Sequence record: OZ346222.1
Length of the DNA: 64,000 bases
Origin: a phage
Strand: one strand, 5' to 3'
The notes beneath the pieces are model-generated. The model made no database searches. It was not told where the DNA came from and saw only the letters and a list, made by a program, of their open reading frames with translations. Position numbers and translations under genes: made by a program. Every line of letters begins with the position of its first letter. Within the stretch, counting starts at the first letter, position 1. Shown one piece after another: positions 1 through 64,000 of this stretch.

Positions 1-218
1 TGCCAGACCCGGAGTGCCGTGATTCTGATGTTGACTATTACGGATTTAGACAGATCACTGATGTGCATGTTTACCACAACGGTGAAGAGGTGGACTTCCA
101 CCAACTGCCAAACGATATTCGCCACTCAATTTACAAACGTGCAGCCCGTGAACTAGAGTCCTATCTGGATGCAGCGACGACAGCAGCTGCATTTGCCGAA
201 GAAGTGGGAGGTTTCTGA
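1..218 (+). CDS. hypothetical protein, C-terminal fragment (5' end outside window)
   Basis: Open frame from window edge to TGA at 216-218; stop overlaps next start (ATGA). Confidence 0.35.
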   Translation, partial: PDPECRDSDVDYYGFRQITDVHVYHNGEEVDFHQLPNDIRHSIYKRAARELESYLDAATTAAAFAEEVGGF

Positions 219-616
219 TGATTACAGGTGTGAAGATTCTCCAATACCACTTAACCAAATTGGAAGATGCTGAAAAAGAGCTTGCAGAAGTTCTGAATAG
301 TGGATATACTTTGCTATCATGCGCCTGCTCAGACACCTACGTTGTGTGGACACTTATCCGGAAGGAAGAGCCTGCAGGGATCTTGGTGCCAAACCCTAAG
401 ATTATTAGTGAGGTGGATGACTATTCCCAGGACGGCCTGCCAGAAGGCTGGGAAGTATGGGAAGGTGGTGAAAACCCTGCACCAGGTAAGTGGGTAAAAT
501 ATAAACTACGTAGTGGTGCACAGTACGCTGACTACTCTGATGACCTAGACTGGAGTCATTCTTCACCAGGATCGTCTGCAAGTTCATATGATATCGTTGC
601 TTTTCAGGAAGAATAA
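218..616 (+). CDS. hypothetical protein (132 aa)
   Basis: ORF in rightward gene array; start overlaps upstream stop; no recognised motif. Confidence 0.45.
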   Translation: MITGVKILQYHLTKLEDAEKELAEVLNSGYTLLSCACSDTYVVWTLIRKEEPAGILVPNPKIISEVDDYSQDGLPEGWEVWEGGENPAPGKWVKYKLRSGAQYADYSDDLDWSHSSPGSSASSYDIVAFQEE

Positions 617-628
617 GGAGATAGTGTT

Positions 629-1111
629 ATGTCAGCTTTTATGTGGAAAGTAGGTTACGCAGCTCCTGAAATGTGTGAGGCTTGCTTTGTGAAAATAGGC
701 CGCGAGGATATCGACAAAGTGATCCTTAAGTTTCGTGATGTGGCTGTGATCGGCAACCGAGTGCTTAAGCACTTAAAGAATTTGAAGCTCACCAAAAAGA
801 AATTCTTCGGGCTTTTCGAAGAGAAAGTTGATGCTTGGACCCATTGCATTCAGGAAGCTAAATCTCACTACAGCGCTATCGTTACCCCAGAACGGGTAGC
901 CAAGATGGAAGGATTCATCAACAGCACAGAGTTTGAGTGCCTGAAAGCTGCACTTGATAGTTATCCGAAATGCCTCAAGCACTTGGACAAGTATGTAGAA
1001 AAGGATGGGGAAATGTACCTAACCCTGGACGCATATTATGAGATGCAAGAAATTTTAAATTTAGATTTGACATTGGTATCCACCGAGTATACAATAGGTA
1101 TCCGGGTTTAA
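629..1111 (+). CDS. hypothetical protein (160 aa)
   Basis: ORF with AAGGAG RBS upstream; followed by hairpin/T-run terminator. Confidence 0.5.
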   Translation: MSAFMWKVGYAAPEMCEACFVKIGREDIDKVILKFRDVAVIGNRVLKHLKNLKLTKKKFFGLFEEKVDAWTHCIQEAKSHYSAIVTPERVAKMEGFINSTEFECLKAALDSYPKCLKHLDKYVEKDGEMYLTLDAYYEMQEILNLDLTLVSTEYTIGIRV

Positions 1112-1117
1112 CACTAG

Positions 1118-1145
1118 GCCCTGCCCGAAAGGGTGGGGCTTTTTG
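1118..1145 (+). terminator. rho-independent terminator (GAAA tetraloop hairpin + T-run)
   Basis: GCCCTGCCC-GAAA-GGGTGGGGC stem-loop followed by TTTTT; identical element at 11516. Confidence 0.6.
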
Positions 1146-1927
1146 CATTAGGAGACAGCAAATTGAAATTTATCTACAAAGAACACTACCACAAAGGTGT
1201 TGTGTGGAGCCTGTTTGACGGATCTGGTGGTGCAGTCATTGACTGGGCAAAAGCTGGGTATCTGTGCCTGTGCTTTAATGCAGAAGGTGCTGATCACGGC
1301 AGTTATGCAGAGGTGATAACCGATCATCCCAACATTCACTATGTGGATTATTGGATTGACCCATGGTTCCCTCAGGAAACTTTTTGCATGTACCCAGCTC
1401 CAGACTTTATTCTTGCATTTCCTCCGTGCACGCATTTAGCGGTATCAGGTGCTGCACATTTTAAGAAAAAGCTGGCTAAGGATCCTTTGATCCAAATTAA
1501 TGCTGTAAAGGATGCTCGGGTTGCGGAAGAGTTGGGAGAGATTTACGATTGCCCGTGGCATGTAGAGAATCCTGTAGGGGTTATGTCCACACTGTGGCGA
1601 AAACCTGATTACCGTTTTCATCCTTCGGATTATGGTGGGTATTTACCGGAGGATGATGTAAACCCCTGGTTTCCTGAATTTATAGCTCCACGTGATGCCT
1701 ATCCAAAAATAACTTGCGGCTGGATAGGCAATGGATTTATAATCCCGGCCACAAAACCTGTCCCGCAAATAGTTGACGCGGTTAGCGGGTATTCCATGCA
1801 ACACGCCAAGCTGGGTGGAAAGAGTGCAAGAACGAAGATGATCCGAAGCCTCACGCCACGTGGCTGGGCAAAAGCCGTATTCTTAGCAAACGAGCCTGTA
1901 GTAAGGAGCAGAATTAATGGGAAGTAA
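1133..1927 (+). CDS. DNA (cytosine-5) methyltransferase-like protein
   Basis: C5-MTase-like motifs: LFDGSGG (motif I), FPPCTHLAVSG (PC motif IV), VENPVG (ENV motif VI); only 264 aa; true start may lie downstream since 5' end overlaps terminator. Confidence 0.55.
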   Translation: MGLFALGDSKLKFIYKEHYHKGVVWSLFDGSGGAVIDWAKAGYLCLCFNAEGADHGSYAEVITDHPNIHYVDYWIDPWFPQETFCMYPAPDFILAFPPCTHLAVSGAAHFKKKLAKDPLIQINAVKDARVAEELGEIYDCPWHVENPVGVMSTLWRKPDYRFHPSDYGGYLPEDDVNPWFPEFIAPRDAYPKITCGWIGNGFIIPATKPVPQIVDAVSGYSMQHAKLGGKSARTKMIRSLTPRGWAKAVFLANEPVVRSRINGK

Positions 1928-3995
1928 ATTTATGGCATCTGCATACAACCGTTTCGGTGAGCCAAACCCGAAAGCAACTAAGTATAAAAGTGGGGGAAGT
2001 GTGAAACGAGACTATCGTGATGAAAAAGAGGTTGAAACTGTAGAGACTGTTTTAGAAAATACTAAAATCGTCCCTGTCCCACAACAAAATATCGGTCTGA
2101 TGGCTGCACAATATTTTGGTGTGCGATCAGCATTATCCCAAGAAGATGGTGTGACAGTCACTGCAACATATTTCCCATATTACGACCGCTACGGAAATCT
2201 GTCCGGTTTCAAAAAGCGTGACTGGACGATTCCTAAAGAGCAAAGAGGCCATTTCTCCGTTGTTGGCATAGTAAAGGCTAACTCTCAGATGTTTGGTCAA
2301 AAGCTGTGTGCATCTTCCAACAACCGTAAGCAGATTAACGTTTGTGAGGGAGAAGGTGATGTTATTGCAGCATGGCAGGCTGCATATCAGATACAAGTAA
2401 AAGGGATTCTCACCAACGCTAAAGCCCCGGCAAAGGTGAAACAGTGGGCTAAAGAGGTCCAGGACGGGATCGATGCAGTTATCAACGGTGGCGATCTGGC
2501 AGGAAAACCATGCCTGCCTTTTGTTGGAATTAACTGTGGATGTGCAAACGCAGTAGATACTTTTGCAAACAATGAGAAGTTTATCCGTAGCTATGGAACA
2601 GTTGTGCTGGCAATGGATAACGATGCAGCTAACGAGGTAGAGAAGCAAAAACACGTCATTAAAGGTGTTGAGGCCACGCACAATATCGCAGCATTTTTGA
2701 TGGCTGATAACGTTTACCACGTAGAATACCCTGGTGAAGTAAATGACCCTGACGGGGTAAAAGATATCCGTGACATGCTGAAGGCTAAAAAGCTGGAAGA
2801 TATTGTCAACATGTTCCGGCACCCTGTTAAATATGTGCCTGATGCTGTGTCGGATTTAGAAGACTTCTCTATCGAGTCTTTGCGGAAAAAGACTTCCAAC
2901 GGGGTAGATATCAGCGCAGAGTTCCCAAAACTGCAAAAAATGCTAAAAGGCTTGCACAAAGGGACACTCGTAATGCTTACAGGGCCATCAGGGGGCGGTA
3001 AAACAACTGTAGCTAAAAAACTGGAACATTGTATTGCAAGATACCTAATGGACCCGACATGCCCGAAGGCTGATGACTATGAAGAGGATGATCGTCTATG
3101 TATGATCCATCTTGAGGAGGACCCGGAGGAAGCAATTAACTCCTTGTATGCAAACCAGTTAGGGTTTGATGTTAAAGAGTTTGTTGAAGATCCTAGCCAG
3201 TTTTTAACTGATCAAGAACACGCAGAGATTCACCAATCATGGGCAAAAGCTGGAAAAATCAAAGTGTTCAAACATTTCGGATCTATTCCGGTGGACGAGT
3301 TGATTACCAAGCTTAAGCAAATGGTTTGCCTGTACCATTGCCGTTATATTGTGCTGGATCACCTGTCCATGGTAATTTCAGGGCTTAATGTTAAGGATGA
3401 GCGAAAAGAACTGGACATGGCTATGACTCAGCTGGCTGCGTTTTGTAAGCAGTTTAACGTGTTTATCTTAGTGATCGCTCACCTCAAACGTACAGAGATT
3501 GTGCCTCCTAAGGACAAGGATGGTAACCCGTTACCTTTCTGGTATCCTGTGCGAAAAGAGAATTTGCGAGGATCGGCGGGGCTTGAACAGTTGAGTTGGG
3601 TAGTCATAGGTGTCGAGGCCGAAGAAATGGTGGATCGTTCTCGTGGACGTGTCCGTCTGGTAGGTCTTAAAAACCGTCCAGCAAAAACTTTAGGTATTGC
3701 TGACACTTTGGTTATGGACCCGCACACAGGTAAGTTCCATGATGCCAGTAATTGGTACTGGGACAAAGAAATGCAAATGTTTACAGACGGAGAAGGTGGG
3801 GAGGTTGTTTGGAGACCTCAGGCTATGTTTGAGGATCAGGAGCATGCAGTTGTAGAAACACCTATGGGCAAGGTTGTGGCTGATAAGGTTGTAACTCCTA
3901 CTGTTAAGCCTGTTGACACGCAGGAAGACCTCCAGTACGATGATCCATCCTCTGACCCGGTCCCTGGTTTTGAGGATGATGAAACGCCTTTTTAA
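1917..3995 (+). CDS. DNA primase/helicase (TOPRIM primase + DnaB-like helicase, T7 gp4-like)
   Basis: TOPRIM-like CEGEGD and MDNDAA motifs; Walker A GPSGGGKTT; Walker B IVLDHLS; acidic C-terminus ending DDETPF. Confidence 0.8.
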   Translation: MGSKFMASAYNRFGEPNPKATKYKSGGSVKRDYRDEKEVETVETVLENTKIVPVPQQNIGLMAAQYFGVRSALSQEDGVTVTATYFPYYDRYGNLSGFKKRDWTIPKEQRGHFSVVGIVKANSQMFGQKLCASSNNRKQINVCEGEGDVIAAWQAAYQIQVKGILTNAKAPAKVKQWAKEVQDGIDAVINGGDLAGKPCLPFVGINCGCANAVDTFANNEKFIRSYGTVVLAMDNDAANEVEKQKHVIKGVEATHNIAAFLMADNVYHVEYPGEVNDPDGVKDIRDMLKAKKLEDIVNMFRHPVKYVPDAVSDLEDFSIESLRKKTSNGVDISAEFPKLQKMLKGLHKGTLVMLTGPSGGGKTTVAKKLEHCIARYLMDPTCPKADDYEEDDRLCMIHLEEDPEEAINSLYANQLGFDVKEFVEDPSQFLTDQEHAEIHQSWAKAGKIKVFKHFGSIPVDELITKLKQMVCLYHCRYIVLDHLSMVISGLNVKDERKELDMAMTQLAAFCKQFNVFILVIAHLKRTEIVPPKDKDGNPLPFWYPVRKENLRGSAGLEQLSWVVIGVEAEEMVDRSRGRVRLVGLKNRPAKTLGIADTLVMDPHTGKFHDASNWYWDKEMQMFTDGEGGEVVWRPQAMFEDQEHAVVETPMGKVVADKVVTPTVKPVDTQEDLQYDDPSSDPVPGFEDDETPF

Positions 3996-4053
3996 TGTTT
4001 AACAAAGAGTGGGAGGGGTAGTACAACCGCCTCCCCTTTAAGGAGAACTGTAT

Positions 4054-6447
4054 ATGAGTATGTGGTCTTTCGATTTTGAGTCATCCGGTTTGCTGGAAGA
4101 CCCAGATCTTTATTATCACTGCGGTCTGTTTAAAGAGCTGAATAAGAACCGTTTTATGCTGTTCCTTCCTCTAAATGACCGCACACACTACTCCGAGGAG
4201 GATATAGAAAAGGCTAAGAACTTCATTCTGTCAAAGAAAACTCTTTATAAAGATTTTGAAGTTCGCATAGCAGATTTTTCGGAGTTGGAAGGTTGGCTTA
4301 CAGGCAATTCTGACTGGTCACCAACAGCTTTGAACTGCCATAACTGCTACAGTTATGACTTTATGCTAATGGAAAGATTATCCGGTATTCATTTTGATAT
4401 GTTCCGTGATCCTAAATGCATGGGGACTATCAACGACCACCAGGTTAACCTGTTTGATACGTTGGCTATGAGCCGAATCTTGTGGCCTGATCGCCCTTTA
4501 CCAAAAGGTTGTCCGGACGCTGTATTCAACCCGGTTACTAAGAAAATGCAACCTGTTGGTCCTCACGGCCTTATGGCATGGGGCTACGCCCTTGGTAACC
4601 AGAAAGTTCAAATTGATGACTGGCGCGATCTTCCGTTGTGGAAGTATGTGGATCGTGTATTCGAGGACGTTATCATCCAGGAGCTGCTCTGGAAAGAGCT
4701 GGTAGCGGAATCAAAAGGTGTATTCTACGGCAAATCTGACATGCAGAACTTTATGTACGATCCAGCCAAAGAGAAGCCGAAAGGGTTCAAGAAGATCACC
4801 TGGAAGAACGCATTACGTCGAGGCATGCTGCAGCACTTCCTGATGGAGCTGCAGGCCCGTCAGGGTGTATACTTCGACATAGATGGAGCTATTGCTTTAC
4901 GTGACCGTTGCGATGCGTGGATGAAAGAAATCGCTGATCGTGTTGAACCACAACTACCTTTAAAAGAGCTGTCAATGTCTCAGCGGCCCAAGTTCCCTGA
5001 AAAGCCGTTTAACCAAGACGGGACAATCTCTAATAATGGTTGGAAATGGTTAAAAGATAAGCTTGGCTATCCTGTAGACATGAGTGCTTTAGAGTTCAAA
5101 GCCCCGCCTAAGCGAGCATTTACCTCTACAGGAGATGTCAGCAAGATGGGGATAAAATGGTGTGAAGAGATGGGCTGCAAAGACCCCGATAAGATGGCTG
5201 ATTTCTTGAGAGGCTATATTAAGGGCACCTCCACACCACAACCCTTACCTAAAGAGCTGATGGATCAGGCAATAAGTGATCTGCAGCAGAAGCGAATGCC
5301 TGACTGCAAGATACCTATGAAAATCAGCAATCAGGACGACATCAAGCGATACCTAATCAGTGCTGGTTGGCTCCCAACAATGTGGAGAACTAAAGATGTA
5401 ACTAAAGACAGCAAGAAGAAAGCTTTACCTGATGCAGATGTTGATGCACGAGTATATGCATATATGGACGAGCTTTTGGAGTCAGAGTATTGTGACCTAA
5501 TTATCAACTTCTGGAACAAAACTGATGCTAAGTTCCAGACAACCGTGCACAAGTTCCGAAGCTTTCCTAACTCCGAAAGGATTAAAAAGGAAGTATTCGG
5601 GAAAATACGTAGAAAAGCCAGGGCACTTATTACTTCTCCGCAACTGAAAGATACGTTTGGACACCTATGCCCAAATCTTGAAAAATTGAACGGAGAGATG
5701 GCTAAAGATATCGTCTTGTGGTTATCATTGCGAAACCGCAGATCGGTCCTTGATCCAATCAAGGAGGATAAGGTTGATACTGGTCTTCTTAATCACCCAC
5801 GTTTGAAGATTGACCATAAGCTTCCTGCTAAAAGCTCTGGATTAACAAACACTTCCAGACAGAAACACAGTATTTGTGCAAACATGCCTAAACCATCTCC
5901 TAAAGTGGTTATGGGTAAAGAGATGCGTAGTCTGTGGGGTGTTCCTCCGGGATACTTTGAGATCGGTATTGACGGGTCCAACTTAGAGCAGCTTATCGGG
6001 GCTTGGGGTGCCTTTGAGTTCGACAACGGCCTGTATTATGATGTTGTAAGTAACGGAGACGCACACCAAAACAATGCTGAGGCATATACAAAAGTGGCAG
6101 GCAGAGAGGTGTCCCGTAACGACGGTAAACCTATCACGTATGGGGTTATGTACGGGGCACAAAAAGATAAAGTTGCAGATATGTTGGACATCTCCCCAGA
6201 GTTGGGACAAAGGGTAATCGATGCACTCTGGGATGCCAACCCAGGTCTTAAGGGGCGCAAAGAGGATCTGGAGAAATTCTGGGAAGCAACAGGTAAGAAG
6301 TTTATCTACTCTTTTGATGGTCATGCTATCTGGACCCGATCTAAACACTCTTTACTTAATGCATACCAACAAAATGGCGGTGCATCGTTGTGTGACTTAG
6401 TTGGAATACTCATGCACCACCAGATGGTGAAGCGTGGGTGGTACGAT
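4054..6447 (+). CDS. DNA polymerase, family A (exon 1: 3'-5' exonuclease and polymerase motifs A and B)
   Basis: Exo I FDFESSG; motif A-like IDGSNLEQL; motif B-like KPITYGVMYGA; uninterrupted ORF runs to TAA at 6481-6483 but lacks the conserved C-terminal region; 3' boundary set at proposed 5' splice site. Confidence 0.75.
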
Positions 6448-6753
6448 GAAGGTGTTCGTCGTATTATTTATTACCATAAATAACATTGTGGCTTCATAGA
6501 GTAATCTATGTCGAATAACCTCTTTAACTGCGGGAAGCCTAAACCTTATGGCAAGGTAATCCGCAACGAAGCGCTCAAAAGAGCGAACGCTCAGAGGCCA
6601 TTCCGAAAGGAAGTAGACCAGCAAGTGCGGTCGAAATGGGAGGATTCCTGTGGTTGCTTATCATAGGAATATGAGATGGTCCGATCCTACGTGAAAACGT
6701 ATGGCTATGCACGTAATGGTGCGGGGTAGCTTAACGACCTACCTGAACTATTG
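6448..6753 (+). other. putative group I self-splicing intron (about 306 nt, no ORF) in DNA polymerase gene
   Basis: Four in-frame stops between two same-frame polymerase ORFs; P-like CTGCGGGAAG (6527-6537), Q-like AATCCGCAACG (6558-6568), R-like GTAGACCAGCAAG (6613-6625), S-like ATGAGATGGTCCGA (6671-6684) with R/S covariation; exon UACGAU (6442-6447) can pair with intron GUCGUA (6458-6463) giving U.G at splice site; G at 6753. Confidence 0.5.
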
Positions 6754-7107
6754 GATGAGTACCAACTTCAAGTGCCTGACACACCGAAGTATAAGACTGT
6801 GTACACCTTCGACACAATTGAAGAACTGGAAGCATTTAAGGCAGAGCAGGAAGCCAAACTTCATGTGTTCGACGGTCATAAGTACAAAAAGGCACGCAAG
6901 GATGAGGACGGAAACGAAGTGGTTGACAGAGACGGAAACACGGTGTACGATCCTATCCTGAACGATGACGGAAAGCTTGAACTTATCTGGAGCCCTGTGG
7001 GTGAAATGGTGGTACATTGCTTCTGGCAAGCTTCTAAAATGATGGGAGTCCCGTTCCAGATCACAGGTGAATACTTGTGTGGTCGTAATTGGGGTGATTG
7101 TCACTAA
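6754..7107 (+). CDS. DNA polymerase, family A (exon 2: C-terminal region)
   Basis: Same frame as exon 1; ends NWGDCH, closely resembling the T7 gp5 C-terminus NWAICH; begins DEYQLQV, which after splicing would give WYD-DEYQ (motif C-like). Confidence 0.55.
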   Translation, partial: DEYQLQVPDTPKYKTVYTFDTIEELEAFKAEQEAKLHVFDGHKYKKARKDEDGNEVVDRDGNTVYDPILNDDGKLELIWSPVGEMVVHCFWQASKMMGVPFQITGEYLCGRNWGDCH

Positions 7108-7156
7108 TGTAAACTATCAACACATGGAAGTGTTGTTGAGCAAAGAGGAGACTTTT

Positions 7157-7441
7157 ATGGTAGTAGAACCAACAAAAACATTTACATCCATGACTATCCC
7201 TGTTATTATGCAGGTGGAGTGTGTTCAGGTATCTCAAGTGTGGCCTGGCACCAAAATCCCAACAGGGCCTGATTTCTTTCAGGTTGGGAAAGTGTACAAT
7301 GTCTGGAAGGCACCAGATTGTTACCCTTTCATTAAAGATGACCGTGGGATGCTGTGGTATCTTGGAAATGACTTGACACTGCACCTTGGGAATGCTATTA
7401 TTGCAGTATTCAGACTTAACAAGAAGGAGACCGATCAATGA
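7157..7441 (+). CDS. hypothetical protein (94 aa)
   Basis: ATG with GAGGAG RBS; ORF-track start at 7067 probably too far upstream. Confidence 0.45.
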   Translation: MVVEPTKTFTSMTIPVIMQVECVQVSQVWPGTKIPTGPDFFQVGKVYNVWKAPDCYPFIKDDRGMLWYLGNDLTLHLGNAIIAVFRLNKKETDQ

Positions 7442-7665
7442 CGACTTTGGTTAAAGCCACCTTTGTAGAAGAAAAGATGACAGACATGTCATTCTTTAAA
7501 GAAGGAAAGACCTACGAGGTTTATTACGATAAAGCTCGTGCAAACAAAATGATTAAAGACGAGGAAGGGGTTGACTGGTATATCTCTCACCTGGCAAACG
7601 GTGAGTATCATATCTACGGAACCACTTTGCTTGCCAAGTTTGTAGTTGTTGAAGAGGACCTATGA
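7438..7665 (+). CDS. hypothetical protein (75 aa)
   Basis: ATGA start/stop overlap with upstream gene. Confidence 0.45.
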   Translation: MTTLVKATFVEEKMTDMSFFKEGKTYEVYYDKARANKMIKDEEGVDWYISHLANGEYHIYGTTLLAKFVVVEEDL

Positions 7666-7856
7666 AAGTAAAGTATCTTGCTGAAGGTATGAATAGGTAT
7701 TTTACCCTTGGTGAAGAATATTGGCCCTTTACAAACAACGGCGATGTCTACGTGAAAGATAATTTCGGCACGCCGTGGTTTCTGCACTCTAATGGGCTGG
7801 GATACTCCATTTACTGCGGTGCAGTGAACAACACAACTCTTGCAGAGTTCGTTTAG
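7662..7856 (+). CDS. hypothetical protein (64 aa)
   Basis: ATGA overlap; in gene array. Confidence 0.4.
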   Translation: MKVKYLAEGMNRYFTLGEEYWPFTNNGDVYVKDNFGTPWFLHSNGLGYSIYCGAVNNTTLAEFV

Positions 7857-7866
7857 AGGAGGTAGG

Positions 7867-8238
7867 ATGTTAGTAAAAGGTACCCACACAGTCAAACAAC
7901 GTATTGAAGTTGAGATTGATGATTGTGAGCTGAAGCATATTTTACGGTCATGCTCCAACGTTTTGCTCCTTAGTATTCTTCAGGAGCGAGCGGAGAACGA
8001 GTTCTTAAATGCATTGGCAGGCCGTCCCGGTGACTTCTGTGTGCGTAAGCGTGGTGACAACAAGTCGTGGTTGTGGGAGATCGATGCCGACTGGGATTAC
8101 CACAAAAATGAGGGTATAGATGAGCCTATTCGTGAACTGACGGACAAAGAGATTCAGATGTACAATGAAGTTTGTCATTGGGCAACACGCCAACAAATTT
8201 ACCTAGACCCTGTGTGGCTGATTGAAAATAGTCGTTGA
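7867..8238 (+). CDS. hypothetical protein (123 aa)
   Basis: ATG 5 nt after GAGGAGGTAGG RBS. Confidence 0.5.
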   Translation: MLVKGTHTVKQRIEVEIDDCELKHILRSCSNVLLLSILQERAENEFLNALAGRPGDFCVRKRGDNKSWLWEIDADWDYHKNEGIDEPIRELTDKEIQMYNEVCHWATRQQIYLDPVWLIENSR

Positions 8239-8263
8239 CAAGAAGTAAGGTTAGATGTAAGAT
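8235..8263 (+). promoter_or_regulatory. sigma70-type promoter
   Basis: TTGACA, 17-bp spacer, TAAGAT. Confidence 0.5.
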
Positions 8264-8314
8264 ACTCCTCACAAACAGAGTATTGATTGTTAAATAATTA
8301 AGGAGACCTCTAAG

Positions 8315-8569
8315 ATGAAAATCATGTTGAAACCAGAATGCGTTGCAAACGACCGAGCTTTTAAAGATTGCACACTTGGCGCTACTTATGAAGCAGAGTT
8401 TTGTGAGAACCCTTTGGTAAAAGCCCTTTTGGAAGAAGGGGCCCCTCTATCACAAGAAGAGCTTGATGAGCTGGAAAACTCAGCACAGTGCCTTACCTTT
8501 AAAGATGATGAAGGAGACTCTGTCTGGTGCACTGTTAACGAAGTAGTTTTTGTAAAAACTGAACATTAA
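8315..8569 (+). CDS. hypothetical protein (84 aa), paralog of 8633..8893
   Basis: AAGGAG RBS; shares AF(K/R)DCT and DD(E/N)GD.V(W/F)CT motifs with next gene. Confidence 0.5.
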   Translation: MKIMLKPECVANDRAFKDCTLGATYEAEFCENPLVKALLEEGAPLSQEELDELENSAQCLTFKDDEGDSVWCTVNEVVFVKTEH

Positions 8570-8572
8570 TAC

Positions 8573-8601
8573 TTGACAACAGCGATAGGACCTAATACAA
8601 T
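8573..8601 (+). promoter_or_regulatory. sigma70-type promoter
   Basis: TTGACA, 17-bp spacer, TACAAT. Confidence 0.5.
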
Positions 8602-8632
8602 GGTCCTATCAAAACGAAAGGGGACCACAGCA

Positions 8633-8893
8633 ATGACCAAACAATATCAACGAATTAAAGCCAAGGTTAAGCCAGACTATCTAGAGAAGGACTCTGCTTT
8701 TCGGGACTGCACAGCTGACAAAGTTTACACAGGGGCCGTCCTGTTGAACGATAAACTTGAAGTAGATGTGCTGGGTAAAGAGGCCGTTATCGAGGATGAC
8801 AACGGTGACTGTGTTTTCTGCACCACACGAGAGCTAGAAGTCTTAGAATATTTCGGTGAAATCTTCAACTCCTTAGACGACGAGGAAGCGTGA
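8633..8893 (+). CDS. hypothetical protein (86 aa), paralog of 8315..8569
   Basis: ATG downstream of promoter; ORF-track start at 8573 coincides with the -35 hexamer. Confidence 0.5.
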   Translation: MTKQYQRIKAKVKPDYLEKDSAFRDCTADKVYTGAVLLNDKLEVDVLGKEAVIEDDNGDCVFCTTRELEVLEYFGEIFNSLDDEEA

Positions 8894-9282
8894 TGAAAAA
8901 TATTTGGGATATCGATATCTTTGAAGCCTCTAAGCTTGACGGTGCTGATGGAGTGATTATGGTGTCTGATGGCAAGGCAACACTAACTTCCGGAGATATC
9001 ATCTATGCCTTGGACGAGCTGGCGCTTCTGAAATCTACCGGTAACACTTTGGAGGAGCGTCTTCAAGGATTCGCTTTCAAAGAAGGTACAAATACAGCCA
9101 TGATGTGCACCACACGGACAGTCCAGGTTGGTAACGGTGTCTATATGATTATTGCTGTGTGTCCTAAATTCAGCAACGTCAACAAAGATGATGCTGACGC
9201 GGTCAACGATGTGGTTGTTCTCTTCGTGGGTGACGCTATGGCAGATCTGATGAATGCAGGAGAAGCAGCAAATGAAGACTGA
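8890..9282 (+). CDS. hypothetical protein (130 aa)
   Basis: ATGA overlap; in gene array. Confidence 0.45.
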   Translation: MMKNIWDIDIFEASKLDGADGVIMVSDGKATLTSGDIIYALDELALLKSTGNTLEERLQGFAFKEGTNTAMMCTTRTVQVGNGVYMIIAVCPKFSNVNKDDADAVNDVVVLFVGDAMADLMNAGEAANED

Positions 9283-9574
9283 AAACATCACCCCAGCAGG
9301 GTTCTTAAAAGTATACCGTGAACTGCTATATACTACAGAGGACAGTGTTCTAGAGTATCCAGAATATCTTTTGCTGTATAAGTATCTGCAGGAGGCTGGT
9401 GAAAATCTGCCAGTTAGTGCAGAAGGTGGTCCAAACTGGATATACAGCGCATGGAGAAAGGTTGACATTCTCCCAAACCCAGGTAAAGATATGGTAGTTT
9501 GGCAGCTTATCAACAACATCGGGATTCCAATCTTTGATGAAGCTGTTAAAATCTATTTTGAACTTGACGATTAA
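9272..9574 (+). CDS. hypothetical protein (100 aa)
   Basis: ATG with AGGAGA RBS; overlaps upstream stop. Confidence 0.45.
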   Translation: MKTENITPAGFLKVYRELLYTTEDSVLEYPEYLLLYKYLQEAGENLPVSAEGGPNWIYSAWRKVDILPNPGKDMVVWQLINNIGIPIFDEAVKIYFELDD

Positions 9575-9591
9575 TATCAGGAGACCTTAAG

Positions 9592-9837
9592 ATGACTGAA
9601 GCAGTTGCTCGCGCAGGACAGAAAGTACGTTGTGTTGAAGTAGGTTTTGGTGGCAAAGGGTGTCAAAACTTGACTCAAGGCAAGGAATATGCTGTTATCT
9701 CTGGTGGTGGCGACGAAAGTATTGTGTTCGAGGGTCACATCCTGGATGCTGAAAACTTTGAAATCTTTGACGACGATGGGGATCCGATCACCTGCCTGCT
9801 GGACGGGAATTGGGGAACTTTCGAAGTGATTGGCTAA
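9592..9837 (+). CDS. hypothetical protein (81 aa)
   Basis: RBS CAGGAGA upstream. Confidence 0.45.
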   Translation: MTEAVARAGQKVRCVEVGFGGKGCQNLTQGKEYAVISGGGDESIVFEGHILDAENFEIFDDDGDPITCLLDGNWGTFEVIG

Positions 9838-9920
9838 CAAATACCTATTGTAATTTACAGAAGGGGATGCTAAAATAGTGTCTCCTTCTATGTTGTTCAA
9901 ATAAAATCGGAGATTCCATA

Positions 9921-10289
9921 ATGGAACAAATGAACGATCAAGAGTCGGTTGCGATGAACGAGCAAGAACAACCTCAAGAATTTTTCTTAGGGTTAAGTAA
10001 AGATCAAGTGTCTCTTTTGCTAGTGCTTTCTTCTTTCATGGGAAGACTTCAGGAGCTCACACAACAACCGGAGGCTGAACAATTATTTCAGGCTCTGCGT
10101 GAAGAAGAAAAATATCGTCGTTTGGACTATGCCTTAGGTTGGGTAGCTCAACAACGAGATATGCTGATGGCCCTCTCTGGGACCACAAGTTTTGCAATGG
10201 GCCTGTTGGCTCAAGTTCAGGACAAATTAATTCAAGCAGGGTTTGCACACACGGCAAACACTAACGAAGAACAAGGAGACAAAGAATGA
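9921..10289 (+). CDS. hypothetical protein (122 aa)
   Basis: RBS GGAGA upstream; stop overlaps SSB-like gene start. Confidence 0.45.
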   Translation: MEQMNDQESVAMNEQEQPQEFFLGLSKDQVSLLLVLSSFMGRLQELTQQPEAEQLFQALREEEKYRRLDYALGWVAQQRDMLMALSGTTSFAMGLLAQVQDKLIQAGFAHTANTNEEQGDKE

Positions 10290-11500
10290 GCGTTATTCAA
10301 CAATTCGCTAACCCGATGAATCCGCGTGAAACTGTTTTACTGGCTCACGGCATGATTAAACGCGTCAGCATCAAGCCTATCAAAGGTGCTGATCCTACAA
10401 CAGGTATTAAAACCACTGTGTGGCAAGGTAAGAAAATTGAATCCAGCCACACCATCTCTTTACTGATTTCTGAACTGGATTCCTCTGATAACCTACTTCA
10501 AGGTGGTGAAGAAGTTTGGATCAGTATGGGCGATAAGCTGCTTAAACCGGGTCATCAAGACTCTGTCTCTGTTAAAATTGATGACAAGTGGGAAACCGTA
10601 ACGCCAGGATGGATCGTAAATATTCCTTTGAAGGCAAACGAGCATAACGGTAAGACCTATTACAAAGGCTCACTGGCTAAGATGGTTAAGCTGGGTGTAG
10701 GAGAGGCTCCAGCAGCGACTCAGCAGCAAAAACAGCAACAAGGTGTACAATCACAAGGCCAGAAGCAGAATGCCAATCAGGACGTTTTACGCATCTATGG
10801 CGATGTGACTCAGATTGTTGGCAACGTGGTTACTGTCAATGACCACAAGATTGGCGAAGGTGCTATGGTTGTCACCGATGAGCAGCTTAAAGATCTGGTG
10901 GTAGGTGGTCGTGTTGCAGCCATTGTTGACAAAGACACCGGAAACATTATCAGTGGTTTCAAAGCCTACCCCCCTAAGGCAGAGAACGGCACTCAAGGCT
11001 CCGGTGGCAAGCGTAAATCCTCTTACGACCCTATCGGTGTGGAAACGGGGCATAGCATCAATGCGTTGCAGATCATCCTGGATCGCGGGTTTAAGGTAGA
11101 CGACCCACTGGGCGTGGCTAAAACACTGCACGTAGTCACCATTGAGCTTAAGAAAGAGTATGCTCAGGCCACCAACCGAACTGAAGATGAAGTAGGTGCC
11201 AGTGTCGGTAATGCGGTGTTGAACGCTTGTCGCCGTATTGACAAGAAAACGAAAGTTGATGATTTTGCAGCGGCAATTACTGCAGAAGCAAAAGATGTCT
11301 TGACTAATCTGGCTGAGCCGTTGTACGATTGGATCAAGAACGGTGCTGGGTCAACTGACCATCAAGAACCTCAGGCTACCAAACAGGAAGCAGCTCCACA
11401 GCAAAACACTGTAGACGCTCCTCCTGTAAATGATGAGGAAGATGACCCAATGGATCAGAATCCAGCACAGTACTCCTTTGATGATGACATCCCTTTTTAA
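10286..11500 (+). CDS. single-stranded DNA-binding protein-like, with host-SSB-type C-terminal tail
   Basis: C-terminus FDDDIPF matches the E. coli SSB tip; Gln-rich internal linker; adjacent to replication genes; OB fold not verifiable by eye. Confidence 0.55.
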   Translation: MSVIQQFANPMNPRETVLLAHGMIKRVSIKPIKGADPTTGIKTTVWQGKKIESSHTISLLISELDSSDNLLQGGEEVWISMGDKLLKPGHQDSVSVKIDDKWETVTPGWIVNIPLKANEHNGKTYYKGSLAKMVKLGVGEAPAATQQQKQQQGVQSQGQKQNANQDVLRIYGDVTQIVGNVVTVNDHKIGEGAMVVTDEQLKDLVVGGRVAAIVDKDTGNIISGFKAYPPKAENGTQGSGGKRKSSYDPIGVETGHSINALQIILDRGFKVDDPLGVAKTLHVVTIELKKEYAQATNRTEDEVGASVGNAVLNACRRIDKKTKVDDFAAAITAEAKDVLTNLAEPLYDWIKNGAGSTDHQEPQATKQEAAPQQNTVDAPPVNDEEDDPMDQNPAQYSFDDDIPF

Positions 11501-11515
11501 CAATTAGTTAACATA

Positions 11516-11545
11516 GCCCTGCCCGAAAGGGTGGGGCATTTTTAT
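11516..11545 (+). terminator. rho-independent terminator
   Basis: Same GAAA-tetraloop hairpin as at 1118, followed by T-run. Confidence 0.6.
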
Positions 11546-11562
11546 ATAAGGAGATCTGAAAA

Positions 11563-11979
11563 ATGACATTAGAAGATATCATTGTTAAACCTGAGAACTA
11601 TGACCAATACAACCTGTCAACTCAATCTGTAGACCTTGGATGCGCCACGGTCAGTGCGTGGCCGGTTAACGGAAAAGAGCTAGATAAATGCTTAGAAGCT
11701 CACATGTCTATTAACAAGTTTCTGGATGAAAATACTCACTGGCTTGAGGGTGCAGGAGTATATGCTTCATGGTTGGAGAGTATGGGATTCGACTACCAAT
11801 CTGAAGAAGGGTGGTGGAGCTATTTAGCTATCTGTCCAGAGACGCTACAATGCTTCATGAAATACTCTGAAGATTTAGAGTACCGGGCGGTGGTTGATAG
11901 TGCTATTGCCCGTTATAGCCGTAAACCTTTTTCCCACGACATTAAAACTGTGGAAGAGTTTGTTGAAGTTTTCTGTTGA
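11563..11979 (+). CDS. hypothetical protein (138 aa)
   Basis: AAGGAGA RBS. Confidence 0.5.
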   Translation: MTLEDIIVKPENYDQYNLSTQSVDLGCATVSAWPVNGKELDKCLEAHMSINKFLDENTHWLEGAGVYASWLESMGFDYQSEEGWWSYLAICPETLQCFMKYSEDLEYRAVVDSAIARYSRKPFSHDIKTVEEFVEVFC

Positions 11980-12004
11980 CACAGGTTGAAAGGTGTGCAA
12001 TTAT
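11976..12004 (+). promoter_or_regulatory. possible sigma70-type promoter
   Basis: TTGACA overlapping stop codon; weak -10 (AATTAT). Confidence 0.3.
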
Positions 12005-12075
12005 AACTTCATATGACTGGAGGACGTGATGAACGAAGAAAACTGGGATGTATAACTAACAGGAGGCCACTGCCC

Positions 12076-12273
12076 ATGATTTATCGAATCCGTGTAAGAG
12101 AAGATGCACCAGGCTGTTACTTTGACTGGCGTGGGTGGTGGTTTCTCCACCCAATGGATGGACTCACAGATAGAATGCTGGATGCTGCCCTTTATACAGA
12201 TACCGACATAGAGTATAATCTCTATCTGAAGGACGGTATAGATAACGGCCTGTTTGAAGCAATTCCTGTGTAA
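12076..12273 (+). CDS. hypothetical protein (65 aa)
   Basis: ATG 9 nt after AGGAGG; ORF-track start at 12013 likely too far upstream. Confidence 0.45.
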   Translation: MIYRIRVREDAPGCYFDWRGWWFLHPMDGLTDRMLDAALYTDTDIEYNLYLKDGIDNGLFEAIPV

Positions 12274-12341
12274 GAGACTGTGATAGCTATGTTTTATGAT
12301 CTTCCTGTAGCGCCACCACCTGTTGAACCCGGAGAACTAAG

Positions 12342-12767
12342 ATGATCTATGAAATGCCAAAACTGATTCGTGACGATGCCCAAAACGCTCACACCATTAT
12401 TATGGGCAAACGCATGGATATTATTTGTCATAAAGATTTCTGGGAAGGAAGTTACTTCACAGAGTATTTTGGTAAACTGGATAATGGTCTGCTGATCCAG
12501 TTCTACACCGATGCGGAAAACAACATTCCCTGGGAGTTCGAAACTGAAGATATTCATAAACTTTTCACCTTCCTCGATATTAAGGTTAAGGCCAAGTTTG
12601 AAGAGGGTGAGTGCGACGATTGTGGATTTTATGAGGTAACAGATTTCTATCTTCCAAGTGGTAAGAACCTTTACTATGAAAGCCACTTCGGTAACTCAAA
12701 TATGCCACAGTGCTGGACTGAGTTTTTTGAAATTGTGGAAGAGGAGCTGGCATATCGTGATTATTGA
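12342..12767 (+). CDS. hypothetical protein (141 aa)
   Basis: RBS GGAGAA; immediately upstream of macrodomain gene. Confidence 0.5.
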   Translation: MIYEMPKLIRDDAQNAHTIIMGKRMDIICHKDFWEGSYFTEYFGKLDNGLLIQFYTDAENNIPWEFETEDIHKLFTFLDIKVKAKFEEGECDDCGFYEVTDFYLPSGKNLYYESHFGNSNMPQCWTEFFEIVEEELAYRDY

Positions 12768-13215
12768 TACTGTAGAGGGAGATTTAATCTCCCTTTTTAA
12801 GAGCGGTGCTGGTCACCTGATCCACGGTTGTAACTGCTTCCACACAATGGGTAAGGGTGTAGCAAAACAGATTGCCCGTGAGTTCCCTCAAGCATTGGAA
12901 GCTGATAAAATGACTATGCACGGTTGCCTAAGTAAACTGGGCGCGTTCTCCCGCTGGGAGCACTTATCTCCGAGAGGTATTGTCTACGGAATAAATCTGT
13001 ATACTCAGTTCTACCCAGGGCCTAATGCTGAATATTTCTCAATACTGAAAGGCTTTGAGCGAGTCAATGAAGTATTTGAGGGGTCGATTTTACCATTCTA
13101 CATCCCTAAGATCGGGTGCGGCATAGGTGGTTTGAAGTGGGAACATGTAGAGGACATTATTAACCTTGCCACTTTTGATATAGATATTATCGTGGTGGAG
13201 TACAAAGAGTGTTGA
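12757..13215 (+). CDS. macrodomain protein, TARG1-like (putative ADP-ribose hydrolase)
   Basis: GDL, HGCNCFHTMGKGVAKQI and IGCGIGGLKWE segments resemble TARG1/C6orf130-type macrodomains; proposed GTG start after GAGGAG. Confidence 0.55.
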   Translation: MIIDTVEGDLISLFKSGAGHLIHGCNCFHTMGKGVAKQIAREFPQALEADKMTMHGCLSKLGAFSRWEHLSPRGIVYGINLYTQFYPGPNAEYFSILKGFERVNEVFEGSILPFYIPKIGCGIGGLKWEHVEDIINLATFDIDIIVVEYKEC

Positions 13216-13240
13216 CAGCTATATTTTAAGATGGTATAGT
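13212..13240 (+). promoter_or_regulatory. sigma70-type promoter
   Basis: TTGACA, 17-bp spacer, TATAGT. Confidence 0.5.
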
Positions 13241-13269
13241 CGCCACAACGATTAAGACAGAGGAGCACT

Positions 13270-13464
13270 ATGGAGACTAAAATCTTAATTCTAGCTGTGA
13301 TAGATACAACAGAAGGAGCCATGTTTGAATCTGCAGGAGGGTATTTCTACCTGCCCTATGGAAAAAGAACTTCCGAGCCGAGTAAAGATTCAATCCTTAA
13401 AGTGTTCCCGTGTGCTTTCTGGCTGGAGATCTTGGTAGAAGATTGCAGAGGACTAGGGAGATAA
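13270..13464 (+). CDS. hypothetical protein (64 aa)
   Basis: RBS AGAGGAG. Confidence 0.45.
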   Translation: METKILILAVIDTTEGAMFESAGGYFYLPYGKRTSEPSKDSILKVFPCAFWLEILVEDCRGLGR

Positions 13465-13466
13465 TT

Positions 13467-13661
13467 ATGAGAAACAAGAAAGAGCTTTACTCTGGTGAGT
13501 GGATAAACGATCAACAGGTAGGAGAGGTAACCTGCTTCCGGTGCTTTACTAGGTACAATCTTAAAACTGCACCAAAAAGTGTTCCAAAGACTGACGGTTA
13601 TTACATAAAAGAACCTCATTGCCCAAAATGCAAATGCCGATTATACTGGAGTAACCTGTAA
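13467..13661 (+). CDS. zinc-ribbon protein (64 aa)
   Basis: CFRC ... CPKCKC cysteine pairs; ATG after GGGAGATAA. Confidence 0.45.
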   Translation: MRNKKELYSGEWINDQQVGEVTCFRCFTRYNLKTAPKSVPKTDGYYIKEPHCPKCKCRLYWSNL

Positions 13662-13665
13662 AAGA

Positions 13666-13693
13666 TTGACATCTGAAAACTGCGGTGTATAAT
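13666..13693 (+). promoter_or_regulatory. sigma70-type promoter
   Basis: TTGACA, 16-bp spacer, TATAAT. Confidence 0.55.
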
Positions 13694-13724
13694 ATAAACA
13701 TAAACTAGCAGAGAGTGATATATT

Positions 13725-13916
13725 ATGGTAATTTTTAATCGAGACGGTATCATAGTTAGACAGCACCCATTCCTTGAATACTATCAAATTGAGCAATGGT
13801 GCTACGGGGATTGCAGTCACTCCTATGGGCAAAGTTGGGGATATCGCACAGTTTTTGAATCAACAGATCTTGATAAGGTAAGACAGAAAGTTTTAGAACT
13901 TATTAACAACAAGTGA
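13725..13916 (+). CDS. hypothetical protein (63 aa)
   Basis: Downstream of promoter. Confidence 0.4.
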   Translation: MVIFNRDGIIVRQHPFLEYYQIEQWCYGDCSHSYGQSWGYRTVFESTDLDKVRQKVLELINNK

Positions 13917-13923
13917 GTATGAT

Positions 13924-14259
13924 ATGGTAACATTAGAAAGACGTAAAGCTATCGCCGCCACACTGGCAGACATCTTTTGGGAGTGCAATTTAAAAGATAC
14001 CCGATATTGTGGCGCATCTGTAGATGCATTATTCCCACGGCCCACTATTGTTGCAATGGGAAACCTGTCAAACGTGGTGTATGGAGCATGGGACAAAGAA
14101 GGTGGATTTTATATCTGGCAACCTGACTACGGGACCTGGAAAGAGGTAAGGGGTGCGGATGACTTTGGGCCTGCAGTTGCCAAAACGATGGATGGCTGGA
14201 AAATCTATGTCGGTAACGACATGAAGCTGAAAGGCGAGATTGTTTACTGGTTACCTTAA
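13924..14259 (+). CDS. hypothetical protein (111 aa)
   Basis: In gene array. Confidence 0.45.
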   Translation: MVTLERRKAIAATLADIFWECNLKDTRYCGASVDALFPRPTIVAMGNLSNVVYGAWDKEGGFYIWQPDYGTWKEVRGADDFGPAVAKTMDGWKIYVGNDMKLKGEIVYWLP

Positions 14260-14280
14260 TAAAACGCAGGAGATAAAGTT

Positions 14281-14526
14281 ATGAACAAAGGGTGGACATT
14301 TGTAGACGGCGTTAAAAACATGCCTCTAGGAAAGTATATTGTAGCCATGGCAGATGAGAATGGCAAGGTGGATTTCGGAGTTTGCGAGGTTGTTCTTGCA
14401 GGATCTGGTGACTATGCTCACAAAACTGGGATAATTAACGGTCATTTCTACTTTGATTACAACCCTGTTGTGGCGTATATGGCTATGCCAGAGTTCGAGC
14501 TCCCAAAGGAGGGTGCGGATGTTTAA
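14281..14526 (+). CDS. hypothetical protein (81 aa)
   Basis: RBS GCAGGAGA. Confidence 0.45.
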   Translation: MNKGWTFVDGVKNMPLGKYIVAMADENGKVDFGVCEVVLAGSGDYAHKTGIINGHFYFDYNPVVAYMAMPEFELPKEGADV

Positions 14527-14716
14527 GCTTAAATCTGCATGGAACATCGCTGTGGGGGACGAGATCCGCATCCCAGGTGGAAAGACCATTATGAAGATAT
14601 CTCGTATCGAGTACGAAGGTGATCGTGTATTTCATATCTTTGCAGAAGATGGTCGAGAAATTTATATACAGGCAGGCTCTCACATCTATATTCGTAAGAA
14701 AGGGGACGACAAATGA
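14519..14716 (+). CDS. hypothetical protein (65 aa)
   Basis: ATG after GGAGGGTG; overlaps upstream stop. Confidence 0.4.
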   Translation: MFKLKSAWNIAVGDEIRIPGGKTIMKISRIEYEGDRVFHIFAEDGREIYIQAGSHIYIRKKGDDK

Positions 14717-15042
14717 CAGAGATCATCATTTCAACTGCAGGGTATGTGTTCCTGACAATCATTGCACTGACCATTCTGGTGGTGGTATATGGAATTGTTA
14801 TTCTCCCTATTCTTGAGACAATTAGTTTGTGTCGGTGTTGGAGAAAGGCTTACGGTCCACAGCCGTGGAAGGACTGGCCCCACCTGGTGCACATAGCGTT
14901 CTCTTATGCTTATGATCACGCCAGCAGTGCATGCATAACCGGGTATCACGCCCACAACTGGAGCTGGGAAGGGTTGAGGAAATGGAATGTTACAAAGACC
15001 ATACCTCTGCGCATGTACAAACCTAAAAACAAAGACAGCTGA
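14713..15042 (+). CDS. membrane protein (109 aa)
   Basis: N-terminal hydrophobic segments; ATGA overlap. Confidence 0.45.
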   Translation: MTEIIISTAGYVFLTIIALTILVVVYGIVILPILETISLCRCWRKAYGPQPWKDWPHLVHIAFSYAYDHASSACITGYHAHNWSWEGLRKWNVTKTIPLRMYKPKNKDS

Positions 15043-15071
15043 TACTTGAAAATCCCTGGCATATCAAGTGT

Positions 15072-15110
15072 AAGGAGGATTTCTAAAATGGATTTCCTCC
15101 TTTTGATATT
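15072..15110 (+). terminator. rho-independent terminator
   Basis: AAGGAGGA ... TCCTCCTT hairpin followed by T-rich run. Confidence 0.5.
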
Positions 15111-15355
15111 TCACCGGGCCAGATATTTTAAAATTCTTAGAAAATCAGAAAATGGATCGAAAACTAAAATGGATTTTTCAAGACAGGCACGATAAGATGT
15201 GCTGCTCATTCTATCGTTCGCACCGTACTTTAAGTCACTATTCCAGATTTTTCCGCACATACTCTCACCCTTCTACCAGAACTTTCCCAGCTTACCTCTG
15301 ACCTTTTATAACAATAAGTCCATTATTATCAGAAAGTTTCGGCACATCTCTTTCG

Positions 15356-15550
15356 GTACTCGATCTGTTTTTCATTTCAAAGACCTGATTTTCTGAAAAT
15401 TTTTCTCGATAAATTTCTTAGTACTCGATCTGTTTTTCATTTCAAAGACCTGATTTTCTGAAAATTTTTCTCGATAAATTTCTTAGTACTCGATCTGTTT
15501 TTCGTTTTCTGAATCGGATTTTCTGGAAATCGTTCCAGCTCTCGACCTGA
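15356..15550 (+). repeat. tandem direct repeat, about 65-bp unit, 2 perfect copies plus 1 degenerate
   Basis: GTACTCGATCTGTTTTTCATTTCAAAGACCTGATTTTCTGAAAATTTTTCTCGATAAATTTCTTA repeated head-to-tail; within a 1.1-kb ORF-poor island. Confidence 0.8.
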
Positions 15551-15744
15551 AATTTTTGGGGACGAAATCGATTTTTCGTTTTCAGAAATGGATTTTTAAA
15601 ATTTCTATATGGGAATATTTTATGGGATACTGTTTTATAGGAAATTGTTACGGAGGGTAATTAGCATGCTAATTAAATTTATTAAATGCGAGGAGTTCTC
15701 ATTTAGAATTTTGAATGATAATCATTCTCGTTTGCAGAATAACG

Positions 15745-15915
15745 GGCAGGCCCGGTGATTGTCTCCCGGCCCCTACTGCCCCGGCTTGTTATTATAGTAT
15801 CACACAGGACAAAGAAAGCAAGGATTTTTTGCATAAATTTTTAAATGATAATGATAACCGTTCTCATTTTATGCAGCGCCCATCCCCGGTGGTTGTCTCC
15901 CCCGTCACCGGTGCC
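15745..15915 (+). repeat. GC-rich dispersed repeat pair (GGCAGGCCnGGTGATTGTCTCCC-like)
   Basis: Two related copies about 150 bp apart, each preceded by GATAAT ... TGCAG; inverted copy at 25520-25545. Confidence 0.5.
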
Positions 15916-16123
15916 TGCCGTCCTTTCGATAGGTATATCGTGCCACCTGGCGGGGCCGCTGTCAACACTTTTCAAAAAATTTTTCTAACCTGATGCGCTA
16001 ACCGCTGCAACCTGGCGGGGTCAGCCTGGCAGGACCTAACTGACCGGGTAGGAGAGAATGAAGGCTTGTAAACCTGGTGGGCCTATGCTACAGGATAGGT
16101 AACAATTGAAGAGGAGGTACAAA

Positions 16124-16297
16124 AATGAAAGGTAATATGATCCCCCTAGAAAATGTAGCTATTAATGACGCTGAGGCTATCGCCCTGGTTGAAAAGGCTA
16201 TGGCGGGAGCGTTGGAACATAAAGAAGAGTACGAAAAATGGTGGTTAACCTGGCGGGGGCGGCAGGTGGATTCTATCATAAAAATAATTTAAAATAG
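16124..16297 (+). CDS. hypothetical small protein (about 57 aa)
   Basis: ATG 5 nt after GAGGAGGT; below ORF-track threshold; hand translated. Confidence 0.35.
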
Positions 16298-16300
16298 TCG

Positions 16301-16328
16301 TTGACAACAAGGTTAATCATGGTATTAT
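16301..16328 (+). promoter_or_regulatory. sigma70-type promoter
   Basis: TTGACA, 16-bp spacer, TATTAT. Confidence 0.5.
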
Positions 16329-16378
16329 TACCCTACAAGGTGAACAACACCGCACTAACCAGTAAAGAGGATAAATTT

Positions 16379-16576
16379 ATGAACGCATACGGGATCAAAG
16401 TACGTCGCAACACTCGCCAGGTGGTCACCAATCAAGTGATTTGCCGGGTGGATGTAACCATCAACAACGGGCAAGGCCTTTATAAATTTCGTCGCGGTCA
16501 TAGCTATACCCTGCAACAGCTTAATCGTTGCGCCCTGACAAAAGGTCAGATCAACCATTGGTTTAATAAAAAATAA
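16379..16576 (+). CDS. hypothetical protein (65 aa)
   Basis: ATG after GAGGATAAA; ORF-track start at 16301 coincides with the -35. Confidence 0.45.
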   Translation: MNAYGIKVRRNTRQVVTNQVICRVDVTINNGQGLYKFRRGHSYTLQQLNRCALTKGQINHWFNKK

Positions 16577-16579
16577 GTA

Positions 16580-16608
16580 TTGACATACAGTCCGACACCA
16601 AATACACT
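16580..16608 (+). promoter_or_regulatory. sigma70-type promoter
   Basis: TTGACA, 17-bp spacer, TACACT. Confidence 0.5.
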
Positions 16609-16640
16609 AAAAGCACAAAAGACACTAAGAGGATAAAATC

Positions 16641-17039
16641 ATGAAAACCACTACCTTTAATTTTGATAATGCAGACTTTTCTTTTTCTGATGTCAAGAAC
16701 TGCCGCCGTGATCGTGGATTTTACAAGGCTTATAATCTGGTGGGCCTGGACGATGACAATAATTTGCACGAAGTAGCTGAGATCCGGTATTATGCCGCCG
16801 CCAGCGGTAACACTAACTACTGCGTTTTTTGGATACACGACAACAAGAACAATAAGTACGGTTATACTGGTGGCAAGGCGAGCGGTCACGGTTACGATAA
16901 AGCTAATGCAGCACTTGAGAGCGCATTAAATGCTATGGGGATCACTGCCAACGGCTGGATCTATGAAGAAGAGTTTTTGTCGGCACTTGCTGACCACCTG
17001 GGCTATAAAAAGCACATTGTAACATGCGCCCACGAATAA
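16641..17039 (+). CDS. hypothetical protein (132 aa)
   Basis: RBS AAGAGGATAAAATC-ATG. Confidence 0.5.
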   Translation: MKTTTFNFDNADFSFSDVKNCRRDRGFYKAYNLVGLDDDNNLHEVAEIRYYAAASGNTNYCVFWIHDNKNNKYGYTGGKASGHGYDKANAALESALNAMGITANGWIYEEEFLSALADHLGYKKHIVTCAHE

Positions 17040-17045
17040 AAATTG

Positions 17046-17073
17046 TTGACACGCTGCAAAATTCAAGTAAACT
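17046..17073 (+). promoter_or_regulatory. sigma70-type promoter
   Basis: TTGACA, 16-bp spacer, TAAACT; followed by 5' leader hairpin. Confidence 0.5.
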
Positions 17074-17121
17074 AGTCACAAAAGGCGGGAATGTTTCCCG
17101 CCAACACAAAGGAAAAAGATC

Positions 17122-17526
17122 ATGAATAAGAACGTACGCCGCATCATGAACGAACTGGCAAACGATGAAAAAATTATTGACATGCATTTGATCAACATTT
17201 GCCGCCGTTGTGTAACATACAACAACCGCGCCGCAAAAGCGCGTGAGATGAACGCAAAAGGCACCTTAAAGCCATTCCAGGTGGTGGTAAAGGCCATTAA
17301 AGATGTAACTAATACGGCAAACCAGGTACAGGGGAACACCAACGAGAGTACCAATATTGATCCGGCTTACATCATGAAACGGATCCGGACCTGCAAGAAC
17401 AAAGAGCAAGTGTATAATGTCATAGACTGGTTGGATTCTATGGGCGATGTGGTGTACAATAGATTCTCGGCAGCTATTGAGATCCAGCTTGACAGGTTAG
17501 ACGGTAAAGTACTTAAAACTTACTAA
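17122..17526 (+). CDS. hypothetical protein (134 aa)
   Basis: Conserved leader/RBS ACAAAGGAAAAAGATC-ATG. Confidence 0.5.
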   Translation: MNKNVRRIMNELANDEKIIDMHLINICRRCVTYNNRAAKAREMNAKGTLKPFQVVVKAIKDVTNTANQVQGNTNESTNIDPAYIMKRIRTCKNKEQVYNVIDWLDSMGDVVYNRFSAAIEIQLDRLDGKVLKTY

Positions 17527-17533
17527 ATTTATT

Positions 17534-17572
17534 TTTAGATGGCCTTGACTCCAGGGCCATCAATAAAGTAAA
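17534..17572 (+). repeat. promoter-like stem-loop repeat element, copy 1
   Basis: GATGGCC-TTGACTCCAG-GGCCATC hairpin with TTGACT in loop and TAAA(G/T)T about 17 bp downstream; T-run precedes hairpin. Confidence 0.6.
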
Positions 17573-17606
17573 TTAATCTCAGCTAAGCGAAAAAGGGGGC
17601 TTTAAG

Positions 17607-17726
17607 ATGAGCACTACACGCCAATACACAAAGGTAACTATTATCGCCTGCGTTGTCGGTTACATCCTGGCGCAAATGTTAATGAGTAGCGCTAACAGTT
17701 TTGCAAAATTTTTCTTAAATTTTTAA
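17607..17726 (+). CDS. small membrane peptide (39 aa)
   Basis: ATG after AAAAGGGGG; hydrophobic core; below ORF-track threshold. Confidence 0.35.
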   Translation: MSTTRQYTKVTIIACVVGYILAQMLMSSANSFAKFFLNF

Positions 17727-17754
17727 TTGACAAGCTAACTTAGATTGATATACT
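17727..17754 (+). promoter_or_regulatory. sigma70-type promoter
   Basis: TTGACA, 16-bp spacer, TATACT. Confidence 0.5.
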
Positions 17755-17805
17755 TAAACACGTAAACGGGAAAACTTCCCAGAACACACAAAAGGAGAAA
17801 ACACC

Positions 17806-18147
17806 ATGACTACTATGGCCGCCGCAGAAAAAGCTATTCAGATCGCCGCACTGAAAAAACAGATCGCAGACCTTGAGAACAAGATCGATAACTTTGAAAT
17901 CGACGAGGACAAGTACGACGAAAACTATGATGAATGGTTAGACGAGATCTACGGCGAAATTATGATCGGAAACATTTCTTTTCTTCCGTCGCGTATCCTC
18001 AAGGAGCTAGATCCTATCGCTTACCGCTGCGGATTTAGCGACTACATCGACAGCCTGGATATTGAGGACGATGAAGAATACCAGGAATTACAGACAGAGT
18101 TAGAAGAAGCAAAAGAAGAGCTTGCAGAACTGGAAGAAAACGAGTAA
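17806..18147 (+). CDS. hypothetical acidic coiled-coil protein (113 aa)
   Basis: Conserved leader/RBS; Glu/Leu-rich C-terminus. Confidence 0.5.
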   Translation: MTTMAAAEKAIQIAALKKQIADLENKIDNFEIDEDKYDENYDEWLDEIYGEIMIGNISFLPSRILKELDPIAYRCGFSDYIDSLDIEDDEEYQELQTELEEAKEELAELEENE

Positions 18148-18154
18148 GATTATT

Positions 18155-18193
18155 TTTAGATGGCCTTGACTCCAGGGCCATCAATAAAGTAAA
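18155..18193 (+). repeat. promoter-like stem-loop repeat element, copy 2
   Basis: Near-identical to 17534-17572. Confidence 0.6.
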
Positions 18194-18236
18194 CTTTATA
18201 CTGTTAACACTGAACTAATGCATAGGAGTTAAAACC

Positions 18237-18482
18237 ATGGCAGCACTAATCACCAAATATTATGCCCCTACCAACACCAAAAGCGCCCGTATCATGGTAA
18301 AAGGCTTCGGACGTAAAAAGGTGTACACCTGGGATTATGCCTTAGACACGGAAGACAACTACACCAACGCGATGACCGATTTTATTAATGATCTGAACAC
18401 GCGGATCTTGACAAATTATAAAATTACCGATATTGCCTATATAGGGGAAGGCGGGATCTGTTTTGTCGGTATCGTCAAATAA
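18237..18482 (+). CDS. hypothetical protein (81 aa)
   Basis: RBS TAGGAG. Confidence 0.45.
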   Translation: MAALITKYYAPTNTKSARIMVKGFGRKKVYTWDYALDTEDNYTNAMTDFINDLNTRILTNYKITDIAYIGEGGICFVGIVK

Positions 18483-18485
18483 GCT

Positions 18486-18530
18486 GTTTTTTCGGTGGTC
18501 CTGGTAGCAGGGCCATCTATAAAGATAGTT
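18486..18530 (+). repeat. promoter-like stem-loop repeat element, divergent copy 3
   Basis: GGTCCTG ... CAGGGCC hairpin with G.U, followed by ATCTATAAAG. Confidence 0.4.
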
Positions 18531-18557
18531 TATCAATACAATGAAAGGAGAAAGTAC

Positions 18558-18911
18558 ATGATCAGCGGGGCAAGTTTTATTATTGGCGCTATTGCTACGG
18601 CTTTAATTGTAAACAAGATCCAATCTAAAAACGAAAAAGATAGCAACGCCCTTACAGAATACCCGTTTTGGGTATTCAACGACAATGAAGACTATATTAT
18701 CAAGTACAAGAATGAGAAGGGCGACCAGGTAACACCGCGACCGATCCCGGCTTACAAGATGCAAGAAACACTATACCGCCTAAAGGCTGGAGGCGCAAAA
18801 ATCGTAGACTTTTGGGGATACGATCACACAGATCAGGAAGTTATAAAGCGCCGTATCCGGGCTATTCAGGCCAATATTGAAGTTAGCAAGGGGGGAATAT
18901 ATGAAGATTAA
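18558..18911 (+). CDS. membrane-anchored protein (117 aa)
   Basis: ATG after AAAGGAGAAAG; N-terminal TM helix. Confidence 0.45.
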   Translation: MISGASFIIGAIATALIVNKIQSKNEKDSNALTEYPFWVFNDNEDYIIKYKNEKGDQVTPRPIPAYKMQETLYRLKAGGAKIVDFWGYDHTDQEVIKRRIRAIQANIEVSKGGIYED

Positions 18912-19098
18912 TTTTGAGAAGATTGTAAAGCGATCTCATGCTTCCGAAGAGCTGCCGGAACGCCGCCAGCGCAACAATAAACTGAATAAGCCAAAAAGAT
19001 TTGGGAAGATCTGGCGGAATCATTATGATCGCAAATTACCGGGCCTGCTTTTGGAACGTGAACGACAGGCGGAACGATACCGCCACAAAGGCAAATAA
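18901..19098 (+). CDS. hypothetical basic protein (65 aa)
   Basis: ATG after AAGGGGGGAA; overlaps upstream stop. Confidence 0.4.
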   Translation: MKINFEKIVKRSHASEELPERRQRNNKLNKPKRFGKIWRNHYDRKLPGLLLERERQAERYRHKGK

Positions 19099-19106
19099 CA
19101 ACCAAC

Positions 19107-19135
19107 GCCCCGCCATTGTGCGGGGCTTTTTATTT
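19107..19135 (+). terminator. rho-independent terminator
   Basis: GCCCCGC ... GCGGGGC hairpin followed by TTTTTATTT. Confidence 0.65.
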
Positions 19136-19256
19136 CTATCCTACGAATAGCGCCCCTGGTTGGCCCTGTAAGCGCCAAAAAGGCCCCACCTATGCAATCG
19201 CCCACCTTTAACCTGAAAACATCGCTTAGGGCCGTTTTATGGCGTTAAAAATATCA

Positions 19257-19307
19257 TTGACAGTGATTTTATTTAAAGCTTGACATCTTAAACAGGTTAG
19301 CTATACT
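19257..19307 (+). promoter_or_regulatory. sigma70-type promoter with tandem -35 hexamers
   Basis: TTGACA at 19257 and 19280; 16-bp spacer; TATACT. Confidence 0.5.
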
Positions 19308-19341
19308 AACCACATCAAAGAGAGAGAAAGGAGTAAACGCC

Positions 19342-19602
19342 ATGCGTAAATTAAAAAATTTTGATAAAGTTGATGTTGTCCTGAATAATTTTTACTACTG
19401 CAACAACAAGGCCATTTGGTGGCGTGATAGTTCCACCGATAAAGTCAAGGCGCGCTTTCTCCAGGGGCACTGGCAAGGCCGCCCAGTGATTAAAATCATG
19501 GGGCAATTGGTAGCGTTTAAAAATTGCCGCCGTGTTGATGACGTTGAAGAGATCTTGAATATTTTACGCCACAATAATTTAAAAAATAGTGTTGACAAGT
19601 AA
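19342..19602 (+). CDS. hypothetical protein (86 aa)
   Basis: RBS AAAGGAG. Confidence 0.5.
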   Translation: MRKLKNFDKVDVVLNNFYYCNNKAIWWRDSSTDKVKARFLQGHWQGRPVIKIMGQLVAFKNCRRVDDVEEILNILRHNNLKNSVDK

Positions 19603-19619
19603 ATCTCAATAAGTATACT
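19592..19619 (+). promoter_or_regulatory. sigma70-type promoter
   Basis: TTGACA, 16-bp spacer, TATACT; followed by GCGGGAAGTTTTCCCGC leader hairpin. Confidence 0.5.
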
Positions 19620-19676
19620 TAAGCACACAGGCGGGAAGTTTTCCCGCCACTAACAAAGAAAATAGGAGAAAATATC

Positions 19677-20300
19677 ATGACCACCGTTAACATTACCACA
19701 GGTTGCAATTTATCTTTCGACGTGCTGACCGACGAACAAAAAGAAAAAGCTGTTGAAATGGTCCGCGAAAGAGAAGAACACAGCGGGGATAACTTTTTTG
19801 CAGAAAGTGTAATTGAATACTATAAAGAATATGTTTTTCCAGAGTACGGGCTTGAAGATACCAAGGTACAGTGGTCCGGCTTTTGGTGTCAAGGCGACGG
19901 CGCATCAATTAGCGCTGAAAATGTAAACTTAGAAAAATTCTTGCGTAAGGTTAAAGCGCTTACAAAATTTCGCTCAATTAGACACTTGTTCGGCACAATG
20001 CACGATGGCGAACTATCAGCCAGCGTTGAACGTATCCCGTTTAGCCATTATCATCACGAAAACACAATAGGCGGGTGCATCGATACCAACTGGCTAGACC
20101 TGACCACCAAGCAAGAGGATAAAATTGAAGAGCTGGAAGAGCTGATCACCGAGACGGTACGGGAGCTATCCCGCAAGGTTTACGTAGACCTGGAGCAGGC
20201 CTATCTTGAACAATTCACTACCGAAAACCTGATCGGCCTTATCGAGGCCAATGATTGGCGGTTTGATGTGGATGAGTATGGCGAGATGACTTTTTCATAA
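19677..20300 (+). CDS. hypothetical protein (207 aa)
   Basis: Conserved leader/RBS. Confidence 0.5.
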   Translation: MTTVNITTGCNLSFDVLTDEQKEKAVEMVREREEHSGDNFFAESVIEYYKEYVFPEYGLEDTKVQWSGFWCQGDGASISAENVNLEKFLRKVKALTKFRSIRHLFGTMHDGELSASVERIPFSHYHHENTIGGCIDTNWLDLTTKQEDKIEELEELITETVRELSRKVYVDLEQAYLEQFTTENLIGLIEANDWRFDVDEYGEMTFS

Positions 20301-20308
20301 ATAAAGTG

Positions 20309-20336
20309 TTGCAATAACCTAAAAACCTGCTATATT
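20309..20336 (+). promoter_or_regulatory. sigma70-type promoter
   Basis: TTGCAA, 16-bp spacer, TATATT. Confidence 0.45.
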
Positions 20337-20389
20337 AAAACTCAAGGGGCAAGACGTTTGCCCCCACACAAAACAAAGAGGAAAACATC

Positions 20390-20770
20390 ATGAAAAACAC
20401 TACTAAAGCTATTGACACCGTTATGTTTAACCTGGTTACCTTTCGCGAGGATATGAAAGATCTTCCACGTGAAACAGTGTGCGATCACATTGAAAACTAT
20501 CGCAAACTAATCAAAGAGTTGCCTTTAAAACGTGACCAGTATGCGGCTAACGCCATGCTTAATGCCATGATCAAAAAGATGATTCAGTGTGATTTAACTC
20601 TGGCCTATGACTATGCGGGTGGTCGTTTTGCAGTATACAATCAGCCCGTGCCCGGTATGGGCACCACCGAAGAATTGCACGCGCTCAATCTAAAACAAGA
20701 CGTATGGGATAACATGCCCCGCGTGGTGGTGTGGGCAGAAAGCGGAAAGATTTACGGCGATAATTTTTAA
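20390..20770 (+). CDS. hypothetical protein (126 aa)
   Basis: Conserved leader hairpin plus RBS. Confidence 0.5.
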   Translation: MKNTTKAIDTVMFNLVTFREDMKDLPRETVCDHIENYRKLIKELPLKRDQYAANAMLNAMIKKMIQCDLTLAYDYAGGRFAVYNQPVPGMGTTEELHALNLKQDVWDNMPRVVVWAESGKIYGDNF

Positions 20771-20780
20771 TCAGGTAACA

Positions 20781-20806
20781 GGCGGCATATTTGCCGCCTT
20801 ATTGTT
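20781..20806 (+). terminator. rho-independent terminator
   Basis: GGCGGCA ... TGCCGCC hairpin followed by T-rich run. Confidence 0.55.
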
Positions 20807-20834
20807 AAACAGAGTTGCAAAAGAGGTACATAGA

Positions 20835-21206
20835 ATGGAATTTATTATTTTGGCTGTAGTAGTTGCCTTGTTCAACGCCTGGATCGCTGGCAAGATGGGT
20901 AGATCCGCCTTTTTATGGTTTATTATATCTATTTTCCTGGGGGTGGTTGCAACTATTGTACTTGTTATCCTTGCAATTGTTGACAAGGGGAATAATAGAA
21001 AGGGTAAAGTATTTTCAGACCTGTACGACGCTCAAACGTTTGTCAACGCCTATTATAGTGATCTTCCAGTCTCCCTACGCTGCAGCCTGGCACAACAAGT
21101 TTTCGATGAGGCTAAAACCAGAGATCAAGCCCATGAGATATGTTTAACTGAGGCGGATCGCCTATTTGAGAGGAATAGAAAATATGTGGGCCAACCGTTT
21201 AAATAA
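20835..21206 (+). CDS. membrane protein (123 aa, two predicted TM helices)
   Basis: ATG after AAAGAGG; hydrophobic N-terminal half. Confidence 0.45.
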   Translation: MEFIILAVVVALFNAWIAGKMGRSAFLWFIISIFLGVVATIVLVILAIVDKGNNRKGKVFSDLYDAQTFVNAYYSDLPVSLRCSLAQQVFDEAKTRDQAHEICLTEADRLFERNRKYVGQPFK

Positions 21207-21429
21207 TGCCACGTTAATTAATCCCTTTAGTGAAGATTTGAAGCCAGCCGCCTGGCGTGATGGATTCAATAACGAACGCTTTATTTTCAAGCCTGATCTT
21301 GAGGAATTTTATAACAATGGATCGAACAACAGCGGAGATAATTTTTCTTGGGATGTGCGTGGTGATGGTACTCCTGGGGGCCATTGTAAACCACGTCACT
21401 ACTACCAGGAGGAAAGAGGGAGACGATGA
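21184..21429 (+). CDS. hypothetical protein (81 aa)
   Basis: ATG after GAGGAA; alternative overlapping frame (21257..21442) also open. Confidence 0.3.
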   Translation: MWANRLNNATLINPFSEDLKPAAWRDGFNNERFIFKPDLEEFYNNGSNNSGDNFSWDVRGDGTPGGHCKPRHYYQEERGRR

Positions 21430-21549
21430 CAACCAAGGATAAGCCCCGTACCGATAAGGCGCGCCGGGTTATGGTATGGCTTGAGATCATCGCCCTTGAA
21501 ATATTGCTAGGCGTAGGGATGTACTTTATCGCTGTAAGTAACTAAGAGC

Positions 21550-21578
21550 GGCCCCCGATCATGGGGGCCTATCTTTTA
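21550..21578 (+). terminator. rho-independent terminator
   Basis: GGCCCCCGATCATGGGGGCC hairpin followed by TATCTTTT. Confidence 0.6.
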
Positions 21579-21599
21579 AAAAATTTTTCTTCCGGGGTG

Positions 21600-21627
21600 T
21601 TGCAATCCGGTCCGGAATGTGGATAAT
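21600..21627 (+). promoter_or_regulatory. sigma70-type promoter
   Basis: TTGCAA, 16-bp spacer, GATAAT; similar to element at 22763. Confidence 0.45.
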
Positions 21628-21683
21628 AACAATCAACGGGGAGCTAATCCCCACCACCACAAAAACCAGAAAGGAGAAACAAA

Positions 21684-21884
21684 ATGAGCAACAATATCCG
21701 CGTTATTAACTTCAAAAAAGAAGAAAAAATTGCCGTGCTGATTGACGGTCAAGAAATCTTCAAGGGCGACTATGAAGATCATCAAACGGCGATTAGTATC
21801 ACTCGCGTGATTGGTTATCATAATTTCTACCCCCAAGGCGCTGAGGCAGCAGTTAAACGAATCAAAGAGATTGTAGGCCTGTAA
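21684..21884 (+). CDS. hypothetical protein (66 aa)
   Basis: Conserved leader/RBS. Confidence 0.45.
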   Translation: MSNNIRVINFKKEEKIAVLIDGQEIFKGDYEDHQTAISITRVIGYHNFYPQGAEAAVKRIKEIVGL

Positions 21885-21891
21885 AATTTAT

Positions 21892-21931
21892 TTTTAGATG
21901 GCCTTGACTTCAGGGCCATCGATAAAGTAAA
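21892..21931 (+). repeat. promoter-like stem-loop repeat element, copy 4
   Basis: GATGGCC-TTGACTTCAG-GGCCATC; near-identical to copies 1 and 2. Confidence 0.6.
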
Positions 21932-21977
21932 TTTAAACCCTGTTAAAATACCACGCAGTTAACAAGGAGTGATAGAC

Positions 21978-22277
21978 ATGTTTATCCAGGCTAATAATCT
22001 TTATTTCTTTGATGGTCAGATCGTAGATGGTGTGGAAGTGGAGATCACCGGGTGCCCTGGCGGTCAGGCTATGACTTTTCGGAATAATGCCTTTGATGAT
22101 TCTCATATCGTTATGAGAATGGAAGTTACGAAGCTGGACGACAAGAAAACACTTATTGACTATTCTGTGAAAGATCATCCAGACTACCGCATGATCCATG
22201 GTGATTTGTGCATTGTTGACCGTGACAAGGTGGGCGGCATTGTGATCGCTATTGTGAACGATGTTTTCTCAAACTAA
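21978..22277 (+). CDS. hypothetical protein (99 aa)
   Basis: ATG 8 nt after AAGGAG. Confidence 0.45.
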   Translation: MFIQANNLYFFDGQIVDGVEVEITGCPGGQAMTFRNNAFDDSHIVMRMEVTKLDDKKTLIDYSVKDHPDYRMIHGDLCIVDRDKVGGIVIAIVNDVFSN

Positions 22278-22294
22278 TTTCAGCAGGCGATTTT

Positions 22295-22645
22295 ATGAAA
22301 GTCAAACTATATTACCTTAATGAGCTTAACCCCCTTGCCCAGGTCCGCGCCCTAGCTAATACCTTGATTTGTGAGAAATCTGTATATTGTGTTGAGCTTA
22401 ACGCCATGCGTGAACGTCTCAAAGGTGGTTACTTTGACATCCATGCTGCAATCAACGGCCTGAATATGGAATTTATACGCTTACGTAACAGCCGCCGGAA
22501 TCTGGCAAGAATGGAACAAGATCCGGCCCACCTTCGTAAGCTGGTTATTGAAAATCATCTGATGTTTAATGCCGAGGGTGATTATTACCATTTTCACCGC
22601 AAACGCTGGTACCGTGGCGGCAATACAGGCAAGAATGCAAAATAA
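22295..22645 (+). CDS. hypothetical protein (116 aa)
   Basis: In gene array; followed by hairpins. Confidence 0.45.
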   Translation: MKVKLYYLNELNPLAQVRALANTLICEKSVYCVELNAMRERLKGGYFDIHAAINGLNMEFIRLRNSRRNLARMEQDPAHLRKLVIENHLMFNAEGDYYHFHRKRWYRGGNTGKNAK

Positions 22646-22680
22646 GGCCCCTAGCAGGGCCTGCAGCAATATAATCACAT

Positions 22681-22714
22681 AAAGGCCATGCGGTTGCATG
22701 GCCTTTATTATTTT
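22681..22714 (+). terminator. rho-independent terminator
   Basis: AAGGCCATGC-GGTT-GCATGGCCTT hairpin followed by T-rich run. Confidence 0.6.
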
Positions 22715-22762
22715 GGCGTTACAACGGCATACGGGGCGCTTAAAAAATTTTTAAAGAAGTAC

Positions 22763-22790
22763 TTGCATCATTCCCGACAATATGGATAAT
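22763..22790 (+). promoter_or_regulatory. sigma70-type promoter
   Basis: TTGCAT, 16-bp spacer, GATAAT. Confidence 0.45.
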
Positions 22791-22847
22791 AAGAGTTGTC
22801 GAGGGGGAGGCCCCCAATCGTTGACCAGATAGATAGGAGTTAAAATC

Positions 22848-23132
22848 ATGGCTATTGTTACCGCTGGCGATGTAGTAGAAATGGAAGCAAAATACTTAAA
22901 AGCGGGTATGCACATCCTACGGAATGATCAAGAGCTATTATTAACGATGGTTGACTATAATCACGGCCAGGATTATCCAAGCATCGACTACTTTTTTGAG
23001 TATGTTGATGAAGAGTTGAAAGAGGATGAGGCCTATTGCGGTGAGTTCTGCAACTTCTTTTGTCCTGATGAGGTTGTAAAGGTTATTTATCAACCTGGCG
23101 TAGCTTTCCCGCTGCACGCTATCAATAAATAA
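22848..23132 (+). CDS. hypothetical protein (94 aa)
   Basis: RBS TAGGAG. Confidence 0.5.
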   Translation: MAIVTAGDVVEMEAKYLKAGMHILRNDQELLLTMVDYNHGQDYPSIDYFFEYVDEELKEDEAYCGEFCNFFCPDEVVKVIYQPGVAFPLHAINK

Positions 23133-23187
23133 ACCTGGCGGGGCCGAAAAGGCCCCCAATTATGAAAATAAAGAGAGGCAAATCATC

Positions 23188-23421
23188 ATGATGGAACAAA
23201 TTAAACGCGCCGAGGCTATTAATGGCAACGTGATCTATTTTGTCAGCAAAAACGAAAAAGGCGTACCATATGCGGCAGTAATAGTACAACCTGACGGCGA
23301 TTATTGGTTTACTGTGTACGGCGCTTATTCTTTTGGGCGTCCAGTGCATGATAAAATTTTGAAAGTAGCGAACCCTACCGGGAAGAATATCACAGCAGAA
23401 AAATTTTTTGAAAATAGTTGA
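23188..23421 (+). CDS. hypothetical protein (77 aa)
   Basis: RBS AGAGAGG. Confidence 0.45.
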   Translation: MMEQIKRAEAINGNVIYFVSKNEKGVPYAAVIVQPDGDYWFTVYGAYSFGRPVHDKILKVANPTGKNITAEKFFENS

Positions 23422-23445
23422 CATGACCATATAAGACTGTAATAT
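23418..23445 (+). promoter_or_regulatory. sigma70-type promoter
   Basis: TTGACA overlapping stop codon; 16-bp spacer; TAATAT. Confidence 0.5.
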
Positions 23446-23496
23446 ATAAATCAAAGGGGGCAACGAACCCCACCAACTACAAAGAGGATAAAAATC

Positions 23497-23676
23497 ATGG
23501 CTATTATTGCAAAGACTGAGATCATAGGCTTAGATTCTATTCTCCTCGCATATGAGGAAGCTATAGAAATGTATGTGGTTTCCTATGGTGAGTATATCCG
23601 TGAATATAAATCTATTGATCTGGCTTTTGAATGTTATATCCGCCAGGTTAATAAAGCGTACGATGATTATCGTTAA
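23497..23676 (+). CDS. hypothetical small protein (59 aa)
   Basis: Conserved leader/RBS; below ORF-track threshold. Confidence 0.4.
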   Translation: MAIIAKTEIIGLDSILLAYEEAIEMYVVSYGEYIREYKSIDLAFECYIRQVNKAYDDYR

Positions 23677-23682
23677 AATAGT

Positions 23683-23711
23683 TTGACAACAGCCATCTTA
23701 CAAAGCATAAT
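23683..23711 (+). promoter_or_regulatory. sigma70-type promoter
   Basis: TTGACA, 17-bp spacer, CATAAT. Confidence 0.5.
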
Positions 23712-23763
23712 ACATAAGGCGGTGGAATGGTCCGCCACCTGGAACAAAGAAGAGGTAAACACC

Positions 23764-24009
23764 ATGAAAAGCAATAAAGGTTATAACGGTTACAAAAACA
23801 AAACTCATTGGAATGTAAGCCTTTGGATTAATAACGATGAGTCATTGTACCGGTTGGCCCAAGGCTTTATTAACGCCAATGCTAATCGTAATGATGCGGC
23901 GCGGGATATGATGCTTTTTCTGGAGCTAACCGGACAAGATAAGACCCTGGACGGCTTCAAGTACAGCACTACGGCGATCCGTGCCGCGATGGTTGGAATG
24001 AAACACTAA
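23764..24009 (+). CDS. hypothetical protein (81 aa)
   Basis: ATG after conserved AGAGGTAAACACC leader. Confidence 0.45.
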   Translation: MKSNKGYNGYKNKTHWNVSLWINNDESLYRLAQGFINANANRNDAARDMMLFLELTGQDKTLDGFKYSTTAIRAAMVGMKH

Positions 24010-24086
24010 AAGCACATAGCTGCCTTACCCTGGGGCTGTGGTAGCGGCCCCATGAATAAGGTTACTAACAGAAGAGAATAAACACC

Positions 24087-24191
24087 ATGAAACAGAAATT
24101 AATCGATGCAGTGATCTTGGTTATTGCCCTGGGTATTGGCCTGATTGCAACCATGTCTAATATGATCTTGTCTTCCAACGGTATCGGGTGA
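24087..24191 (+). CDS. small membrane peptide (34 aa)
   Basis: ATG after AGAGAATAAACACC; single hydrophobic helix; hand translated. Confidence 0.3.
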   Translation: MKQKLIDAVILVIALGIGLIATMSNMILSSNGIG

Positions 24192-24200
24192 GGTTGGCAA

Positions 24201-24416
24201 ATGATCACTAACAAAACAGGCAAAACGGAATTTTTACGCAACTTACAGATCGGCAAGCCTGAGATCTGGTACTGCACTAAAACACCGCGTGACGAAATGA
24301 AAGACTTCACCGCCACGCTGCAACGGGTAAAGATATCTATCACGCAGAAAAAGGCCTTACTAGTGGTGGAAGGGGAGATCCCCCAAACCGTTGTTATAGT
24401 TGATCGTACAGCATAG
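24201..24416 (+). CDS. hypothetical protein (71 aa)
   Basis: RBS GGTGAGG. Confidence 0.4.
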   Translation: MITNKTGKTEFLRNLQIGKPEIWYCTKTPRDEMKDFTATLQRVKISITQKKALLVVEGEIPQTVVIVDRTA

Positions 24417-24507
24417 TTTAATTTATACAGATACCTGAAAATTAACCAACAAAGCATAAACAGGCGGTTACCGCCGCCTTAAACGTAGCAGAAAGAGGAT
24501 AGGCACA

Positions 24508-24792
24508 ATGAAAAAGATGATCGCAGTGGTTACCCTGGTTGTTGGACTTAATGCGCCTGTAATGGCTAAAGAGCTGGCAAAAGAGGTTAATCTAACGGAT
24601 ATTCATGCCGTCAATCAAATCGGGGTTACTTATCGCTTATGCCTTGCCGCTAAAACTTTTAAGGACGGCACAACAGAGTACTACGGATTCGAGGGTATCC
24701 GGTGCGGTGAGCTTGCTCGCGACCTTAAGGAAGATCCAGACCTGGAGGATCTGCCCATAACCGTGAACGGGAAAACTTACGTGAACCGTTAA
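24508..24792 (+). CDS. secreted/periplasmic protein (94 aa, N-terminal signal peptide)
   Basis: MKKMIAVVTLVVGLNAPVMA signal-like N-terminus; AGAGGATAGG RBS. Confidence 0.45.
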   Translation: MKKMIAVVTLVVGLNAPVMAKELAKEVNLTDIHAVNQIGVTYRLCLAAKTFKDGTTEYYGFEGIRCGELARDLKEDPDLEDLPITVNGKTYVNR

Positions 24793-24794
24793 CC

Positions 24795-24929
24795 ATGAGA
24801 AAGATAATTATTACCATGGGGATCGTGGCGGCAATGTTGGCGATCTTTCCCTTTATGGTTAGGTATGTGCTGATTAATGTTGTCCTGGTAGTCAGCGATC
24901 TGGTGTTATATATTAACTCATTGTTTTAG
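24795..24929 (+). CDS. small membrane peptide (44 aa)
   Basis: Hydrophobic throughout; hand translated. Confidence 0.3.
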   Translation: MRKIIITMGIVAAMLAIFPFMVRYVLINVVLVVSDLVLYINSLF

Positions 24930-24937
24930 GCGCGATA

Positions 24938-25129
24938 ATGACAGCGGAAGAAGTTAAAAAAGTACTGGCGGTACTGCGTTATCATAATCATTGCAAGGTG
25001 AAGAATGATCCTGATTATCTTGATTCATCCCTTGAAGAGGATACACTACAAGCCATAAGCAACATGCAAGAATTGCTTAAGCGTATGACAGAGAAAAACC
25101 GACCGGACTACATAGGGGGTAAAATATGA
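24938..25129 (+). CDS. hypothetical protein (63 aa)
   Basis: In gene array. Confidence 0.4.
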   Translation: MTAEEVKKVLAVLRYHNHCKVKNDPDYLDSSLEEDTLQAISNMQELLKRMTEKNRPDYIGGKI

Positions 25130-25437
25130 TCGCTATTACGCCAACCGTTTTAGATTGGTATCGGCAACGCATAGCGCCTCCGCTGGCTATCTTCAAAGAT
25201 GCGGAAGCAAAACAACGCCGGATCTCAATACATGAGATCATCAACCTTAACGCTGGAGGCACACCATACCGCCCAGGACCTGGCCGTGAGATGGACAATA
25301 CATTGGCGATCCTGAAGATACGCCGTAAACGGTCCTCCCTTACGCTGGATTCATTACACACAATGCAGTCTCCGTTCCAGGTGACTGGGAAACGGATCGC
25401 CAGGTCCTGGACAAAGGCCAATGACCGGACCGTATAA
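25126..25437 (+). CDS. hypothetical protein (103 aa)
   Basis: ATGA overlap with upstream gene. Confidence 0.4.
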   Translation: MIAITPTVLDWYRQRIAPPLAIFKDAEAKQRRISIHEIINLNAGGTPYRPGPGREMDNTLAILKIRRKRSSLTLDSLHTMQSPFQVTGKRIARSWTKANDRTV

Positions 25438-25572
25438 ATAAAAAGTGTTTTGGTACTGATTTTGGGGTTGACTTGTTCGGCCCCTTTTGCTATTCTTATT
25501 AAACGGGCGGCACTTGGGAACAGGGGGAGACAATCACCAGGCCTGCCTGTCATATAAGAACTATAAAAACCG

Positions 25573-25601
25573 TTGACATCTGCCAGGGGGTGGGGTAACA
25601 T
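25573..25601 (+). promoter_or_regulatory. sigma70-type promoter
   Basis: TTGACA, 17-bp spacer, TAACAT; followed by leader hairpin. Confidence 0.5.
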
Positions 25602-25655
25602 TTATCTTGAAGGGGCAAAGGTGCCCACACAACAACCAGAAGAGAGGAAAACACT

Positions 25656-25928
25656 ATGTCAAGCTGGATTAATCAAGAAGTCGAATCACGTTTTAATGCT
25701 ATTTGGGATCTCATCGAAAAAGAAGACGGCACATCAAGCCCCTACCTCAACAATTTGGAATTCCATTTTGTGGAAGCGATGAACGCAGAACATGATCACG
25801 AAGGTGGTGCGGACGAGTTCGCTAAAGGGTATGGCTTCAACAATGCCAACGAAATGATCGAGGCGGTTGTACTCCAGGCTGAGGAAGATTATCAATTAAA
25901 AACGCTTGAATTCTGCCGCCGCAAGTAA
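25656..25928 (+). CDS. hypothetical acidic protein (90 aa)
   Basis: Conserved leader/RBS. Confidence 0.5.
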   Translation: MSSWINQEVESRFNAIWDLIEKEDGTSSPYLNNLEFHFVEAMNAEHDHEGGADEFAKGYGFNNANEMIEAVVLQAEEDYQLKTLEFCRRK

Positions 25929-25988
25929 TAAGATAATGACACGGGCCGGGAGGCCCACTAATCAGAACCACACAAAGAGGTAAACATC

Positions 25989-26252
25989 ATGAAACGTCTT
26001 GATCAGCTTAAACTAGTTCAGTACATGGCCTACAAAGTTCTTGAAGTCCAAAAAGGTAGCAAAAAAGAGGTTTGCGAGAAAGCGTACAAGATCTTTACCC
26101 GTAAAAAAGATGATTGGATGTTACGCCAGACCAAAAAAGCCGATATCTTGGGGTACCTGGAAGAAGAGATCCGACTTGAAGAGCAAGAAGAGATCCGCCG
26201 CAGTGAGGCAGATTATCAGGCAGCCTGGGAAAACTGGATGAGCAACAAATAA
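25989..26252 (+). CDS. hypothetical protein (87 aa)
   Basis: Conserved leader/RBS. Confidence 0.5.
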   Translation: MKRLDQLKLVQYMAYKVLEVQKGSKKEVCEKAYKIFTRKKDDWMLRQTKKADILGYLEEEIRLEEQEEIRRSEADYQAAWENWMSNK

Positions 26253-26319
26253 TACAACAAGTTGCACGATCAGGGGGCAATAAAGCCCCTTGATCACATA
26301 AAAATTATGCTATCCTTGG

Positions 26320-26348
26320 TTGACAAGGATCGGCAGTTTTGCTATATT
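26320..26348 (+). promoter_or_regulatory. sigma70-type promoter
   Basis: TTGACA, 17-bp spacer, TATATT. Confidence 0.5.
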
Positions 26349-26396
26349 CTTTTTGAAGGGAAGTTGTAAGAAAATTAACTAAGAGGTAAAAACACC

Positions 26397-26816
26397 ATGA
26401 ACATTAAATCTAATAATCCGGCATATAGCTTTGATAACGCTTTTTGTCACGGTCCGGCGGCGAAAGGATTCGAAATCGATGGTAAACTAATTATTGTCAA
26501 TGTTGACGGGGAAGAGGTTGCAGTATATCCGGTGGCAGACGTAAAAAGCCGTTTACAATGCCGCATGGATGTTACCGCCTATCAGCTTGATCCGGTCCGC
26601 ATAGTTGCCCTGGTCCTGGAAGAAGAAATTAAAGCCATGCACCATAGCAACAGATTTATTGGTGACGCGCAGGATAATATGAAAGTATGCCGCCATAAAG
26701 TTAATGAAGTGCTTAAAGAGTACGGCTATAAAGATCTTATGATCAAACGTGAGGAAAAATTCCGCTACCGTAACGACCTGGCAAATCGGATTTTTGAAAT
26801 ATACGAATCATTATAA
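26397..26816 (+). CDS. hypothetical protein (139 aa)
   Basis: RBS AAGAGG; last gene of rightward block. Confidence 0.5.
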   Translation: MNIKSNNPAYSFDNAFCHGPAAKGFEIDGKLIIVNVDGEEVAVYPVADVKSRLQCRMDVTAYQLDPVRIVALVLEEEIKAMHHSNRFIGDAQDNMKVCRHKVNEVLKEYGYKDLMIKREEKFRYRNDLANRIFEIYESL

Positions 26817-26834
26817 TTTTTTAACTGAATTATC

Positions 26835-26860
26835 AAGGGGCTTAGGCCCCTTTCTTTTTG
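26835..26860 (+). terminator. rho-independent terminator
   Basis: AAGGGGC-TTAG-GCCCCTT hairpin followed by TCTTTTT. Confidence 0.6.
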
Positions 26861-27477
26861 TCTGCTCTTCCCCCTACCATAAACGGCCCTACCTGGCAAG
26901 TGGAATAATTGACGAGCCATCAATCCCACACACTGTACAAATATACATGTAAAATAACTATTGCATAACCTTTCATTGTGTGGTAGCGGTGCTATTTTTT
27001 ACCTGTTTTCCTTCCAAAATTGCACGTAATGCAGCTATTGCACAAAATTTAACCTGATGCACATCTCCAATATCCTGTCAACAACTAAAAATCTTTATAA
27101 GTCATACACTTACACAGCATCGAAAGCGTGTTCTACGCGAAAAATCGAGTATAACTATAGCCGCCAGATCTCAGAATTCACGTACGCACGCCATTCTATA
27201 GCCTGCAAAGTATTTATTCCAACCACAGAATAACGGAATAGTCAATACCTGAATAAAATAATTATTCGTTTAAACTGCATAACATAAATCAGCTCAGGTG
27301 TCAACATTTTTCGTAAACAGTCTGAAATTGTCACTGTGAGTTATCATAAACAGAGAAATCTTTAGTCGTATAATGTTTACTGTACGTTACTATACTGACT
27401 GGAATCATTAGATGACTAATAGAAAGATAAGAAATAATTAACAATACAATTATTTTACCTGTAACAATAAGACAACT

Positions 27478-27726
27478 ATGCAAACGAATGGCATGGCGCG
27501 ACGGAGTCGCGACATAATATAAAAGCAGTAACCATCACCCCCGTGATGGTTTGTCTGCAATCTATTAATCAGATCATAGTTGCCTTGTATTCAGTTAATC
27601 ATGACATAATAAGCAAGGCAACTATAGATCTGCTAATAGTTGCCCTGCTTTTATATTATGTCATATATTATTAACTTGTTAATTGTTAACTTGCTAATTG
27701 TTTTCATGCAAACGAATGTCATGGCT
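27478..27726. repeat. palindrome-rich module flanked by 21-bp direct repeats
   Basis: ATGCAAACGAATG(G/T)CATGGC at 27478 and 27706; perfect 18-bp inverted repeat GACATAATATAAAAGCAG / CTGCTTTTATATTATGTC (27510/27645); 12-bp inverted repeat CATAGTTGCCTTG / CAAGGCAACTATG; several short hairpins. Confidence 0.75.
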
Positions 27727-27734
27727 TATCCTAT

Positions 27735-27805
27735 CTGTGTAAACAGTTAAGGTGTAAACTATCCAGGCGTAAACAGTCTATGCGGGAACAATCTATACGT
27801 GAACA
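27735..27805. repeat. iteron-like array of GT(A/G)AACAG octamers
   Basis: GTAAACAG / GTAAACTA / GTAAACAG / GTGAACAG spaced 10-20 bp; further copies near 27313, 28078, 28790. Confidence 0.6.
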
Positions 27806-28357
27806 GTGAAACATGAAATAATAACAGTCGTTATTGTGTCGAAAGTGTATAAGGTGTCAGACAAGTTTTTCTCCTCTTTGTCAAGTGCTGCATGAAAAAT
27901 TTACAAGCTTGTATGGTAGCATTTTTGCGGCCCTGTTTACATTCAGCGATGTATGTATAATCCTTGTTGTGTGGGCGTTTAGACGTCTAGACGGTCAGAA
28001 GTCTGCAGGTTAATACCTAATCTATCGGCTGCTAACTATATCCCACACAAATAGTAAGAAATATAATTGTTATGTGCGTAAACAGTAACTCATGTTATCA
28101 ATCCCTGTATGTATCGCCAGTGGTGCGCATAATGGGTATTATGTTAAATTGCCCGTAATGATAACTATTCTCACAATGATAGGTATTCTCATTCACTCCC
28201 ACAAGATAGGTTGCAAATGTTGTGCCACTGTGTGAACGGCCTAACCTATTAATTTGCCTCACTGCCTCGATATTTGAGAATTGTTATAAGAATGAGAAGT
28301 ATTCCCATTTCGTCCGCCTGGCAGCACTCCAGTCGCTACCGCTCATGACAGGGCAGA

Positions 28358-29610
28358 ACTAGACCCTCTTCAGATATTTCTGGCTGACTCTTCAGGTCTG
28401 TGTGGGAAAAGCCAACCTCTCCGGCGGCGGGGAGGGGGTCAATTAAAAAAAATTACGTGGTGCATGAAGCGCTCTTCAGGTAAGGCATGTGTTATGGGAT
28501 GAAACCCTCTTCAGGCAATGATATTTGTGGGTGTGATATTTGCTGGAAAGCCAGATATGACGGGACTCCTGGCGGGGCAGGGGTAGTACAGACAGGGAAA
28601 ATATGGGGGATGTAGTTGGGGAAATTGATCAGACAGGTAGAGTATGGAATATGTTACAAGTATGTTAAATAGGGAGGATGAATATCTGCAGGATTTGTGT
28701 GTAAAATCAAAGACTTAAGTGGTGTTGTGGTATTTTCTATAAATAATTCAAGTTTAATAGGTAATATTTGTCTCTATCCACTTTGTGTGGTAAACAGATT
28801 CAGATGAAATTGGTTTACAAGTGTATACATAATATACAAATTAAAGATACAAGAAACCCCCCTCCCCCTTCGGCTACCATTCACCTTTTCCTCTGACTGG
28901 TACTTAAACACTTATTCAGACTCTTCAGGTTATCACCCATATATCATATGGCAGTGACTGGTGTCCTCCGGCCCCTCTTTCGTCACCCGTCCGCTTCGCC
29001 ATGCTAATGCCATAGCCAATGGTTCGGTTGTTCACTCTGTTCACTCAGGTGTATCTCCATACCCCTTCAAACCGAAGAGAACAGAAAACCCGAATTACTC
29101 GGTAAAAGAAAAGAGAAGAACTTAATTTTATCAGGATAGGCAAGAATGTCAAGGCATGACTGCTCACTAAACAAGCAAACAGTCATGTGTGGAAGGTAAG
29201 TGATTGTGGTGGTGGGAAATTTAGTTGAAAGATGTGTTATAGGTGCGCTTCCAGCACTTTGGCCGGGCAGCTAATTGTGTGTCAGTCCAGCGGTTCATCC
29301 TCTACTTCACTGAAATCAATGTTCATGGTCTCCTCCCAACCATCGATCTCAGCACAAGAGTGGAGTTCTTTAGGGTTTACTCCCAAAGCCTCAGCAACAG
29401 AGTCTATATTTAACACCTCTGGCAGGTATGATTCATCGAATTCAAGGTAAATCAGGCCACGAGTGTTGTCAGCTCCACCAAATATCTCTATCTTCATGAA
29501 ATCTCCTCTGGAAATGAGAGTGTGAACAGGGTTTTATACGTTCTAATGCACAGGAATTATACACGTTTGCCTCTTCAGGCCATGCTTTAGCATGAGGAAC
29601 CTGTGTGGGC
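28358..29610. repeat. dispersed CTCTTCAG(G) motifs, often followed by TGTGTGGG
   Basis: Six copies on the same strand (about 28358, 28388, 28465, 28505, 28918, 29567) within a G/T-rich non-coding stretch. Confidence 0.6.
29282..29497 (-). CDS. hypothetical acidic protein (71 aa)
   Basis: Last gene of leftward block; begins MKIEI like several paralogs. Confidence 0.45.
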   Translation of the reverse strand: MKIEIFGGADNTRGLIYLEFDESYLPEVLNIDSVAEALGVNPKELHSCAEIDGWEETMNIDFSEVEDEPLD

Positions 29611-29618
29611 TCGGTGCT

Positions 29619-29831
29619 TCATAGTCTACCACCTCTGAACTCTTCGTGCTCAGGCATAATAGAGAACCAGATATCTACGATGTCCTCCCACGTCAGGTCA
29701 TCAGCCTCAGGATCTGTCTGGGACGAAGATGAAGAGTCCTCAGAATCTAAGTTTTCCTCTTTAACTGGCTCATCCAAGGGACATATGGTCACTCCTTCGG
29801 ATGTCTCTTCAGATGCATGTGTGTTGATCAT
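29619..29831 (-). CDS. hypothetical highly acidic protein (70 aa)
   Basis: Asp/Glu/Ser-rich. Confidence 0.4.
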   Translation of the reverse strand: MINTHASEETSEGVTICPLDEPVKEENLDSEDSSSSSQTDPEADDLTWEDIVDIWFSIMPEHEEFRGGRL

Positions 29832-30191
29832 GTTCCCCCCGTGAGTATTCCGGCAACAGCCGCTATGGAAGTAATGATCATCAGGATCACCACTAAAACT
29901 TCAGACAATGTTCTCATTGTGTATTCCATATTCTCCAAACTGTGTGTGGATACTATCACGGGAGCGGTAATGTGTCAACAGCAACGCCGCGAGGGTTTGG
30001 TTAAAATCCGAGCGTATGGTGATTTGGGTCAAAACGGACGTGCGTTCTCGCTACGCTCGAAAGAGAGACTTGTTTGTAGAAAGCTCTTAAACGCTCTGTA
30101 ACGAGATTATCTGTCCAAGGTATGCAATCGTGCACCAGATAAAGAAAAGGACGCCACAGAGCGTCCTAGGTGTCTTAAATTTGATATTTTG

Positions 30192-30491
30192 CTATACCCA
30201 TGAGGGCTTATCAAGGTTGGAGTAGCTGAAAGGTGTCAAAAGGTGACTGTCAAAATCCCTCAAACTATCCAAATCTTTTTCCTCGTCCTGACACCATCTG
30301 TGCCTACATTTATTGTTGTAGTGCATAGAATGCATAGCGTTCTGCAACTTAACAGGTACAAGTGATTCAGGAGTAGATAGTATTGTTGGGTATGCCAGAA
30401 TCACCTCAAACAGTGGAAACACATCGAAACTAAAGTCTATCTCTGCAGAGGTTGATGGCATATAGGAGTATTTAGCCGCCTTTGTAGACAT
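30192..30491 (-). CDS. hypothetical protein (99 aa)
   Basis: ATG after GAGGTGG; upstream stop overlaps RBS. Confidence 0.45.
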   Translation of the reverse strand: MSTKAAKYSYMPSTSAEIDFSFDVFPLFEVILAYPTILSTPESLVPVKLQNAMHSMHYNNKCRHRWCQDEEKDLDSLRDFDSHLLTPFSYSNLDKPSWV

Positions 30492-30499
30492 AATCCACC

Positions 30500-30673
30500 T
30501 CACACAGGTTTGATAATACCTTTACCGAATAATTCTTCGTATCTAATCTTATCCGGATCCCACTCTTGGATAATTTCGAAGACAATATCCAACCCAGGGA
30601 TAATCACTTCTCCAGTGTCAAGTTTGGCAAGAACAAAACCAGAAGGCTGAATGGTTTCCCAGTTGTGCTTCAT
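30500..30673 (-). CDS. hypothetical protein (57 aa), or 3' part of a frameshifted gene
   Basis: Open frame overlapping 30618..30827 by 56 nt in another frame. Confidence 0.3.
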   Translation of the reverse strand: MKHNWETIQPSGFVLAKLDTGEVIIPGLDIVFEIIQEWDPDKIRYEELFGKGIIKPV

Positions 30674-30827
30674 TGGAATAGAAGACCTCGAAAATATCGC
30701 CGACCTTTATCTGTTGATCAAGATGTTCAAGATTCTCTTTCATATAGACGCAGCGGATTTTTCGTGCAGGCCAGAGACCACCTGCATCACGTTCATTTAG
30801 CTCTTTTACAGTAATCGGTATACCCAT
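30618..30827 (-). CDS. hypothetical protein (69 aa), or 5' part of a frameshifted gene
   Basis: ATG after terminator/promoter region. Confidence 0.4.
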   Translation of the reverse strand: MGIPITVKELNERDAGGLWPARKIRCVYMKENLEHLDQQIKVGDIFEVFYSNEAQLGNHSAFWFCSCQT

Positions 30828-30848
30828 CTCAAATCTCCTTCATAGATA

Positions 30849-30880
30849 GTAAAAAGAGGGGCCCAAGCCCCCCTCTTTGT
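30849..30880 (-). terminator. rho-independent terminator (leftward)
   Basis: GC-rich hairpin (AAAGAGGGG ... CCCCTCTTT) followed by T-run on minus strand. Confidence 0.5.
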
Positions 30881-30882
30881 CA

Positions 30883-31188
30883 TTATTCTACAGAGCGTTT
30901 GAACAGAATGTCTGCCTCAGACATGTGCTCAACCTCTTCTTCGATTTTAGCGCGACGTTTTTCAGCCTCATAGCGAATATCGAACTCGGTAGCCACCAGA
31001 GATTTGATGAATTTAGGAGAATACAGGTGATCCTGCTTCTCAACGAGAATGATATCCTTAATGGCATCTTTCAGATCTTTAATCTGAAGTTGGAGTTCTA
31101 CCAGTTCTTCGATTGTTTTGCGAAGGCGATCACGCTCTGCAGTGTCAGAAGGAAGAGAGGTGAACAGTTCAACTTTAGATTTAGCCAT
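30883..31188 (-). CDS. hypothetical coiled-coil protein (101 aa)
   Basis: Heptad-like charged sequence. Confidence 0.45.
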   Translation of the reverse strand: MAKSKVELFTSLPSDTAERDRLRKTIEELVELQLQIKDLKDAIKDIILVEKQDHLYSPKFIKSLVATEFDIRYEAEKRRAKIEEEVEHMSEADILFKRSVE

Positions 31189-31216
31189 AGTAAGAGTCTC
31201 CTTATGTTGTTTTAAA

Positions 31217-31468
31217 TTAACGTTCTACAAAAATACCGTTCAGTTCAATAACCAGGAATTTCTGGTCTTCACTATCGTCTCGTGCCAGCACCTCACAGAC
31301 GTATCGGTCATCCCCATCATCATCGCAGTCAAATACAAGACTGAGGACTTTATCATGGTAAACCTTCGCCACTACCGCCTCGTAAGTATTGCCGATTGTG
31401 AATCCAAGATAATCTCCGATGCATTTGACAACAACATGGTCTCCAGCATTTAAGTCAATCTTCGTCAT
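31217..31468 (-). CDS. hypothetical protein (83 aa)
   Basis: ATG after AAGGAGCG; ORF-track start likely too far upstream. Confidence 0.45.
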   Translation of the reverse strand: MTKIDLNAGDHVVVKCIGDYLGFTIGNTYEAVVAKVYHDKVLSLVFDCDDDGDDRYVCEVLARDDSEDQKFLVIELNGIFVER

Positions 31469-31623
31469 TACTGCGCTCCTTGGGTAATAATACTGTATGT
31501 AAAACTTTAACCAGAGATGTGAATAACGCCCCAAAACACACCGATAGCGCTAAAACAGACAAGGCCATCATTAAAGCTTCAGTAAAATCAGTCATTCCTC
31601 ACCTCTTGTTAGTCACTGTACTA

Positions 31624-31887
31624 TCATTTATCCTTGTCGTCAAGAACTTTTTTAAATCTTTCAGGGATATCTCCCGTTCTTAGATAGTTCATGACCTCGC
31701 AAGGTTCCCACTTGAATTTCTTACAGAGCAGGGCGGCTGAGATTGTTTCATTGCGAAAAGAAAGGATATTAATATCCCACTCTGAGAACCCCAACTTCCG
31801 AAGGGTAGCTACAGAAATCCTCACCGCAACCCAGCAGCAAAAACATGCAACAAACGCCACTGCTACAACCCACATCAGGATGTTCAT
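31624..31887 (-). CDS. membrane-anchored protein (87 aa)
   Basis: N-terminal TM helix. Confidence 0.45.
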   Translation of the reverse strand: MNILMWVVAVAFVACFCCWVAVRISVATLRKLGFSEWDINILSFRNETISAALLCKKFKWEPCEVMNYLRTGDIPERFKKVLDDKDK

Positions 31888-31976
31888 ATAAGCACCTTAC
31901 TGAAATACAAGACACAGTGTTAAGGTTACTGACCAGCAAATAATTAACAGTGCCGTTGCAACCTTTGCAAGATTTA

Positions 31977-32264
31977 TCATAGTGCCTCTAAGATTTCATA
32001 TCCTTCGGGTCGGAATACAAGCCACTCCGTGGCTCCGTTTGGTCGATACGCTTTATACAGAACAACCTGGTCTCGGCACATGCACATGGCTACATAGTTT
32101 TCATCCACACCTGCAGCCTGCATTGCATCTTCTTCTCCGGCAACTGCTTTGCTTACAACTTCCTTGGTAGGCAGGTGTGCGATCAGCTCGTCACCATCAT
32201 TAATTCCAAAATGGCTGAGTTCGCCGTTGGTATCTTTAATCTTAATCTTAACCAGATCTTTCAT
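31977..32264 (-). CDS. hypothetical protein (95 aa)
   Basis: Stop/start overlap with neighbours. Confidence 0.45.
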   Translation of the reverse strand: MKDLVKIKIKDTNGELSHFGINDGDELIAHLPTKEVVSKAVAGEEDAMQAAGVDENYVAMCMCRDQVVLYKAYRPNGATEWLVFRPEGYEILEAL

Positions 32265-32593
32265 TAGTCTTCCCCCAGGTTCAAAGGTCCTAAGATTTCA
32301 TATGCCAGATTAGAAGTTACAAGAGGGTCTTCTGCGTCTTTAGTATTATACCACCCGTGAATAACCAGAGTCCCACTTTGTTTCATGTCCAACTGGAACT
32401 CTTCTGCCGTTTCCTCATCCAGCTCCAAGATTTCCATAAGGTATTTGATGTTAGGGAGGTATGCAGCTGTTACAGTCCCCTCTACCAGACCTTCAGGCCA
32501 ACCTACATCTGGATGACAAGTAGGAACCAGGTTGGTCAGCTTAATGGTGTACGCTTTTTCTGCACGAGCCTTCAGTAACGGGTCAATCTTCAT
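32264..32593 (-). CDS. hypothetical protein (109 aa)
   Basis: Stop/start overlap with neighbours. Confidence 0.45.
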   Translation of the reverse strand: MKIDPLLKARAEKAYTIKLTNLVPTCHPDVGWPEGLVEGTVTAAYLPNIKYLMEILELDEETAEEFQLDMKQSGTLVIHGWYNTKDAEDPLVTSNLAYEILGPLNLGED

Positions 32594-32943
32594 TATTCGT
32601 CCTCCTCTTCGGTACCTGCTTCCAGTAATAAGTTAAGAATATCTTCTGCACAAGGTTCATAGAACTCTTGGCCTTCATTATCGATGATTTTGTAGTCATC
32701 TCCACGAATAATCAGGGGATCACTATCAAAATTATCGAGACCTTTAACAACGACAACACGATCGATTGCCATCATTGTAAGAACTTTATCGACATCTTCC
32801 TCTGCTACACCATACTGCAGCAGAATGTCTTTGGTAGGAGGAACAGCATCCACCACAACGCCGTTACCAAAACCTTCTGGAAGTTTAGCTAAAATATCTT
32901 CCGGAACCACATTCACATCAAAACCGGTAATTTCTACTTTCAT
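32593..32943 (-). CDS. small acidic protein (116 aa), family B paralog
   Basis: MKVEITG N-terminus; acidic C-terminus. Confidence 0.5.
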   Translation of the reverse strand: MKVEITGFDVNVVPEDILAKLPEGFGNGVVVDAVPPTKDILLQYGVAEEDVDKVLTMMAIDRVVVVKGLDNFDSDPLIIRGDDYKIIDNEGQEFYEPCAEDILNLLLEAGTEEEDE

Positions 32944-33204
32944 TTACAGCACCTCTTCGTCAACTACTTCATAAAAATGGCCTGGGATTGCAATAGCGTT
33001 CTCACCTTCACCTACAAACACAGTTCCGTCAAGAATCAACATCATAAGAATTTCTGTAATATCCTCTTCCGGAACGTTGCCAAAACCTTTAATCAGCTCG
33101 TAGGTTGGAATATTTACCTCTAAGATGTCACCATCTTTAGAACGGAAATCAACACCGTCCTGAATCTCTGCCGTTTCAAGGTTTTTCAATTTAATCTTCA
33201 TCAA
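32944..33204 (-). CDS. small acidic protein (86 aa), family B paralog
   Basis: MKIKL N-terminus; ends FYEVVDEEVL. Confidence 0.5.
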   Translation of the reverse strand: MMKIKLKNLETAEIQDGVDFRSKDGDILEVNIPTYELIKGFGNVPEEDITEILMMLILDGTVFVGEGENAIAIPGHFYEVVDEEVL

Positions 33205-33280
33205 TCGGTCCCCTGTCTTGTTAAGATGAAGGTATTATTTCACACAGGGTTGGCGTTGTCAACACCTGTGTGCAAGAAAA

Positions 33281-33676
33281 TTACTGAAACAGTGCGGATA
33301 AATTACCTTCTGGTGGGAACTTATCTGCCAAAAACGGTGTTAGCACAGTAGCCTTCTGAAGATCTGGGGTCCACTCGTTGTTCAGAACATCCCAGTAGTA
33401 CGCAATGTTGCTGTGTGGGTGCCGCATTACGAACTTTTTCCCTTCGTAGTCATCTGAAACCTCTACAGAAGAAATAACAACAGAATCTTCAAGGGTTTCT
33501 TCATAGAAAGATCCACCTTCAAATTTCCAACGAGATGCAAGAGCCCCTGCCTTGAACGCTGCAGATAACGGACTGTCGGCAAGAACATACATTTCTTGCA
33601 CTCTGTCGCTGCGATCTTTGCTTCTTACGTTGTATACAGTATCTGAGCTATACTCAACACGGTATAGTCTTACCAT
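33281..33676 (-). CDS. hypothetical protein (131 aa), family C paralog
   Basis: Shares V..HP.S...YW...WTP...LTPFL pattern with 35482..35880. Confidence 0.5.
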   Translation of the reverse strand: MVRLYRVEYSSDTVYNVRSKDRSDRVQEMYVLADSPLSAAFKAGALASRWKFEGGSFYEETLEDSVVISSVEVSDDYEGKKFVMRHPHSNIAYYWDVLNNEWTPDLQKATVLTPFLADKFPPEGNLSALFQ

Positions 33677-34008
33677 TACCGCACCTCCTCAATAACTTCC
33701 ACATCTGAACCCACCACAAATGCAAAAGGACAGGTTTCATGAAAGACATCCGGATCTCCGCCAAGCTTGCTAACAATTTCTCCACCACTAATAAACACAA
33801 GCTCACCGATATTCATCAGATTGCTGAAATAGTATCCATAATGATTAAAGAATGCAGCAGGGTCAGGTAGACTAGTAGCCTCAAGTTCTACATCGGTTGA
33901 GATTACTTTCTTATCATAACCTCTCGCCTTCTGAGATGCAAGATCCGCAGAATCTTCAGGCGACCTGAGATGCACAGGAATTGTTTCACCAATAAAGCGT
34001 ACTTTCAT
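33676..34008 (-). CDS. small acidic protein (110 aa), family A-like paralog
   Basis: MKVRF start; ends VEVIEE; ORF-track start is an upstream TTG. Confidence 0.45.
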   Translation of the reverse strand: MKVRFIGETIPVHLRSPEDSADLASQKARGYDKKVISTDVELEATSLPDPAAFFNHYGYYFSNLMNIGELVFISGGEIVSKLGGDPDVFHETCPFAFVVGSDVEVIEEVR

Positions 34009-34012
34009 ATTA

Positions 34013-34276
34013 TCACCCAACAACCATAGCTTCAAAAGGGGTCATGAACGAATAAACGGCATCATCATCTGCTTCAGGGAATGCTCCCAAAGACTTCATG
34101 TCTGAGCCCTTGACAAATACAAGGTTTTGATCAAAAGCTTCTTGGGGATCAATCCGATACATATTTCGTAGAATATCGCTTACCTCCTCATCAAGAGGTG
34201 AGTATGCTGTGCACGTTTTTCCGATCAAGCTTTGAGAATCAGGGTATCCACCTGAAGTTTTAAAATAAACAATCAT
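34013..34276 (-). CDS. small acidic protein (87 aa), family A paralog
   Basis: GYPDSQSLIGK and VFVKGSDMKSLGAF align with 39795..40028. Confidence 0.5.
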   Translation of the reverse strand: MIVYFKTSGGYPDSQSLIGKTCTAYSPLDEEVSDILRNMYRIDPQEAFDQNLVFVKGSDMKSLGAFPEADDDAVYSFMTPFEAMVVG

Positions 34277-34366
34277 ATAGTATCACCTCTGGTAAGAGAT
34301 GGGATTCCTTTCCCACAAATAATTACAAACCTTCCTTATCGAGGAAGTATGCTAATCCAAGCAGGA

Positions 34367-34636
34367 TTATTCCTCTACAATCTCATACACATCAGGAGTT
34401 ACAATCAACTCTTCTCCGTTACCCGGTGCAATAAACACCACCAAACCTTCAGGTGTGTGCTTTTTAGCCATCTCGATAACATCTTCCCGCAGGGCTGGCT
34501 CCATCAGATCAAAACCTTCACCCAGGGCATCACGAACCACCTTCATATAGTCCACTGGTTGTGCTTCAACAATCATGCCTTCAACCAGACCACAATTTTT
34601 GTCTGCCAGCTCAGTTTTGAATAATTTAATTTTCAT
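34367..34636 (-). CDS. small acidic protein (89 aa), family B paralog
   Basis: MKIKLF N-terminus; ends VYEIVEE. Confidence 0.5.
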   Translation of the reverse strand: MKIKLFKTELADKNCGLVEGMIVEAQPVDYMKVVRDALGEGFDLMEPALREDVIEMAKKHTPEGLVVFIAPGNGEELIVTPDVYEIVEE

Positions 34637-34773
34637 TTAGAGGTCTCCTCAATTATTTGATATTAATAGCCGTAACCTAACACATTAACTACAACTGCGA
34701 TTGCAAACATAATTTCAAAGCATGCAATCTCTACATTTGGGACTAATTTCTTGATCACACCCATTGTAGCACC

Positions 34774-35091
34774 TCATTCTCTAAAGTCAATCTTTACTTT
34801 GCCTTTCCCCTTACCTTTCTTTCCACCGCATTTAGCCAGTTGACGTGCTGCAACATCTACCATACGGTCAGTTGCCTCGTAAGCATCACTGCCTTTAGCT
34901 TTGGCAATAACTTCTTTTCCAGAATTGTCAAAAATGAACGCCATAACTTCCTGGTGATCATTTTCAACTTTTACACTCACACGTGCATAGTTGGCAGAGG
35001 GATGCAAACGCTCCAGCTTAGACATTTTGTGGGAAATGAAAGACACCATACCTTCAGTGATTTCTACGTTGCCAGTGATTTCAATTTGCAT
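34774..35091 (-). CDS. hpf: ribosome hibernation promoting factor (HPF/YfiA family) homolog
   Basis: MQIEITGNVEITEGM ... RVSVKVEN ... AKAKGSDAYEATD ... RQLAK closely parallels E. coli HPF (MQLNITGNNVEITEAL ...); lysine-rich tail. Confidence 0.7.
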   Translation of the reverse strand: MQIEITGNVEITEGMVSFISHKMSKLERLHPSANYARVSVKVENDHQEVMAFIFDNSGKEVIAKAKGSDAYEATDRMVDVAARQLAKCGGKKGKGKGKVKIDFRE

Positions 35092-35173
35092 AACGTGTTC
35101 CTTTTAAAGAAGAGGGAACCAAACCCTCTTTGAAAACAATGATACTAAATCTGAAGCGTTGTGTCAACAGTTT

Positions 35174-35464
35174 TTACAGATTGTTGTCGATAGTTTTTAA
35201 AATATCCACAGCAAGATCTGCCATTTTTCGAACATACTCTGCAAACTCAACAGGATCCTTGATCAAAGAATTCACAGGGTCGTACCCTAGAGCGTTCAAA
35301 ATGGCTGCAGCATCTACAACCTTCTCATCATTTGCGAAGATCTCTCCATCAAACTTGTAGGTCCATTTTGAGTCAATCTTGGCAGGGAATGATTGGTCAA
35401 CGCTTGTTACACCATCCTTTTTAAACGCTCCGGTGTTATCAGTGTCTAGAACTAAATCCATCAT
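35174..35464 (-). CDS. hypothetical protein (96 aa)
   Basis: In leftward gene array. Confidence 0.45.
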   Translation of the reverse strand: MMDLVLDTDNTGAFKKDGVTSVDQSFPAKIDSKWTYKFDGEIFANDEKVVDAAAILNALGYDPVNSLIKDPVEFAEYVRKMADLAVDILKTIDNNL

Positions 35465-35481
35465 GTTAGTACCTCACCGTT

Positions 35482-35880
35482 TCAGTTTAGCTTTTCTTCA
35501 ACAACCCCATAGCTCGGGACAGAGTCAAGAGCTTTCTGGTTTAAAAGTGGTGTAGCAGAATCTGCAAACGGTGTCCAAGTTTTTGTTCTGGCGTTCCAGT
35601 AATGCTTCACTCTGGAATCTGGATGCACTATAACAAAAACTTTTTCACTTGTCAACACATTAATTTCTTCCACACCCCTGCTGATAATTTCTCCGTCATA
35701 TCCCCCGGTCTGGTATCCTTCGTACCAGGTTCTTGCATAGGCATAGCCAGCCTGCCAGCATGCAGCCTCCTCCGAGGTGGAGACTACGTAGAAGTCTTTC
35801 TCAAATTCTGGGATACGCCCTTGCTTTACGCTCCAAGCTCCGCGAATTTTCATTGTAACTTTGAATAGTTTATTTTTCAC
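35482..35880 (-). CDS. hypothetical protein (132 aa), family C paralog
   Basis: Paralog of 33281..33676. Confidence 0.5.
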   Translation of the reverse strand: MKNKLFKVTMKIRGAWSVKQGRIPEFEKDFYVVSTSEEAACWQAGYAYARTWYEGYQTGGYDGEIISRGVEEINVLTSEKVFVIVHPDSRVKHYWNARTKTWTPFADSATPLLNQKALDSVPSYGVVEEKLN

Positions 35881-35892
35881 AACGGTTACCCA

Positions 35893-36147
35893 TCACAGTT
35901 CTACAATATCTGCATCTGACCCTGCCCCAAAGGCATAATAGGACTCTTCCCCGAAATAATATTCCGGTGCACCAGCAGCGATCAGGTCTGATCCCAAAAT
36001 GAATACCACGTTGTGGCCTACATAGCTGTGATTTTGCCGCACAGGATCATCCCACGGCAACCCTTCGAAGTATACCGCAGGGACGACCTTTCCTTTCAGG
36101 AAGGATTGCCCCAAGTAGACGTTAGAATCAAGAATTTTAACCTTCAT
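35893..36147 (-). CDS. small acidic protein (84 aa), family A paralog
   Basis: MKVKILDS and DLIAAGA motifs. Confidence 0.5.
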   Translation of the reverse strand: MKVKILDSNVYLGQSFLKGKVVPAVYFEGLPWDDPVRQNHSYVGHNVVFILGSDLIAAGAPEYYFGEESYYAFGAGSDADIVEL

Positions 36148-36364
36148 GATCGTCCTCCACTATCTCTACATCCTCACCTAGGGCAAAGTTGTAGGTCCAC
36201 TGACTGTCAAAGCATTCCTGAGATGCACCAGCGGCAATAAGATCTGCCCCTTTTATTTTTAAAAGGTCAGGGTAATCTTCGTTAGGGACAGCAGTAAACA
36301 CTTTCCCTACTAAAGGCTCCTGACCAATATAGAAGCTTGAATCTAAAACTTTAACTTTCATCAA
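36137..36364 (-). CDS. small acidic protein (75 aa), family A paralog
   Basis: MKVKVLDS and DLIAAGA motifs; ends VEIVEDDHEG. Confidence 0.5.
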   Translation of the reverse strand: MMKVKVLDSSFYIGQEPLVGKVFTAVPNEDYPDLLKIKGADLIAAGASQECFDSQWTYNFALGEDVEIVEDDHEG

Positions 36365-36648
36365 CGGTCTCCATCAGGTGGTTGTGGGACGTAAACACTG
36401 TTACGAATATCGTCCGCAGTATAGTAATAAGTGTCTCCAACCCTATCTCTGGCTGCAATGTACTCTGCTATACCAATAAGTGCCATTGATTTGGTGGCGT
36501 ATCTTCCCCACTCGTTAGCTCCCCAGTAGAATTTAGACCAGTAGGGAATAATACCGAACAAATATACCTTTTGACGAACTTCCCAGTAAGTGCCTTTTCC
36601 GACAAGTTTAAACTCTACTTCACTACTGTTAATCTTTTTCATTATCAA
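36361..36648 (-). CDS. hypothetical protein (95 aa)
   Basis: Overlapping stop/start. Confidence 0.45.
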   Translation of the reverse strand: MIMKKINSSEVEFKLVGKGTYWEVRQKVYLFGIIPYWSKFYWGANEWGRYATKSMALIGIAEYIAARDRVGDTYYYTADDIRNSVYVPQPPDGDR

Positions 36649-36941
36649 TCTCCCTCTACCGTGGTCGGATTGTCAGTAAGAAATTGAGCATTGGCTGGAG
36701 GCACGCCTGACATTTTCCACACAACCATAAGTTTGTAACCAGGAACTCTATTAAGTGCAGATCGAGTAGAGTTTGTGCACGTATACTTTCGCTTTCCAAA
36801 CCCGTTCTCCATCATAATCCAGTACCCAGTATCTTTGTCACCAGGTATCGGTAGACCACCTTCATCAACCCACTGAATGGACCACGGCACGATGGCTACA
36901 GCTTTATATTTAAACTTTTTAAACCACTCAAAAAGTTTCAT
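36645..36941 (-). CDS. hypothetical protein (98 aa)
   Basis: Overlapping stop/start. Confidence 0.45.
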   Translation of the reverse strand: MKLFEWFKKFKYKAVAIVPWSIQWVDEGGLPIPGDKDTGYWIMMENGFGKRKYTCTNSTRSALNRVPGYKLMVVWKMSGVPPANAQFLTDNPTTVEGD

Positions 36942-37036
36942 AATTCAGCCTCGCATAGACATAATCACTATAAACAGGCAAACAATGAATCCGAATGCCA
37001 CGCCACCCATAAACGTTAATATTGATGCAATCATAG

Positions 37037-37234
37037 TCAATCAGCCTCGCTTGGCAACTCTTCTACCTTAACATGCCGAAAAGTGTTACCGTAATGGTTG
37101 ATCCATGACATCAGCTCGCTTTCTTGCTCTTCCTCTGGGATGAACTCTCGAATGCTGACAAGTTTTAAGAAAACCCAATCACAATCTGCACCCATTCTAC
37201 CAGACAGGCAATAGTGCTTCATAAAACCCCCCAC
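37037..37234 (-). CDS. hypothetical protein (65 aa)
   Basis: In gene array. Confidence 0.4.
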   Translation of the reverse strand: MGGFMKHYCLSGRMGADCDWVFLKLVSIREFIPEEEQESELMSWINHYGNTFRHVKVEELPSEAD

Positions 37235-37239
37235 CTGGT

Positions 37240-37434
37240 TTAGAATATTGCTTCTTCCATTGCACCTGAGAGCAACAAAGAGGTGATCTGGCTAACATTC
37301 ATCTCAGACTCTACTTCCTCCCCTTTGAAAGGTTCGCGGCAGAATAGGACTGTTTCAGGACTTTTACTTCGAACAATATAATACAAATCATTCAATGTGT
37401 TGTAGTAATAAGTGTTAAAACGTAAGTTTTTCAT
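37240..37434 (-). CDS. hypothetical protein (64 aa)
   Basis: In gene array. Confidence 0.4.
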   Translation of the reverse strand: MKNLRFNTYYYNTLNDLYYIVRSKSPETVLFCREPFKGEEVESEMNVSQITSLLLSGAMEEAIF

Positions 37435-37718
37435 TTTCTAGTCCCCTTCTTAGATTTTTGTGTAGAAACGCTTTCTGCAATACGAGACAAACGTTCTTCT
37501 GAAGCCTTGCCTATTCCAGGTTTTTTGAGTGGGTTATCTTTATGACCACAATCCAATTGGATATTGGATACCTCTCCAACCTTGTAAGTCAATTCTAGCA
37601 AAAGGTTGTCGTCCTTGTCAAATGTTCTTACGATAAATTTTTTATCGTTCTCCTGAACTTCGTATCGGGTACCCGCAGTATACAGCATGGTGCCATCCGC
37701 ATAGGATATCCAGATCAT
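37431..37718 (-). CDS. hypothetical basic protein (95 aa)
   Basis: Overlapping stop/start. Confidence 0.45.
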   Translation of the reverse strand: MIWISYADGTMLYTAGTRYEVQENDKKFIVRTFDKDDNLLLELTYKVGEVSNIQLDCGHKDNPLKKPGIGKASEERLSRIAESVSTQKSKKGTRK

Positions 37719-38062
37719 TGAACCTCCTTCTGCTGCAACAGCATTAACTCTTTGTTGGAGATTTTTACTGCTGTTTTTATTGTTCCATCTTCACGAAACC
37801 ACGACCAGAACTCTACAGTGTCACCACTATCAAGTAAAGCATGCCCATGGTAAAAATCTTTGTCCTTAGACAGTTTCTCATCTATATCTGCATCAACACA
37901 TTCGTGATCCATAGCATTTTGCCTGAACGCATCGGTTATGCCAATGCACGCCTTGCTCTCAAGACTGGTATATCCGATATCTTTTAATTCAGTTTCCCAA
38001 GTCCAGTACCCTATAAAAGCTAAAACAGCTACCCACAGTAATAACGTTTTAATCTTTGGCAT
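37715..38062 (-). CDS. membrane/secreted protein (115 aa)
   Basis: N-terminal hydrophobic helix LLLWVAVLAFIGYW. Confidence 0.45.
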   Translation of the reverse strand: MPKIKTLLLWVAVLAFIGYWTWETELKDIGYTSLESKACIGITDAFRQNAMDHECVDADIDEKLSKDKDFYHGHALLDSGDTVEFWSWFREDGTIKTAVKISNKELMLLQQKEVQ

Positions 38063-38124
38063 TCTCTCTACCTCTTTCTTAGTTTATTTCACTATGGCAC
38101 ATCCTTTGTGCCATATCTCAACTA

Positions 38125-38283
38125 CTACTTAAATAGTAGTTCAAAATAGTGCAAAATTAACAGAAGTTGAACTACACCTAGTGCAACGGCGAGTATGTTA
38201 ATCTTAGAATCGAAAAACTTCTTAACTTTTACTCTAAAAGGTTCCTTAATGTCCTTTACGATCCTATCTATAGATGACCTCAT
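38125..38283 (-). CDS. small C-terminally anchored membrane protein (about 52 aa)
   Basis: Internal ATG chosen to limit overlap with upstream gene; uncertain. Confidence 0.3.
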   Translation of the reverse strand: MRSSIDRIVKDIKEPFRVKVKKFFDSKINILAVALGVVQLLLILHYFELLFK

Positions 38284-38596
38284 ATCTCTGATTACCATCC
38301 TGAACATTAAAGACGGATGCTCCCCCCATCTCTGTAACGGAATCAAAAACATACTCTCTTCGGTCATAAGGGCCGCCAGCTCTGCGTATTAACCTCTCCA
38401 CAGAGACTTCGAACGTCACACCTGTAACGTAATCATCTATAACAAGTCGTGACGGGTCTTTACCTTTACTATCAAGAGGTATCAAAGTTATCTTTCCAGA
38501 TTTTGTTAAAATTTCCCCTTTTTCAAGCAAGGTGTACCAATGCTCTCTGCCAAGACTGTTGAGGCACGTTTTTACATATTTAACAAACATCGTCAC
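38264..38596 (-). CDS. hypothetical protein (110 aa)
   Basis: In gene array. Confidence 0.45.
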   Translation of the reverse strand: MTMFVKYVKTCLNSLGREHWYTLLEKGEILTKSGKITLIPLDSKGKDPSRLVIDDYVTGVTFEVSVERLIRRAGGPYDRREYVFDSVTEMGGASVFNVQDGNQRYEVIYR

Positions 38597-38796
38597 CCCT
38601 CATCGCACGTCTGATATAACCACTCTATAAAATCTTGATACCATTCGCCCTCTGAGCGCTCCGTAGGCCAATAATCTTCACCCTCTCGTGCATTAAAATC
38701 TGAGTATTCAACTTTCCACTCCTTTACCAGCTCGTGGAGAAGGTTTTCAGCCTGCTCTAAAGATTTATTTTTTACCATTGCTGTCTCCTTTTTCAA
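38593..38796 (-). CDS. hypothetical protein (67 aa)
   Basis: RBS AAGGAGACAGC. Confidence 0.45.
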   Translation of the reverse strand: MKKETAMVKNKSLEQAENLLHELVKEWKVEYSDFNAREGEDYWPTERSEGEWYQDFIEWLYQTCDEG

Positions 38797-38861
38797 GATA
38801 GTTATACATCAGAACTGCACCACCTAAGATGGCTACCAGTAACAATACCCCAGATAGCATC

Positions 38862-39014
38862 TCAATAAACATGGCTTGAAACACTGGAAGGCCTCCCTAA
38901 ATTAACGCACCATTTTAAATACATGCTCTTTTCCCATAAAGGTGCCTGGCTAAGATCTGCGTAGAACGCAATCTCTTTAAGAACAGTATAAACAGTTTTA
39001 GGTGCGGTCTCCAT
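38862..39014 (-). CDS. hypothetical small protein (about 50 aa)
   Basis: ATG after AAGGAGGGTAGGG; uncertain. Confidence 0.3.
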   Translation of the reverse strand: METAPKTVYTVLKEIAFYADLSQAPLWEKSMYLKWCVNLGRPSSVSSHVY

Positions 39015-39234
39015 CCCTACCCTCCTTTTTCTCCTTCCTGATATTCTTGTAGTAATCAACTAGGCACATTATTACGATGAAGATAACAACAGGCCAAAAA
39101 GGTGCAGCAGTGATGATGGTGATAAAATCATCAAACTTCACCCTTCGTCTGGACACGATGCATACACCTGTCAAGAATACCGCTGTTATAACGGACATTA
39201 CCAGGTAACCTATTAGCACAACATTTATACTCAT
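38998..39234 (-). CDS. membrane protein (78 aa, two TM helices)
   Basis: Hydrophobic segments; basic C-terminus. Confidence 0.45.
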   Translation of the reverse strand: MSINVVLIGYLVMSVITAVFLTGVCIVSRRRVKFDDFITIITAAPFWPVVIFIVIMCLVDYYKNIRKEKKEGRDGDRT

Positions 39235-39264
39235 TGGTCCTCCCTTTGTAGGTTAAATTGTATA

Positions 39265-39798
39265 CTACAAATGGTCGCTGAGGGTGTCAAGAAAATTATC
39301 CCGTTCTTTCTCAGAGTTTTCATGTGTGTAGCTGAAAAACATATCGAGAATAACCTTATTGATATATTCCAGCTCCTCTGTGTTCAGATGCTTAGCAGGA
39401 TCTACAATGACATCCCAAATATCATACAGACCACACTCATGATACCCATAACGCCACTCAATTGTCAAGCTGAGCGGCAAATCTTTACCTTCACAAACAA
39501 CCTTCCATCTACATATGTTGGTATCTGGTCGTACCTGTGCACGGTACACCTGCACAAAATCCAATTTGAATTTGAGGTACTCGTCATACAATTTAAGCAC
39601 AAAGCTCTCGATTTGTGGAGACACTTTTGCAGCAAACTGTGCGTATTTGTACTTGCACTGGATGATCTTTCTGCGTTTTGCAGTTAAATTTTTTGCCGCC
39701 AGTTGTTCTTCAGTGTATCTCCACCTACGATCAACAAACGCAACAGGGTCTTTGTCCCCATAGAGGTCTTCCCAGTTAATCAGAAGCATACCTGTCAC
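39265..39798 (-). CDS. hypothetical protein (177 aa)
   Basis: In gene array. Confidence 0.5.
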   Translation of the reverse strand: MTGMLLINWEDLYGDKDPVAFVDRRWRYTEEQLAAKNLTAKRRKIIQCKYKYAQFAAKVSPQIESFVLKLYDEYLKFKLDFVQVYRAQVRPDTNICRWKVVCEGKDLPLSLTIEWRYGYHECGLYDIWDVIVDPAKHLNTEELEYINKVILDMFFSYTHENSEKERDNFLDTLSDHL

Positions 39799-40028
39799 TC
39801 CTCCACAACTTCAAGGCCTTTACCGCCTCGCTCTGGCAGATTACTTAAAGATAGGTAATACATATAATCAGGAGAGATCCTGCCAGACTCTGCACCTGCA
39901 GCTAGTAAATCCTTCCCTTTAACCAGGACAACATTCTCGTTTGCAGATAGCCGTTTTGCTTCCACAATTTTACCAACACAGTCAACCAAGGAAGGGTACC
40001 CTAAATCTGTAAGAAATTTAACTTTCAT
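39795..40028 (-). CDS. small acidic protein (77 aa), family A paralog
   Basis: MKVKFLTD and DLLAAGA motifs; ends LEVVEE. Confidence 0.5.
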   Translation of the reverse strand: MKVKFLTDLGYPSLVDCVGKIVEAKRLSANENVVLVKGKDLLAAGAESGRISPDYMYYLSLSNLPERGGKGLEVVEE

Positions 40029-40065
40029 GCTACCTCCTACCTACCGTCCCTGGTAAGATAAATTA

Positions 40066-40464
40066 TTACTGAACAGAGCGCGGTGCTGGGAAGGATAACT
40101 CTTCTAAAGAGAAGATTTCATTTCCTACCACCCAAGTTGCTGGGTCATCTGGATCAACAGGTTGGATAATCATTACCTCATCCGCCTCGCACACACGTTT
40201 CCCACCCATAGTAGCGTCAGCCACTAACATACGCGGCTCTTCAGAAATGCACAGGTAGCCACCTCGGCCCACTGTTCCTTCCACGGGATCCTGCCCTTTG
40301 ACCACAATGAATACCTTCTCTCCTGTGGAGATATTACTTTTCACACTAACAGTTTGACCAACTTTAGATGTACCGATCTTGGTGGCTTCAAACATTAAAT
40401 CCCGAATTACTGTTGCATAGTTGCCGGACACTTTCTTACCTTCTTTAGTAATCTCAATCTTCAT
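40066..40464 (-). CDS. hypothetical protein (132 aa)
   Basis: Begins MKIEIT. Confidence 0.45.
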   Translation of the reverse strand: MKIEITKEGKKVSGNYATVIRDLMFEATKIGTSKVGQTVSVKSNISTGEKVFIVVKGQDPVEGTVGRGGYLCISEEPRMLVADATMGGKRVCEADEVMIIQPVDPDDPATWVVGNEIFSLEELSFPAPRSVQ

Positions 40465-40736
40465 AATCTAGGCTCCTTAAATGAATCTATGTAATCAATT
40501 AAATCCCAAGCATCGCGATGGGCTGTCAGAGGGTATACTTCTCCGAGAGGGATCATAGCAATAAGTCTATCAAAAACCCAGTCTGGACGCAACATTTTAT
40601 GGTGATATTCCCACTCACCTTCCACAGATTTTTTCTGAGTGATCAGGATCTCTGTGTAGTGTTTCGCCTGTCTTGAGTAGATTGAAAATGACTTGTACAT
40701 AAATGACCCCCTCTTGTTGAAAACAACAATACACAA
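40461..40736 (-). CDS. hypothetical protein (91 aa)
   Basis: Overlapping stop/start. Confidence 0.45.
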   Translation of the reverse strand: MCIVVFNKRGSFMYKSFSIYSRQAKHYTEILITQKKSVEGEWEYHHKMLRPDWVFDRLIAMIPLGEVYPLTAHRDAWDLIDYIDSFKEPRL

Positions 40737-41051
40737 CTACCAGGTTACTGTCAAGTAGGCAACCGTATTATTTTTCTCTGGGGAGATGCCAACAACATCT
40801 ACCTGCAGACCTCCTGCCCTTAAATCTCCAACAATGTGCGGGAAGTAATCTGAGAGATGCGAGGGTAGATTTATCGAAAATCCGCACCCCAGAAAGCCTG
40901 CTAACGCTTTATTTTGTATCTCCCCTACAATCGCATCATAAATGGAGTTAAGCTCGTCAGGGAGTGTTACAGGGCGTTTTAGCGCTAGCTGGTGTAATTT
41001 GTCCTTAGCACTCATTTTCATTTCAGGTCTACCTCTGGGGGTGCCAACCAC
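40737..41051 (-). CDS. hypothetical protein (104 aa)
   Basis: In gene array. Confidence 0.45.
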   Translation of the reverse strand: MVGTPRGRPEMKMSAKDKLHQLALKRPVTLPDELNSIYDAIVGEIQNKALAGFLGCGFSINLPSHLSDYFPHIVGDLRAGGLQVDVVGISPEKNNTVAYLTVTW

Positions 41052-41551
41052 ATAAACGGCGGCAAGTCTAAACGGTTTTTCTTATCCCACACAAAATATG
41101 CATATGCTTGCCCGTCAGTTCTGCCGTTTGATTGAAATGATGGACGCTTAGATATTGTGATCACAGTAGTAGGTGCATTATCAAGCCACCATTCAAATCT
41201 GGCTTTGCTTTCCAGAAAATTAAGACGCAAAAGCATAATAACTACGTCAGCATCTTTCAACGCCTTGTCTACAAACTCACGAGCCAGGCTGTATGGTGGG
41301 TTGGTGATAATACAGTCAACATGGTTGTATTCTGTATTCAGATAGTCAACACCTTCTTGTATTTCTCCCCATGCAGATCCTAACGGCATACGGGAGTAGA
41401 ACACACCTGAGGCACTATTCCTGCAAGGCTCTAAGTAGGTCCAGTCTTCTGGGAACGGAATAAGGTCATACAGCCCTTCTGCACACCACTCCGGTGTCAC
41501 ATACTCATCGTAGGCGTTACGTTGTTCATCAGGTTTTCTAGCACAAGTCAT
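41018..41551 (-). CDS. DNA amino-methyltransferase (N6-adenine/N4-cytosine type), small
   Basis: Motif IV IITNPPYS. Confidence 0.55.
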   Translation of the reverse strand: MTCARKPDEQRNAYDEYVTPEWCAEGLYDLIPFPEDWTYLEPCRNSASGVFYSRMPLGSAWGEIQEGVDYLNTEYNHVDCIITNPPYSLAREFVDKALKDADVVIMLLRLNFLESKARFEWWLDNAPTTVITISKRPSFQSNGRTDGQAYAYFVWDKKNRLDLPPFMWLAPPEVDLK

Positions 41552-41564
41552 GCAAATCTCCAGA

Positions 41565-41592
41565 TCATAAAAGCCCTCCGAAGAGGGCTTTA
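41565..41592 (-). terminator. rho-independent terminator/attenuator (leftward)
   Basis: AAAGCCCTC-TTCGG-AGGGCTTT hairpin followed by T-run on minus strand, between protease and MTase genes. Confidence 0.5.
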
Positions 41593-41602
41593 GAATTAAT
41601 GT

Positions 41603-42652
41603 TTAAGCTTCTTCGACAATTCCTGCACCCAGGATTTTTTCATTGAGCTCTTTTGCTGTTTTAATAATATTGTCCACCAGACGCTTGCGAGTCTTATCTT
41701 TCACCTTAACCTCTTCACCGCCGTTCAGAGTAGTCTTCAATTGAGACAGAATATCCTGAAGTTCAACGACAGAGAATCTCTGCAGATCTTCTGAAGTAAT
41801 CTCACTCAGGGCAATTCTGACGGTCTCGCCACTTTCCATCTGCAGATTCAGGAACACAGTGTGAACATCACCTTTCGAACCACCCGCTTTTGCAGATTCA
41901 ACAGCATGAACTAACTCATCTAAAGATGTGCACTGGTGAATCTCCGGAAGACCTGCTTCACCTAACACGCCTTCTTCATCACCTTTTGCCAGAAGCTTTT
42001 TCGGTTTTTGTCCGTTCTGGATGCGTTGTATGTTGCCTTCATCCAGAATAATAGCTCCAGTGCGTGCTGCCAGCTCTTCTCCGTCCAACCACACTTCGCC
42101 ACCAGCTGTGATGGATGCGATCTCATCTTCTGTCAGCACCCCACCGTAGTATTTTTCGATCAGGCGTTCAAAACGTTTTTTCCAGTAGCTGACCTGAGTA
42201 TTCATGTTCACACCGTTACCATAAGTGCCACCTTGATAGTAGTGGAACATAAACTCTGTGTCCGGAGCCACAGTACGTTCTTTACAACCAAGCCATAAGA
42301 TTGTTCCAGCAGAGCAGCACATCCCTTCAGCATGTGCAACAACGCTTGCCTGAGACTCTCGGAATGCCTGCAGATAAGCCATTGCAATGTGCACGCAACC
42401 CCCAGGGCTATTGATGATCACCCGAATGCTTTCTTCCGGCTGAGCCATACGGATCGTCTGCAGACGAGACATATGATCTTGTAAGTCTTCCAAATCGTCG
42501 ATATAAAGAACGTGGTCAACAACAGGTGTTGGGTAGCTGTATGTTTCCATGATACCGCCCGGCATACCAAACATTTTATTACTCATAGGTTCGAAACCGT
42601 TCTGTTTTTCTTTCATGCCGTGCACCATGGTTCTGCGAGGTGTTAAATTCAT
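41603..42652 (-). CDS. ClpP/S14-family serine protease-like protein with C-terminal extension
   Basis: INSPGGCVHIAMA (ClpP INSPGG-like), GMCCSAG (catalytic Ser context), FMFHYYQ (His motif); about 150-aa C-terminal domain. Confidence 0.6.
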   Translation of the reverse strand: MNLTPRRTMVHGMKEKQNGFEPMSNKMFGMPGGIMETYSYPTPVVDHVLYIDDLEDLQDHMSRLQTIRMAQPEESIRVIINSPGGCVHIAMAYLQAFRESQASVVAHAEGMCCSAGTILWLGCKERTVAPDTEFMFHYYQGGTYGNGVNMNTQVSYWKKRFERLIEKYYGGVLTEDEIASITAGGEVWLDGEELAARTGAIILDEGNIQRIQNGQKPKKLLAKGDEEGVLGEAGLPEIHQCTSLDELVHAVESAKAGGSKGDVHTVFLNLQMESGETVRIALSEITSEDLQRFSVVELQDILSQLKTTLNGGEEVKVKDKTRKRLVDNIIKTAKELNEKILGAGIVEEA

Positions 42653-42712
42653 GAGAAATCCTTAATATTGGAAGTTGAAAGCTATTTATTTAAACCTGAT
42701 TCACATTTACCT

Positions 42713-43024
42713 TTATTTAGCAATCACTATGGAATACTTACGATTGTCAGAAGCATCACAACTCAATGATTGCCAGTCTACCACATACCACGTATCATTG
42801 TCAACAATTACTTTATCGCCTGTTCTGTAGCAAGTGCTGCTTTCAATAATTCGAGACTCGATAAAGAATCTGTGTCGGCGCTCACGTAGCAACGCTAAGT
42901 TAATTATATTACCACCGCTGTCCTTGGTCCACACATTCTTGGATCCCTTATTTGCCAAAATTGTCTCGCCGTTATAGACAAACAGGCAGTATATTTTATT
43001 CAGTTTCTCTTGTATTGTAGCCAT
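42713..43024 (-). CDS. hypothetical protein (103 aa)
   Basis: In gene array. Confidence 0.45.
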   Translation of the reverse strand: MATIQEKLNKIYCLFVYNGETILANKGSKNVWTKDSGGNIINLALLRERRHRFFIESRIIESSTCYRTGDKVIVDNDTWYVVDWQSLSCDASDNRKYSIVIAK

Positions 43025-43125
43025 ACTGTCCTTCTCTCTGTTTTGTCCGATAATAATATCTAAAGCTTACCTATTTGTCAACAACTGTTTTAGATATTTA
43101 AGGGTGGAATAACCACCCTTCTGTA

Positions 43126-43914
43126 TTACTCGGAAACAGGGGTCCAAATATGATTTGCACGATCCTCAATAAGATTGAGTGCGATCTGACGACCCAACCC
43201 AGAACGAACGACATCGTCTGGACTATCAAAGCTGATCATTCCAACCTCAGGATCTGGATGACGAGTAAAGAAATCCGTCACCCATGCAAGGCCAGATTTA
43301 CCAGGGATGTCACGTTGGCTATTATCACCCATAATTACAAGGGTGGCTTGATCAGAGATCCTTGTGATAATTGACAACATTTCTTCAGGGTTAGTTTGCT
43401 GTGCCTCGTCAATCAGGACAAAGCATCGCTCATCGAAACTACGACCACGAATGCTTTCAACTTCACAAATCTCGATACGGCTGTTCTGACCGTCTCCCAG
43501 CATTGCGGCAAAAGCACCTTTGCCAACACGACGACAAATCGTGTCCATCATGCTTCGAAGATAGGGCCACAGTTTCTGCATTGCATTTCCAGGTTTAAAT
43601 CCTGAAGTCTTTCCTGTCTGAACGTAAGGACGTGCAACAATAATCTTATCAATCTCGTTCTTACGCAGAAGATCACCTGCATATGCAGATGCCATGAATG
43701 TCTTACCGGATCCAAACACACCGTTTACAATAATAATCTTACGTGACCCTAGATAATCAAGATACTTTTGCTGCTTCTTATTCATTGGTCGGAGAGCTGG
43801 AGCGGTGTGCTCTCTTTCGTCAGCAAATTTCTCAGCAGCCTTACGCAGGCGATCAGATTTGCGAGCCTCTCTAGCTTCATCACGCATGCGTTTTGTTTCT
43901 TTAGCTCGACCCAT
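43126..43914 (-). CDS. phoH: PhoH-like ATPase
   Basis: Walker A GVFGSGKTFMA; RPYVQTGKTSGFKPG and LIDEAQQT segments typical of PhoH. Confidence 0.75.
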   Translation of the reverse strand: MGRAKETKRMRDEAREARKSDRLRKAAEKFADEREHTAPALRPMNKKQQKYLDYLGSRKIIIVNGVFGSGKTFMASAYAGDLLRKNEIDKIIVARPYVQTGKTSGFKPGNAMQKLWPYLRSMMDTICRRVGKGAFAAMLGDGQNSRIEICEVESIRGRSFDERCFVLIDEAQQTNPEEMLSIITRISDQATLVIMGDNSQRDIPGKSGLAWVTDFFTRHPDPEVGMISFDSPDDVVRSGLGRQIALNLIEDRANHIWTPVSE

Positions 43915-43952
43915 GTTGGGACTCCTTTCAGATTGAGATGTGCCAAGTACTT

Positions 43953-44303
43953 TTACTGCAACAGTTTTTCAATAGCCGCTTCCATGCTGCTTGCAACAGC
44001 CTGAACTCGGATATTCATCTCTTCTTGGTGGATCAGCTCCTTAAGCTCTTTAATGGTAAATTCTTTAGAGAAACCTTCCACCATAATCTTGTGCAAGGCT
44101 TCTTGCGTGTCTACTTGCAAGAACTTTTCCAGTTTGTTGGCAGAGGCTTCTAAATCAGCCCGAATACGAGGGTCATCTGTGCGATTCAGCATTAGGCGTA
44201 AGCCATCAAGATTAGTAGAAATAGCATCTGCATGTTGAGTAACTAACCGTGGCAAAATGAGATCTACAAACTTATTAGCCAAATCGATACGTTCTTGTGT
44301 CAC
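43953..44303 (-). CDS. hypothetical helical protein (116 aa)
   Basis: GTG start in ORF track. Confidence 0.4.
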   Translation of the reverse strand: MTQERIDLANKFVDLILPRLVTQHADAISTNLDGLRLMLNRTDDPRIRADLEASANKLEKFLQVDTQEALHKIMVEGFSKEFTIKELKELIHQEEMNIRVQAVASSMEAAIEKLLQ

Positions 44304-44413
44304 TGTTGCACCCCCTCTTCATCTTCATGATGTTTCTTTTCACGCTTGTGTTTTTTCTTAAGCTCAAGCGCAATCTCTTTCTTGTACGCCTTCTTCAAGG
44401 CTTTTTTAGCCAT
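44300..44413 (-). CDS. small lysine-rich basic protein (37 aa)
   Basis: ATG 5 nt after GGAGGTG; MAKKALKKAYKKEIALELKKKHKREKK. Confidence 0.35.
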   Translation of the reverse strand: MAKKALKKAYKKEIALELKKKHKREKKHHEDEEGVQQ

Positions 44414-44475
44414 TTGGCACCTCCTCTGCTTTCATTACGGCAATTATAACCAACTCAACAAAGCTTTGTCAACAA

Positions 44476-44949
44476 CTAGTCTACCTGAACCCAACCGCCT
44501 GATACTTTTTTAAACATTCTTTGGTTATCACTGCCTCGGAACGGTTTCTTGGTTGGTAAATCTTTTACATACTTACCGTCAATGATGATATCAGCCAGTT
44601 TAAGAACATCACTAGAGATATGGTCAAATGTGAACCCAGTATATACAAGAATAGTTTTCTTGTCACCAAATTTTTCCTTAATTTTCTCCATCAGGCTAAT
44701 AATATCTGGCTCATTATAGTATGCTAAGGGTTCTCCACCCAGTAGAGAGATACCGCACACAGACGGGTTATCTAAATCTGACAAGATTTTTTGCAAGTCT
44801 TCTTCAGTGAACTTCCTCCCCTTATCTTTTGACCAAAATGCCTGATTAAAGCAACCAGGGCAATCGTGTGGGCACCCAGATACCCACAAGGCAGTTCTAA
44901 TACCTGGTCCTTCGGTGTAAGATATTTCTGTGTATCCAGCAATGTTCAT
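44476..44949 (-). CDS. nrdG: anaerobic ribonucleotide reductase activating protein (radical SAM)
   Basis: CPHDCPGC (CxxxCxxC) cluster; adjacent to nrdD. Confidence 0.8.
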   Translation of the reverse strand: MNIAGYTEISYTEGPGIRTALWVSGCPHDCPGCFNQAFWSKDKGRKFTEEDLQKILSDLDNPSVCGISLLGGEPLAYYNEPDIISLMEKIKEKFGDKKTILVYTGFTFDHISSDVLKLADIIIDGKYVKDLPTKKPFRGSDNQRMFKKVSGGWVQVD

Positions 44950-45062
44950 AGATACTCCGCATCACATTTAGGGCAATGCCAAATAAAATCGTCTAGTGCC
45001 TTGCACCAACGAAGATTACAACTACAGCCGCACTTGCAAATTTTATAAATACCTGATGACAT
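44946..45062 (-). CDS. small cysteine-rich protein (38 aa) between nrdD and nrdG
   Basis: ATG 5 nt after AGGAGGTG; CKCGCSC ... CPKC; stop overlaps nrdG start. Confidence 0.4.
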   Translation of the reverse strand: MSSGIYKICKCGCSCNLRWCKALDDFIWHCPKCDAEYL

Positions 45063-45125
45063 ACTGCACCTCCTAGCTCACTGTGTGTCAATAATATGCC
45101 ACATCCTTGTGGCTTTTGTCAAGAA

Positions 45126-47249
45126 TCAGCAACCACAACTTCCGTAGTGCTTAACTCGCTCGATAACTTCCGCTTGCTTACCTTTATTGTAAGGACGGGA
45201 GTTAGGACTGGAAAGGTATCCAGACACACGTCGAATTACACTGATCGTTCCCTCTTCATGGTTTCCACACTCTGGGCATACAAAGCCTTTAGCTGTTGCA
45301 CTGAACTCACCAGAGAAACCACACTTGAGACATTTATCCACAGGTTGGTTAATACCAAAATACATAATGTGTTTATACCCGAAGTCAACAAGAGCCTCTA
45401 AAGCATCCAGGTTGTTTTTCAGGTTAGGTGTTTCTACGTATCCGATGTTGCCACCAGAGGAGATCATAGCAAAACCTTCCTCATACTCCCACTTATCAAA
45501 AGGAGAGCTATTTATCCATACTGGCTGATGGAAACTGTTGGTGAGATATTCATGCTCGTGCTTCAACACTTCCGGATATTCACGATCCAGACAGGTTGCA
45601 GCTTTATAGCATAGACTCTCAGAAGGAGTGCCGTACAAGCTAAATGCTAGTCTACTTTCCTTCTTGTATCGCTCACAAGCATCTCTCATGTGCTGAAGGA
45701 TTCCAAGAGCTAAAGCCTTGTCACCCTCTCTGCCCAAAATCTGACAGGTTTCATACACACCGATATACCCAATACTGATGGAAGCGTACCCGTCATAGAA
45801 GAGTTTATCAATACTCTCTTCAGGATCCAGGCGAGCAAGAGCGCCTTCACACCACATGATGGGGTTCTGCCCTGCCTTTGTTCCTTTTAGACGATTAACC
45901 CTTACAAGGTGAGCCTCGTATGCAAGATCCAAGTATTCGTCAAGAACTGCAAAGAAATCAACACCTTCCGTCTTAGCTTTTGCCGCAATCATTGGCAGGT
46001 TAAGGCTAACAACGCCTAAGTTAAATCTGCCAAGGTATTTCTCCTCGCCTGTTTCCAAGTCATTGTATTTGCTAAGAAAACTCCTGCAACCCATGCTAGT
46101 TACTTTGCCATCTGTCGAGCCTGTCACTTTTCTATTTAGTGGTACAGATACGAAGTCAGGATAGATACGTTCTGCACAGCATTCCAGAGCTAATCGTTTC
46201 AAATCATAGTTAGGATCCCCAGGGTTCATGTTGACACCCTCTTCCAGGAAGAACAGCACTTTAGGGAACACAGGTGTGATACGTTCTTCACCAAGACCCA
46301 TTTTGTGGACTTTCAGGTAGTTTTTGGTAATCATTCTACCAAAGACCGAGGTATCCAGTCCTAAACTCAATGTGATGAATGGAGTTTGCCCGTTGACAGA
46401 AGTTAACGTGTTGATTTGATAGAGCAAAGTCTGCATGCTGTCAAATACGTCTTTATCTGTCATTTGCATTGCAACAGTTTCAGCATCCGGCAACCAATGT
46501 TCCTGGCAAAATTTAAGGTTCTTCTCATAGGTTGCTTCAGCATACTGTGCCAGATAATGATCAATATGGCTCATAGTCTGACCACCATATTGAGCACTAG
46601 CTACCGCACTAGAGATTTGGCTAAGGATTGTTGTTGCAACCCCTATTGACTTCGGCTTACTGACATGGGCGTTACCAATGTTGAATCCGTTTTCCAACAT
46701 ATCTGGATAATTTACCAAACAACAGTTTGTTAACGGACTGATCAAGTAGTCAAGATCATGCACATGGATGAATCCTTTATTGTGCTCTTCGGAGACACGG
46801 TCTGGCAGGATCTGTGTTGATGCAAGGTGTTTGCTAAGAATACCTGCAAGCAGGTCGCGATGAGTGTGTACATGATTAGTAGGCTTATTTGCGTTTTCTT
46901 TTGTAAATTCATCACAAGTTCGATCCAAGAAGCCACTAATATCTGCAAGCAGTTTTCCACCTGCCTCTCTGTTATTATCTCTTGTCTGTCTATACTGGAT
47001 GTATTCTCTGGCTGCACATTTTAAACCCATATCCATAAGAGCATCTTCAACAAGGATATGGATATTTTTTACAGAGATCGTGCACTGGTCGGTTGGTAGA
47101 TTGTTAGCAACAACTTCATTAACCGCGCAGGCGATCCGGTAAGCTTCTTCTTCAGTATGTCCAGACTCAAGTAAGGCGGACTCTGCCGCCTTGATCACCT
47201 TAATTCCGTTATAGAACTCTTCTCTACCGTCCCGTTTTACAACTTTCAC
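45126..47249 (-). CDS. nrdD: anaerobic ribonucleoside-triphosphate reductase (class III)
   Basis: 707 aa; C-terminal glycyl-radical motif RVSGYL and Cys-rich zinc ribbon. Confidence 0.85.
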   Translation of the reverse strand: MKVVKRDGREEFYNGIKVIKAAESALLESGHTEEEAYRIACAVNEVVANNLPTDQCTISVKNIHILVEDALMDMGLKCAAREYIQYRQTRDNNREAGGKLLADISGFLDRTCDEFTKENANKPTNHVHTHRDLLAGILSKHLASTQILPDRVSEEHNKGFIHVHDLDYLISPLTNCCLVNYPDMLENGFNIGNAHVSKPKSIGVATTILSQISSAVASAQYGGQTMSHIDHYLAQYAEATYEKNLKFCQEHWLPDAETVAMQMTDKDVFDSMQTLLYQINTLTSVNGQTPFITLSLGLDTSVFGRMITKNYLKVHKMGLGEERITPVFPKVLFFLEEGVNMNPGDPNYDLKRLALECCAERIYPDFVSVPLNRKVTGSTDGKVTSMGCRSFLSKYNDLETGEEKYLGRFNLGVVSLNLPMIAAKAKTEGVDFFAVLDEYLDLAYEAHLVRVNRLKGTKAGQNPIMWCEGALARLDPEESIDKLFYDGYASISIGYIGVYETCQILGREGDKALALGILQHMRDACERYKKESRLAFSLYGTPSESLCYKAATCLDREYPEVLKHEHEYLTNSFHQPVWINSSPFDKWEYEEGFAMISSGGNIGYVETPNLKNNLDALEALVDFGYKHIMYFGINQPVDKCLKCGFSGEFSATAKGFVCPECGNHEEGTISVIRRVSGYLSSPNSRPYNKGKQAEVIERVKHYGSCGC

Positions 47250-47524
47250 TTTTTCTCTCCAAAACCATTCTTAACAAAAGAGATGAAATCGTCGGCACCG
47301 CCTATATGGACACTGTCAAGATCGCTTTCTAAGAAGATCTGTGGCAACGTTCTGGGGACAATTGGACTGCACTTCTCAATAAGCTCTTCTTTTGTGTAGC
47401 CCTCGCCAAGTGTCTTATATACAAAAGGCAGACCTTTGCTGATTGCAAATTCTTTTGCTCTGACACAATGTGGGCAGTTATCCTTACCGTAAATGATGAT
47501 GAAAAAAGATTTTTCGCAGCTCAT
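47246..47524 (-). CDS. glutaredoxin/NrdH-like redoxin
   Basis: CPHC active-site motif; 92 aa; between nrdB and nrdD. Confidence 0.75.
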   Translation of the reverse strand: MSCEKSFFIIIYGKDNCPHCVRAKEFAISKGLPFVYKTLGEGYTKEELIEKCSPIVPRTLPQIFLESDLDSVHIGGADDFISFVKNGFGEKK

Positions 47525-47527
47525 ATA

Positions 47528-48676
47528 TTAAAACTCCCAAATTTCTTCTTCAGCGTCGTTAACAGTTGTGTTGACGCGGTAGTCAGTGTTCGACATTTCT
47601 TGGTTCGCCGTCTGTTGTAATGAAGGTTTCATCCACACCTGCATAAACGGTAGCGGGTCCTTTGTTGGCGGCACAAAGTCTTTGTCGATGTCGTAGTAAT
47701 CATAAATCGGTGAGCAGTTATAGTCAACCCACTCTTTAAGCAACGGTGAGTTAAGACCTATAATCGCTCTTCCTTCGCTGAAAATATAGTCACTCCAACC
47801 GTACTCTTTGGTTCGTACTTCATCAAGAATCTCTTTTAACTCCCCCTTTATCTCAAGGAAGCTTTTCTCCCATGCGGGATCATTAAGCAAGATATCAATG
47901 ATGGCAAAATCACCTTTCGAATGTAGCATTTCGTCAAGCATGATTTTTTGAACAAGCTGCGCCACCTGAACAAAGATACCCTGTTCAGCTACTGCGAAAG
48001 TGCATGCAAAACTTGCAATAAACTCAATACTTTCCAGAGCTAAAAGCGCAAAAAGCGCTCTAAGAATGCATTTCCGCACAATATCTTCTTCAACACTAGA
48101 AGGATCCAGGCGGTATTTTGCACCAATAACCTCAAGCTCTTGCATGTATTTGACAATAACGCCGGATCTGCTCAGAACGTTTTGGTTTTCCTGAATCTCT
48201 TCTATAATCTCACGGGCATTGGGGAGGCATTGTCTAACAATCTCTGAGTAAGTTAGTGCGTGAAGAACTTCAATCTCTGACTGTTTCATCAATAGAGTGA
48301 AAAGCTCACTATTAGTGATGAATGGTGAAAAGAGGCAGATGATCGATCTTGCCGCAACGCTATCAGCCTCCCATTGCCACATCAAGGTCTGCACCATCAC
48401 GTCATAAGTTGACTTTGAGCATGTTACAAAATCTGAAATAGATTGCGACAAATCCACTTCATCCTCTGCCCAATCTTGCTCTTTTTGTTTTTTGTATAGT
48501 TCAAACAGTTGTGGATATTTTTTGTTGATAGAGTCGTACATACCCATTTGCTGTCCCAGAAACAGCGGATAGTCACCAGTTTTATGAGCGGTGTTCTCAG
48601 CATTAAATACAGCCATTATTCTACCTCTAAAATGGGGCCGAAGCCCCTTTAAAATTATAGTGCACAGCTTTCGCAA
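47528..48676 (-). CDS. nrdB: ribonucleotide reductase class Ia small subunit
   Basis: Di-iron ligand motif EVLHALTYSEI; 382 aa; adjacent to nrdA. Confidence 0.8.
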   Translation of the reverse strand: MRKLCTIILKGLRPHFRGRIMAVFNAENTAHKTGDYPLFLGQQMGMYDSINKKYPQLFELYKKQKEQDWAEDEVDLSQSISDFVTCSKSTYDVMVQTLMWQWEADSVAARSIICLFSPFITNSELFTLLMKQSEIEVLHALTYSEIVRQCLPNAREIIEEIQENQNVLSRSGVIVKYMQELEVIGAKYRLDPSSVEEDIVRKCILRALFALLALESIEFIASFACTFAVAEQGIFVQVAQLVQKIMLDEMLHSKGDFAIIDILLNDPAWEKSFLEIKGELKEILDEVRTKEYGWSDYIFSEGRAIIGLNSPLLKEWVDYNCSPIYDYYDIDKDFVPPTKDPLPFMQVWMKPSLQQTANQEMSNTDYRVNTTVNDAEEEIWEF

Positions 48677-50970
48677 TACGGATCTTCAACTGAACTATCT
48701 GCAATCAAAGGATAGTTCTTTCTGGTTTCATCTTCAGCCTGTTTCTTGGCATGAAGTTCCTCTGCCAAGGAGTCACCAGCACCAACCCTAGAGTTTAAAT
48801 AATACCATGTCTTCATCCCGAATTTAGTGGCACGGATAAGGTACCCTAACTGCTCCTTCATTGAAATTTTACCATCTTTCAACTTGGTGTAGTCTATGTA
48901 TAAATCCGCGCTGATTGCCTGACCTGTGAATTTTTGAATCACGGCATACATATCGATCATGTCGTTAGTATCAACGTCCCAAGCCGAGGTGTAATACTCT
49001 TTCAACTCATCATAGTCAGGAACGATAAACAGCACCTGCCCTTGTGGCGACTTTTTAAAGATAATGTGCTCACGGACAGGATAAACCCCGTTAGTGGTGT
49101 TTGTTGCCAGCGAAGAGCTTTCATTAGGCATATATGCTTCAAGAACGCTATTACGTAGCCCACCATTCTCAATGATTTCTTTACGTAACCCTTCCCAATC
49201 CTGTTTAAGAGAAGGATCTTTCACCACGCTATCGACCTCTTTGTTATAGGTGTCGATTGGTAACCAACCTTCTGGATATTTTGTTTTATGCATCCACTCG
49301 CAGACACCACGCTCTTTTGCCAACCGTAAACTTGCCTTATGCAAGCTGTAGCTGTGAAGTTCTGCAAGATCGTGAACGAGCTGTTTACTTTCAGGAGACC
49401 CGTAAGTAACCTTGTGGCTGGCAATAAAATGTGCAACATTGGTAAGGCCAACCCCGATGGATCTGCGTTTTTTAACTGTGCTTTCCATATTTTCATACGG
49501 ATATGTCATGATTTCCATAACATTGTCAATCATAAGCACCGTATAGTATGCAACATCCTCATACTCCTCTGGAGTAACCCTCCCAGCTACAAGAGATGAC
49601 AGGAAGCACAATGCAACCTCTCCATCATCAGCATCGTACTTGAAGATATTACGCATATCTGAATAGCCTTTTGTCGGGAGGGCTATTTCTGCACACAGGT
49701 TGCTTGAATAGATCACATCTTTAAAAGGTGTATGTCTATTCATCTCATCTGTCCAGTATACGTACAGCCTTCCCACCTCAGTGCGCTGCGTGATCAGTTC
49801 AACAGCAAGATCTCTAGCTCGGATCCATGTTTTAGGAATACTGTCATCTTTAGCAATACGATCAACCTCTGCATCAAACTCCTCCATAGACATGGTGAAG
49901 ATACCCTCATGCAGTTGAGGCGCGTGCTTATAAGAAACAAGCATCCAATCTAAATTCTTAGCCACACGGTTGATAAACGACCTATTAATACCGATGGAGT
50001 AGTCCATGGTGTTGATTCTTTTTGAAGCAACAGTCATAGGGTTTCTCAAACGGATTAGCTCATCAATCTGCGGGTCCAGTGCAAGGAATGATACTGTTGC
50101 AGAACCACCACGTGATTGTTGTCTGTTCTCCTTAACCCCAGCATCAATACCTCGATAATATGGAATCTTACCCATATGTTTAATAGTGTTACCACGAACA
50201 CCATCGCCTGCAGATCTTGAGGATAAGTAGTAGCCGATACCTGCTTGGTTAACCGTCATTGTGTACGCAACTTCACGTGCCACACCAATAGATTTTGCTG
50301 TATCGTCAGCTTTTATTACACAACAAGATGCATACCCTGTCTTACCTGTGCGCAGCCCGTTTAAGTACGGTGTTGGGGCATTGATCTTTAAGTCGGACAG
50401 ATAAGTGTATAATTTTACAACATCGTTGATACGACGTTCTTTCGGCATATTCTTCATGACAGCCATTGCTATCCCCATAAACATCATCTGGGGAGATTCA
50501 AACAAGGTGTCTTTAAGAGTATCCTTGATCCCGTATTTGTCGCGAAACTGTTTAAGGACTGCATAGCCATAACCGAGATCTTTACTGTGGTCAATAACAG
50601 CGTCTAAAGTGTTTAGCTCGGTAAAGCTATAACCCATATCCTCCCAATAACCTTTCTCAACCATGTCATTGTAAAATGATGGTAAGGAAGGGATCTTTGT
50701 AAACCCTCCAAAAGCCTCTTTATAGATCTGACCAATAAGAACACGACCAGCCATACGGGAATGTGCTTCGTCTTTACGGCTAACACAAGAGTCTATAATA
50801 GCTTGGTTAACTTCTTTGGTTGTACATCCATCATACAACCGCTTGTAGGCATCCAGTGCAATATGTGACCAATTGCCGTTACCATCGTCACCGAAAATAG
50901 CTGCCTTATTTAAACGTTCTGGATCGAATGCCACTTCACATCCGTTGCTTTTAATTACCTTGGTGATCAA
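48655..50970 (-). CDS. nrdA: ribonucleotide reductase class Ia large subunit
   Basis: 771 aa; active-site NLCAEI; C-terminal CESCAL redox cysteines. Confidence 0.85.
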   Translation of the reverse strand: MITKVIKSNGCEVAFDPERLNKAAIFGDDGNGNWSHIALDAYKRLYDGCTTKEVNQAIIDSCVSRKDEAHSRMAGRVLIGQIYKEAFGGFTKIPSLPSFYNDMVEKGYWEDMGYSFTELNTLDAVIDHSKDLGYGYAVLKQFRDKYGIKDTLKDTLFESPQMMFMGIAMAVMKNMPKERRINDVVKLYTYLSDLKINAPTPYLNGLRTGKTGYASCCVIKADDTAKSIGVAREVAYTMTVNQAGIGYYLSSRSAGDGVRGNTIKHMGKIPYYRGIDAGVKENRQQSRGGSATVSFLALDPQIDELIRLRNPMTVASKRINTMDYSIGINRSFINRVAKNLDWMLVSYKHAPQLHEGIFTMSMEEFDAEVDRIAKDDSIPKTWIRARDLAVELITQRTEVGRLYVYWTDEMNRHTPFKDVIYSSNLCAEIALPTKGYSDMRNIFKYDADDGEVALCFLSSLVAGRVTPEEYEDVAYYTVLMIDNVMEIMTYPYENMESTVKKRRSIGVGLTNVAHFIASHKVTYGSPESKQLVHDLAELHSYSLHKASLRLAKERGVCEWMHKTKYPEGWLPIDTYNKEVDSVVKDPSLKQDWEGLRKEIIENGGLRNSVLEAYMPNESSSLATNTTNGVYPVREHIIFKKSPQGQVLFIVPDYDELKEYYTSAWDVDTNDMIDMYAVIQKFTGQAISADLYIDYTKLKDGKISMKEQLGYLIRATKFGMKTWYYLNSRVGAGDSLAEELHAKKQAEDETRKNYPLIADSSVEDPYCESCAL

Positions 50971-51275
50971 TTTGCTTCCTCCACTTCACTAACGTATTTA
51001 TCAAGGCAGGTATCAGTATCTTGCTGGATAAAAGTATCCTCTTCTACAGAGATATTTATAATTTTACCTGTATACTCGTCATAATAGACATCATCATACA
51101 TTTTAATATCGTTTGTCAGGCCATTGAACCAAAGCCAACCAACATACTCTGCCCGACTTGCAAAACCAAGATCCTTCCACTTGGAGTTATGACTCATCTT
51201 CACCACCTTAGCTTTCAATACCGAATAATTTTTCCAGGCGATGCAGATCTTCAAAATTGAAAGGTTCATCAACAA
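50967..51275 (-). CDS. hypothetical protein (102 aa)
   Basis: Overlapping stop/start. Confidence 0.4.
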   Translation of the reverse strand: MLMNLSILKICIAWKNYSVLKAKVVKMSHNSKWKDLGFASRAEYVGWLWFNGLTNDIKMYDDVYYDEYTGKIINISVEEDTFIQQDTDTCLDKYVSEVEEAN

Positions 51276-51708
51276 TATGAATATCTTCAGCCTTTTCAGA
51301 TTGTTTTGTATACTTTCTTACATTAACACGATCCTCTACGGGGATATCATACGGGAGATCTTGAACAAGCATTGCCTCACCAGGTGCTTTATCTACATCT
51401 AAAATATCTACACCGTTATACATTTGTGGGTATCTAAAGTCTGCACGCATGACACCAGCAAATACATCTGCCTTTCGATAATGTGTTGGCTTATTTTTGC
51501 ATCGAACGTTTTTTCCACGAAGAACATCAATACTTTTTAAATCAAACCCTACGGCAAAGAGTGCAGCTCGGAGACCGTTTCGTGTGCGAACGTTAAACCC
51601 GGGGACGGTAGATAGAAAATCTAAAGTAACTGAAATAAATGTCTTTTTAGGAATCATAACATTACTCATATCTGTCTCCATTTCTGGCTCACCAACAAAG
51701 TGAGCCAT
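51208..51708 (-). CDS. hypothetical protein (166 aa)
   Basis: In nucleotide-metabolism cluster; no motif recognised. Confidence 0.45.
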   Translation of the reverse strand: MAHFVGEPEMETDMSNVMIPKKTFISVTLDFLSTVPGFNVRTRNGLRAALFAVGFDLKSIDVLRGKNVRCKNKPTHYRKADVFAGVMRADFRYPQMYNGVDILDVDKAPGEAMLVQDLPYDIPVEDRVNVRKYTKQSEKAEDIHIVDEPFNFEDLHRLEKLFGIES

Positions 51709-51767
51709 TATTATAGATTATCTAATACTATTAGTCAACACAAAAGTTACCTATCGCTGTGATAGGA

Positions 51768-52751
51768 TTAACCTTTCACGAAGTGGTTATTAAGCAGTTG
51801 TCTGTGCTGAACCCACCCACAAAAGTTGGCAGACCAGAATTTACCATCACGGTCTTGATGGGTTACACCTTCCTGCCAAGTACTGATGTCTTGTGTGATT
51901 TCACATGAAGACAGGTAGTAGTTTAAACGTTCCATTGCGTTATCGTGATCCATAGGTGTTGCCTGGTGCTCGTAAGGGCTTGCATGAATACGATCCCCAC
52001 CAATCAATTTTTTAGCCACACTATCTGCCTTTTCAAACGTGCTGTCAATATTTCGATAAGATACTTGTGCACAGCAACTAGCACTGATAGACAGAGCTTC
52101 TTTAGTATCGAGAATGCAGAGCTTTCCTTCTGTGTCACGTACAGCGTAGTTAAACTCTCCGTCCAAATAAACGTGCTCTACATATGGGGTGTGCCATTGA
52201 CCCGGTTTAAGGATTTCAGGAGTGCTATTCTCAAGAGCCTCCCACATACAATTAGCTAACATCTGAATCGTAGGATCCGCATCGTGCCAGCAACGGAGGT
52301 GGAAAAAATTATTCCACTCGGTGCTTGTTACAACTGTTTTCATGCGCTGGAACGGCTCCACTAAGCGGTTACATACTTGCTTATGGTAACCAGCAAGGGC
52401 GAACTTCTCTGCATGCCAAGCGGCGTTTTTTGCAGCTTCTTTCCAAAACTCTTCAGGAGTTAGCTCCATGTCAGTGTACTCTACACGGATCTTTTGATCG
52501 TGTTCCCCACCATCTTCCATTCCTCGCTTATTTACACCGAAGCGAACTGGCATTGCCGGATTCTCCACAATCTGTTGCAGCATCTTGCCGACAGGTACTG
52601 CACGGGAAGACATGGCGTTTCGGCTGAACACTCGGTGCGTCATAAGCTCTGAGTGAATAATTCGAGGATACTCTAGTTCAAAAGTGGTGATACGCTTACC
52701 TTTCTCGGAAATGCTGTCAGCAATAATCTTTGCAGTGCACAGTTTTAGCAT
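51768..52751 (-). CDS. thyX: ThyX-like flavin-dependent thymidylate synthase family protein
   Basis: THRVFSRNAMSSR resembles the ThyX RHR-x7-S signature with R to T at first position; 327 aa. Confidence 0.55.
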   Translation of the reverse strand: MLKLCTAKIIADSISEKGKRITTFELEYPRIIHSELMTHRVFSRNAMSSRAVPVGKMLQQIVENPAMPVRFGVNKRGMEDGGEHDQKIRVEYTDMELTPEEFWKEAAKNAAWHAEKFALAGYHKQVCNRLVEPFQRMKTVVTSTEWNNFFHLRCWHDADPTIQMLANCMWEALENSTPEILKPGQWHTPYVEHVYLDGEFNYAVRDTEGKLCILDTKEALSISASCCAQVSYRNIDSTFEKADSVAKKLIGGDRIHASPYEHQATPMDHDNAMERLNYYLSSCEITQDISTWQEGVTHQDRDGKFWSANFCGWVQHRQLLNNHFVKG

Positions 52752-52951
52752 TATTTAGCTCTCCTTGTTTTAATTTTGGAAATTTCGTCTGGGTTTATGT
52801 TGGCCTTAAATGCAAGGTATCTGTTGAACATGTCAGAGCACATATCTTGGGTGATCCTAGAGGCATACACTAGCTTACCTCCTAGATCATACACCTCTAG
52901 CCAGTCACCGTATCTGACTACAGGATCGCCACCTTTAGAACATCTGCCCAT
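52751..52951 (-). CDS. hypothetical protein (66 aa)
   Basis: Overlapping stop/start. Confidence 0.4.
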   Translation of the reverse strand: MGRCSKGGDPVVRYGDWLEVYDLGGKLVYASRITQDMCSDMFNRYLAFKANINPDEISKIKTRRAK

Positions 52952-52952
52952 T

Positions 52953-53546
52953 TCAAATACCTTCTAAAAATTTTCCTATTTTATACCAGCTATTAGCGGT
53001 ATAGTCAACACTGACCTTTAACTCCTCGAATTGCTCATAAGGCGTATCTTTTAGGATTTTAATAACTTCAGGTCGTGAAGCGAATTGGTTCAGGTATTCA
53101 TGCCTGTCGTCAATTATAACATCTACAGCCACATTCCCTTTGAAATGTGTGGCGTAGAAGCCGTGGCCCTGGGTGTGATCGTCCAGATCCATAAAATCAC
53201 TGGTCCAACGCTTTAAGAACCTTGATTTAGATGCAAGGTGACCTTTCTTGCATACCGAGATAAATGCAAGCTTGTGACCACGAGCCACCAAATCTTTCAT
53301 AACCTCAATAGCCCCCTCTTCAGGCTTAAGGAAGTCGTAGAGGAACGGATCACTCCAGAAATCAAAAGGTCCTATGATGTTTTCTTTGGGACGATCAGGC
53401 CAATACTTTGACAGATCGTAATACATTAGCCCATTAGAAGGTTTAGCTACTGTCTTACTGGCTGGACCATACAAACGCTCCAACCACTCCCACCATGCTG
53501 TTCCTGAATCTACCAGTGTCAAATCTACATCAATTCCGATTAACAT
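52953..53546 (-). CDS. HAD-superfamily hydrolase, putative 5'(3')-deoxyribonucleotidase
   Basis: N-terminal IGIDVDLTLVD (HAD DxDxT motif); within nucleotide-metabolism cluster. Confidence 0.5.
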   Translation of the reverse strand: MLIGIDVDLTLVDSGTAWWEWLERLYGPASKTVAKPSNGLMYYDLSKYWPDRPKENIIGPFDFWSDPFLYDFLKPEEGAIEVMKDLVARGHKLAFISVCKKGHLASKSRFLKRWTSDFMDLDDHTQGHGFYATHFKGNVAVDVIIDDRHEYLNQFASRPEVIKILKDTPYEQFEELKVSVDYTANSWYKIGKFLEGI

Positions 53547-54157
53547 TCTTCTTGGGCCTCTTTAGCATCAATATACTTGAACACAATCTCCGATGCACAC
53601 TCCCAAGGTGCACCTTCAGGGTTTACAACATCAAACTCAACCCCTTTTATTCCGTTCTTTTCCAGACTTAGATAGGTTCTGGAATCATTTCCCCAGTCAT
53701 ATCCTACACGGTGAATACGGAACAACAACAGATCTCCACCTGTGCTGTATGCGTACTCGCTAAGGCATGCCAGCTCCTCTTTGAATCCACCATCGGAGTA
53801 AACAACAGCCCCTTTACCTTCAGGGAAATCTTTCTTCAAAGATGCGACTGCGGCTTTACCGAAAGCATCTTCACCAAAGATAGGTTTAATCAGATTTTCA
53901 CTACAATGGATCATCCATTCTCGCGGAGAAACATGCTTGCCGTCTATCATTAAGAAAGGGCAAGGCTCTTCTTTGTAGTGGCGGTCATAAAGTGCATTCC
54001 AGAGTTGAGGAGTTACACCAGCTGCCTTAATTGCCACACTGAAGAGCATCTCCTTAACCTCACGGTGGTGTGAGTTAGGAATAGCTTCCAACAAGAGATC
54101 TGCAATGTGATCCTTACCACTGCTAGGTGGGGCGTTAAGAACAATAATATCCATCAA
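53540..54157 (-). CDS. putative deoxynucleoside monophosphate kinase (P-loop)
   Basis: LNAPPSSGKDHIADLL resembles the T4 gp1 P-loop (RSGKDTTADF). Confidence 0.5.
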   Translation of the reverse strand: MMDIIVLNAPPSSGKDHIADLLLEAIPNSHHREVKEMLFSVAIKAAGVTPQLWNALYDRHYKEEPCPFLMIDGKHVSPREWMIHCSENLIKPIFGEDAFGKAAVASLKKDFPEGKGAVVYSDGGFKEELACLSEYAYSTGGDLLLFRIHRVGYDWGNDSRTYLSLEKNGIKGVEFDVVNPEGAPWECASEIVFKYIDAKEAQEEC

Positions 54158-54357
54158 AAACCTCCGTGGTATTCTTCAACTGCATCAATAATACTTTTAC
54201 ACTTATCTACCAGCTCGTTAGCCACTACAGCATCGTCTTCCCAAACAGCTTCCTCAATCTGATCAAGCAATGATCGCATCTTACCCATCATTTCTGGGAT
54301 AAAGTTTTCTGAAAAGCTGTCTGGAATTGTTAACTTTAGTGTCATTGTGGTCTCCAA
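54154..54357 (-). CDS. hypothetical protein (67 aa)
   Basis: Overlapping stop/start. Confidence 0.4.
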   Translation of the reverse strand: METTMTLKLTIPDSFSENFIPEMMGKMRSLLDQIEEAVWEDDAVVANELVDKCKSIIDAVEEYHGGF

Positions 54358-54372
54358 TCATACTATGCGTTA

Positions 54373-54831
54373 TTAGAAGTTTGTTTTTACACGTCCCTTC
54401 TCATCAACCTCGTTGTTAGCTAAAAGCGTTACAAAGTCTGTGAAACGAACATGAAGAACCCTTTTCTTATCAAGGTATCCTAAAGCCACCCCTGAGAAAT
54501 TTAGCATCAAAGGGGCTAAAGAAGCTCTGGCACTGAAATGCTGTTGTTCTACCCTTCCAACACCCTTAGTGTAGGATGGGTTAAGATTGTAAGTTCTGAA
54601 TCCCAGTTTTGTTGGAGCTTTAGAATTAAAAACGACTTTATAGCGTTTCTTACTCAACTTATGCTCCAGGATAAGCATTCCCTTATCACCTTTGATAAGT
54701 TGAAAATCTGTAAAGTGCTCTTTTAAGACGAAAGGTAGTGCCAGTCCCATCGCCTGTCCTCTTTGTACCGCTGTCTCACCAAAAGCTTTTGCATCAGTAA
54801 GTTCTTTGGTCAAGTCTATGCTTTTGATCAT
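54373..54831 (-). CDS. hypothetical protein (152 aa)
   Basis: In gene array. Confidence 0.45.
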   Translation of the reverse strand: MIKSIDLTKELTDAKAFGETAVQRGQAMGLALPFVLKEHFTDFQLIKGDKGMLILEHKLSKKRYKVVFNSKAPTKLGFRTYNLNPSYTKGVGRVEQQHFSARASLAPLMLNFSGVALGYLDKKRVLHVRFTDFVTLLANNEVDEKGRVKTNF

Positions 54832-55642
54832 ACCTGGTCTCCAAAATGTATTGTAGTTCTTTCTTACCTATACTCTTCATTCCAGCAGTCTTACCTGCTT
54901 CTTCTTGAAAAGAAGAATAGCATTCAGCAAACACTCTGTCAACACCGTTAACTAAAGATTTTATGAAATATGTTGATTCTTCAGATTTTGGGTCATCATC
55001 CCCCAATACTTTTCCAGCATTATACCCAACACGTCTTACACAGAAGTCGTAGTCATCTGGTGTGCTAAAAGAAAATAACTTATTCTCTCCAATCTCTACA
55101 GGATCCCTATTGCACGCCTTTTTCTCCCAAATTTGGAAAACACATGGCACGTCATAAGGTTTGCCATTAAGTAAAAACGAATTCTTAGGGCACCTTTCGC
55201 TGTAGACAAGGTGCATCGACATGTCCAGTTTGTTTGCAAAAAATATTTTTTCAAATGTCCGTGGCAAGATGAAGGCTATAGCCCCTCCAAGCTCTAGCAA
55301 TGATGCACAATGGTTAAAGAATTTGCAAGCTAAGGATGAATTCTTGCCAAATGGTGGGTTACCTATGAAGACATCTGCCTTGGGATGCACCTCCAAGAAG
55401 TTTGCCTGAATGCACGGTGTTGGTCCTTCAAATTCAGGATCTGGTACTAAATCGTACGACAGTATCTCTGAAAATAGTTTTGAAAAAGAACCCCTTCCAG
55501 CAGAAGGCTCAACGTATGCACAATTCCCATACTTATCTTTTACTTTACCAACAAGATATTCTGCATACTCAGGGTTTGTGTAGTATTTGTCGTTGGACTC
55601 TTTCTTGCTCAAAGTGCCTCCAAAAGGAAAAGGGAGGCGCAA
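54794..55642 (-). CDS. DNA N6-adenine methyltransferase-like
   Basis: Motif I VEPSAGRGSF; motif IV FIGNPPFG. Confidence 0.65.
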   Translation of the reverse strand: MRLPFPFGGTLSKKESNDKYYTNPEYAEYLVGKVKDKYGNCAYVEPSAGRGSFSKLFSEILSYDLVPDPEFEGPTPCIQANFLEVHPKADVFIGNPPFGKNSSLACKFFNHCASLLELGGAIAFILPRTFEKIFFANKLDMSMHLVYSERCPKNSFLLNGKPYDVPCVFQIWEKKACNRDPVEIGENKLFSFSTPDDYDFCVRRVGYNAGKVLGDDDPKSEESTYFIKSLVNGVDRVFAECYSSFQEEAGKTAGMKSIGKKELQYILETRYDQKHRLDQRTY

Positions 55643-55657
55643 GCCTCCCTATAATTG

Positions 55658-56641
55658 TTAGATTATCTGAATCAGGGTATTTTTCATTTCTTCTCTGGTG
55701 CGGATGTTGTTACGGTCACGAACAACAGATCCACAACCTTCGCAGCGGTATGTTTTAAATGCACTCAGTTGAGTATACGCCAAAGCTTCTTCCTCGTGAA
55801 GGTGTTCTCCACCACAGCGTGGGCAACGAACTTTTGGCTCCTCATCCTGGTAGTACAATGACATGTTGGGGTGCTGCTTAGCAAACGGGCGAGCCAGCAA
55901 ATACAGGCCTTCCAGAGATAGGATATCGCCAACATTGTACTCCCGCATCTGTTTAAACGCCTCAAGATCACCGTGAACACACTTGATCCACATTTCAAAT
56001 GTGTGGTCAATCAGTTTCTGTCGGGCAAGTTGGAAGTATTTGCATGCATACTCCAAAGTGTTTGCATTCAAACGGAATGCCTTCTTGATCATTTTAAGGG
56101 TGTCAACCTCTTTGTAGGGGCTTGTTGGAGGCAATCCGTGAAATGCAAATCGTTGGTTGGCCCACCCACAGTCAAAACCTGAATTGTGGGCTACTGCGAC
56201 ATCACATTTATCCAGATAATACCACAAATCCTGAATCAATTCGAGATCATTGTGAATATCCTCATCCCACATTTTGTAATCAGGAAGAGCGCAGTCAACC
56301 ACACTAGGACTGTCTAACCACTTACCTGCGAAAGTTAGCATGTAGGGCATAATTTCAATACCGCAGGTTTGAATGTTGGTCTTATAGTGCCCAAAGAACC
56401 AGCCGTTTGTTGGAGATGTCTCTGTATCATACACCCAAACTTTAGCACCTTTGTGCTCTTCAAGGAAGCGCTCCGTTGCTTCTCCTACAATCTCTGACAT
56501 ATTCTCTTGTGCACGTTTAAGCTGTAGTCGGATCCAGCTCTCACGTGACTCACGGCCTAAAAATTCACGAGCAATTTGTCTATTAGTGTATCCCTGTTGC
56601 TTTAGTGTTAAAATTTGCTCAAGAGTTAACTTTGTCATCAT
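55658..56641 (-). CDS. DnaQ-like 3'-5' exonuclease with N-terminal HTH and C-terminal zinc ribbon
   Basis: Exo I VYDTETS; Exo II AHNSGFD; CPRCGG ... CEGCG. Confidence 0.55.
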   Translation of the reverse strand: MMTKLTLEQILTLKQQGYTNRQIAREFLGRESRESWIRLQLKRAQENMSEIVGEATERFLEEHKGAKVWVYDTETSPTNGWFFGHYKTNIQTCGIEIMPYMLTFAGKWLDSPSVVDCALPDYKMWDEDIHNDLELIQDLWYYLDKCDVAVAHNSGFDCGWANQRFAFHGLPPTSPYKEVDTLKMIKKAFRLNANTLEYACKYFQLARQKLIDHTFEMWIKCVHGDLEAFKQMREYNVGDILSLEGLYLLARPFAKQHPNMSLYYQDEEPKVRCPRCGGEHLHEEEALAYTQLSAFKTYRCEGCGSVVRDRNNIRTREEMKNTLIQII

Positions 56642-56653
56642 CGTTAAGATTCC

Positions 56654-56875
56654 TTAGTAAAACTGAAGAATGTCTTTTAAAGCGAAGTCACGATATTCGC
56701 CCTTGTCTACATCGAAGGCACGCATCAACCACTGCTCTTCTTTATGATACTCTGTAGAGCCAAACCATAAATTAGGCTCAGTAACGCAGCGATCTGCAAC
56801 AACACCTTTCCAGTTACGGTATTTCATCCTGATCAGAACTGAATCGCAAGGATTGAATACCTTTTTCATCCCCAT
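56654..56875 (-). CDS. hypothetical protein (73 aa)
   Basis: In gene array. Confidence 0.4.
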   Translation of the reverse strand: MGMKKVFNPCDSVLIRMKYRNWKGVVADRCVTEPNLWFGSTEYHKEEQWLMRAFDVDKGEYRDFALKDILQFY

Positions 56876-57419
56876 AGAAATCTCTCTCCTCAGTTTTCTT
56901 TATAAACTCCTGCATGTAGAACTCAATAGCCTCATGCTTGGTGCACTCCGGATTAATGACAAGATTGAGATCTGATTCTGCTCGTGCAATGATCGTAGCT
57001 TTAGAGCATCTCCTCAAGAACTTTGTCATATCATCTCTGTAGTTTTTGTGGAGCGGGAAGTCGCTGTAGTCTTTCTCCAAATAGTCAGCCATCCGGCGCA
57101 ACGCCTCTGATAAACTGCAATCTGTATACTCGTTACAGTATTTCATCCAGTATTTAAGCACATACCCCTCAAAGGTATTAGTGCATTGGGACAAAACACC
57201 CCTGCAACGACCAGTCAGATGGTCATGATCCAAACAAGGCTTACGAAGTGGCTCGCACAAGATAGGATCAAGACCATCCTGCTCCTCTGACAATTCTTTT
57301 CGAAAGTTGGCTATGTCCTTAGAATCTTTTAACCACCCGTTATGAACGGGGGCTTTGACAGCTTTCTTTCTTATTTTACGCTTTGCGATAATCCCTCCAG
57401 ATGCGCCCTGCCTATCCAA
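56814..57419 (-). CDS. endonuclease VII-like junction-resolving nuclease
   Basis: LDHDHLTGRCRGVLSQCTN matches the endonuclease VII family signature; start uncertain due to overlaps. Confidence 0.5.
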   Translation of the reverse strand: MDRQGASGGIIAKRKIRKKAVKAPVHNGWLKDSKDIANFRKELSEEQDGLDPILCEPLRKPCLDHDHLTGRCRGVLSQCTNTFEGYVLKYWMKYCNEYTDCSLSEALRRMADYLEKDYSDFPLHKNYRDDMTKFLRRCSKATIIARAESDLNLVINPECTKHEAIEFYMQEFIKKTEERDFYGDEKGIQSLRFSSDQDEIP

Positions 57420-58000
57420 TAAGCATCTGCGAGATCGGCCTTACCTTGTACCAAATTGATCCCATCTAGGAACCCAGGTTCAGATACTTCGCAGGCCTTA
57501 ACCATCAACTTTTTATCCATCGTAACAGGTTTCTTCACAGTATGCTCTTTACCTGTCTTTTTGTCAAGCTTTTTCTTCTCCTCGAAAGCAAGTTCCTCAG
57601 GAAGATGACCACGAGCAAACTTTTTGGCAGTTGTTGGTGTCACTGTGTGGACCTTAAACAGGCCGTCATTTTCACAATCCGCTAAGGCATCCCAAAGCAT
57701 AACTTCAAGACCGTAAAACAACCCAGCCAGTTCACGTGTGGCATCCCCGCGTGATCCAAAGGAAAGCCCTTCCATAACTACAGTGTCAACGCCGTGCGTG
57801 TGGATATAATATCTGACCTGTTTGCAGATCCAGTCAATACGCTCAGCAGCTGTTGCAAAAGAAACCGTCCCTGGTTTCTTCTCTTTTGCAGATGAGCTTT
57901 GAGTTCGTAACACAACCTTATGAACAGGCTTTCCATCGTCCCATACAACGCAAGCTGTGTGTGTCAACGACTGGTCTATGGATAATAGACGCTCTCTCAT
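57371..58000 (-). CDS. RuvC-like Holliday junction resolvase
   Basis: N-terminal LLSIDQSLTHTACVV and VVMEGLSFGSRGD resemble RuvC-family catalytic segments. Confidence 0.45.
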   Translation of the reverse strand: MRERLLSIDQSLTHTACVVWDDGKPVHKVVLRTQSSSAKEKKPGTVSFATAAERIDWICKQVRYYIHTHGVDTVVMEGLSFGSRGDATRELAGLFYGLEVMLWDALADCENDGLFKVHTVTPTTAKKFARGHLPEELAFEEKKKLDKKTGKEHTVKKPVTMDKKLMVKACEVSEPGFLDGINLVQGKADLADAYWIGRAHLEGLSQSVK

Positions 58001-58332
58001 GCTTCCTCATCCTCCTCTCCTTCATCAGGAGCATAAGCCTTATCTTTGAACAATACGAGAGAGCAAAGCTTAACATCTGTTTCCACACTGGTGAACATGC
58101 ATAACCGCTCGCCCTCAATCAGCTCACAATCCTCTTTTAAAACAGCAGACCATACACGGTCATCTGCGTAATCATCCGTGTACAGGATGTATGAAATGGT
58201 GTCATCTTCATACAACCGCCACATACCTGTGGCAACAACGAATGTATTTTTTGTTTTAAGTGTCCCTGTTGTGTGATCATCCTCAAAAACAGCTTCCATA
58301 ATTGCGTTATCTACAGAATTTTTAGTCATCAA
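57997..58332 (-). CDS. hypothetical acidic protein (111 aa)
   Basis: Overlapping stop/start. Confidence 0.45.
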   Translation of the reverse strand: MMTKNSVDNAIMEAVFEDDHTTGTLKTKNTFVVATGMWRLYEDDTISYILYTDDYADDRVWSAVLKEDCELIEGERLCMFTSVETDVKLCSLVLFKDKAYAPDEGEEDEEA

Positions 58333-59468
58333 ATTGCTCCAACATTTCTAAGAACGTTAACAAGTTTTGTTTGATCATTGAATGTTCGCTTCATATACAA
58401 ACAGTCAAAAATTATACTCATCCATTGACCTACGGAGATTCTACGATCAATACCATTGAAGTCAGTATACTTAACAACACCTTTCGGGAACCACTTCTTG
58501 TACTGATCAATAATAGCCACCCACATCTCCTTTGGAGTGCTGCACTGAGACAGTAGGTAGAATGCTGAGGCATCTCCGAACTTACCCTTACCGATAAGTC
58601 CTTGATACGGCTTGATGTTGTCAGCAGAGTCACCACACAGCATTTGGTATCCGAAGAACAGCATTCCGTAACCACCAACCTCTCCATTAGGCTTCATGAA
58701 GATGTTCCCCATACCGTTATCGATCAGCATAGGGGTTTCCCTTACAAAATCTCCCTTATCGTTTCGCATGGGATCGAACACAAGCCCCGGTAGTGTTCTT
58801 TGGTCCTTATCAATAGAGATAATAAACTTGTTGAACTTACCTGTTTTTTGGTAGTGGTTCCAACCTTCAAATTGCTGGATAGCTAACCAGTCATCAGCCT
58901 CGATACCGTTGATCACTTGAGCATTATACTGCTTTTGGAGATACTGTCTTGCATCTCCAAGCAGCAGTGGTCGAAGAGTATTGTTACGGTTGGCTTTGTA
59001 TCTTTCCGGCATTGGAAGATCTAGTCTGAAGTTACCTGTGCCTCCCAACACCCCGACACATCGCTCTTCCGGAATACCAAGATAGTTAAGAACTGCATTT
59101 GCCTTACATTTTATTGTGTGCAAGCAGTTCTCTACAGGGTCAGGTGTTTGGATATCCAAGACATCAAAATCTTCACGTGTCCACGGAATAAACTCCTTAC
59201 CAGACTTTTTACATGCGGCTTCACGGTTGGTATTCTCAGCTTTTAGCCAACCACCAACGGTGTTCTTCTGCCGCCCCCAGAACTCTGTTCGTGTTTTAAA
59301 CATCTTCTTACGTCCGGAGGCTTTGTGTGTTACCTCAATTGTCCTTTTTTCACAACTTGCTGCAGCTTGATATGCAACCTGATCGAAGTCATAATAAACT
59401 ATAGCGTCAGGTTCAAGAAGATCAGCCAGACAATCTATGGACTCAATAAGTGGATATTCTCTACTCAA
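58329..59468 (-). CDS. 5'-3' exonuclease / flap endonuclease (FEN family)
   Basis: GIEADDWLA (GxEADD motif), ISIDKDQ, GDSADNIKP. Confidence 0.7.
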   Translation of the reverse strand: MSREYPLIESIDCLADLLEPDAIVYYDFDQVAYQAAASCEKRTIEVTHKASGRKKMFKTRTEFWGRQKNTVGGWLKAENTNREAACKKSGKEFIPWTREDFDVLDIQTPDPVENCLHTIKCKANAVLNYLGIPEERCVGVLGGTGNFRLDLPMPERYKANRNNTLRPLLLGDARQYLQKQYNAQVINGIEADDWLAIQQFEGWNHYQKTGKFNKFIISIDKDQRTLPGLVFDPMRNDKGDFVRETPMLIDNGMGNIFMKPNGEVGGYGMLFFGYQMLCGDSADNIKPYQGLIGKGKFGDASAFYLLSQCSTPKEMWVAIIDQYKKWFPKGVVKYTDFNGIDRRISVGQWMSIIFDCLYMKRTFNDQTKLVNVLRNVGAI

Positions 59469-59769
59469 AGACCCTCCTGTTAGTTATTCTGCAAGATGGT
59501 TGGATGCTGTAATGGAATGCATCATCACTCTCTGCAATAAGTGACTCAACATCCCAATACTTTTCAAAAAGGAACGGATTAGACCCCCAGTGGTGGGTTA
59601 TTTTCATCAAGGAGTCTGGTATCATATAACCACAGATCTTAATTACATCGCCAGGTTGAATTGTGTTTTCATGAAGGTTGCTTGCCTTCTTCAGAATCAT
59701 ACCTTTATGATTCTCGTTTGCATACAACTGGACAATATCTTTATCTTCAACAATAAAAATTTTAAGCAT
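59461..59769 (-). CDS. hypothetical protein (102 aa)
   Basis: Overlapping stop/start. Confidence 0.45.
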   Translation of the reverse strand: MLKIFIVEDKDIVQLYANENHKGMILKKASNLHENTIQPGDVIKICGYMIPDSLMKITHHWGSNPFLFEKYWDVESLIAESDDAFHYSIQPSCRITNRRVFE

Positions 59770-59828
59770 ACCTAGTTCTCCTAGTTTATAGATATCTGAC
59801 CGATAATATCAGATTAATAACACTTTTG

Positions 59829-60122
59829 TCAAGACTTTTTAGTCTTTCTTGGAGAGCTTTTTGTTGATCTTTTCCTTTTGTGGTAGATTCCAAGTGCAGC
59901 GTTTTCTTGGGCGCACGTTTTAACAGTTCTCAGACAAGAGCTTTCAGCTTTAGGCAGGTTTAACTCCCACCAACCAAGCCAGTAAAGTTCTGATTCAGAC
60001 AACTGCTCAGATTCAGCCTTCCGATACAAGGCTTGCATACCCCTGATGATATCGTCCAGAGGTGTATCGAATACAAAAGCTGTCTTATCGAATTTCTCTT
60101 TTACAGATCTCTTAGCCATCAA
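59829..60122 (-). CDS. hypothetical basic protein (97 aa)
   Basis: In gene array. Confidence 0.4.
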   Translation of the reverse strand: MMAKRSVKEKFDKTAFVFDTPLDDIIRGMQALYRKAESEQLSESELYWLGWWELNLPKAESSCLRTVKTCAQENAALGIYHKRKRSTKSSPRKTKKS

Positions 60123-60576
60123 GGTAACCCTCTATCCACGAAAAGTCAGTCTTCCATTCTGGAACTTTACTAAGCTCGCGCCACTCTGCAAAGCAGTCTC
60201 GGTAATACGCCTCTGCCATACCTCTGGTGATCTTATTCACCTTAGCCAACTGATTAACTGCCTGAGCATACTTTCCACGGATATTTGCTAATCCAGGATG
60301 TACCGATGTGTGACAATCTGGGCACAACGCTATCAGTCCGACAAGCCGGATCACTCCCTCTTCGAAAGTGTAAAGTTCATGACACTCCACTGGATGTTTG
60401 CTGCCTTTACCGCCGCACACCTCGCAAGTGTAGTTTGCCTCTCTGTAGCACTTCTTACGGATCTTATCCCACTCACTCTTCTTCACAGCGTTTCGGAGGT
60501 TATTATACCAAGCTGTTTCTGGGATCAGTTGCACAATAAGCCTGCGTTCAGACCTCATTAAACGTCCGTCTTCCAC
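60112..60576 (-). CDS. HNH endonuclease-like protein
   Basis: CEVCGG ... ECHE ... LCPDCHTSVH (CxxC ... LCxxCHxxxH). Confidence 0.45.
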   Translation of the reverse strand: MEDGRLMRSERRLIVQLIPETAWYNNLRNAVKKSEWDKIRKKCYREANYTCEVCGGKGSKHPVECHELYTFEEGVIRLVGLIALCPDCHTSVHPGLANIRGKYAQAVNQLAKVNKITRGMAEAYYRDCFAEWRELSKVPEWKTDFSWIEGYLDG

Positions 60577-60585
60577 GTATCCCCC

Positions 60586-60792
60586 TTATTCAAAGAAATG
60601 GGTGCGAGGGCAGGAACCTGCCTCGCCTTGTTTCACAAGCTCGTAGAGCTCACCTTGGCTTGTCTCATAAAGGCAAATACGTTTACCATTGTCCCGATAC
60701 ACATCGACAAGATACGCTGTTTCACCTGCAAACACGACACCACAGGCCAGACATGCTGCCATGAACAAAATTGCCAACAGAAAATCTTTCAT
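60586..60792 (-). CDS. small secreted protein/lipoprotein (about 68 aa)
   Basis: MKDFLLAILFMAACLACGVVFA signal-like N-terminus with possible lipobox; immediately downstream of endolysin. Confidence 0.4.
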   Translation of the reverse strand: MKDFLLAILFMAACLACGVVFAGETAYLVDVYRDNGKRICLYETSQGELYELVKQGEAGSCPRTHFFE

Positions 60793-60855
60793 GGTTAAAC
60801 ACTCCATAACATTTTATGAGGTAACAATACCACGTCCGTGTGGTTATGTCAATGA

Positions 60856-61326
60856 TCAATCCAGGACAATGCCGCCTGCCTTTTTAAACACCTCGATCAA
60901 CTTCTCGATCTTCTGTTCATGCTGACCATATCCAGCGCCGGGTAACGAAGCCCAGCGGGAACGGCATTTGCGGATAGCTTCGTGGATACGCCCTTCGTCA
61001 ATGTCGGCGAGAGCCTTGCACTCACGGATCAGTTGCAACGCAATCTTGTCCTGACTGGCAGGGCCAAAATCTGGTAATCCTAGCTGTTTCATGTAGTGTT
61101 TAGCAAACTTCTCCAAAACCTGGTAACGACCAGCAGCGGAGGAGGTAAGTTTAGCATTTAGCTTAACGTAAACACCTGGATGCTTGCTGTAATCGCTGAA
61201 CAGCTTGCCGCCGACTATGACATCGTACCCCCGATCCTTGGTAGGTTGTCTACCATTATCTGTTCCTTCCGAATATGCGATCATATCCAAGAAAGCTTTT
61301 CGTTGAACATTTTTATCAAGTTTCAT
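60856..61326 (-). CDS. endolysin, lambda R-type lytic transglycosylase
   Basis: QRKAFLDMIAYSEGTDNGRQ ... GYDVIVGG ... AGRYQ ... WASLPGAGYGQHE closely parallels phage lambda R; start set at internal Met (156 aa). Confidence 0.85.
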   Translation of the reverse strand: MKLDKNVQRKAFLDMIAYSEGTDNGRQPTKDRGYDVIVGGKLFSDYSKHPGVYVKLNAKLTSSAAGRYQVLEKFAKHYMKQLGLPDFGPASQDKIALQLIRECKALADIDEGRIHEAIRKCRSRWASLPGAGYGQHEQKIEKLIEVFKKAGGIVLD

Positions 61327-61449
61327 TTTCATACTCTCCAGTTTGCTCATAACTAACCCGATCAACAACACTGCATAGTGTGGTTATGTAGGTGCCAATT
61401 GAAAAACCATCATTCAATTGGCTACCGTTACCTACTAAACCATCCTACA

Positions 61450-62733
61450 TCATTCCAGAACCTCCCAAGTATCTGGGTTAACATTTCGGACGCAGATACC
61501 GACAGGGAATTGGTAGTTGTTGTCTTCTGTCCTTGCTTGATATTTGAAGGTGACAAACTTGCCGATCATTTCCTGCATCCTGTCATAGCTACGCTCCTCG
61601 TGCGTGCCTTTCATCTTCATTTTAACAACAACACCTTCCTTGTCAACACAGATAAGAACACCTTCATCATTCTTATCTTTCTCAACGTCAATAACTTTCA
61701 CCTCTGCGTCGTTGAACTTTTTCCATTTCAATGCTTCAGATGTTCGCTGACCATACTCATATTTACCACAGAAGTTACGCATAATGGTACCTTCATATCC
61801 TTCAGACATAAATATACCAACAGACTCTTCGCACCGATCAACCGTATATGCAAGCTCTGCATCAACAACCTTAATATGATCAAGCATCAAAGAAGTAATA
61901 GCACCGTTTGCCTCCATAAGATCCTTACAGCGACCAGACTCTGTTTCAGGATCCCACCACACCTTATCGCTAGGAATATCGAAAATATGATACTCTAAGT
62001 CGTAGCTGCAGTACCCTTCGTAACGCAAATCATCACGAACAGGCTCAACATCAACAGGAATGTCCACCTTGTTGAAGTTTTTGTATGTTGCTAAACCTGC
62101 TTTAATCGCAGCCTGACGGCGTTTTTTATCTGCCTTGTAGTCTTTATCGATCTCGGCCTGAATTTCTTCCTGTGTGCGCCACCGTTTAGCAAGAGACACT
62201 ATTTTCTGCAGAGGTAGACCATGAATATAGAGCTCTCCGTCGAGCTGTTTAATCCCGGTGGTTAGGTGGAAAGAGCGAAGTTGCTCCAGAAGCTTTCCTT
62301 GAATAGGGTAGGACTTATTACCACGGGAAATAAATTTAGGCTCACCATTCTGGAAAACAACAAGTAGACGAAGGCCATCTAACTTACGCAAGATCCAGCA
62401 AGGTAATTTAAGTGCCTTGCCACGCTTCAGGTAGTCATGCACCAACATGGGTAAAAGATCAACACCTTGCTCACAATCTTCCATACTCTCCACGTACCCG
62501 AGTCGGACCTGTTTTTCCCACTTACTGATCGCTTCCAGCTCGGCCTGTTGCTCAGCTGTAGTTTCATTGGCGCGACCCACGTTCTTAGGTGTGCAGATCG
62601 TCTCTTTGTATTGCAGTTTACCATCAAGCTTGCCAAACTCTACGATAACCTTATCACCATCCGTGAATACTTTCCACTGTTGGTAGCTGCCATCTTTGTT
62701 CAGTGCGTACAGTGTTGTTTTGATTTGATGCAT
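61450..62733 (-). CDS. ATP-dependent DNA ligase
   Basis: Adenylation motif I KLDGLR; 427 aa. Confidence 0.75.
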   Translation of the reverse strand: MHQIKTTLYALNKDGSYQQWKVFTDGDKVIVEFGKLDGKLQYKETICTPKNVGRANETTAEQQAELEAISKWEKQVRLGYVESMEDCEQGVDLLPMLVHDYLKRGKALKLPCWILRKLDGLRLLVVFQNGEPKFISRGNKSYPIQGKLLEQLRSFHLTTGIKQLDGELYIHGLPLQKIVSLAKRWRTQEEIQAEIDKDYKADKKRRQAAIKAGLATYKNFNKVDIPVDVEPVRDDLRYEGYCSYDLEYHIFDIPSDKVWWDPETESGRCKDLMEANGAITSLMLDHIKVVDAELAYTVDRCEESVGIFMSEGYEGTIMRNFCGKYEYGQRTSEALKWKKFNDAEVKVIDVEKDKNDEGVLICVDKEGVVVKMKMKGTHEERSYDRMQEMIGKFVTFKYQARTEDNNYQFPVGICVRNVNPDTWEVLE

Positions 62734-63002
62734 TACTCGGCCTCTTCCTTAAAAATTTTAAACATCTCTTCTTTACTCATTACCAACCAGTCCCCCATAA
62801 AATCAACAAGCCAATCACCCTGGTACAAGACTAGGTTACCAAACGGCTCTACAAGCTCACACATGCGACGAAGATCTCTGGTCCGAACAGGTGACGATGT
62901 AAACACACCTGTATCAATCCACCGTTGCAGATCAGATACTGATGAAGAGCTTCCGTCAAACTGGTGTGCTTCTACAGGTTTAGCAAGATTAAATAACGGC
63001 AT
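62733..63002 (-). CDS. hypothetical protein (89 aa)
   Basis: Overlapping stop/start. Confidence 0.45.
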   Translation of the reverse strand: MPLFNLAKPVEAHQFDGSSSSVSDLQRWIDTGVFTSSPVRTRDLRRMCELVEPFGNLVLYQGDWLVDFMGDWLVMSKEEMFKIFKEEAE

Positions 63003-63327
63003 TGCAGTCCTCCTTATCTAATAGATCTTTTATTGGGTAAACAAGCAGGTGTGGATCGTAATAATTTATAGTTTTATTCTGCCACACTATGAACTTAATT
63101 ACAACTAAATTTACCACATCTTTATCTCCATGTAGTCCAACACACAGATTTGTCCATATTTTGTGGTTGAATACTTTGCTGTCGATGTAGATCTTAGTGT
63201 CAAACTTATCCTCTATCCTGCCTATAAGTTTAACCAACTCTTTCATCTGATCCCCAAACACAGCATCGTTTTCAAGATCTCTAGAGTGCTTGTACATAAC
63301 TATCTGCCTCACTTGCATACTTTCCAC
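62989..63327 (-). CDS. hypothetical protein (112 aa)
   Basis: In gene array. Confidence 0.45.
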   Translation of the reverse strand: MESMQVRQIVMYKHSRDLENDAVFGDQMKELVKLIGRIEDKFDTKIYIDSKVFNHKIWTNLCVGLHGDKDVVNLVVIKFIVWQNKTINYYDPHLLVYPIKDLLDKEDCNAVI

Positions 63328-63360
63328 AACAAGTAAAGCCGGGTAATCCCGGCCATGTTG

Positions 63361-63999
63361 TTAAATATACTCTGCTACATCCTTGAAGCTCGAAGGCTTC
63401 ATGATCTTACCTTTACTGTCAAGGAATATGATAACTTTATTACCGTTGTAGAATTCTTCCTTAGCAACAAAACCTTCATATCGACCATCAAAGCGTCGCT
63501 CAAGATCTTTAATCTCCAACTCTATGAGTTGTTCAGCAGGCATATCTGCACTGGCACCGTGTGAATACCGTAGATGGTTGACCCGTGCAAACTTGCTGTC
63601 ATTCGATTTGAGAACCTTACGCATCATCCCGCACACATCGCCGCGAAGCTGGAACAGCAAAGCTGTTGACAACTCCGCTAAACGGTAAGCTGACGCTCTT
63701 TGCTTGGATGTGTTTTTCGCAGCGATCAGTGTGTCATAGAACTCACCGATCTTGAACTTAAGACCTCGTGGATTATCAAACAGGTTTGACCACTTTTCGT
63801 GATTGTCATTAACAAGATAAGCTGCATAACTTGTGACAACGTGAAGATCGCAGGCCTCCTTTAGCAGGTGATCTCCACCATCACCTTTCTCCAGCTCTTC
63901 CAAAACTTCATTGAACTCTTCCTCAATGAAGCTAAGCTGTAATTCGAATGGTGTGTATGATTTTTTCACTTTAGCTGCCACACGGTTCCAGTTTTCCAC
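63361..63999 (-). CDS. MazG-like nucleotide pyrophosphohydrolase domain protein
   Basis: N-terminal FIEEEFNEVLEELEKGD ... LLKEACDLHVV resembles MazG EExxE/ExxD metal-binding helices; start at window edge. Confidence 0.4.
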   Translation of the reverse strand: MENWNRVAAKVKKSYTPFELQLSFIEEEFNEVLEELEKGDGGDHLLKEACDLHVVTSYAAYLVNDNHEKWSNLFDNPRGLKFKIGEFYDTLIAAKNTSKQRASAYRLAELSTALLFQLRGDVCGMMRKVLKSNDSKFARVNHLRYSHGASADMPAEQLIELEIKDLERRFDGRYEGFVAKEEFYNGNKVIIFLDSKGKIMKPSSFKDVAEYI

Positions 64000-64000
64000 C

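Follow-up and report, generated by a model that had tools for sequence, protein, structure and literature searches.

Three compact predicted methyltransferase genes in an rV5-like coliphage: a C5-type protein lacking a recognition domain and two related amino-methyltransferases, one with a candidate small partner

Described cytosine-5 methyltransferases of the PF00145 type, such as M.HhaI, M.HaeIII and DNMT3A/DNMT3B, are characterized by a PC nucleophile, an EN(V/P) glutamate and a motif VIII strand with a W-G-N signature. A phage variant of this fold, CmoX (PDB 8yf3), is a DNA cytosine C5-carboxymethyltransferase whose selectivity hinges on an Arg at the position of HhaI N304 (PMC12783734). 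Among amino-methyltransferases, the gamma-class DNA adenine enzymes of the M.TaqI type (M.BseCI, CamA and the methyltransferase domain of MmeI) have the motif order X (D.Y.TP), I (EP.xGxG) and IV (NPPY/F) and a large C-terminal DNA-recognition domain, M.TaqI itself having 421 aa. RNA m6A enzymes with a related core include METTL5-TRMT112 and archaeal PH1948/Ta1320, and METTL5-type enzymes require a small partner protein.

The DNA analysed here (64,000 nucleotides, referred to as the window) is from a Vequintavirus, an rV5-like E. coli myovirus, and showed 97–99.9% identity to 120–142 phage records in GenBank. These records keep the same three genes and already label them as methyltransferases, one Dcm-like C5 and two putative N6-adenine; the presence of three such genes in vequintaviruses is already known from many GenBank annotations and is mentioned in genome papers. 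The region 1133..55642 is not one feature but contains three separate genes spread over 64 kb of early and replication genes, with the following associated features:

1116..1144, plus strand: GC-rich, terminator-like hairpin and trailing T run, ggccctgcccgaaagggtggggcttttt, identified by inspection of the sequence, separating P1 from the ORF upstream
1163..1927, plus strand: P1, C5-cytosine-methyltransferase-like protein of 254 aa without a target-recognition domain, TTG start, phrog_757
41018..41551, minus strand: P2, predicted gamma-type amino (N6-adenine-type) methyltransferase core of 177 aa with no separate recognition domain, RBS and ATG start, phrog_799
54373..54831, minus strand: candidate P3 partner, basic protein of 152 aa, phrog_9938 (function unknown), RBS GGAG, 38-nt overlap with the end of P3
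54794..55612, minus strand: P3, predicted gamma-type amino methyltransferase of 272 aa, P2-like core with a ~105-aa C-terminal extension, TTG start, phrog_5172

All three methyltransferase ORFs are present on these strands with catalytic motifs that are intact and conserved across homologues, and phage family matches were strong for P1 (phrog_757 'DNA methyltransferase', 5e-87), P2 (phrog_799 'DNA methyltransferase', 8e-67) and P3 (phrog_5172, unknown function, 4e-129), which bears out the initial annotation in its claim of three methyltransferase ORFs with these motifs. Its coordinates held for P2, while the 5' ends of P1 and P3 were corrected. For P1 the most likely start is TTG 1163 and not GTG 1133, since the latter sits within the terminator-like hairpin, after which come AGGAG as the predicted RBS and TTG 1163, the start also used in GenBank. 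P3 most likely starts at TTG 55612 (RBS GGAGG) and not at TTG 55642, because TTG 55642 sits in a hairpin. Neighbours of the three genes encode hypothetical proteins, a primase/helicase, a ClpP-like protease and a DnaQ-like exonuclease; no recognisable restriction nuclease was seen among the adjoining genes, and P1, P2 and P3 are therefore predicted to be orphans. Overall, the genes are best explained as three independent, conserved genes for putative SAM-dependent nucleic-acid methyltransferases, each an unusually compact enzyme, and as core genes of rV5-like phages located in early and replication gene blocks.

The AlphaFold model of P1 was confident (pLDDT 93) and had the C5-type class I Rossmann fold of methyltransferases. 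Its best fold matches were all DNA, or DNMT2-type, cytosine-5 methyltransferases, with DNMT3A and DNMT3B at the top. In profile-profile comparisons P1 aligned with canonical C5 enzymes at E 2.7e-6 and with DNMT3A at 1.8e-4, which paired motif I, PC (C89), EN (E135) and the strand of motif VIII, where P1 also has the W-G-N signature. The motifs SLFDGSGG, FPPC and ENP are common to its homologues, and SLFDG of the motif I SAM loop is identical to that of DNMT3A. The FPPC nucleophile C89 pairs with HhaI C81 and the PC of DNMT3A (Cys in 225 of 232 homologues), E135 of VENP pairs with HhaI E119 (E in 229 and the following N in 223), and motif II N39 is N or D in 228; C89, E135, P137, G96 and R228 are 97–99% conserved across this set. 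Just one glycine of motif I is well kept in the family (G22 84%, G20 53%). P1 had no match in Pfam or NCBIfam, PF00145 being absent even at E up to 1, and its family profile found no significant match among PDB sequences. Two homologues (P0054 and P0069) pass PF00145 with 24.7 and 28.5 bits against the gathering score of 22 bits, with matches covering motifs I–IV only.

P1, a putative enzyme, differs from M.HhaI and DNMT3A in several respects besides the missing PF00145 match. Two independent sequence-based profile alignments placed T184 (Thr in 220 of 232 homologues) opposite HhaI R165/DNMT3A R792 and K182 opposite R163/R790, indicating by sequence alignment that P1 lacks the otherwise near-universal Arg of motif VIII (QxRxR). 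No GN motif X was recognisable. In the AlphaFold model and profile alignments only ~45 residues separate the strand at 184–189 from the C-terminal helix at 233–253, in comparison to intervals of 139 residues in M.HhaI and ~95 in DNMT3A, and a target-recognition domain between motifs VIII and IX is lacking; a small recognition region is nevertheless a feature that P1 shares with DNMT3. The suggestion that P1 is too short for a typical recognition domain was thus upheld, and applies to the entire family, which comprises more than 1000 sequence clusters, all of 210–260 aa, in lambdoid, T1-like and rV5-like phages. The best explanation is that P1 represents a divergent cytosine-5 methyltransferase catalytic domain, predicted from sequence and model, that keeps the Cys nucleophile and ENx glutamate and is essentially devoid of a recognition domain.

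The 3' end of P1 shares 11 nt with the primase/helicase gene, which starts at 1917, and the two genes are predicted to be translationally coupled. P1 homologues are solitary in lambdoid nin regions and T1-like phages, and some in nin regions are adjoined by PF05869 genes; no neighbour gene is shared among these loci, and no CmoA or ligase genes lie beside the homologues. This does not favour the earlier proposal that P1 may need a partner, as it is P3 instead that has a conserved adjoining small gene. Domains related to P1 were also seen fused to helicase-type DNA proteins.

Alternatively, P1 may not be a duplex-DNA m5C methyltransferase, and could act on another substrate (tRNA/RNA like DNMT2, single-stranded or replicating DNA, or free nucleotides) or transfer a non-methyl group, for example carboxymethyl from host Cx-SAM like CmoX. 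The absent recognition domain, the Thr in place of the cytosine-contacting motif VIII Arg and the partly kept motif I glycines are consistent with this, as are Arg228 and Arg233, both conserved and close to where the C-terminal helix begins, given the selectivity Arg of CmoX (PMC12783734). CmoX is, however, a full-length protein of 333 aa with SPPC that travels with CmoA and a ligase; P1 instead has FPPC, lacks a recognition domain and is not accompanied by such genes. The DNMT3A sequence has GRSW, the Arg of which we take to be at the HhaI N304-equivalent position, and DNMT3A uses SAM, so an Arg at this position is not diagnostic. The leading fold matches are DNA enzymes, DNMT3A/DNMT3B, that themselves have a minimal recognition region, and the helicase-type fusions of related domains also argue for a role on DNA. 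We consider this alternative unlikely, and the initial annotation's idea of activity on nucleotides in particular is unsupported, the closest folds all being those of DNA or DNMT2-type enzymes.

P2 and P3 were found to be homologous (hhalign probability 98%, E 1e-13), with additional cross-hits in family searches. The three genes, which had been assigned to three different classes, hence make up two, as P2 and P3 form one gamma-type lineage; they are best explained as putative paralogous amino-methyltransferases with the M.TaqI-like motif order. In P2 this order is DxYxTP (D15.Y.T19P), EPC..SG (E41P) and TNPPY (T83NPPY), and in P3 it is DKYYT (D8..YT12), EPSAGRGSF (E35PSAGxG) and GNPPFG (G84NPPFG), with motifs X, I and IV invariant within both families, including T19 and T83-N-P-P in the P2 alignment. 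The P2 family profile matched M.TaqI (1.8e-5, spanning motifs X, I and IV) and ErmC' (7.6e-5), and its GenBank label is 'putative N6 adenine methyltransferase'. P3 matched the PADLOC model MTase_II PDLC03255 nearly end to end (3.7e-34, residues 18–263 on model positions 2–249 of 269), and P2 reached just 9.7e-4 on one PADLOC type II methyltransferase model. The fold of P3 superposed over 228–253 of its 272 residues on M.TaqI, M.BseCI, CamA and MmeI. In contrast to these enzymes with their large recognition domains, P2 is a bare 177-aa core that ends ~90 residues past NPPY, and P3 has an extension of just ~105 aa plus a linked, separately encoded small protein.

P2 resembles the small phage Dam family (PF05869; TIGR01712, phage N-6-adenine-methyltransferase) in size (~165–180 aa), phage origin and an NPPY-type motif, and P2 and one homologue match PF05869 weakly. 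Membership was rejected, as the scores of P2 were far below the curated cut-offs (19.2 bits vs 28.1 for PF05869 and 16.1 vs 97 for TIGR01712).

Alternatively, P2, or P3 together with its small partner, or both, could be RNA N6-adenine methyltransferases, as in METTL5-TRMT112 or Erm/KsgA, acting on host or phage rRNA, tRNA or mRNA. Ta1320 and METTL5 were the best matches of the P3 profile among PDB sequences, the P2 profile aligns to ErmC' across nearly its full length, some sources call homologues 'predicted RNA methylase', and the small partner of METTL5-type enzymes parallels the P3 module. This possibility nevertheless appears improbable. The match of the RNA enzymes to P3 is limited to the ~150-residue Rossmann core, whereas DNA adenine enzymes align over the far longer span given above and the type II RM methyltransferase model covers P3 at full length; the weaker matches of P2 and its homologue are DNA enzymes (Dam PF05869 and EcoRI methylase), bacterial homologues of P3 occur near type I RM, and the P3 partner has no detectable sequence similarity to Trm112 or any solved structure.

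The 152-aa ORF overlapping the end of P3 encodes a basic protein (pI ~10), while P3 is acidic. It had no sequence match in Pfam or the PDB, nor a known fold or nuclease motif in these comparisons. BLASTP linked it to small ORFs directly adjoining P3 homologues on contigs of unrelated phages (9e-19 and 7e-11), and an HMM of its family detected it next to P3-like genes in 11 of 84 loci, 9 of them strongly and 2 weakly. The adjacency is kept despite dissimilar flanking genes, with gene order flipped in other phage loci. Because this pairing recurs, with flipped order, in at least 9 loci that otherwise have little in common, gene neighbourhood suggests that P3 and the 152-aa ORF form a two-gene module. 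In this phage P3 lies between DnaQ-like exonuclease and P-loop NTPase genes; its homologues in other phages are flanked by primase-helicase and DNA polymerase genes or adjoin those for ribonucleotide reductase, and bacterial homologues are found in defence-island-like settings adjoining a type I RM system.

A more far-reaching interpretation, put forward only tentatively, is that P3 is the catalytic half of an undescribed two-component adenine methyltransferase in which phrog_9938 (~140–150 aa) would provide DNA binding or specificity in trans, and/or that the P1 family is a recognition-domain-free C5-fold lineage. In the latter case the replacement of the cytosine-binding Arg by Thr together with the missing domain would imply that sequence specificity is very relaxed, or that the substrate or cofactor is non-canonical.

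The initial annotation had proposed that the three orphan enzymes extensively methylate the phage genome and so broadly evade host restriction. Three conserved methyltransferase genes with no recognisable adjoining nuclease fit this proposal, enzymes that lack a recognition domain might in principle act without specificity, and genome papers on related phages state such a role by analogy (PMC12210895). Maffei et al. 2021, however, described all tested Vequintavirinae as 'exceptionally susceptible' to the type I, II and III systems EcoKI, EcoCFT_I, EcoRI, EcoRV, EcoCFT_II and EcoP1_I, and concluded that they lack effective protection from restriction (PMC8594841). The window contains many such sites (EcoRI 8, EcoRV 25 and AGACC/GGTCT 80), and none of EcoRI, EcoRV and EcoP1 would cut DNA that is densely methylated at adenine or cytosine. 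By this literature on six systems the phage is not protected from restriction, protection from other systems being possible, and extensive methylation is contradicted and very unlikely. A literature search for vequintavirus methylomes, nucleoside analyses or restriction digests returned none.

Because these phages are very sensitive to restriction enzymes, P1, P2 and P3 probably mark a small set of specific sites and do not cloak the genome. During infection the enzymes would act on particular short motifs of the phage DNA as it replicates, with m5C made by P1 and m6A by P2 and by P3, which probably acts together with the small basic protein of the overlapping downstream ORF. These marks would guard against particular restriction or other nucleases of natural hosts, and would neither cover the genome nor protect from common E. 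coli RM systems. Such narrow, site-specific methylation, a mechanism that we infer from sequence comparisons, has a somewhat better than even chance of being correct.

A role on DNA unrelated to defence, either self-marking against the phage's own nucleases or timing of replication or packaging, can also be considered. Genes for several homing endonucleases, EndoVII and exonucleases lie in the vicinity, common RM systems are not countered, and the genes are located in replication and nucleotide-metabolism modules, as seen in the coupling of P1 to primase/helicase and in the replication and nucleotide-metabolism neighbours of P3 and its homologues. Early-module placement is, however, also typical of anti-restriction methyltransferases, and no nuclease is consistently linked to P1 or P3 homologues, which makes this role quite unlikely in comparison to the narrow, site-specific marking described above.

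In summary, a count of methyltransferase genes is no guide to restriction evasion, since phages with three such genes rank with the most RM-sensitive of coliphages. Modest leads are provided by the candidate partner of P3 and by the P1 variant. A conserved small-protein gene beside a compact adenine methyltransferase gene may indicate a split enzyme. The P1 family consists of very abundant C5-methyltransferase-like phage proteins without a recognition domain which, if active and loosely specific, would be a useful tool enzyme and would help explain DNA binding by minimal C5 enzymes such as DNMT3.

Scanning every ORF of the window with profiles revealed just three methyltransferase-like genes, P1, P2 and P3, and the initial annotation was correct in treating these as real, as each has a very strong family match (P1 to phrog_757, 5e-87; P2 to phrog_799, 8e-67; P3 to phrog_5172, 4e-129). 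None passed a curated Pfam or NCBIfam threshold, indicating that the proteins are divergent. Upstream of each gene lie a GC-rich hairpin with a T run and a ribosome-binding site of its own. The coordinates first proposed for P2 stand, but the 5' ends of P1 (GTG 1133) and P3 (TTG 55642) were rejected as they fall inside these hairpins, and the genes were placed as follows together with a small ORF beside P3.

Methyltransferase-like genes and the small neighbour of P3
1163..1927, plus strand: P1, C5-cytosine-methyltransferase-like protein, 254 aa (the GenBank form), TTG start at 1163 preceded by AGGAG
41018..41551, minus strand: P2, gamma-type amino-methyltransferase with NPPY, 177 aa as initially annotated, ATG start at 41551
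54794..55612, minus strand: P3, gamma-type amino-methyltransferase with NPPF, 272 aa, TTG start at 55612 preceded by GGAGG
54373..54831, minus strand: small protein, 152 aa, own ribosome-binding site, 38-nt overlap with the end of P3

The first 12 kb of the window and two other regions matched 120–142 GenBank phage records at 90–99.9% identity, nearly all of them from Escherichia phages assigned to Vequintavirus, the rV5-like myovirus genus. In the well-annotated relative RudolfGeigy (an Escherichia phage of the BASEL collection) the P1 counterpart is labelled 'Dcm-like C5 cytosine methyltransferase' and those of P2 and P3 are each labelled 'putative N6 adenine methyltransferase'. Methyltransferases were noted for all vequintaviruses in a genome paper (bioRxiv 10.1101/2020.01.19.911818) and orphan methyltransferases of three classes in a phi92-like relative (PMC12210895). 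The bare observation of three such genes is therefore already known from database annotation. Approximately 16–20 unannotated records (MG0656xx) named 'Campylobacter phage', with Campylobacter jejuni as host, were 97–99.9% identical to E. coli vequintaviruses in all three regions and look like mislabelled or contaminant genomes.

Other features of the window were noted as well. A related record annotates both the DNA polymerase (window 4054..7107, plus strand) and the class III anaerobic ribonucleotide reductase (window ~45126..47249, minus strand) as two joined pieces, and the polymerase reading frame in the window is broken between 6483 and 6751, pointing to an intervening sequence, perhaps an intron. 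The region at ~26,800..30,200, where a plus-strand gene block meets a minus-strand block, holds no ORF of at least 100 aa, and no CDS is annotated in the matching gap of the related record. A tRNA search of the whole window with ARAGORN was negative, although vequintaviruses are reported with 5 tRNAs.

Single-sequence searches of the PDB with P1, P2 and P3 returned nothing useful, and relationships were instead examined using family profiles. In the P2 family (160–230 aa), T19, TNPP and a number of Arg and Trp residues further downstream do not vary, and the motifs run in the order D.Y.TP, EPC.G.G and TNPPY; the P3 family (~250–290 aa) has D..YT, EPSAGxGxF, GNPPFG and a well-conserved C-terminal part. 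Profile–profile comparison (hhalign) showed homology along the full length of P2 (probability 98%, E 1e-13), so that P2 and P3 belong to one class, P3 being a P2-like core with ~105 additional residues, and the proposal of three different classes does not hold. The P2 family profile matched M.TaqI (1.8e-5) and ErmC' (7.6e-5). RNA targets for P2 and P3 are a rival reading of lower probability. A search for a P2 partner found neighbours kept only by synteny among close relatives. A bacterial P3 homologue adjoins a type I restriction–modification (RM) system, and some P3 homologues carry the Pfam label Mtase_EDM2. P3-type methyltransferases were also abundant in giant-virus metagenome assemblies (GVMAG contigs, loci L041–L098; proteins P0249–P0357), some of them with Mtase_EDM2, the domain that resembles a methyltransferase in a plant chromatin regulator.

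A nine-member HMM of the small protein beside P3 (phrog_9938, function unassigned) placed it immediately beside the methyltransferase gene in 9 of 84 P3-bearing loci with strong scores and in a further 2 with weak scores, all within the P3 subclade nearest the window (38–54% identity). BLASTP matches at 9e-19 and 7e-11 were to small ORFs directly upstream of, and overlapping, P3 homologues in three otherwise unrelated phage contigs, whose flanking genes were respectively primase-helicase and DNA polymerase A, NrdD and NrdG, or a class I ribonucleotide reductase. Overlapping ends in variable order were found at L019 (2583–3008), L020 (2591–3001), L021 (2619–3017), L027, L028, L033, L093 and L104. 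An adjacency that outlasts both a flip in gene order and a change of surroundings argues for P3 and the small protein as a putative functional two-gene module. The small proteins are mostly basic (pI ~9–10) while P3 is acidic (5.9), and they share the signatures PS(F/Y)TKGxGR and (Y/W)KV; searches of Pfam and the PDB gave no sequence match. The small protein may act in DNA binding, specificity, enzyme activation or otherwise, and this conserved neighbour is a modest, testable lead and not a discovery.

A database protein that seems to join the small protein naturally to a P3-like enzyme (P0259, 395 aa; L186 30–1217) was dropped as module evidence because an in-frame TAG followed by an AGGAGG ribosome-binding site separates the two parts; either the gene caller evidently applied a recoded genetic table (an artefact of calling, or recoding), or translation of the methyltransferase begins at ATT, a rare start codon. 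A weak BLASTP similarity (E 0.002) linking the small ORF to the gene that follows a bacterial P3 homologue was not borne out when the family HMM was applied. Some GenBank records mislabel the small protein as a second 'N6-adenine methyltransferase'.

The P1 family profile gave no significant PDB match (HaeIII at 0.36), and hhalign of P1 against M.HhaI alone was meaningless in global mode and covered only motif IV in local mode. As sequence profiles alone barely detected the relationship of P1 to C5 enzymes, a small canonical profile was assembled that combined M.HhaI with seven C5 enzymes of phages. The M.HhaI sequence used reproduced the published numbering (C81, E119, R165, N304) and retrieved phage C5 enzymes at 2e-66. 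P1 matched this profile at E 2.7e-6 (hhalign), with SLFDGSGG aligned to motif I, FPPC (C89) to the PC motif (C81), VENP (E135) to ENV (E119) and Y180-x-K182-x-T184 to Q161-x-R163-x-R165. An independent alignment with the DNMT3A catalytic domain (query 100% identical to PDB 5yx2_A) left the register unchanged, with W187 anchored to W795, K182 opposite R790 and T184 opposite R792; a pairing of P1 LGGKS with DNMT3A LLGRSW had negligible probability. In comparison to canonical C5 enzymes, P1 thus appears to have Thr at the position of the cytosine-contacting Arg. Residues C89, G96, E135, P137, P154, Y180, K182, T184, W187 and R228 were each 95–99% conserved among 232 P1 homologues, and together with the alignments this indicates, at the level of sequence, that the covalent-catalysis machinery is retained. 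A loop at 155–183 (YGGYLP...RDAY.K) is conserved too.

Only ~45 residues separate the motif VIII strand of P1 (184–189) from its long C-terminal helix (233–253), leaving no target-recognition domain and bearing out the suggestion that the protein is too short for a typical one. The C-terminal motif IRSxTPRGFAxAVF gave no confident match to motif IX or motif X, aligning weakly with motif IX 'RKLTPRE' (E 0.018). Pfam scans of longer P1 homologues showed no informative fused domains, and viral structure matches of P1 were named cytosine methylases, a few being domains of large helicase-type proteins. The Arg-to-Thr change could alternatively mean that the substrate or cofactor of P1 is not the canonical one, which appears the less probable reading. 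A Cx-SAM/CmoX role was downgraded because neither CmoA nor a ligase lies nearby, and because DNMT3A has Arg at the position equivalent to HhaI N304 and yet uses SAM. The missing recognition domain and the Arg-to-Thr change in P1 constitute a modest, testable lead and not a discovery.

In lambdoid prophages the P1 homologue is part of the nin region, within a gene series that runs Dam PF05869, DUF6378, an unknown gene, the homologue itself, NinG, RusA and Q; in a T1-like phage it is among early genes. No neighbour was common to these prophage and T1-like neighbourhoods, so the homologues stand alone and the proposed need for a partner was not upheld. The fixed nin block shows that a small adenine methyltransferase and a short C5-like enzyme also travel together outside rV5-like phages. 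In two E. coli prophage nin regions (L011 and L014) the block includes an unknown protein of ~165 aa 5' of the P1 homologue. In the window, the P1 stop and the primase/helicase start overlap by 11 nt (1917..1927), which suggests translational coupling of P1 to replication genes.

The initial observation is real given corrected coordinates and class count, while the interpretation placed on it is only partly supported. The searchable literature yielded no vequintavirus DNA methylome, nucleoside or restriction-digest data, and the only relevant phenotype is the exceptional susceptibility of Vequintavirinae to EcoKI, EcoCFT_I, EcoRI, EcoRV, EcoCFT_II and EcoP1_I, from which Maffei et al. (PMC8594841) concluded that these phages have no effective protection; this counts against extensive self-methylation. 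The window contains 8 GAATTC, 25 GATATC and 80 AGACC/GGTCT sites. The panel enzymes would be blocked by dense methylation at adenine or cytosine, so virion DNA cannot carry extensive methylation at these sites. Broad cloaking of the phage genome, for which the presence of three methyltransferase genes had been the argument, is contradicted by these results and is improbable. A role outside defence is a further rival reading of low probability. Palindrome and site statistics gave no decisive signal for any methyltransferase specificity in the window: GATC was frequent (368 sites), with an observed/expected value of 1.06 under a Markov model and ~1.5 times expectation by an estimate from base composition, CTAG (0.58), GTAC (0.71), TATA (0.76) and ACGT (0.77) were under-represented, and several GC-rich 6-mer palindromes were absent.

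The most economical reading, to which we give somewhat better than an even chance (roughly 0.55), is that P1, P2 and P3 methylate DNA either at specific sequences or at low occupancy. Targets distinct from those of the laboratory RM systems would follow, and the outcome would be narrow protection in natural hosts or another role in DNA metabolism.

Follow-up and report, generated by a model that had tools for sequence, protein, structure and literature searches.

The analysed stretch of DNA (record OZ346222.1; 64,000 nt, hereafter the window) comes from an rV5-like Vequintavirus of the subfamily Vequintavirinae, infecting E. coli; a 1-kb query taken around the locus described here matched Escherichia phage MaxTheCat at 99.7 % identity and phage rV5, of the same genus, at 99.5 %. 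In a neighbourhood comprising primase/helicase and family A DNA polymerase genes, the ORF list holds two polymerase ORFs, 4054..6483 (809 aa) and 6751..7107 (118 aa), which share one reading frame and are separated by exactly four in-frame stops, just as an earlier note on this DNA had described. The resemblance of the C-terminal NWGDCH to NWAICH of T7 gp5, also pointed out there, was confirmed, and the surplus of about 70 residues between motif C and the C-terminus was measured as about 66 (counting from the motif C Asp, 117 residues remain in the window polymerase vs 51 in T7). T7 gp5 is no more than a distant relative of this polymerase (E about 1e-15).

We conclude with high confidence that this polymerase gene carries a 276-nt group I intron of the IA2 type, devoid of an ORF, at 6478..6753. 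The earlier note had likewise proposed a compact ORF-less group I intron within a family A polymerase gene, a proposal borne out by the Rfam search, covariation, intron-less alleles and a joined-CDS annotation in public records. The covariance-model search that it suggested, with Rfam RF00028, gave a significant match at 6468..6703 spanning the full model (1-253), with 64.7 bits and an E-value of 4e-14. This score exceeds the gathering score of 50 and thus places an intron-like ribozyme at the locus far beyond chance. A permissive Rfam scan (E≤1) over the whole 64-kb window returned nothing besides this match, and no tRNA emerged when the same 64 kb were scanned.

For the boundaries, we used an artificial query consisting of 6328-6477 joined to 6754-6903. 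Among the 40 phage records that matched this query best, at least 17 did so without interruption and therefore represent intron-less alleles. JeffSchatz and Murica read TATTACCAT^GATGAGTACC (the caret marks the junction), which equals the 6477^6754 join of the window base for base, and the intron-less sister phages read TATTACCAT^GATGAG; since neither boundary has a repeated base, the join is unambiguous. Exon 1 is continuous in JeffSchatz and Murica and aligns to T7 gp5 up to VHDEIQV. The intron begins with AAAUAA, with a stop codon one codon past the splice site, and ends with the omega-G, G6753, which is present in 15/15 of the relatives aligned below and which the earlier note had correctly taken as the last intron base, as the intron-less alleles confirm. 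The 925-aa spliced products of MaxTheCat and AlexBoehm are identical to QXV82815.1 and QXV75624.1, for which GenBank gives CDSs joined from two pieces, and the 925-aa spliced product of the window equals EFF5076588.1. The same artificial query had no match in complete E. coli genomes, so that a resident prophage is ruled out.

The insertion point lies between the His and Asp codons of the catalytic motif C (HDE). The alignment of the spliced product to T7 gp5, which the earlier note had recommended, places YYHDEYQL of the corrected product on WVHDEIQV, a canonical motif C; the motif is thus HDE and not the DDE that had been expected. The His of this motif is residue 881 in E. coli Pol I numbering (Klenow D882, E883). 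As a side observation, the ~66 residues missing from T7 gp5 are encoded in exon 2 at 6778..6990, between DEYQLQVP and the conserved C-terminal block, and the polymerase of Vibrio phage K412 has the same intron but lacks this segment.

The anatomy drawn in the earlier note was different, with an intron at 6448..6753, P1 formed by UACGAU/GUCGUA, R as GUAGACCAGCAAG and the junction WYD^DEYQLQV. In the window alone both of its pairings are perfect and its junction is in frame; nevertheless, we give it practically no chance of being correct. The proposed start is wrong by 30 nt, the 5′ splice site being U6477^A6478, and the residues EGVRRIIYYH are kept by the intron-less alleles and by uninterrupted homologous polymerases, which read ...GWYD.GVRRIIYYHDEYQLQVP, so that these ten residues are exon and not intron, which refutes the longer version. 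Both strands of the proposed P1 are wholly coding, and the pairing is broken in 9/14 relatives. The stretch taken as R (GTAGACCAGCAAG, 6613-6625) does not pair with S in 14/15 sequences and corresponds instead to the GUA linker and the 5′ strand of the covarying P7.2 hairpin. A DDE junction would delete the ten residues and with them the motif C His, which the T7 alignment requires, together with the strand before the catalytic Asp. In a collection of 15 billion proteins the 915-aa WYD^DEY product was absent and the 925-aa YYH^DEY product was present, and the real junction is ...RRIIYYH^DEYQLQV. The other proposed core elements held: P (CTGCGGGAAG, 6528-6537) and Q (AATCCGCAACG, 6558-6568) are present as P4 elements in the Rfam alignment, and S (ATGAGATGGTCCGA, 6671-6684) as a P7 element. 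An intein and a frameshift were rejected as readings of the interruption on account of the four in-frame stops, through which the insertion is not translated, and the 276-nt ribozyme.

Table 1. Exons, intron and structural elements of the polymerase locus (window coordinates).
Feature	Position	Strand	Sequence or content	Basis
Exon 1, family A DNA polymerase	4054..6477	+	808 codons, ends ...RRIIYYH, last base U6477	ORF list, intron-less alleles
Group I intron, subgroup IA2-type, without ORF	6478..6753	+	276 nt	Rfam RF00028; intron-less alleles; spliced-product match
P1	6474-6479 / 6486-6491	+	exon CCAU + intron AA with guide UUGUGG	Rfam, fold
P10 part of guide sequence	6484..6487	+	CAUU, pairs with GAUG 6754-6757, exon 2 start	
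P2 hairpin	6495..6510	+	CAUAGA-GUAA-UCUAUG	fold; 6/6 pairs compensatory
P3 5′ strand	6519..6524	+	CCUCUU, partner 6638-6643	Rfam, fold; 3/6 pairs compensatory
P4	6529-6534 / 6560-6565	+	UGCGGG/UCCGCA; holds P and Q elements	Rfam, fold
P5/P5a	6537-6557	+	short, enclosed by P4	fold
P6 hairpin	6572..6585	+	CGCUC-AAAA-GAGCG	fold
J6/7 + P7 5′ strand (R element)	6590-6600	+	CUCAGAGGCCA	Rfam consensus UUCAaAGACUA
P7.1 hairpin	6601..6612	+	UUCC-GAAA-GGAA	fold
GUA linker	6613-6615	+	GUA	invariant among relatives
P7.2 hairpin	6616..6632	+	GACC-A-GC/GC-GGUC	fold; 4/6 pairs compensatory
P3 3′ strand	6638..6643	+	GGGAGG	Rfam, alignment
P8 hairpin	6644..6670	+	AUUCCUGUGGU / AUCAUAGGAAU	fold; 4/5 tested pairs compensatory
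J8/7 + P7 3′ strand (S element)	6671..6684	+		Rfam, alignment
P9 hairpin, GAAA loop	6685..6704	+	CC-UACGU / ACGUA-U-GG	Rfam, fold; 4/7 pairs compensatory
P9.1	6708-6723	+	UGCAC/GUGCG	fold; compensatory changes
P9.2	6725-6743	+	GGUAG/CUACC	fold; compensatory changes
Exon 2, polymerase	6754..7107	+	117 codons DEYQLQV...NWGDCH + stop codon	

The secondary structure was drawn from three sources, namely the Rfam alignment, a thermodynamic fold computed independently of any other phage, and the comparison with relatives, all of which agree. The fold recovered P1-P9.2 with an MFE of -88.4 kcal/mol (z = -2.59). P1 consists of 6 bp, CCAUAA/UUGUGG, with the wobble U6477.G6488 at the 5′ splice site; it is invariant in 15/15 relatives and therefore cannot be tested by covariation, but the intron-less alleles settle independently where it lies. 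A P10 pairing CAUU/GAUG, which lies outside the Rfam model, is predicted to be able to form, with 4/4 positions paired in 13/15 relatives and 3/4 in the other two. In P7, GGCCA (6596-6600) pairs with UGGUC (6677-6681), with 100 % pairing and an invariant G6596-C6681. P4 in the intron relatives reads GCGGG/UCCGC or GCUGG/UCAGC, as judged by eye, and the counterpart of P7.1 is GCC-GARA-GGC or a longer hairpin in the same place. Compared with the relatives, P5 and P6 of the window intron are unusually short, and P9 has a bulged U where they pair. Subgroup IA2 is distinguished by extra P7.1 and P7.2 helices between P7 and P3′, joined by G-U-A (PMC3428280). The window intron has exactly P7.1-GUA-P7.2, with a covarying P7.2 and an invariant GUA, and was assigned on this helix criterion.

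To these structural data we added a comparison of 15 aligned cores, the window and 14 relatives at the H^DE site: AlexBoehm, FFH2, JLBYU08 and SYGMH1 (Vequintavirus), AV124 (Mydovirus), phiTE, CB7 and PBES02 (Certrevirus), PVP-SE1 and Csp-D17 (Seunavirus), 19-1-2 (Avunavirus), A5-4 (unassigned Vequintavirinae), Vibrio phage K412 and Pseudaeromonas phage KLEP7. All relatives with an endonuclease gene escaped the Rfam gathering scan, and their cores were cut by hand with the P, Q and R elements as anchors; the alignment was also trimmed by hand to remove endonuclease genes and the outer portions of P5 and P6. Over the 15 sequences, 99.5 % of 811 cells paired on the proposed structure and 27/55 pairs were compensatory, with both sides changed. 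The columns of P7.1 and of the P4 5′ strand were excluded from this formal count owing to MAFFT misalignment, so that P4 is represented by four well-aligned pairs only, which hardly vary. None of 500 shuffles reached the observed pairing or compensation, and pairing fell to 34-41 % when the partner columns were slid by 1-3. The core helices P3 and P7, which make up the pseudoknot, and P8 each contain compensatory pairs. P7 occurs as GACUA/UAGUC, as GGCCA/UGGUC (window, AV124, Csp-D17) and as GAUCA/UGAUC (KLEP7), and P7.2 as GACC/GGUC, GGCC/GGUC, GACG/CGUC, GGCG/CGUC and GGCA/UGUC, with an inner GC/GC vs CC/GG.

Splicing of the window transcript would follow the standard group I pathway. The pre-mRNA would fold into P1-P10, and an external guanosine bound in P7 would attack the phosphate after U6477, held in the U6477.G6488 wobble. 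Exon 2 would be aligned by P10 (CAUU/GAUG), and the 3′-OH of U6477 would then attack after omega-G6753, so that ...UACCAU is ligated to GAUGAG.... The predicted junction in the spliced RNA is UAUUACCAU^GAUGAGUAC. The spliced mRNA, reading ...RRIIYYHDEYQLQV..., would encode the 925-aa polymerase ...GVRRIIYYH^DEYQLQV, which would span the junction as IIYYHDEYQLQVPDTPK. Unspliced RNA would meet a stop two codons into the intron (AAA UAA) and yield the 809-aa product; as this product would be without the motif C Asp and Glu, splicing would be needed for an active enzyme. The self-splicing of the window copy is an extrapolation from its ribozyme and from a homologue, the polymerase intron of phage CB7 that holds CB7_50, for which others have documented splicing in vivo by RT-PCR and Sanger sequencing (PMC7344957).

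A split polymerase could also be imagined, in which the 809-aa and about 118-aa polypeptides are translated separately and assembled without RNA splicing. A TTG at 6751 could serve as start of the downstream ORF, two polymerase CDSs are annotated in rV5, FFH2 and others, and an HNH insertion of CB7 in the nicotinamide phosphoribosyl transferase gene failed to splice (PMC7344957). However, the TTG sits within the conserved 3′ end of the intron, the break falls inside the catalytic triplet H^DE, and a complete group I core covarying over wide divergence is unexpected for a non-functional RNA. A precedent is reportedly offered by the NrdA gene of Aeh1, split by mobE, whose two separately translated polypeptides assemble. 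Since, in addition, the homologous CB7 intron does splice, we regard a split polymerase as highly improbable, and a spliced group I intron remains our reading.

The intron might instead be decaying, splicing poorly or only with a protein cofactor, and in this way limit or regulate the polymerase output. The very short P5/P6, the P9 bulge, a G.U pair in P7 where most relatives have A-U, and an Rfam score that is the lowest of the five ORF-less members scored (64.7, the others 72.5-91.2) would fit such a condition. On the other hand, all core helices are intact, the polymerase is presumably essential, and the identical 276-nt intron is found in at least 23 phage records (at least 99 % identity), many of them from cultured, viable phages. 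We consider decay very unlikely; the intron may nonetheless have reduced activity or depend on a host or phage factor, given the short P5/P6 and the bulged U in P9.

Ever since SPO1, phage genes for family A polymerases have been known to harbour IA2 introns. Self-splicing IA2 introns at conserved functional sites of such polymerases are described for SPO1, SP82, Bastille and Pf-WMP3 (PMC3428280, PMC11878797). Their site is Pol I residue 674, in the fingers, and not motif C in the palm as in the window, and they contain HNH nicking endonucleases, unlike the window copy (PMC3428280). The T7-like phages PhiI and W31 have an IA2 polymerase intron at Pol I residue 881 (PMC3428280). Like the window intron, these are IA2 introns in a family A polymerase of phages of enteric bacteria, and by the published description their site is apparently the same as that of the window or adjacent to it; their HNH gene lies in P6a, a region also used by relatives of the window intron, and the window copy is without one.

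A close counterpart is the intron of the Certrevirus phages CB7 and phiTE, which is inserted at the same site, IIYYH^DEYQLE. Neither P1 nor the guide sequence differs from that of the window, and the core is homologous: blastn aligned 73 % of the intron at 75 % identity, and the core conforms to the covarying structure described above. The CB7 intron differs in its length (687 nt vs 276 nt), in P7 (GACUA/UAGUC) and in a 127-aa HNH gene (Pfam HNH_3, 3.8e-8, above the Pfam cut-off) that runs from an enlarged P5 through P4′ and P6. CB7 and phiTE also have a second polymerase intron upstream, and the window has a single one. Extra HNH genes, free-standing or intron-borne, occur around and within the polymerase gene of FFH2 (L004 1..458) and CB7 (L012 1587..2036, 3489..3974).

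The window intron is real but already known, because GenBank annotates the exact junction, a genome paper notes an intron and splicing of a homologue has been demonstrated. Intron sequences 100 % identical to that of the window are present in rV5, PDX, RudolfGeigy and others. MaxTheCat (bas57_0074) and RudolfGeigy of the BASEL collection are among the genomes with an annotated intron, and MaxTheCat has the same 276-nt intron and a joined CDS with exactly this junction; the BASEL paper set intron boundaries by comparative annotation (PMC8594841), and the DNA polymerase gene of LL12 (gp212) was reported as disrupted by predicted intron sequences (PMC6658697). The public Vequintavirus records are without RNA structure or subgroup assignment, and those of rV5, FFH2, JLBYU08 and SYGMH1 list two polymerase CDSs, some (e.g. 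rV5) with small intronic ORFs. The rV5 RefSeq 'hypothetical proteins' rv5_gp222 and rv5_gp221 correspond to window 6508..6666 and 6701..6961 (+), one inside the intron and the other across its 3′ end; without a Pfam match and overlapping the ribozyme core, both look spurious. The present analysis contributes the correction of the boundary, a model of the structure that was put to a covariation test, and the placement in a subgroup. The boundaries 6477^6754 allow a correct annotation of the 925-aa polymerase with an intact HDE in the many rV5-like genomes, RefSeq rV5 included, in which the polymerase still stands as two genes.

No endonuclease gene was found in the window intron, and no ORF of at least 60 aa lies wholly inside it; neither a 52-aa internal ORF nor an 86-aa ORF running from the intron 3′ end into exon 2 matched a Pfam family, and both overlap the ribozyme core. 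Of the two features of a homing intron, the window copy therefore lacks an endonuclease of its own, and presence/absence polymorphism at one site is observed. Vequintavirus alleles at this site are intron-less, ORF-less (276 nt; 328-329 nt) or HNH-containing (842 nt). An HNH gene of about 163-172 aa lies in the P6 loop, between Q and R, in AlexBoehm, FFH2, AV124 and PBES02, the HNH_3 match of AlexBoehm being weak and below the Pfam cut-off. KLEP7 also has an HNH gene at this place. The HNH gene of CB7 and phiTE is a different one of 127 aa, starting in P5, and PVP-SE1 has a LAGLIDADG gene (LAGLIDADG_2) in P7.1. Thus, three unrelated endonuclease genes occupy different loops of one backbone (PVP-SE1 L015 660..1578; CB7 L012 2501..3187). 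The window copy lost, or never had, a homing endonuclease gene.

Phages throughout Vequintavirinae, as well as Vibrio and Pseudaeromonas phages, have this intron backbone, and many relatives lack the intron. When IMG/VR was scanned for the P1/guide-sequence motif, the same intron also turned up at H^DE in additional family A polymerases that are more remotely related. In the IMG/VR loci L023, L025, L032 and L037, this P1/guide-sequence motif (CCAU^AA..AUUGUGGC) stands after exons ending ...AHDxGxxHxH, which belong to a different gene, possibly ribonucleotide reductase, and the guide sequence may be shared by introns of other genes. Within the window intron, 6591..6625 and 6708..6747 have short matches of 88-90 % identity to unrelated phages, the P7.2-P3′ region to Vibrio ICP1 phages and the P9.1-P9.2 region to the phiKZ-like Pseudomonas phages KTN4 and SL2; they could represent IA2 modules in common use. 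Over 6100..7110, about 14-16 'Campylobacter phage' records (MG0656xx, host C. jejuni) share 97-100 % identity with rV5-like phages of E. coli, and their host labels look doubtful.

The window intron resembles different relatives in different parts, like a patchwork: it agrees fully with FFH2 in P1-P2, its 3′ end is nearest to AlexBoehm (86 %), and the P7 variant GGCCA/UGGUC together with the short P7.1 matches AV124 and Csp-D17. This make-up suggests recombination between intron variants. It is conceivable, though we hold it for less likely than its negation, that the ORF-less intron is more than a remnant and is retained because, by interrupting the H^DE target, it shields the polymerase gene from the HNH or LAGLIDADG endonucleases of co-infecting relatives with an armed version; such endonucleases, acting in trans, might also help to copy it into intron-less genomes. 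If this were true, the patchwork would be a trace of exchanges during mixed infections. The coexistence of armed, unarmed and empty alleles is the usual cycle of gain, degeneration and loss of mobile introns, and this intron family is a neat illustration from nature of how homing proceeds in cycles at a single boundary between catalytic codons.

Follow-up and report, generated by a model that had tools for sequence, protein, structure and literature searches.

A phage macrodomain gene homologous to T4 tk.4/adfM in an rV5-like Vequintavirus: a predicted Gln-type active site and a probable role against DarTG2

The window analysed here, a stretch of 64,000 nucleotides from phage sequence record OZ346222.1, carries the gene of a stand-alone macrodomain that, as judged by sequence comparison, is a homologue of T4 Tk.4/AdfM and a member of the PHROG 335 family. 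The protein is probably a purely enzymatic anti-DarT2 factor that would de-ADP-ribosylate thymidines in phage single-stranded DNA (ssDNA), and its predicted active site fits a Gln-type site like that of Streptomyces coelicolor SCO6735. By its DNA identity (94-95% across the region to about 120 rV5-like Vequintavirus genomes) the window is assigned to an rV5-like Vequintavirus, a phage of E. coli. The gene is already annotated in many genomes, and the function of its family was recently established. The additions made here are the Gln-type active site predicted throughout the Tk.4/AdfM clade, the rejection of the neighbouring gene as a partner and the description of natural deletion variants; otherwise the gene is an ordinary, already known member of a very widespread phage family.

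The macrodomain gene, the gene that precedes it and the putative ribosome-binding motif between them are arranged as follows.
12757..13215, + strand: macrodomain gene, 152 aa, GTG start, TGA stop, homologue of T4 Tk.4/AdfM
12342..12767, + strand: 141-aa gene, PHROG 8157 (a function-unassigned family)
12741..12746, + strand: Shine-Dalgarno-like GAGGAG, read from the sequence, putative in its role

The + strand translation of 12757..13215 has 152 amino acids and contains the peptides HGCNCFHTMGKGVAKQI and PKIGCGIGGLKWEHVEDI, both of which had been quoted in the initial annotation; its position for the gene was confirmed, as was the overlap with the 141-aa gene, the GTG at 12757 lying inside the last 11 nt of 12342..12767. 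The GAGGAG motif is found 10 nt 5′ of this GTG, within the final stretch of the upstream gene. In HdK5, nimi and rV5_ev147 the annotated start of the orthologue is the GTG that corresponds to 12757, and Tk.4 of RB49 and T4 has an ATG start at the equivalent aligned residue (MIIDTVKG.. / MIVKYIKG..). Two alternatives, a longer in-frame open reading frame (ORF) from the GTG at 12658, present in the mechanical ORF list, and an ATG start at 12676, were rejected because in the homologues the coding sequence begins at the site of 12757. Values of dN/dS against three Vequintavirus orthologues, 0.11-0.21, show purifying selection on the gene.

The macrodomain assignment, a proposal of the initial annotation, was borne out by Pfam. 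Macro (PF01661) matched over its whole model (positions 1-118 of 118) with an E value of 1.3e-7 and 32 bits, where the curated cut-off is 22. The protein also matched PHROG 335 at 1e-60, and tblastn located homologues in 2,810 of 50,697 phage records (about 5.5%). Identity to the window protein in the tblastn searches was 70% for RB49 Tk.4 and 41% for the Tk.4 proteins of T4 and T2 (1e-32, residues 1-150). In the reciprocal search, T4 Tk.4 matched only 12757-13206 within the window (2e-36). The DarG model of NCBIfam was matched at 2e-12 with 47 bits against a cut-off of 250, covering positions 3-143 of 338, and the DarG model of PADLOC at 2e-14, in both cases in the macro part only; these DarG models were the sole matches of the protein in the two collections. 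GenBank entries of relatives label the gene 'macro domain protein', 'O-acetyl-ADP-ribose deacetylase', 'phosphatase', 'Poa1p-like family protein' or 'T4-like protein with Macro domain'. Macro domains are present in about 41% of myoviruses (PMC9503650).

An AlphaFold (AF2) model, built on the aligned sequences of 27 homologues, the most distant at 29% identity, reached a pLDDT of 93.8 and a pTM of 0.88 and shows the three-layer alpha/beta/alpha macro fold. Foldseek returned 181 PDB matches at E<=0.001, and those that carry a name are macrodomains or engineered macrodomain scaffolds. The top 20 comprised TARG1, DarG, Poa1p, BT1257 and one engineered serine-hydrolase scaffold (4j4z, rank 19), the E values of the model against TARG1, T. 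aquaticus DarG and Poa1p were about 1e-9, and SCO6735 was also among the best structural neighbours. When the PDB was searched by sequence, the DarG macrodomains of M. tuberculosis and T. aquaticus came first both with the single sequence (4.3e-7) and with the family profile (7.9e-17 and 1e-15), and TARG1, SCO6735, BT1257 and Poa1p ranked after DarG; all 16 profile matches at E<=0.01 belonged to DarG, TARG1, SCO6735, BT1257, Poa1p or TTHA0132. These comparisons of sequence and predicted structure place the protein in the ALC1-like class (TARG1/DarG/Poa1p/SCO6735) and not among the MacroD, PARG or viral nsP3 types. The description of the gene as TARG1-like thus stands in part: TARG1 was the first Foldseek match (TM 0.79/0.85) and the class is the same, but the TARG1 catalytic dyad is not there, its places being taken by Gln84 and Gly124.

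Three segments of the protein make up the predicted active site.
12823..12858, + strand: codons H23-G34 (HGCNCFHTMGKG), putative ADP-ribose-binding loop with His23 and Asn26, assigned by invariance and alignment
12994..13008, + strand: codons N80-Q84 (NLYTQ), Gln84 standing at the catalytic Lys position (TARG1 K84/DarG K80)
13105..13131, + strand: codons P117-G125 (PKIGCGIGG), putative diphosphate-binding glycine loop, Gly124 standing at the TARG1 Asp125 position

Residues H23, G24, N26, M31, G34, A36, N80, Q84, G88, P117, I119, G120 and G122 are invariant in 27 homologues with 29-80% identity. The H23-G34 loop aligns with His24/Asn27 of SCO6735 and with the catalytic Asn of DarG and PhiKZ AdfM. 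Profile and multiple alignments show NLYTQ at the Lys position, where TARG1 has ITKK and DarG has NFPTKK, and PKIGCGIGG in the glycine loop, where TARG1 has PRIGCGLDR and DarG has PPLGVGNGG. The catalytic residues Lys84 and Asp125 of TARG1 therefore correspond to Gln84 and Gly124 in the alignment. Gln occupies the Lys position in the Tk.4 proteins of T4 and RB49 as well, and 31 bacterial relatives (NAY[TI]Q) show no variation at the equivalents of H23, N26 and Q84. Among characterised enzymes, Gln at the catalytic Lys position was found only in SCO6735 and its relative BT1257, and H23, N26, Q84 and G120-G125 of the phage protein align with H24, N27, Q85 and the PRIGCGLAGG loop of SCO6735. The latter enzyme efficiently hydrolyses thymidine-linked ADP-ribose on DarT-modified DNA; the substitutions Q85A and Q85E abolish its activity, Asn27 is required for the placement of Gln85, and the mechanism proposed for it is water-mediated (PMC9411070).

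Two kinds of lysine catalysis were considered and rejected on these alignments, the TARG1 type because Lys84 and Asp125 are replaced by Gln84 and Gly124, and the DarG type because the column of DarG Lys80 is the invariant Gln84. With the Lys84/Asp125 dyad missing, a TARG1-type protein glycohydrolase was rejected as well. Since the whole clade, T4 included, is of the Gln type, the lysine mechanism of DarG is probably inapplicable to Tk.4/AdfM in general.

The fold, the family, the active-site residues and the purifying selection were observed for the window protein, and from this position we infer its substrate and role with the help of genetic and biochemical work on relatives. T4 tk.4 is non-essential on K-12. 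In a genome-wide transposon-sequencing screen it was the single T4 gene depleted on a DarTG2 host, and a clean knockout was DarTG2-sensitive; the gene was renamed adfM (preprint, bioRxiv 10.1101/2025.11.20.689424). T4 without adfA and adfN is still DarTG2-resistant (PMC11825919), an observation that agrees with a role of tk.4/adfM. In vitro, PhiKZ gp104, also named AdfM, clears ssDNA of the ADP-ribose that DarT2 attaches, and it relieves the toxicity of DarT2 (PMC13309987). E. coli has DarTG systems with ssDNA as the modified substrate (PMC7003065).

In the pathway that we propose, the gene would be expressed from the small-gene block downstream of the replication genes. In DarTG2 hosts, DarT2 would ADP-ribosylate thymidines within TNTC motifs of the phage ssDNA, and replication would be blocked. 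The macrodomain would bind the ADP-ribose by means of its HGCN..MGxG and PxIGCGxGG loops and hydrolyse the bond between thymine N3 and the ribose, so that the template could be replicated again. In its chemistry the enzyme probably follows SCO6735 and not the lysine mechanism of DarG or TARG1: Gln84, held by Asn26, would position the distal ribose, and an activated water would do the hydrolysis. The suggestion that the phage gene counters an ADP-ribosylating host defence agrees with its T4 homologue Tk.4/AdfM being required against DarTG2. Protein as the substrate, also suggested in the initial annotation, gives way to thymidine-linked ADP-ribose on ssDNA, which is likelier with an active site of the SCO6735 type that is without the TARG1 dyad.

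Some observations count against this reading. Identity to the T4 protein is only 41%, and the support from T4 AdfM is genetic and comes from one preprint. The DarG Lys is missing, and activity is argued by analogy with SCO6735 at only about 25% identity. Furthermore, the class is promiscuous, protein-linked ADP-ribose being a further substrate of TARG1 and SCO6735. A literature search for DarTG2 in combination with Vequintavirinae found no direct test. We consider the anti-DarT2 reading probable, the functional evidence from within the family being T4 genetics.

Other substrates have been attributed to macrodomains of this class or can be envisaged for it. The protein could hydrolyse small ADP-ribose derivatives, acting like Poa1p as an ADP-ribose-1′′-phosphate phosphatase, deacetylating O-acetyl-ADP-ribose, or breaking down toxic metabolites or immune signals derived from NAD. 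Poa1p ranks among the top matches by sequence and by structure, His23 aligns with the His23 region of Poa1p, and in a comparative-genomics survey Iyer et al. argued that phage macrodomains mainly target, and chiefly serve to counter, soluble ADP-ribose derivatives (PMC9503650). The names 'phosphatase' and 'O-acetyl-ADP-ribose deacetylase' in GenBank and PHROG point the same way, as does the historical name of Tk.4, 'A1pp phosphatase', but these labels are homology transfers. We regard such an activity as unlikely: the sole functional data for the family, those on T4 tk.4, indicate DarTG2, the Gln-type active site is the one proven in SCO6735 to cleave thymidine-linked ADP-ribose (dT-ADPr) DNA, and the Pfam scan showed no KptA/Tpt1, 2H or sirtuin gene adjoining the macrodomain gene. 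We give even less credence to a TARG1-like protein de-ADP-ribosylase that would reverse the marks of host ADP-ribosyltransferase toxins on phage or host proteins or tune the ADP-ribosylation made by phage enzymes. TARG1 is the nearest structural neighbour, and SCO6735 also frees auto-modified PARP1 of ADP-ribose (PMC9411070). Nevertheless, the Lys84/Asp125 dyad that glutamate-ester cleavage requires is replaced by Gln84/Gly124, neither the vicinity of the gene nor the set of window proteins scanned yielded an ADP-ribosyltransferase, and in the reported screens the T4 homologue had no phenotype except with DarTG2.

RNA is a highly improbable target. E. coli does use RNA ADP-ribosylation against phage (PMC11618068; PMC11833690), and some macrodomains reverse RNA marks (PMC11833690), so that marks made by CmdT-like mRNA ADP-ribosyltransferases or other RNA-targeting toxins might be removed by the protein; yet SCO6735, with its Gln-type site, is inactive on 2′-OH RNA ADP-ribosylation, guanine marks are reversed by NADARs and not by macrodomains, and the literature covered shows no genetic link between Tk.4 and CmdTAC. 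A further possibility keeps DarT2 as the adversary and dispenses with hydrolysis, the protein neutralising DarT2 mainly by binding the toxin or acting as a non-catalytic reader of ADP-ribose. Inhibition of DarT in vitro persists when SCO6735, DarG or TARG1 has lost catalytic activity (PMC9411070), and the allele replacement between otherwise near-identical phages, described below, could reflect toxin-specific binding. Against this, His23, Asn26, Gln84 and the glycine loop do not vary among homologues that are 29-80% identical, which argues for catalysis, and the 152-aa protein, which covers only positions 3-143 of 338 in the DarG model, is without the C-terminal DarT-binding domain; the chance of such a mode of action appears very slight.

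The surroundings of the gene were searched for a toxin, and the wider context was inspected for signs of how the gene is expressed.
1917..3995, + strand (that of the macrodomain gene, upstream of it): DnaB-like primase/helicase
4054..6483, + strand (that of the macrodomain gene, upstream of it): family-A DNA polymerase
11516..11537, + strand: intrinsic-terminator-like hairpin, which would close the preceding transcription unit
11976..12004, + strand: sigma-70-like promoter candidate (TTGACA-17-AATTAT with TG), consensus scan only
13212..13240, + strand: near-consensus sigma-70-like promoter candidate (TTGACA-17-TATAGT, TG), 11/12 matches, consensus match only

A phage-borne toxin-antitoxin pair of DarT and macrodomain was rejected, as the window has neither a DarT2-like ORF nor a second macrodomain. 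The neighbours of the gene are without Pfam match, and tblastn with P. aeruginosa DarT2 gave a best E value of 1.6 in the window. Of 33 bacterial loci with relatives, located with one narrow peptide pattern and all of the Gln type, none had a DarT2-like ORF within 4 kb in a scan with one DarT2 query, a negative result of little weight. The macrodomain gene belongs to a long series of small ORFs that follows the primase/helicase and polymerase genes; nrdD, nrdA/B, a ClpP-like protease and DNA ligase are on the minus strand in the other half of the window, and a scan of the window for tRNAs found none. A terminator is annotated in HdK5 at the place equivalent to the 11516..11537 hairpin. The promoter candidate at 11976..12004 stands 5′ of a three-gene block (12076..13215), and the one at 13212..13240 begins at the macrodomain stop codon and would serve the next small genes. 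Around the gene, 24 sigma-70-like promoter matches were found against 10.5 +/- 3.8 expected. From this context of small ORFs and sigma-70-like promoters, early expression of the macrodomain gene is plausible.

The 11-nt overlap suggests that the 141-aa gene and the macrodomain gene are co-transcribed and translationally coupled in the Vequintavirus lineage, and the initial annotation had raised the possibility that the upstream gene encodes a functional partner. That idea did not survive comparison. The 141-aa gene is found in 177 phage records, all of them Vequintavirus or Krischvirus, against 2,810 for the macrodomain; its homologue in RB49 (39% identity) adjoins dam, about 9 kb from tk.4, and in T4 it is vs that stands upstream of tk.4 in its place. 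The 141-aa protein has only four homologues among 5.8 billion proteins and no match in Pfam, NCBIfam or PADLOC. Its AF2 model (pLDDT 84) gave no significant PDB fold match (best E 0.078), so that no fold could be recognised. Rare and unlinked to tk.4 in RB49, the gene was rejected as a conserved partner and is taken as only an operon neighbour in Vequintavirus.

Comparison of closely related phages indicated that the gene is replaced and lost. Between rV5_ev147 and the window, the flanks are 95-99% identical while the macrodomain genes share only 60-87%, which looks like an allele replacement by recombination. The greater closeness of the window gene to RB49 Tk.4 (70%) than to that of T4 (41%) suggests exchange between unrelated E. 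coli phages. In a related contig of 135.5 kb, the macrodomain slot is occupied by a 121-aa fusion ORF composed of the first 55 codons of the 141-aa gene and macrodomain codons 85-152. The junction is exactly at a 9-nt direct repeat, CAGTTCTAC, of which the window has copies at 12498-12506 and 13006-13014, and the deletion takes out His23, Asn26 and Gln84. Further contigs carry frameshifted or internally deleted macrodomain alleles. The combination of purifying selection, sporadic loss and allele turnover fits an accessory, conditionally useful anti-defence gene. A more speculative extension, to which we assign a small likelihood, is that the Gln-type Tk.4/AdfM proteins are not simply mimics of DarG and make up a clade with a mechanism of its own, Vequintavirus and Krischvirus exchanging its alleles and these diversifying through the recognition of particular DarT2 variants, or that they handle additional base-linked ADP-ribose marks. 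For the recognition of DarT2 variants by Tk.4/AdfM, the direct inhibition of the toxin reported for SCO6735 would be a parallel. If either were true, the range of DarT-family toxins that a phage overcomes would depend on its allele.

The rV5-like phages are candidates for biocontrol and therapy with a broad host range, and an AdfM-type gene helps to predict how they perform on E. coli with DarTG2. The loss of the gene in some natural relatives bears on performance against such strains.

The closest known systems are the Tk.4 proteins of T4 and RB49, which are likewise stand-alone macrodomains of large lytic E. coli myoviruses. They have the same length and align over their full extent, and the motifs HGCNCFHTMG, NLYTQ..PGPN and PxIGxGxG are common to all. 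T4 is a member of the Straboviridae whereas the window is from a Vequintavirus, its gene starts with ATG and not GTG, and its gene order is vs - tk.4 - tk.3, while the window gene follows a 141-aa ORFan. The other phage orphan macrodomain known to act against DarTG2, PhiKZ gp104 (AdfM) of a chimallivirus, is DarG2-like. It has the catalytic Asn, but it shares 22% identity with the window protein, has retained a Lys of the DarG type (FPTKDNW) and is taken up into the phage nucleus; it belongs to a clade separate from Tk.4, and the name AdfM is common to both.

Among cellular proteins, which unlike the phage protein are not viral, SCO6735 (5E3B) and Bacteroides BT1257 (2FG1) are ALC1-like and share the pattern His-x-x-Asn ... 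Asn-x-x-x-Gln ... PRIGCGxxGG. SCO6735, an orphan enzyme, removes ADP-ribose from thymidine in DNA and gives protection from DarT; it differs in its identity of about 25% and in a longer, lysine-bearing mobile loop (QHGMKTGSKG, as against QFYPGPN in the phage protein). The DarG macrodomains (5M3I of M. tuberculosis and 5M31 of T. aquaticus) are alike in the fold, the conserved Asn and a G-x-G-G-L loop without the TARG1 Asp. However, their Lys80 is Gln84 here, and the phage protein has neither the C-terminal DarT-binding domain nor an adjacent darT. Yeast Poa1p, the source of the 'phosphatase' label, is of the same class and resembles the phage protein at the N-terminus (HSCNC, HGCNC here), but has long insertions (TM 0.65-0.71, rmsd 4.6-5 Å). 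Human TARG1/OARD1 (C6orf130), which also cleaves dT-ADPr DNA, has a similar C-terminal motif (PRIGCGLDRLQWENV vs PKIGCGIGGLKWEHV), and the phage protein has a His at the equivalent of its His32; at 22-25% identity the two differ in the residues Lys84, Asp125 and Ser35 of TARG1, which are Gln, Gly and Asn, respectively, in the phage protein.

The 9-nt direct repeat CAGTTCTAC is located in the 141-aa gene (12498-12506) as well as in the macrodomain gene (13006-13014), and it encodes the peptide QFY in both. The exact repeat-to-repeat deletion was found in a contig of 135.5 kb from a related phage (Logan ERR11560567), where it generates the following ORF:

3001-3366 of that contig (L007): 121-aa fusion ORF, P0017, product of the deletion between the CAGTTCTAC copies

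The fusion ORF does not include the catalytic half of the macrodomain. Other broken alleles were identified in the homologue set P0019, P0033 and P0050, whose sources are other Vequintavirus-like contigs of 12.9-135 kb: those with an internal deletion are 92 aa long, and the frameshifted ones 96-97 aa. As judged from the sequences of these internally deleted and frameshifted alleles, the macrodomain gene is repeatedly lost in nature.

A tRNA scan of the window found no tRNA genes. An ORF antisense to the 141-aa gene is probably spurious. The small gene located two ORFs 3′ of the macrodomain gene codes for a zinc-binding domain protein, and two candidate sigma-70 promoters, at or near consensus, are found between the small genes. 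Promoter-like sites in the stretch 9800-15200 are about twice as numerous as expected from shuffled sequence. The features are:

1917-6483, plus strand: DnaB-like helicase and family-A DNA polymerase
12294-12686, minus strand: 130-aa antisense ORF, wholly inside the 141-aa gene region
13212-13240, plus strand: candidate promoter, TTGACA-17-TATAGT with TG
13467-13661, plus strand: Phage_zn_bind_2 protein gene (PF23903, 8e-23; PHROG 4864)
13666-13693, plus strand: candidate promoter, TTGACA-16-TATAAT
41603-62733, minus strand: ClpP-like protease, nrdD, nrdB, nrdA and ATP-dependent DNA ligase

Relatives of the macrodomain protein, at about 40% identity, were found at 33 bacterial loci, mostly from Rhodobacterales and Hyphomicrobiaceae, with Nitrospirales and Desulfosarcina also represented. 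The active-site pattern His, Asn and NAY[TI]Q is present in all 31 loci that cover the site. None of the 33 loci has a DarT2-like ORF within 4 kb.

Over 2.8 kb, this region of an rV5-like E. coli phage is about 94% identical to sixteen GenBank records labeled "Campylobacter phage" (MG0656xx), with Campylobacter jejuni as the stated host. Such a host seems out of place, and contamination or mislabeling may be the cause.

Comparison of 12700-13400 with the phage rV5_ev147 locus showed a local divergence hotspot, in which DNA identity in the macrodomain gene falls to 60-87% while both flanks remain at 95-99%. This pattern suggests that the allele was swapped by recombination. The macrodomain protein shares 70% identity with Tk.4 of the Krischvirus RB49 but only 41% with Tk.4 of T4, and Krischvirus is the sole group outside Vequintavirus with homologues of the 141-aa gene (39% identity, adjoining dam). 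Taken together, these two similarities hint at an exchange of genes between Vequintavirus and Krischvirus, which are unrelated groups of E. coli phages.

Follow-up and report, generated by a model that had tools for sequence, protein, structure and literature searches.

A conserved non-coding region of rV5-like phages with iterated repeats, predicted leftward promoters and Fur-operator-type palindromes, a candidate cis-acting control site

The replication origins of T7 and T4 combine a promoter with an AT-rich unwinding element behind it; in the T7 primary origin and in T4 ori(uvsY) and ori(34), promoters read into an AT-rich, easily melted segment. In iteron origins such as lambda ori, P1 oriR and plasmid oriV, at least three direct repeats of 17-22 bp lie beside an AT-rich region in single-copy, non-coding DNA. 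Among transcriptional control sites, the E. coli Fur operators of the fhuA, ryhB and iucA type follow the consensus GATAATGATAATCATTATC or, as a 7-1-7 motif, TGATAATnATTATCA, and fhuA and ryhB are Fur-repressed. Conserved stem-loops at or near the start are known from HK022 put, lambda nut boxB and 5'-terminal stabiliser hairpins. For phages, the only related report that we found concerns temperate lambdoid phages, in which Fur boxes precede sitABCD (PMC6969025). Finally, in PhiTE, an rV5-like relative, expansion of a non-coding tandem repeat allows escape from ToxIN (PMC3475682).

Here we analyze 1,081 bases (positions 15043-16123, hereafter the island) within a window of 64,000 nucleotides from a Vequintavirus (rV5-like E. 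coli phage, ~137 kb; record OZ346222.1). The island has matches in 122 phage records (80-93% identity), almost all of them from Vequintavirus, rV5-like myoviruses, and scans of IMG/VR returned 5 loci and 2 loci. Its counterpart in rV5 (NC_011041) lies at ~116.6-117.7 kb on the opposite strand, inside a long early transcription unit, and is annotated as ORF198 and ORF199. Phages of this type are broad-host-range candidates for phage therapy for which no map of origins, regulatory sites or non-coding RNAs exists; in the literature searched we found no published description of the island, and no transcriptome, origin-mapping or Fur-box reports for rV5-like phages. Judged from sequence and conservation, the island appears to be a single-copy, non-coding, multipartite and conserved cis-acting control region shared by the Vequintavirinae and Phapecoctavirus. 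Three of its properties had escaped an earlier sequence-only reading of the window, namely the minus-strand modules, the Fur-type palindromes and the subfamily-wide conservation.

That reading had described about 1.1 kb after a terminator as lacking a convincing gene, and the comparison of ORFs among 13 relatives bears this out, with no conserved ORF found at 15043-16123. The ORFs at 15199-15396 and 15609-15758 are interrupted by stop codons in most of the 13. It could still be argued that the island encodes small proteins, as the rV5 record (ORF198/ORF199) and several other GenBank records have it, and indeed the ORF198 equivalent (15715-15993, 92 aa) is open in 10 of 14 Vequintaviruses. However, this ORF seems to be open only because the DNA is nearly invariant: it shows no third-position bias (16, 18 and 21 variable columns across the codon positions) and is broken in three of the 13 relatives (L018, L020 and L013). 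The ORF sets also vary by annotator, with quite different small ORFs placed on the island or none, and nothing comparable is open in other genera; we therefore consider protein coding very improbable. Current annotations hide the island beneath spurious small ORFs. Pfam scans of the proteins flanking the island were uninformative, giving no match; in other genera, a small minus-strand ORF matches DUF7170 (Pfam).

At the nucleotide level, the alignment of the window phage with its 13 relatives (14 Vequintavirus sequences) points to strong constraint, distributed as a mosaic. Segments 15453-15601 and 15662-15960 show identities of 0.92-0.98 (n = 14), as compared to 0.82-0.89 in the flanking coding sequence. 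Sensitive BLAST searches extended the conservation beyond the genus, retrieving 15666-15830 at 71-88% identity in Phapecoctavirus, Seunavirus, Certrevirus, Mydovirus and Henunavirus, with the matches nearly always falling in unannotated gaps or beneath short hypothetical ORFs. Since little other DNA can still be aligned between Vequintavirinae and Phapecoctavirus, the island probably represents a core cis-element. The order of modules is common to six genera (Vequinta-, Seuna-, Certre-, Mydo-, Henuna- and Phapecoctavirus), and in the other genera it runs as follows:

Part 1: GATATTTG, two to four copies
Part 2: boxes of the GAAATGGTTTTC type, two to three copies
Part 3: a lineage-specific spacer
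Part 4: three iterated 60-75-bp units with the core CTCGATC...TTTTC...ATCGTATTYTC/GGATTTTC...GAAAAAATTTTT
Part 5: palindromes AATGAGAATnATTCTCATT, one to four
Part 6: the nearly invariant CAGAATRRCGGGCAssyCCGGTGATTGTCTC
Part 7: a second GC-rich block
Part 8: the promoter of the next gene

The left part of the island contains three features:

15073-15112, plus strand: intrinsic terminator of the upstream early genes, with stem AAGGAGGA (15073-15080) / TCCTCCTT (15096-15103) and tail TTGATATTT
15104-15180, no strand assigned: conserved box cluster with GATATTT twice (15105, 15122), GAAAAY four times and AAATGGATTT (15167)
15186-15350, no strand assigned: variable C-rich spacer, identity 0.66-0.77, with 1-2-nt indels and a GC skew of ~-0.43

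The terminator, with its T-rich tail, had been correctly placed at 15072. It is missed by a consensus scan because its loop is 15 nt long; this loop contains the first AAATGGATTT box. Relatives carry AAGGGGGA, with an A to G change in the 5' arm that keeps the pairing, as G.U, only in plus-strand RNA. To the right of the terminator follow GATATTT and AAATGGATTTT boxes, and the box cluster at 15104-15180 has a mean pairwise identity of 0.90-0.98 among the 14 Vequintaviruses, again above that of the flanking coding sequence; the same arrangement recurs in other genera as parts 1 and 2 of the order given above. Among the AAAT(G/C)GAT(T)TTT boxes of the earlier reading, exact AAATGGATTT is found at 15086, 15167 and 15586, the only three copies in 64 kb (expected 0.1), and variants lie at 15151 and 15565; at one mismatch the window-wide count is not above chance. 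In rV5, too, three exact copies lie in the island, and elsewhere (98% of the genome) there is one AAATGGTTTT variant only.

A repeat search showed that the left boxes and the 65-bp units described below form inverted repeats around the variable spacer. Such a layout, with repeat arrays flanking a poorly conserved spacer, is what a headful pac site would present if small-terminase sites in opposite orientations flanked a variable cleavage region as in SPP1 or P1 pac. Indeed, circular permutation has been reported for rV5-like phages (PMC3475682), and records starting in or near the island include those of phiWec189 (position 1), Salmonella phage R7 (position 69) and ETEC-TG (position 319). Most records start elsewhere, however, and the small excess could stem from assembly breaks at repeats; moreover, the large terminase gene is ~55 kb away on the rV5 map (58-61 kb versus 117 kb), GATC is not enriched, and the promoters and Fur sites would be left unexplained. 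A pac site is therefore an improbable reading of the locus.

To the right of the spacer the control region continues with two further features:

15356-15600, no strand assigned: iterated units, of which U1 (15356-15420) and U2 (15421-15485) are identical, U3 (15486-15550) is 68% identical and U4 is degenerate, extending to ~15600
15587-15690, no strand assigned: AT-rich low-stability segment, GC 0.29, with the palindrome AATTAGCATGCTAATT at 15661-15676

Three head-to-tail 65-bp copies had been proposed at 15356-15550. Two of these are 100% identical, but the third reaches 68% only and is adjoined by a fourth, degenerate unit; Tandem Repeats Finder (TRF) reports a period of 65 with 2.3 copies and 98% matches at 15356-15507. 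The unit core, CTCGATC-N2-TTTTTC ... GATTTTCTG ... AAAATTTTTC, is restricted to the island both in the 64-kb window and in rV5 (98% of the genome). Since all 13 aligned relatives have one unit fewer, the extra perfect copy of the window phage probably reflects a recent duplication, which may have arisen by slippage. Three equivalent units are present in every other genus examined. The array thus provides the direct repeats, at least three at a single genomic site, that characterize iteron or AT-rich origins, and the segment 15587-15686, by nearest-neighbour free energy the second least stable 100-bp stretch of the 64 kb, has the low helical stability of their unwinding elements. Like lambda ori, P1 oriR and plasmid oriV, the locus is single-copy and non-coding. 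Unlike the repeats of those origins, the island units are ~65 bp long and composite, and there is no adjacent initiator, DnaA box or GATC cluster: the island contains no DnaA box, its 4 GATC sites are not an enrichment over the ~6 expected, and no initiator gene adjoins it, the flanking genes having no Pfam match. As a separate observation, each perfect 65-bp unit carries an exact H-NS-type motif, TCGATAAATT.

Variation in unit number also recalls the PhiTE pseudo-ToxI locus, likewise a non-coding tandem repeat in an rV5-like phage whose copy number varies between isolates (PMC3475682). On this analogy the 65-bp repeat would be a type III antitoxin decoy RNA that expands under selection, and the tandem-repeat escape of PhiTE (PMC3475682), together with the one perfect unit that the window phage has beyond any of its 13 relatives, could be taken in its favour. 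The two loci nevertheless differ in place, unit length and sequence. The Certrevirus pseudo-ToxI locus is not syntenic with the island, adjoining tRNA-Tyr and NAD-salvage genes; ToxI-like sequence was found in none of 21 loci searched (island and other); and the unit measures 65 nt, not 36. The island array is conserved across genera at the level of motifs, and its units share short motifs only, within a phage as well as between genera, which fits protein-binding DNA and not a folded RNA matching a toxin. With a non-syntenic locus and no similarity, antitoxin mimicry was rejected as hardly credible.

The right part of the control region holds the following features, with one further copy of its module lying outside the island:

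15711-15740, plus strand: candidate promoter, TTGAAT-18-CAGAAT, 8/12, weak, overlapped by Fur box 1
15741-15790, minus strand: hairpin element A, with outer helix AAUAAC/GUUAUU plus GGGCAG/CUGCCC, inner CCGG/CCGG and loop GAGACAAUCA
15794-15846, minus strand: predicted promoter P1(-), TTGCTT-16-TGaTACTAT
15868-15930, minus strand: hairpin element B, paralogue of A, with helix CCGGUG/CACCGG and a loop with GGGAGACAACC; z = -1.9
15938-15990, minus strand: predicted promoter P2(-), TTGACA-17-CACGAT
15991-16123, no strand assigned: variable GC-rich tail; it contains the second ACCTGGCGGGG (16010-16020) and small hairpins, with the Shine-Dalgarno of ORF 16125 to their right
25469-25551, plus strand: third promoter and hairpin copy, outside the island, TTGACT-17-TATTCT with hairpin ACGGGCGG...GGGAGACAAUCACCAGG...CCUGCCUGU

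Both GC-rich repeats of the earlier reading were confirmed. The first has its core, CCCGGTGRTTGTCTCCC, at 15751-15767 and 15885-15901 (94%), and this core sits in a larger duplicated module with a spacing of 134-136 nt. The second, ACCTGGCGGGG, is exact at 15945 and 16010, as well as at 16248 and 23133; at one mismatch or fewer there are 5 matches versus 0.35 expected, all on the plus strand. What had been overlooked is that the GC-rich repeats appear to be paralogous modules of a promoter and a hairpin on the minus strand. P1(-) has an extended −10 element, TGaTACTAT (15794-15802), a −35 box, TTGCTT (15816-15821), and an AT-rich UP-like region reaching to ~15846; among Vequintaviruses, variation in it is confined to the 'n' of TGn. 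In P2(-), the −10 box CACGAT (15938-15943) and the −35 box TTGACA (15961-15966) enclose one ACCTGGCGGGG copy (15945-15955) in the spacer, with the UP-like GAAAAATTTTTTGAAAAG at 15967-15990. Relatives show CACGAT, CACAAT, CAAAAT or CATAAT as its −10 box, A2 and T6 always being kept. Minus-strand 5' ends are predicted near 15787 and 15931.

The positions of these promoters are retained beyond the genus. All 11 of the 11 non-Vequintavirus loci scanned have predicted minus-strand sigma-70-type promoters at +86..89 and +241..254 relative to the anchor, each with an AT-rich UP-like region upstream; the hexamers vary (TTGCAA/TTGATC/TTGACC...; TATATT/TATTAT/GATAAT...) and the positions are fixed. The GC-rich tail at 15991-16123 is less conserved, with an identity of 0.69-0.80 and a deletion of ~60 nt (~16035-16095) in L020 and L021. 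In the third copy of the module, GGGAGACAATCACCrG occupies 25525-25540 on the plus strand, directly behind TTGACT-17-TATTCT and ahead of promoter P168 of the rV5 authors; in rV5 this copy is at 108193, and there are exactly three copies in 98% of the genome. Because the third copy follows its own promoter on the plus strand, the orientation of the modules, minus strand in the island, can be fixed. A sigma-54 reading of TTGCA was considered from the sequence and dropped.

All copies of the module fold as a two-tier hairpin from the predicted start site, with GAGACAAUCA in the loop, and the outer helix is compensatory between lineages (AUAGCG/CGCUAU, AUGGCG/CGUCAU, AAUAAC/GUUAUU). However, the z-scores of the folds are mostly not significant, RNAalifold gave no convincing consensus structure for element A on the minus strand, and the G.U evidence for the strand of the module is mixed; structural evidence for the predicted hairpins is weak. 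When all copies were aligned with MAFFT, the result did not reflect structure well enough for a covariance model, and none was built. The structure-aware homology search that had been suggested as a check was run against the Rfam 15 covariance models and pointed to no known RNA family, with nothing at gathering score in the window (at permissive thresholds, best E-value in the island 0.32) and nothing in 7 related loci; a tRNA/tmRNA scan found none. The hairpins can be likened to HK022 put, lambda nut boxB and 5'-terminal stabiliser hairpins by their position at or near the predicted start and by their recurrence behind three promoters of the genome, no sequence similarity to these elements being known. 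They differ in that two of the three copies face no gene.

On the plus strand, the candidate promoter is present in most genera and is not separable from the palindrome that overlaps it; its −10 box loses A2 in Mydovirus and in L013. The second GC block of the other genera differs from that of the island and includes a covarying helix, GC to AU in 4 sequences, and a plus-strand-specific, terminator-like 12-bp hairpin that lies downstream, includes three G.U pairs and is followed by a pyrimidine/U-rich tail. Some plus-strand transcription is therefore possible.

Interspersed with the modules are palindromes that resemble Fur operators:

15688-15730, no strand assigned: Fur-operator-type boxes 0 and 1, box 0 degenerate at ~15688-15706, box 1 with a 7-1-7 core at 15716-15730 and a 19-mer at 15711-15729
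15847-15866, no strand assigned: Fur-operator-type box 2, GATAATGATAACCGTTCTC

Box 1 (15716-15730) has 1 mismatch to the 7-1-7 motif TGAKAATNATTMTCA. Box 2 has 2 mismatches to this motif at 15852-15866 and 3 to the 19-bp Fur consensus at 15847-15865, the only such match in the 64 kb (expected 0.01). The stretch 15718-15733 is identical in 16/16 positions to the E. coli K-12 fhuA promoter, and 14 nt of the phiWec186 box are identical to the operator region upstream of ryhB. Across 10 related loci, the 7-1-7 motif reaches a density of 13 per kb within 200 bp to the left of the anchor versus 0.04 per kb elsewhere; these loci have one to four boxes with 0-1 mismatches, phased at -19/-48/-77/-115 from the anchor. 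The best Fur-motif matches in the window and in rV5 fall only in the island and in a large non-coding region considered below. By sequence, then, the boxes agree with both the 19-bp and the 7-1-7 form of the Fur consensus and, with 0-2 mismatches to the latter, equal or surpass the E. coli fhuA and ryhB sites, which argues that the island palindromes are Fur-operator-type sites.

In their setting the boxes depart from the E. coli operators. They lie in non-coding DNA of a virulent phage and form phased arrays, with 29-nt spacing, in phage loci of other genera. Those of the window are located downstream of the minus-strand starts and not clearly over a strong promoter: box 1 overlaps the weak plus-strand candidate only, and relative to the minus-strand promoters the boxes are at +60..+80 or -59..-77. 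Recent capture of a host promoter was ruled out, since none of 5,426 E. coli genomes gave a BLAST match to the Fur-box module. The possibility that the palindrome is an ArgR box was considered from the sequence and dropped.

The arrangement of these parts suggests a function. Short-repeat arrays in both orientations (GATATTT; AAATGGATTTT/GAAAAT; three to four ~65-bp units) flank or adjoin the AT-rich segment, and to its right lie the Fur-type palindromes and two tandem predicted sigma-70 promoters that point leftward, each with a 5' hairpin. P2(-) and P1(-), whose positions are conserved, would thus read into an AT-rich element, the order seen in T7- and T4-type origins. We tentatively favour, at somewhat less than an even chance, the view that the island is a unique cis-acting site in which tandem promoters read through Fur sites into an AT-rich, iteron-flanked segment, forming a transcription-activated origin-like element. 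Host RNA polymerase would start at P2(-) and P1(-) and, having crossed the Fur sites, enter the easily melted segment; either the RNA made or the strand opening that transcription causes might then let the T7-type DNA polymerase and primase-helicase initiate replication. rV5 encodes a T7-like DNA polymerase and a primase-helicase. The iterated repeats may bind a phage or host protein, and Fe-Fur on the palindromes could gate leftward transcription by host iron status. The likeness to the T7 primary origin and to T4 ori(uvsY)/ori(34) would thus extend to promoters, melted segment and replication proteins; the island differs from them in having promoters of the host sigma-70 type, repeats and Fur sites flanking the segment, and no skew signal.

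The same promoters, hairpins and operators could instead serve a Fur-gated locus of non-coding or antisense transcription with no role in replication, the main alternative and a reading that is possible but on balance unlikely. Here the two minus-strand modules would make non-coding or antisense RNAs against early genes or, alternatively, the plus-strand promoter under Fur box 1 would make a small RNA; such transcripts would adjust the expression of early genes or the iron physiology of the host, with the repeats acting as binding sites for a regulator. Fur-type operators are by nature transcription-control sites, the predicted promoters and their 5' hairpins are conserved, the third copy shows the module as an ordinary promoter-leader device, and the covarying helix and terminator-like plus-strand hairpin of the other genera would fit an RNA product. 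A rationale for iron sensing might lie in the ribonucleotide reductases encoded by the phage, which are of iron-dependent and anaerobic types. On the other hand, the lack of an Rfam match and of a convincing RNAalifold consensus for element A speaks against such an RNA, as does the location of the window Fur boxes, ~+60 to +80 downstream of the minus-strand starts and not over those promoters. The plus-strand −10 box is weak, and it has been lost from module 2, from Mydovirus and from L013. Nor would RNA production explain why more than 10 bidirectional short repeats and a segment of very low stability are found at one genomic site.

Common to both readings is the possible involvement of iron. 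It is conceivable, if doubtful, that Fur, the iron sensor of the host, has been recruited to a conserved non-coding control locus by virulent rV5-like and phAPEC8-like phages, so that iron status gates either leftward transcription into the origin-like element or the production of non-coding RNA. The lytic programme would then be subject to an iron checkpoint, shared by phages of Escherichia, Erwinia and Pectobacterium. Were the Fur sites functional, they would let a strictly lytic enterobacterial phage read host iron status. Iron is limiting in the gut, the site of action of these phages.

Returning to the origin-like element, we note that the earlier proposal of an origin or a regulatory/non-coding RNA locus accords in its broad outline with the non-coding character of the island, its repeats, AT-rich segment, predicted promoters and Fur-type sites, and is thereby supported in part. 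An origin at the island finds no support in the skew. The cumulative GC skew has no inflection at 15-16 kb, and its peak is at 28-30 kb. According to the rV5 authors, skew changes only at switches in transcription direction (PMC3606486). Since phage skew largely follows transcription, the absence of a skew switch is weak evidence against an origin. The promoter and hairpin module is not specific to origins, because its third copy lies in an ordinary intergenic region, and Fur sites are not known as a component of origins. A second candidate is the large non-coding region at 26.9-29.2 kb, which carries GTAAACAG seven times; with its more classical iterons and the lowest duplex stability anywhere in the window, this region equals or surpasses the island as a candidate origin. 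The 'non-coding' box of the published rV5 map (rV5 104013-106618) corresponds to window positions ~26950-29230 and not to the island (PMC3606486). Local similarity between the island and the large region is limited to short shared motifs, which include Fur-type boxes, TGATATTTG and CCTGGCGGGG.

Repeats are abundant in a large non-coding region, which equals the 'non-coding' box in the paper on rV5 (a Vequintavirus, NC_011041), and boxes of the Fur-operator type lie within it:

26950-29230, large non-coding region
28159, 28177, 28275 and 28293, four Fur-type boxes

This region also holds seven copies of GTAAACAG, five of CTCTTCAG (one of which is CGCTCTTCA and is boxA-like) and two of TGATATTTG. 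Both the lowest-stability DNA of the whole window and the maximum of its cumulative GC skew fall inside it, and the main origin or terminus may lie here.

Another repeat is strand-specific, and the promoter and hairpin module found twice in the gene-free island of the early region recurs once elsewhere, between two early genes:

15945, 16010, 16248, 23133 and 28567, + strand in every case, CCTGGCGGGG (five copies)
25469-25551, + strand, third copy of the promoter and GGGAGACAAUCACC hairpin module

The copy of CCTGGCGGGG at 23133 continues into a GGGGCC-GAAAA-GGCCCC hairpin immediately 3' of a stop codon. In rV5 there are likewise five copies, on one strand only and all within the early unit. 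Immediately downstream of the third module copy lies a second promoter (P168 in rV5).

Within the island, each of the two perfect 65-bp units carries one copy of TCGATAAATT, the published high-affinity H-NS nucleation motif, at 15406-15415 and 15471-15480 respectively; a single further copy exists in the 64 kb. Small open reading frames lie by the island's right-hand end, here and in other genera:

16125-16292, ORF of 55 aa, preceded by a strong Shine-Dalgarno sequence
2817-3008 of L004 and 1826-2011 of L025 (loci from related phages), - strand, small ORF

Since the 55-aa ORF is frameshifted in 6 of 14 Vequintaviruses, rV5 among them (it is intact in the other 8), it is a gene that is either decaying or doubtful. 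If it is no gene, the non-coding island reaches as far as the promoter at 16301. The minus-strand ORF, which has its own promoter upstream, was seen in Seuna-, Mydo- and Phapecoctavirus and is missing in Vequintavirus. Its GAP31 copy matches DUF7170 (PF23776, E = 1.9e-24), and that of phiWec186 had no match in Pfam.

Several genome records matched in the phage database start inside or beside the island. Position 1 of phiWec189 corresponds to window ~15869, and the island match is at position 69 in Salmonella phage R7, with a feature named attL, and at position 319 in ETEC-TG. Assemblies that broke at repeats may account for these starts, as may a physical end. The same database holds 16-17 'Campylobacter phage' records whose island is ~90% identical to that of E. 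coli Vequintaviruses, and these host labels look doubtful.

A phage database search for 36-nt ToxI-like repeats retrieved 215 phage records, mostly of Klebsiella phages; repeats that mimic antitoxins therefore look far commoner than the lone case of PhiTE pseudo-ToxI implies. In Certrevirus CB7 such repeats adjoin tRNA-Tyr. One related-phage locus carries them, and the window itself contains an intron:

3501-3564 of L022, ToxI-like 36-nt repeats
6468-6703, group I intron (Rfam RF00028, 64.7 bits, E = 4e-14)

Because the T7-like DNA polymerase gene of rV5 is split (ORF225/ORF228), this intron probably interrupts that gene.
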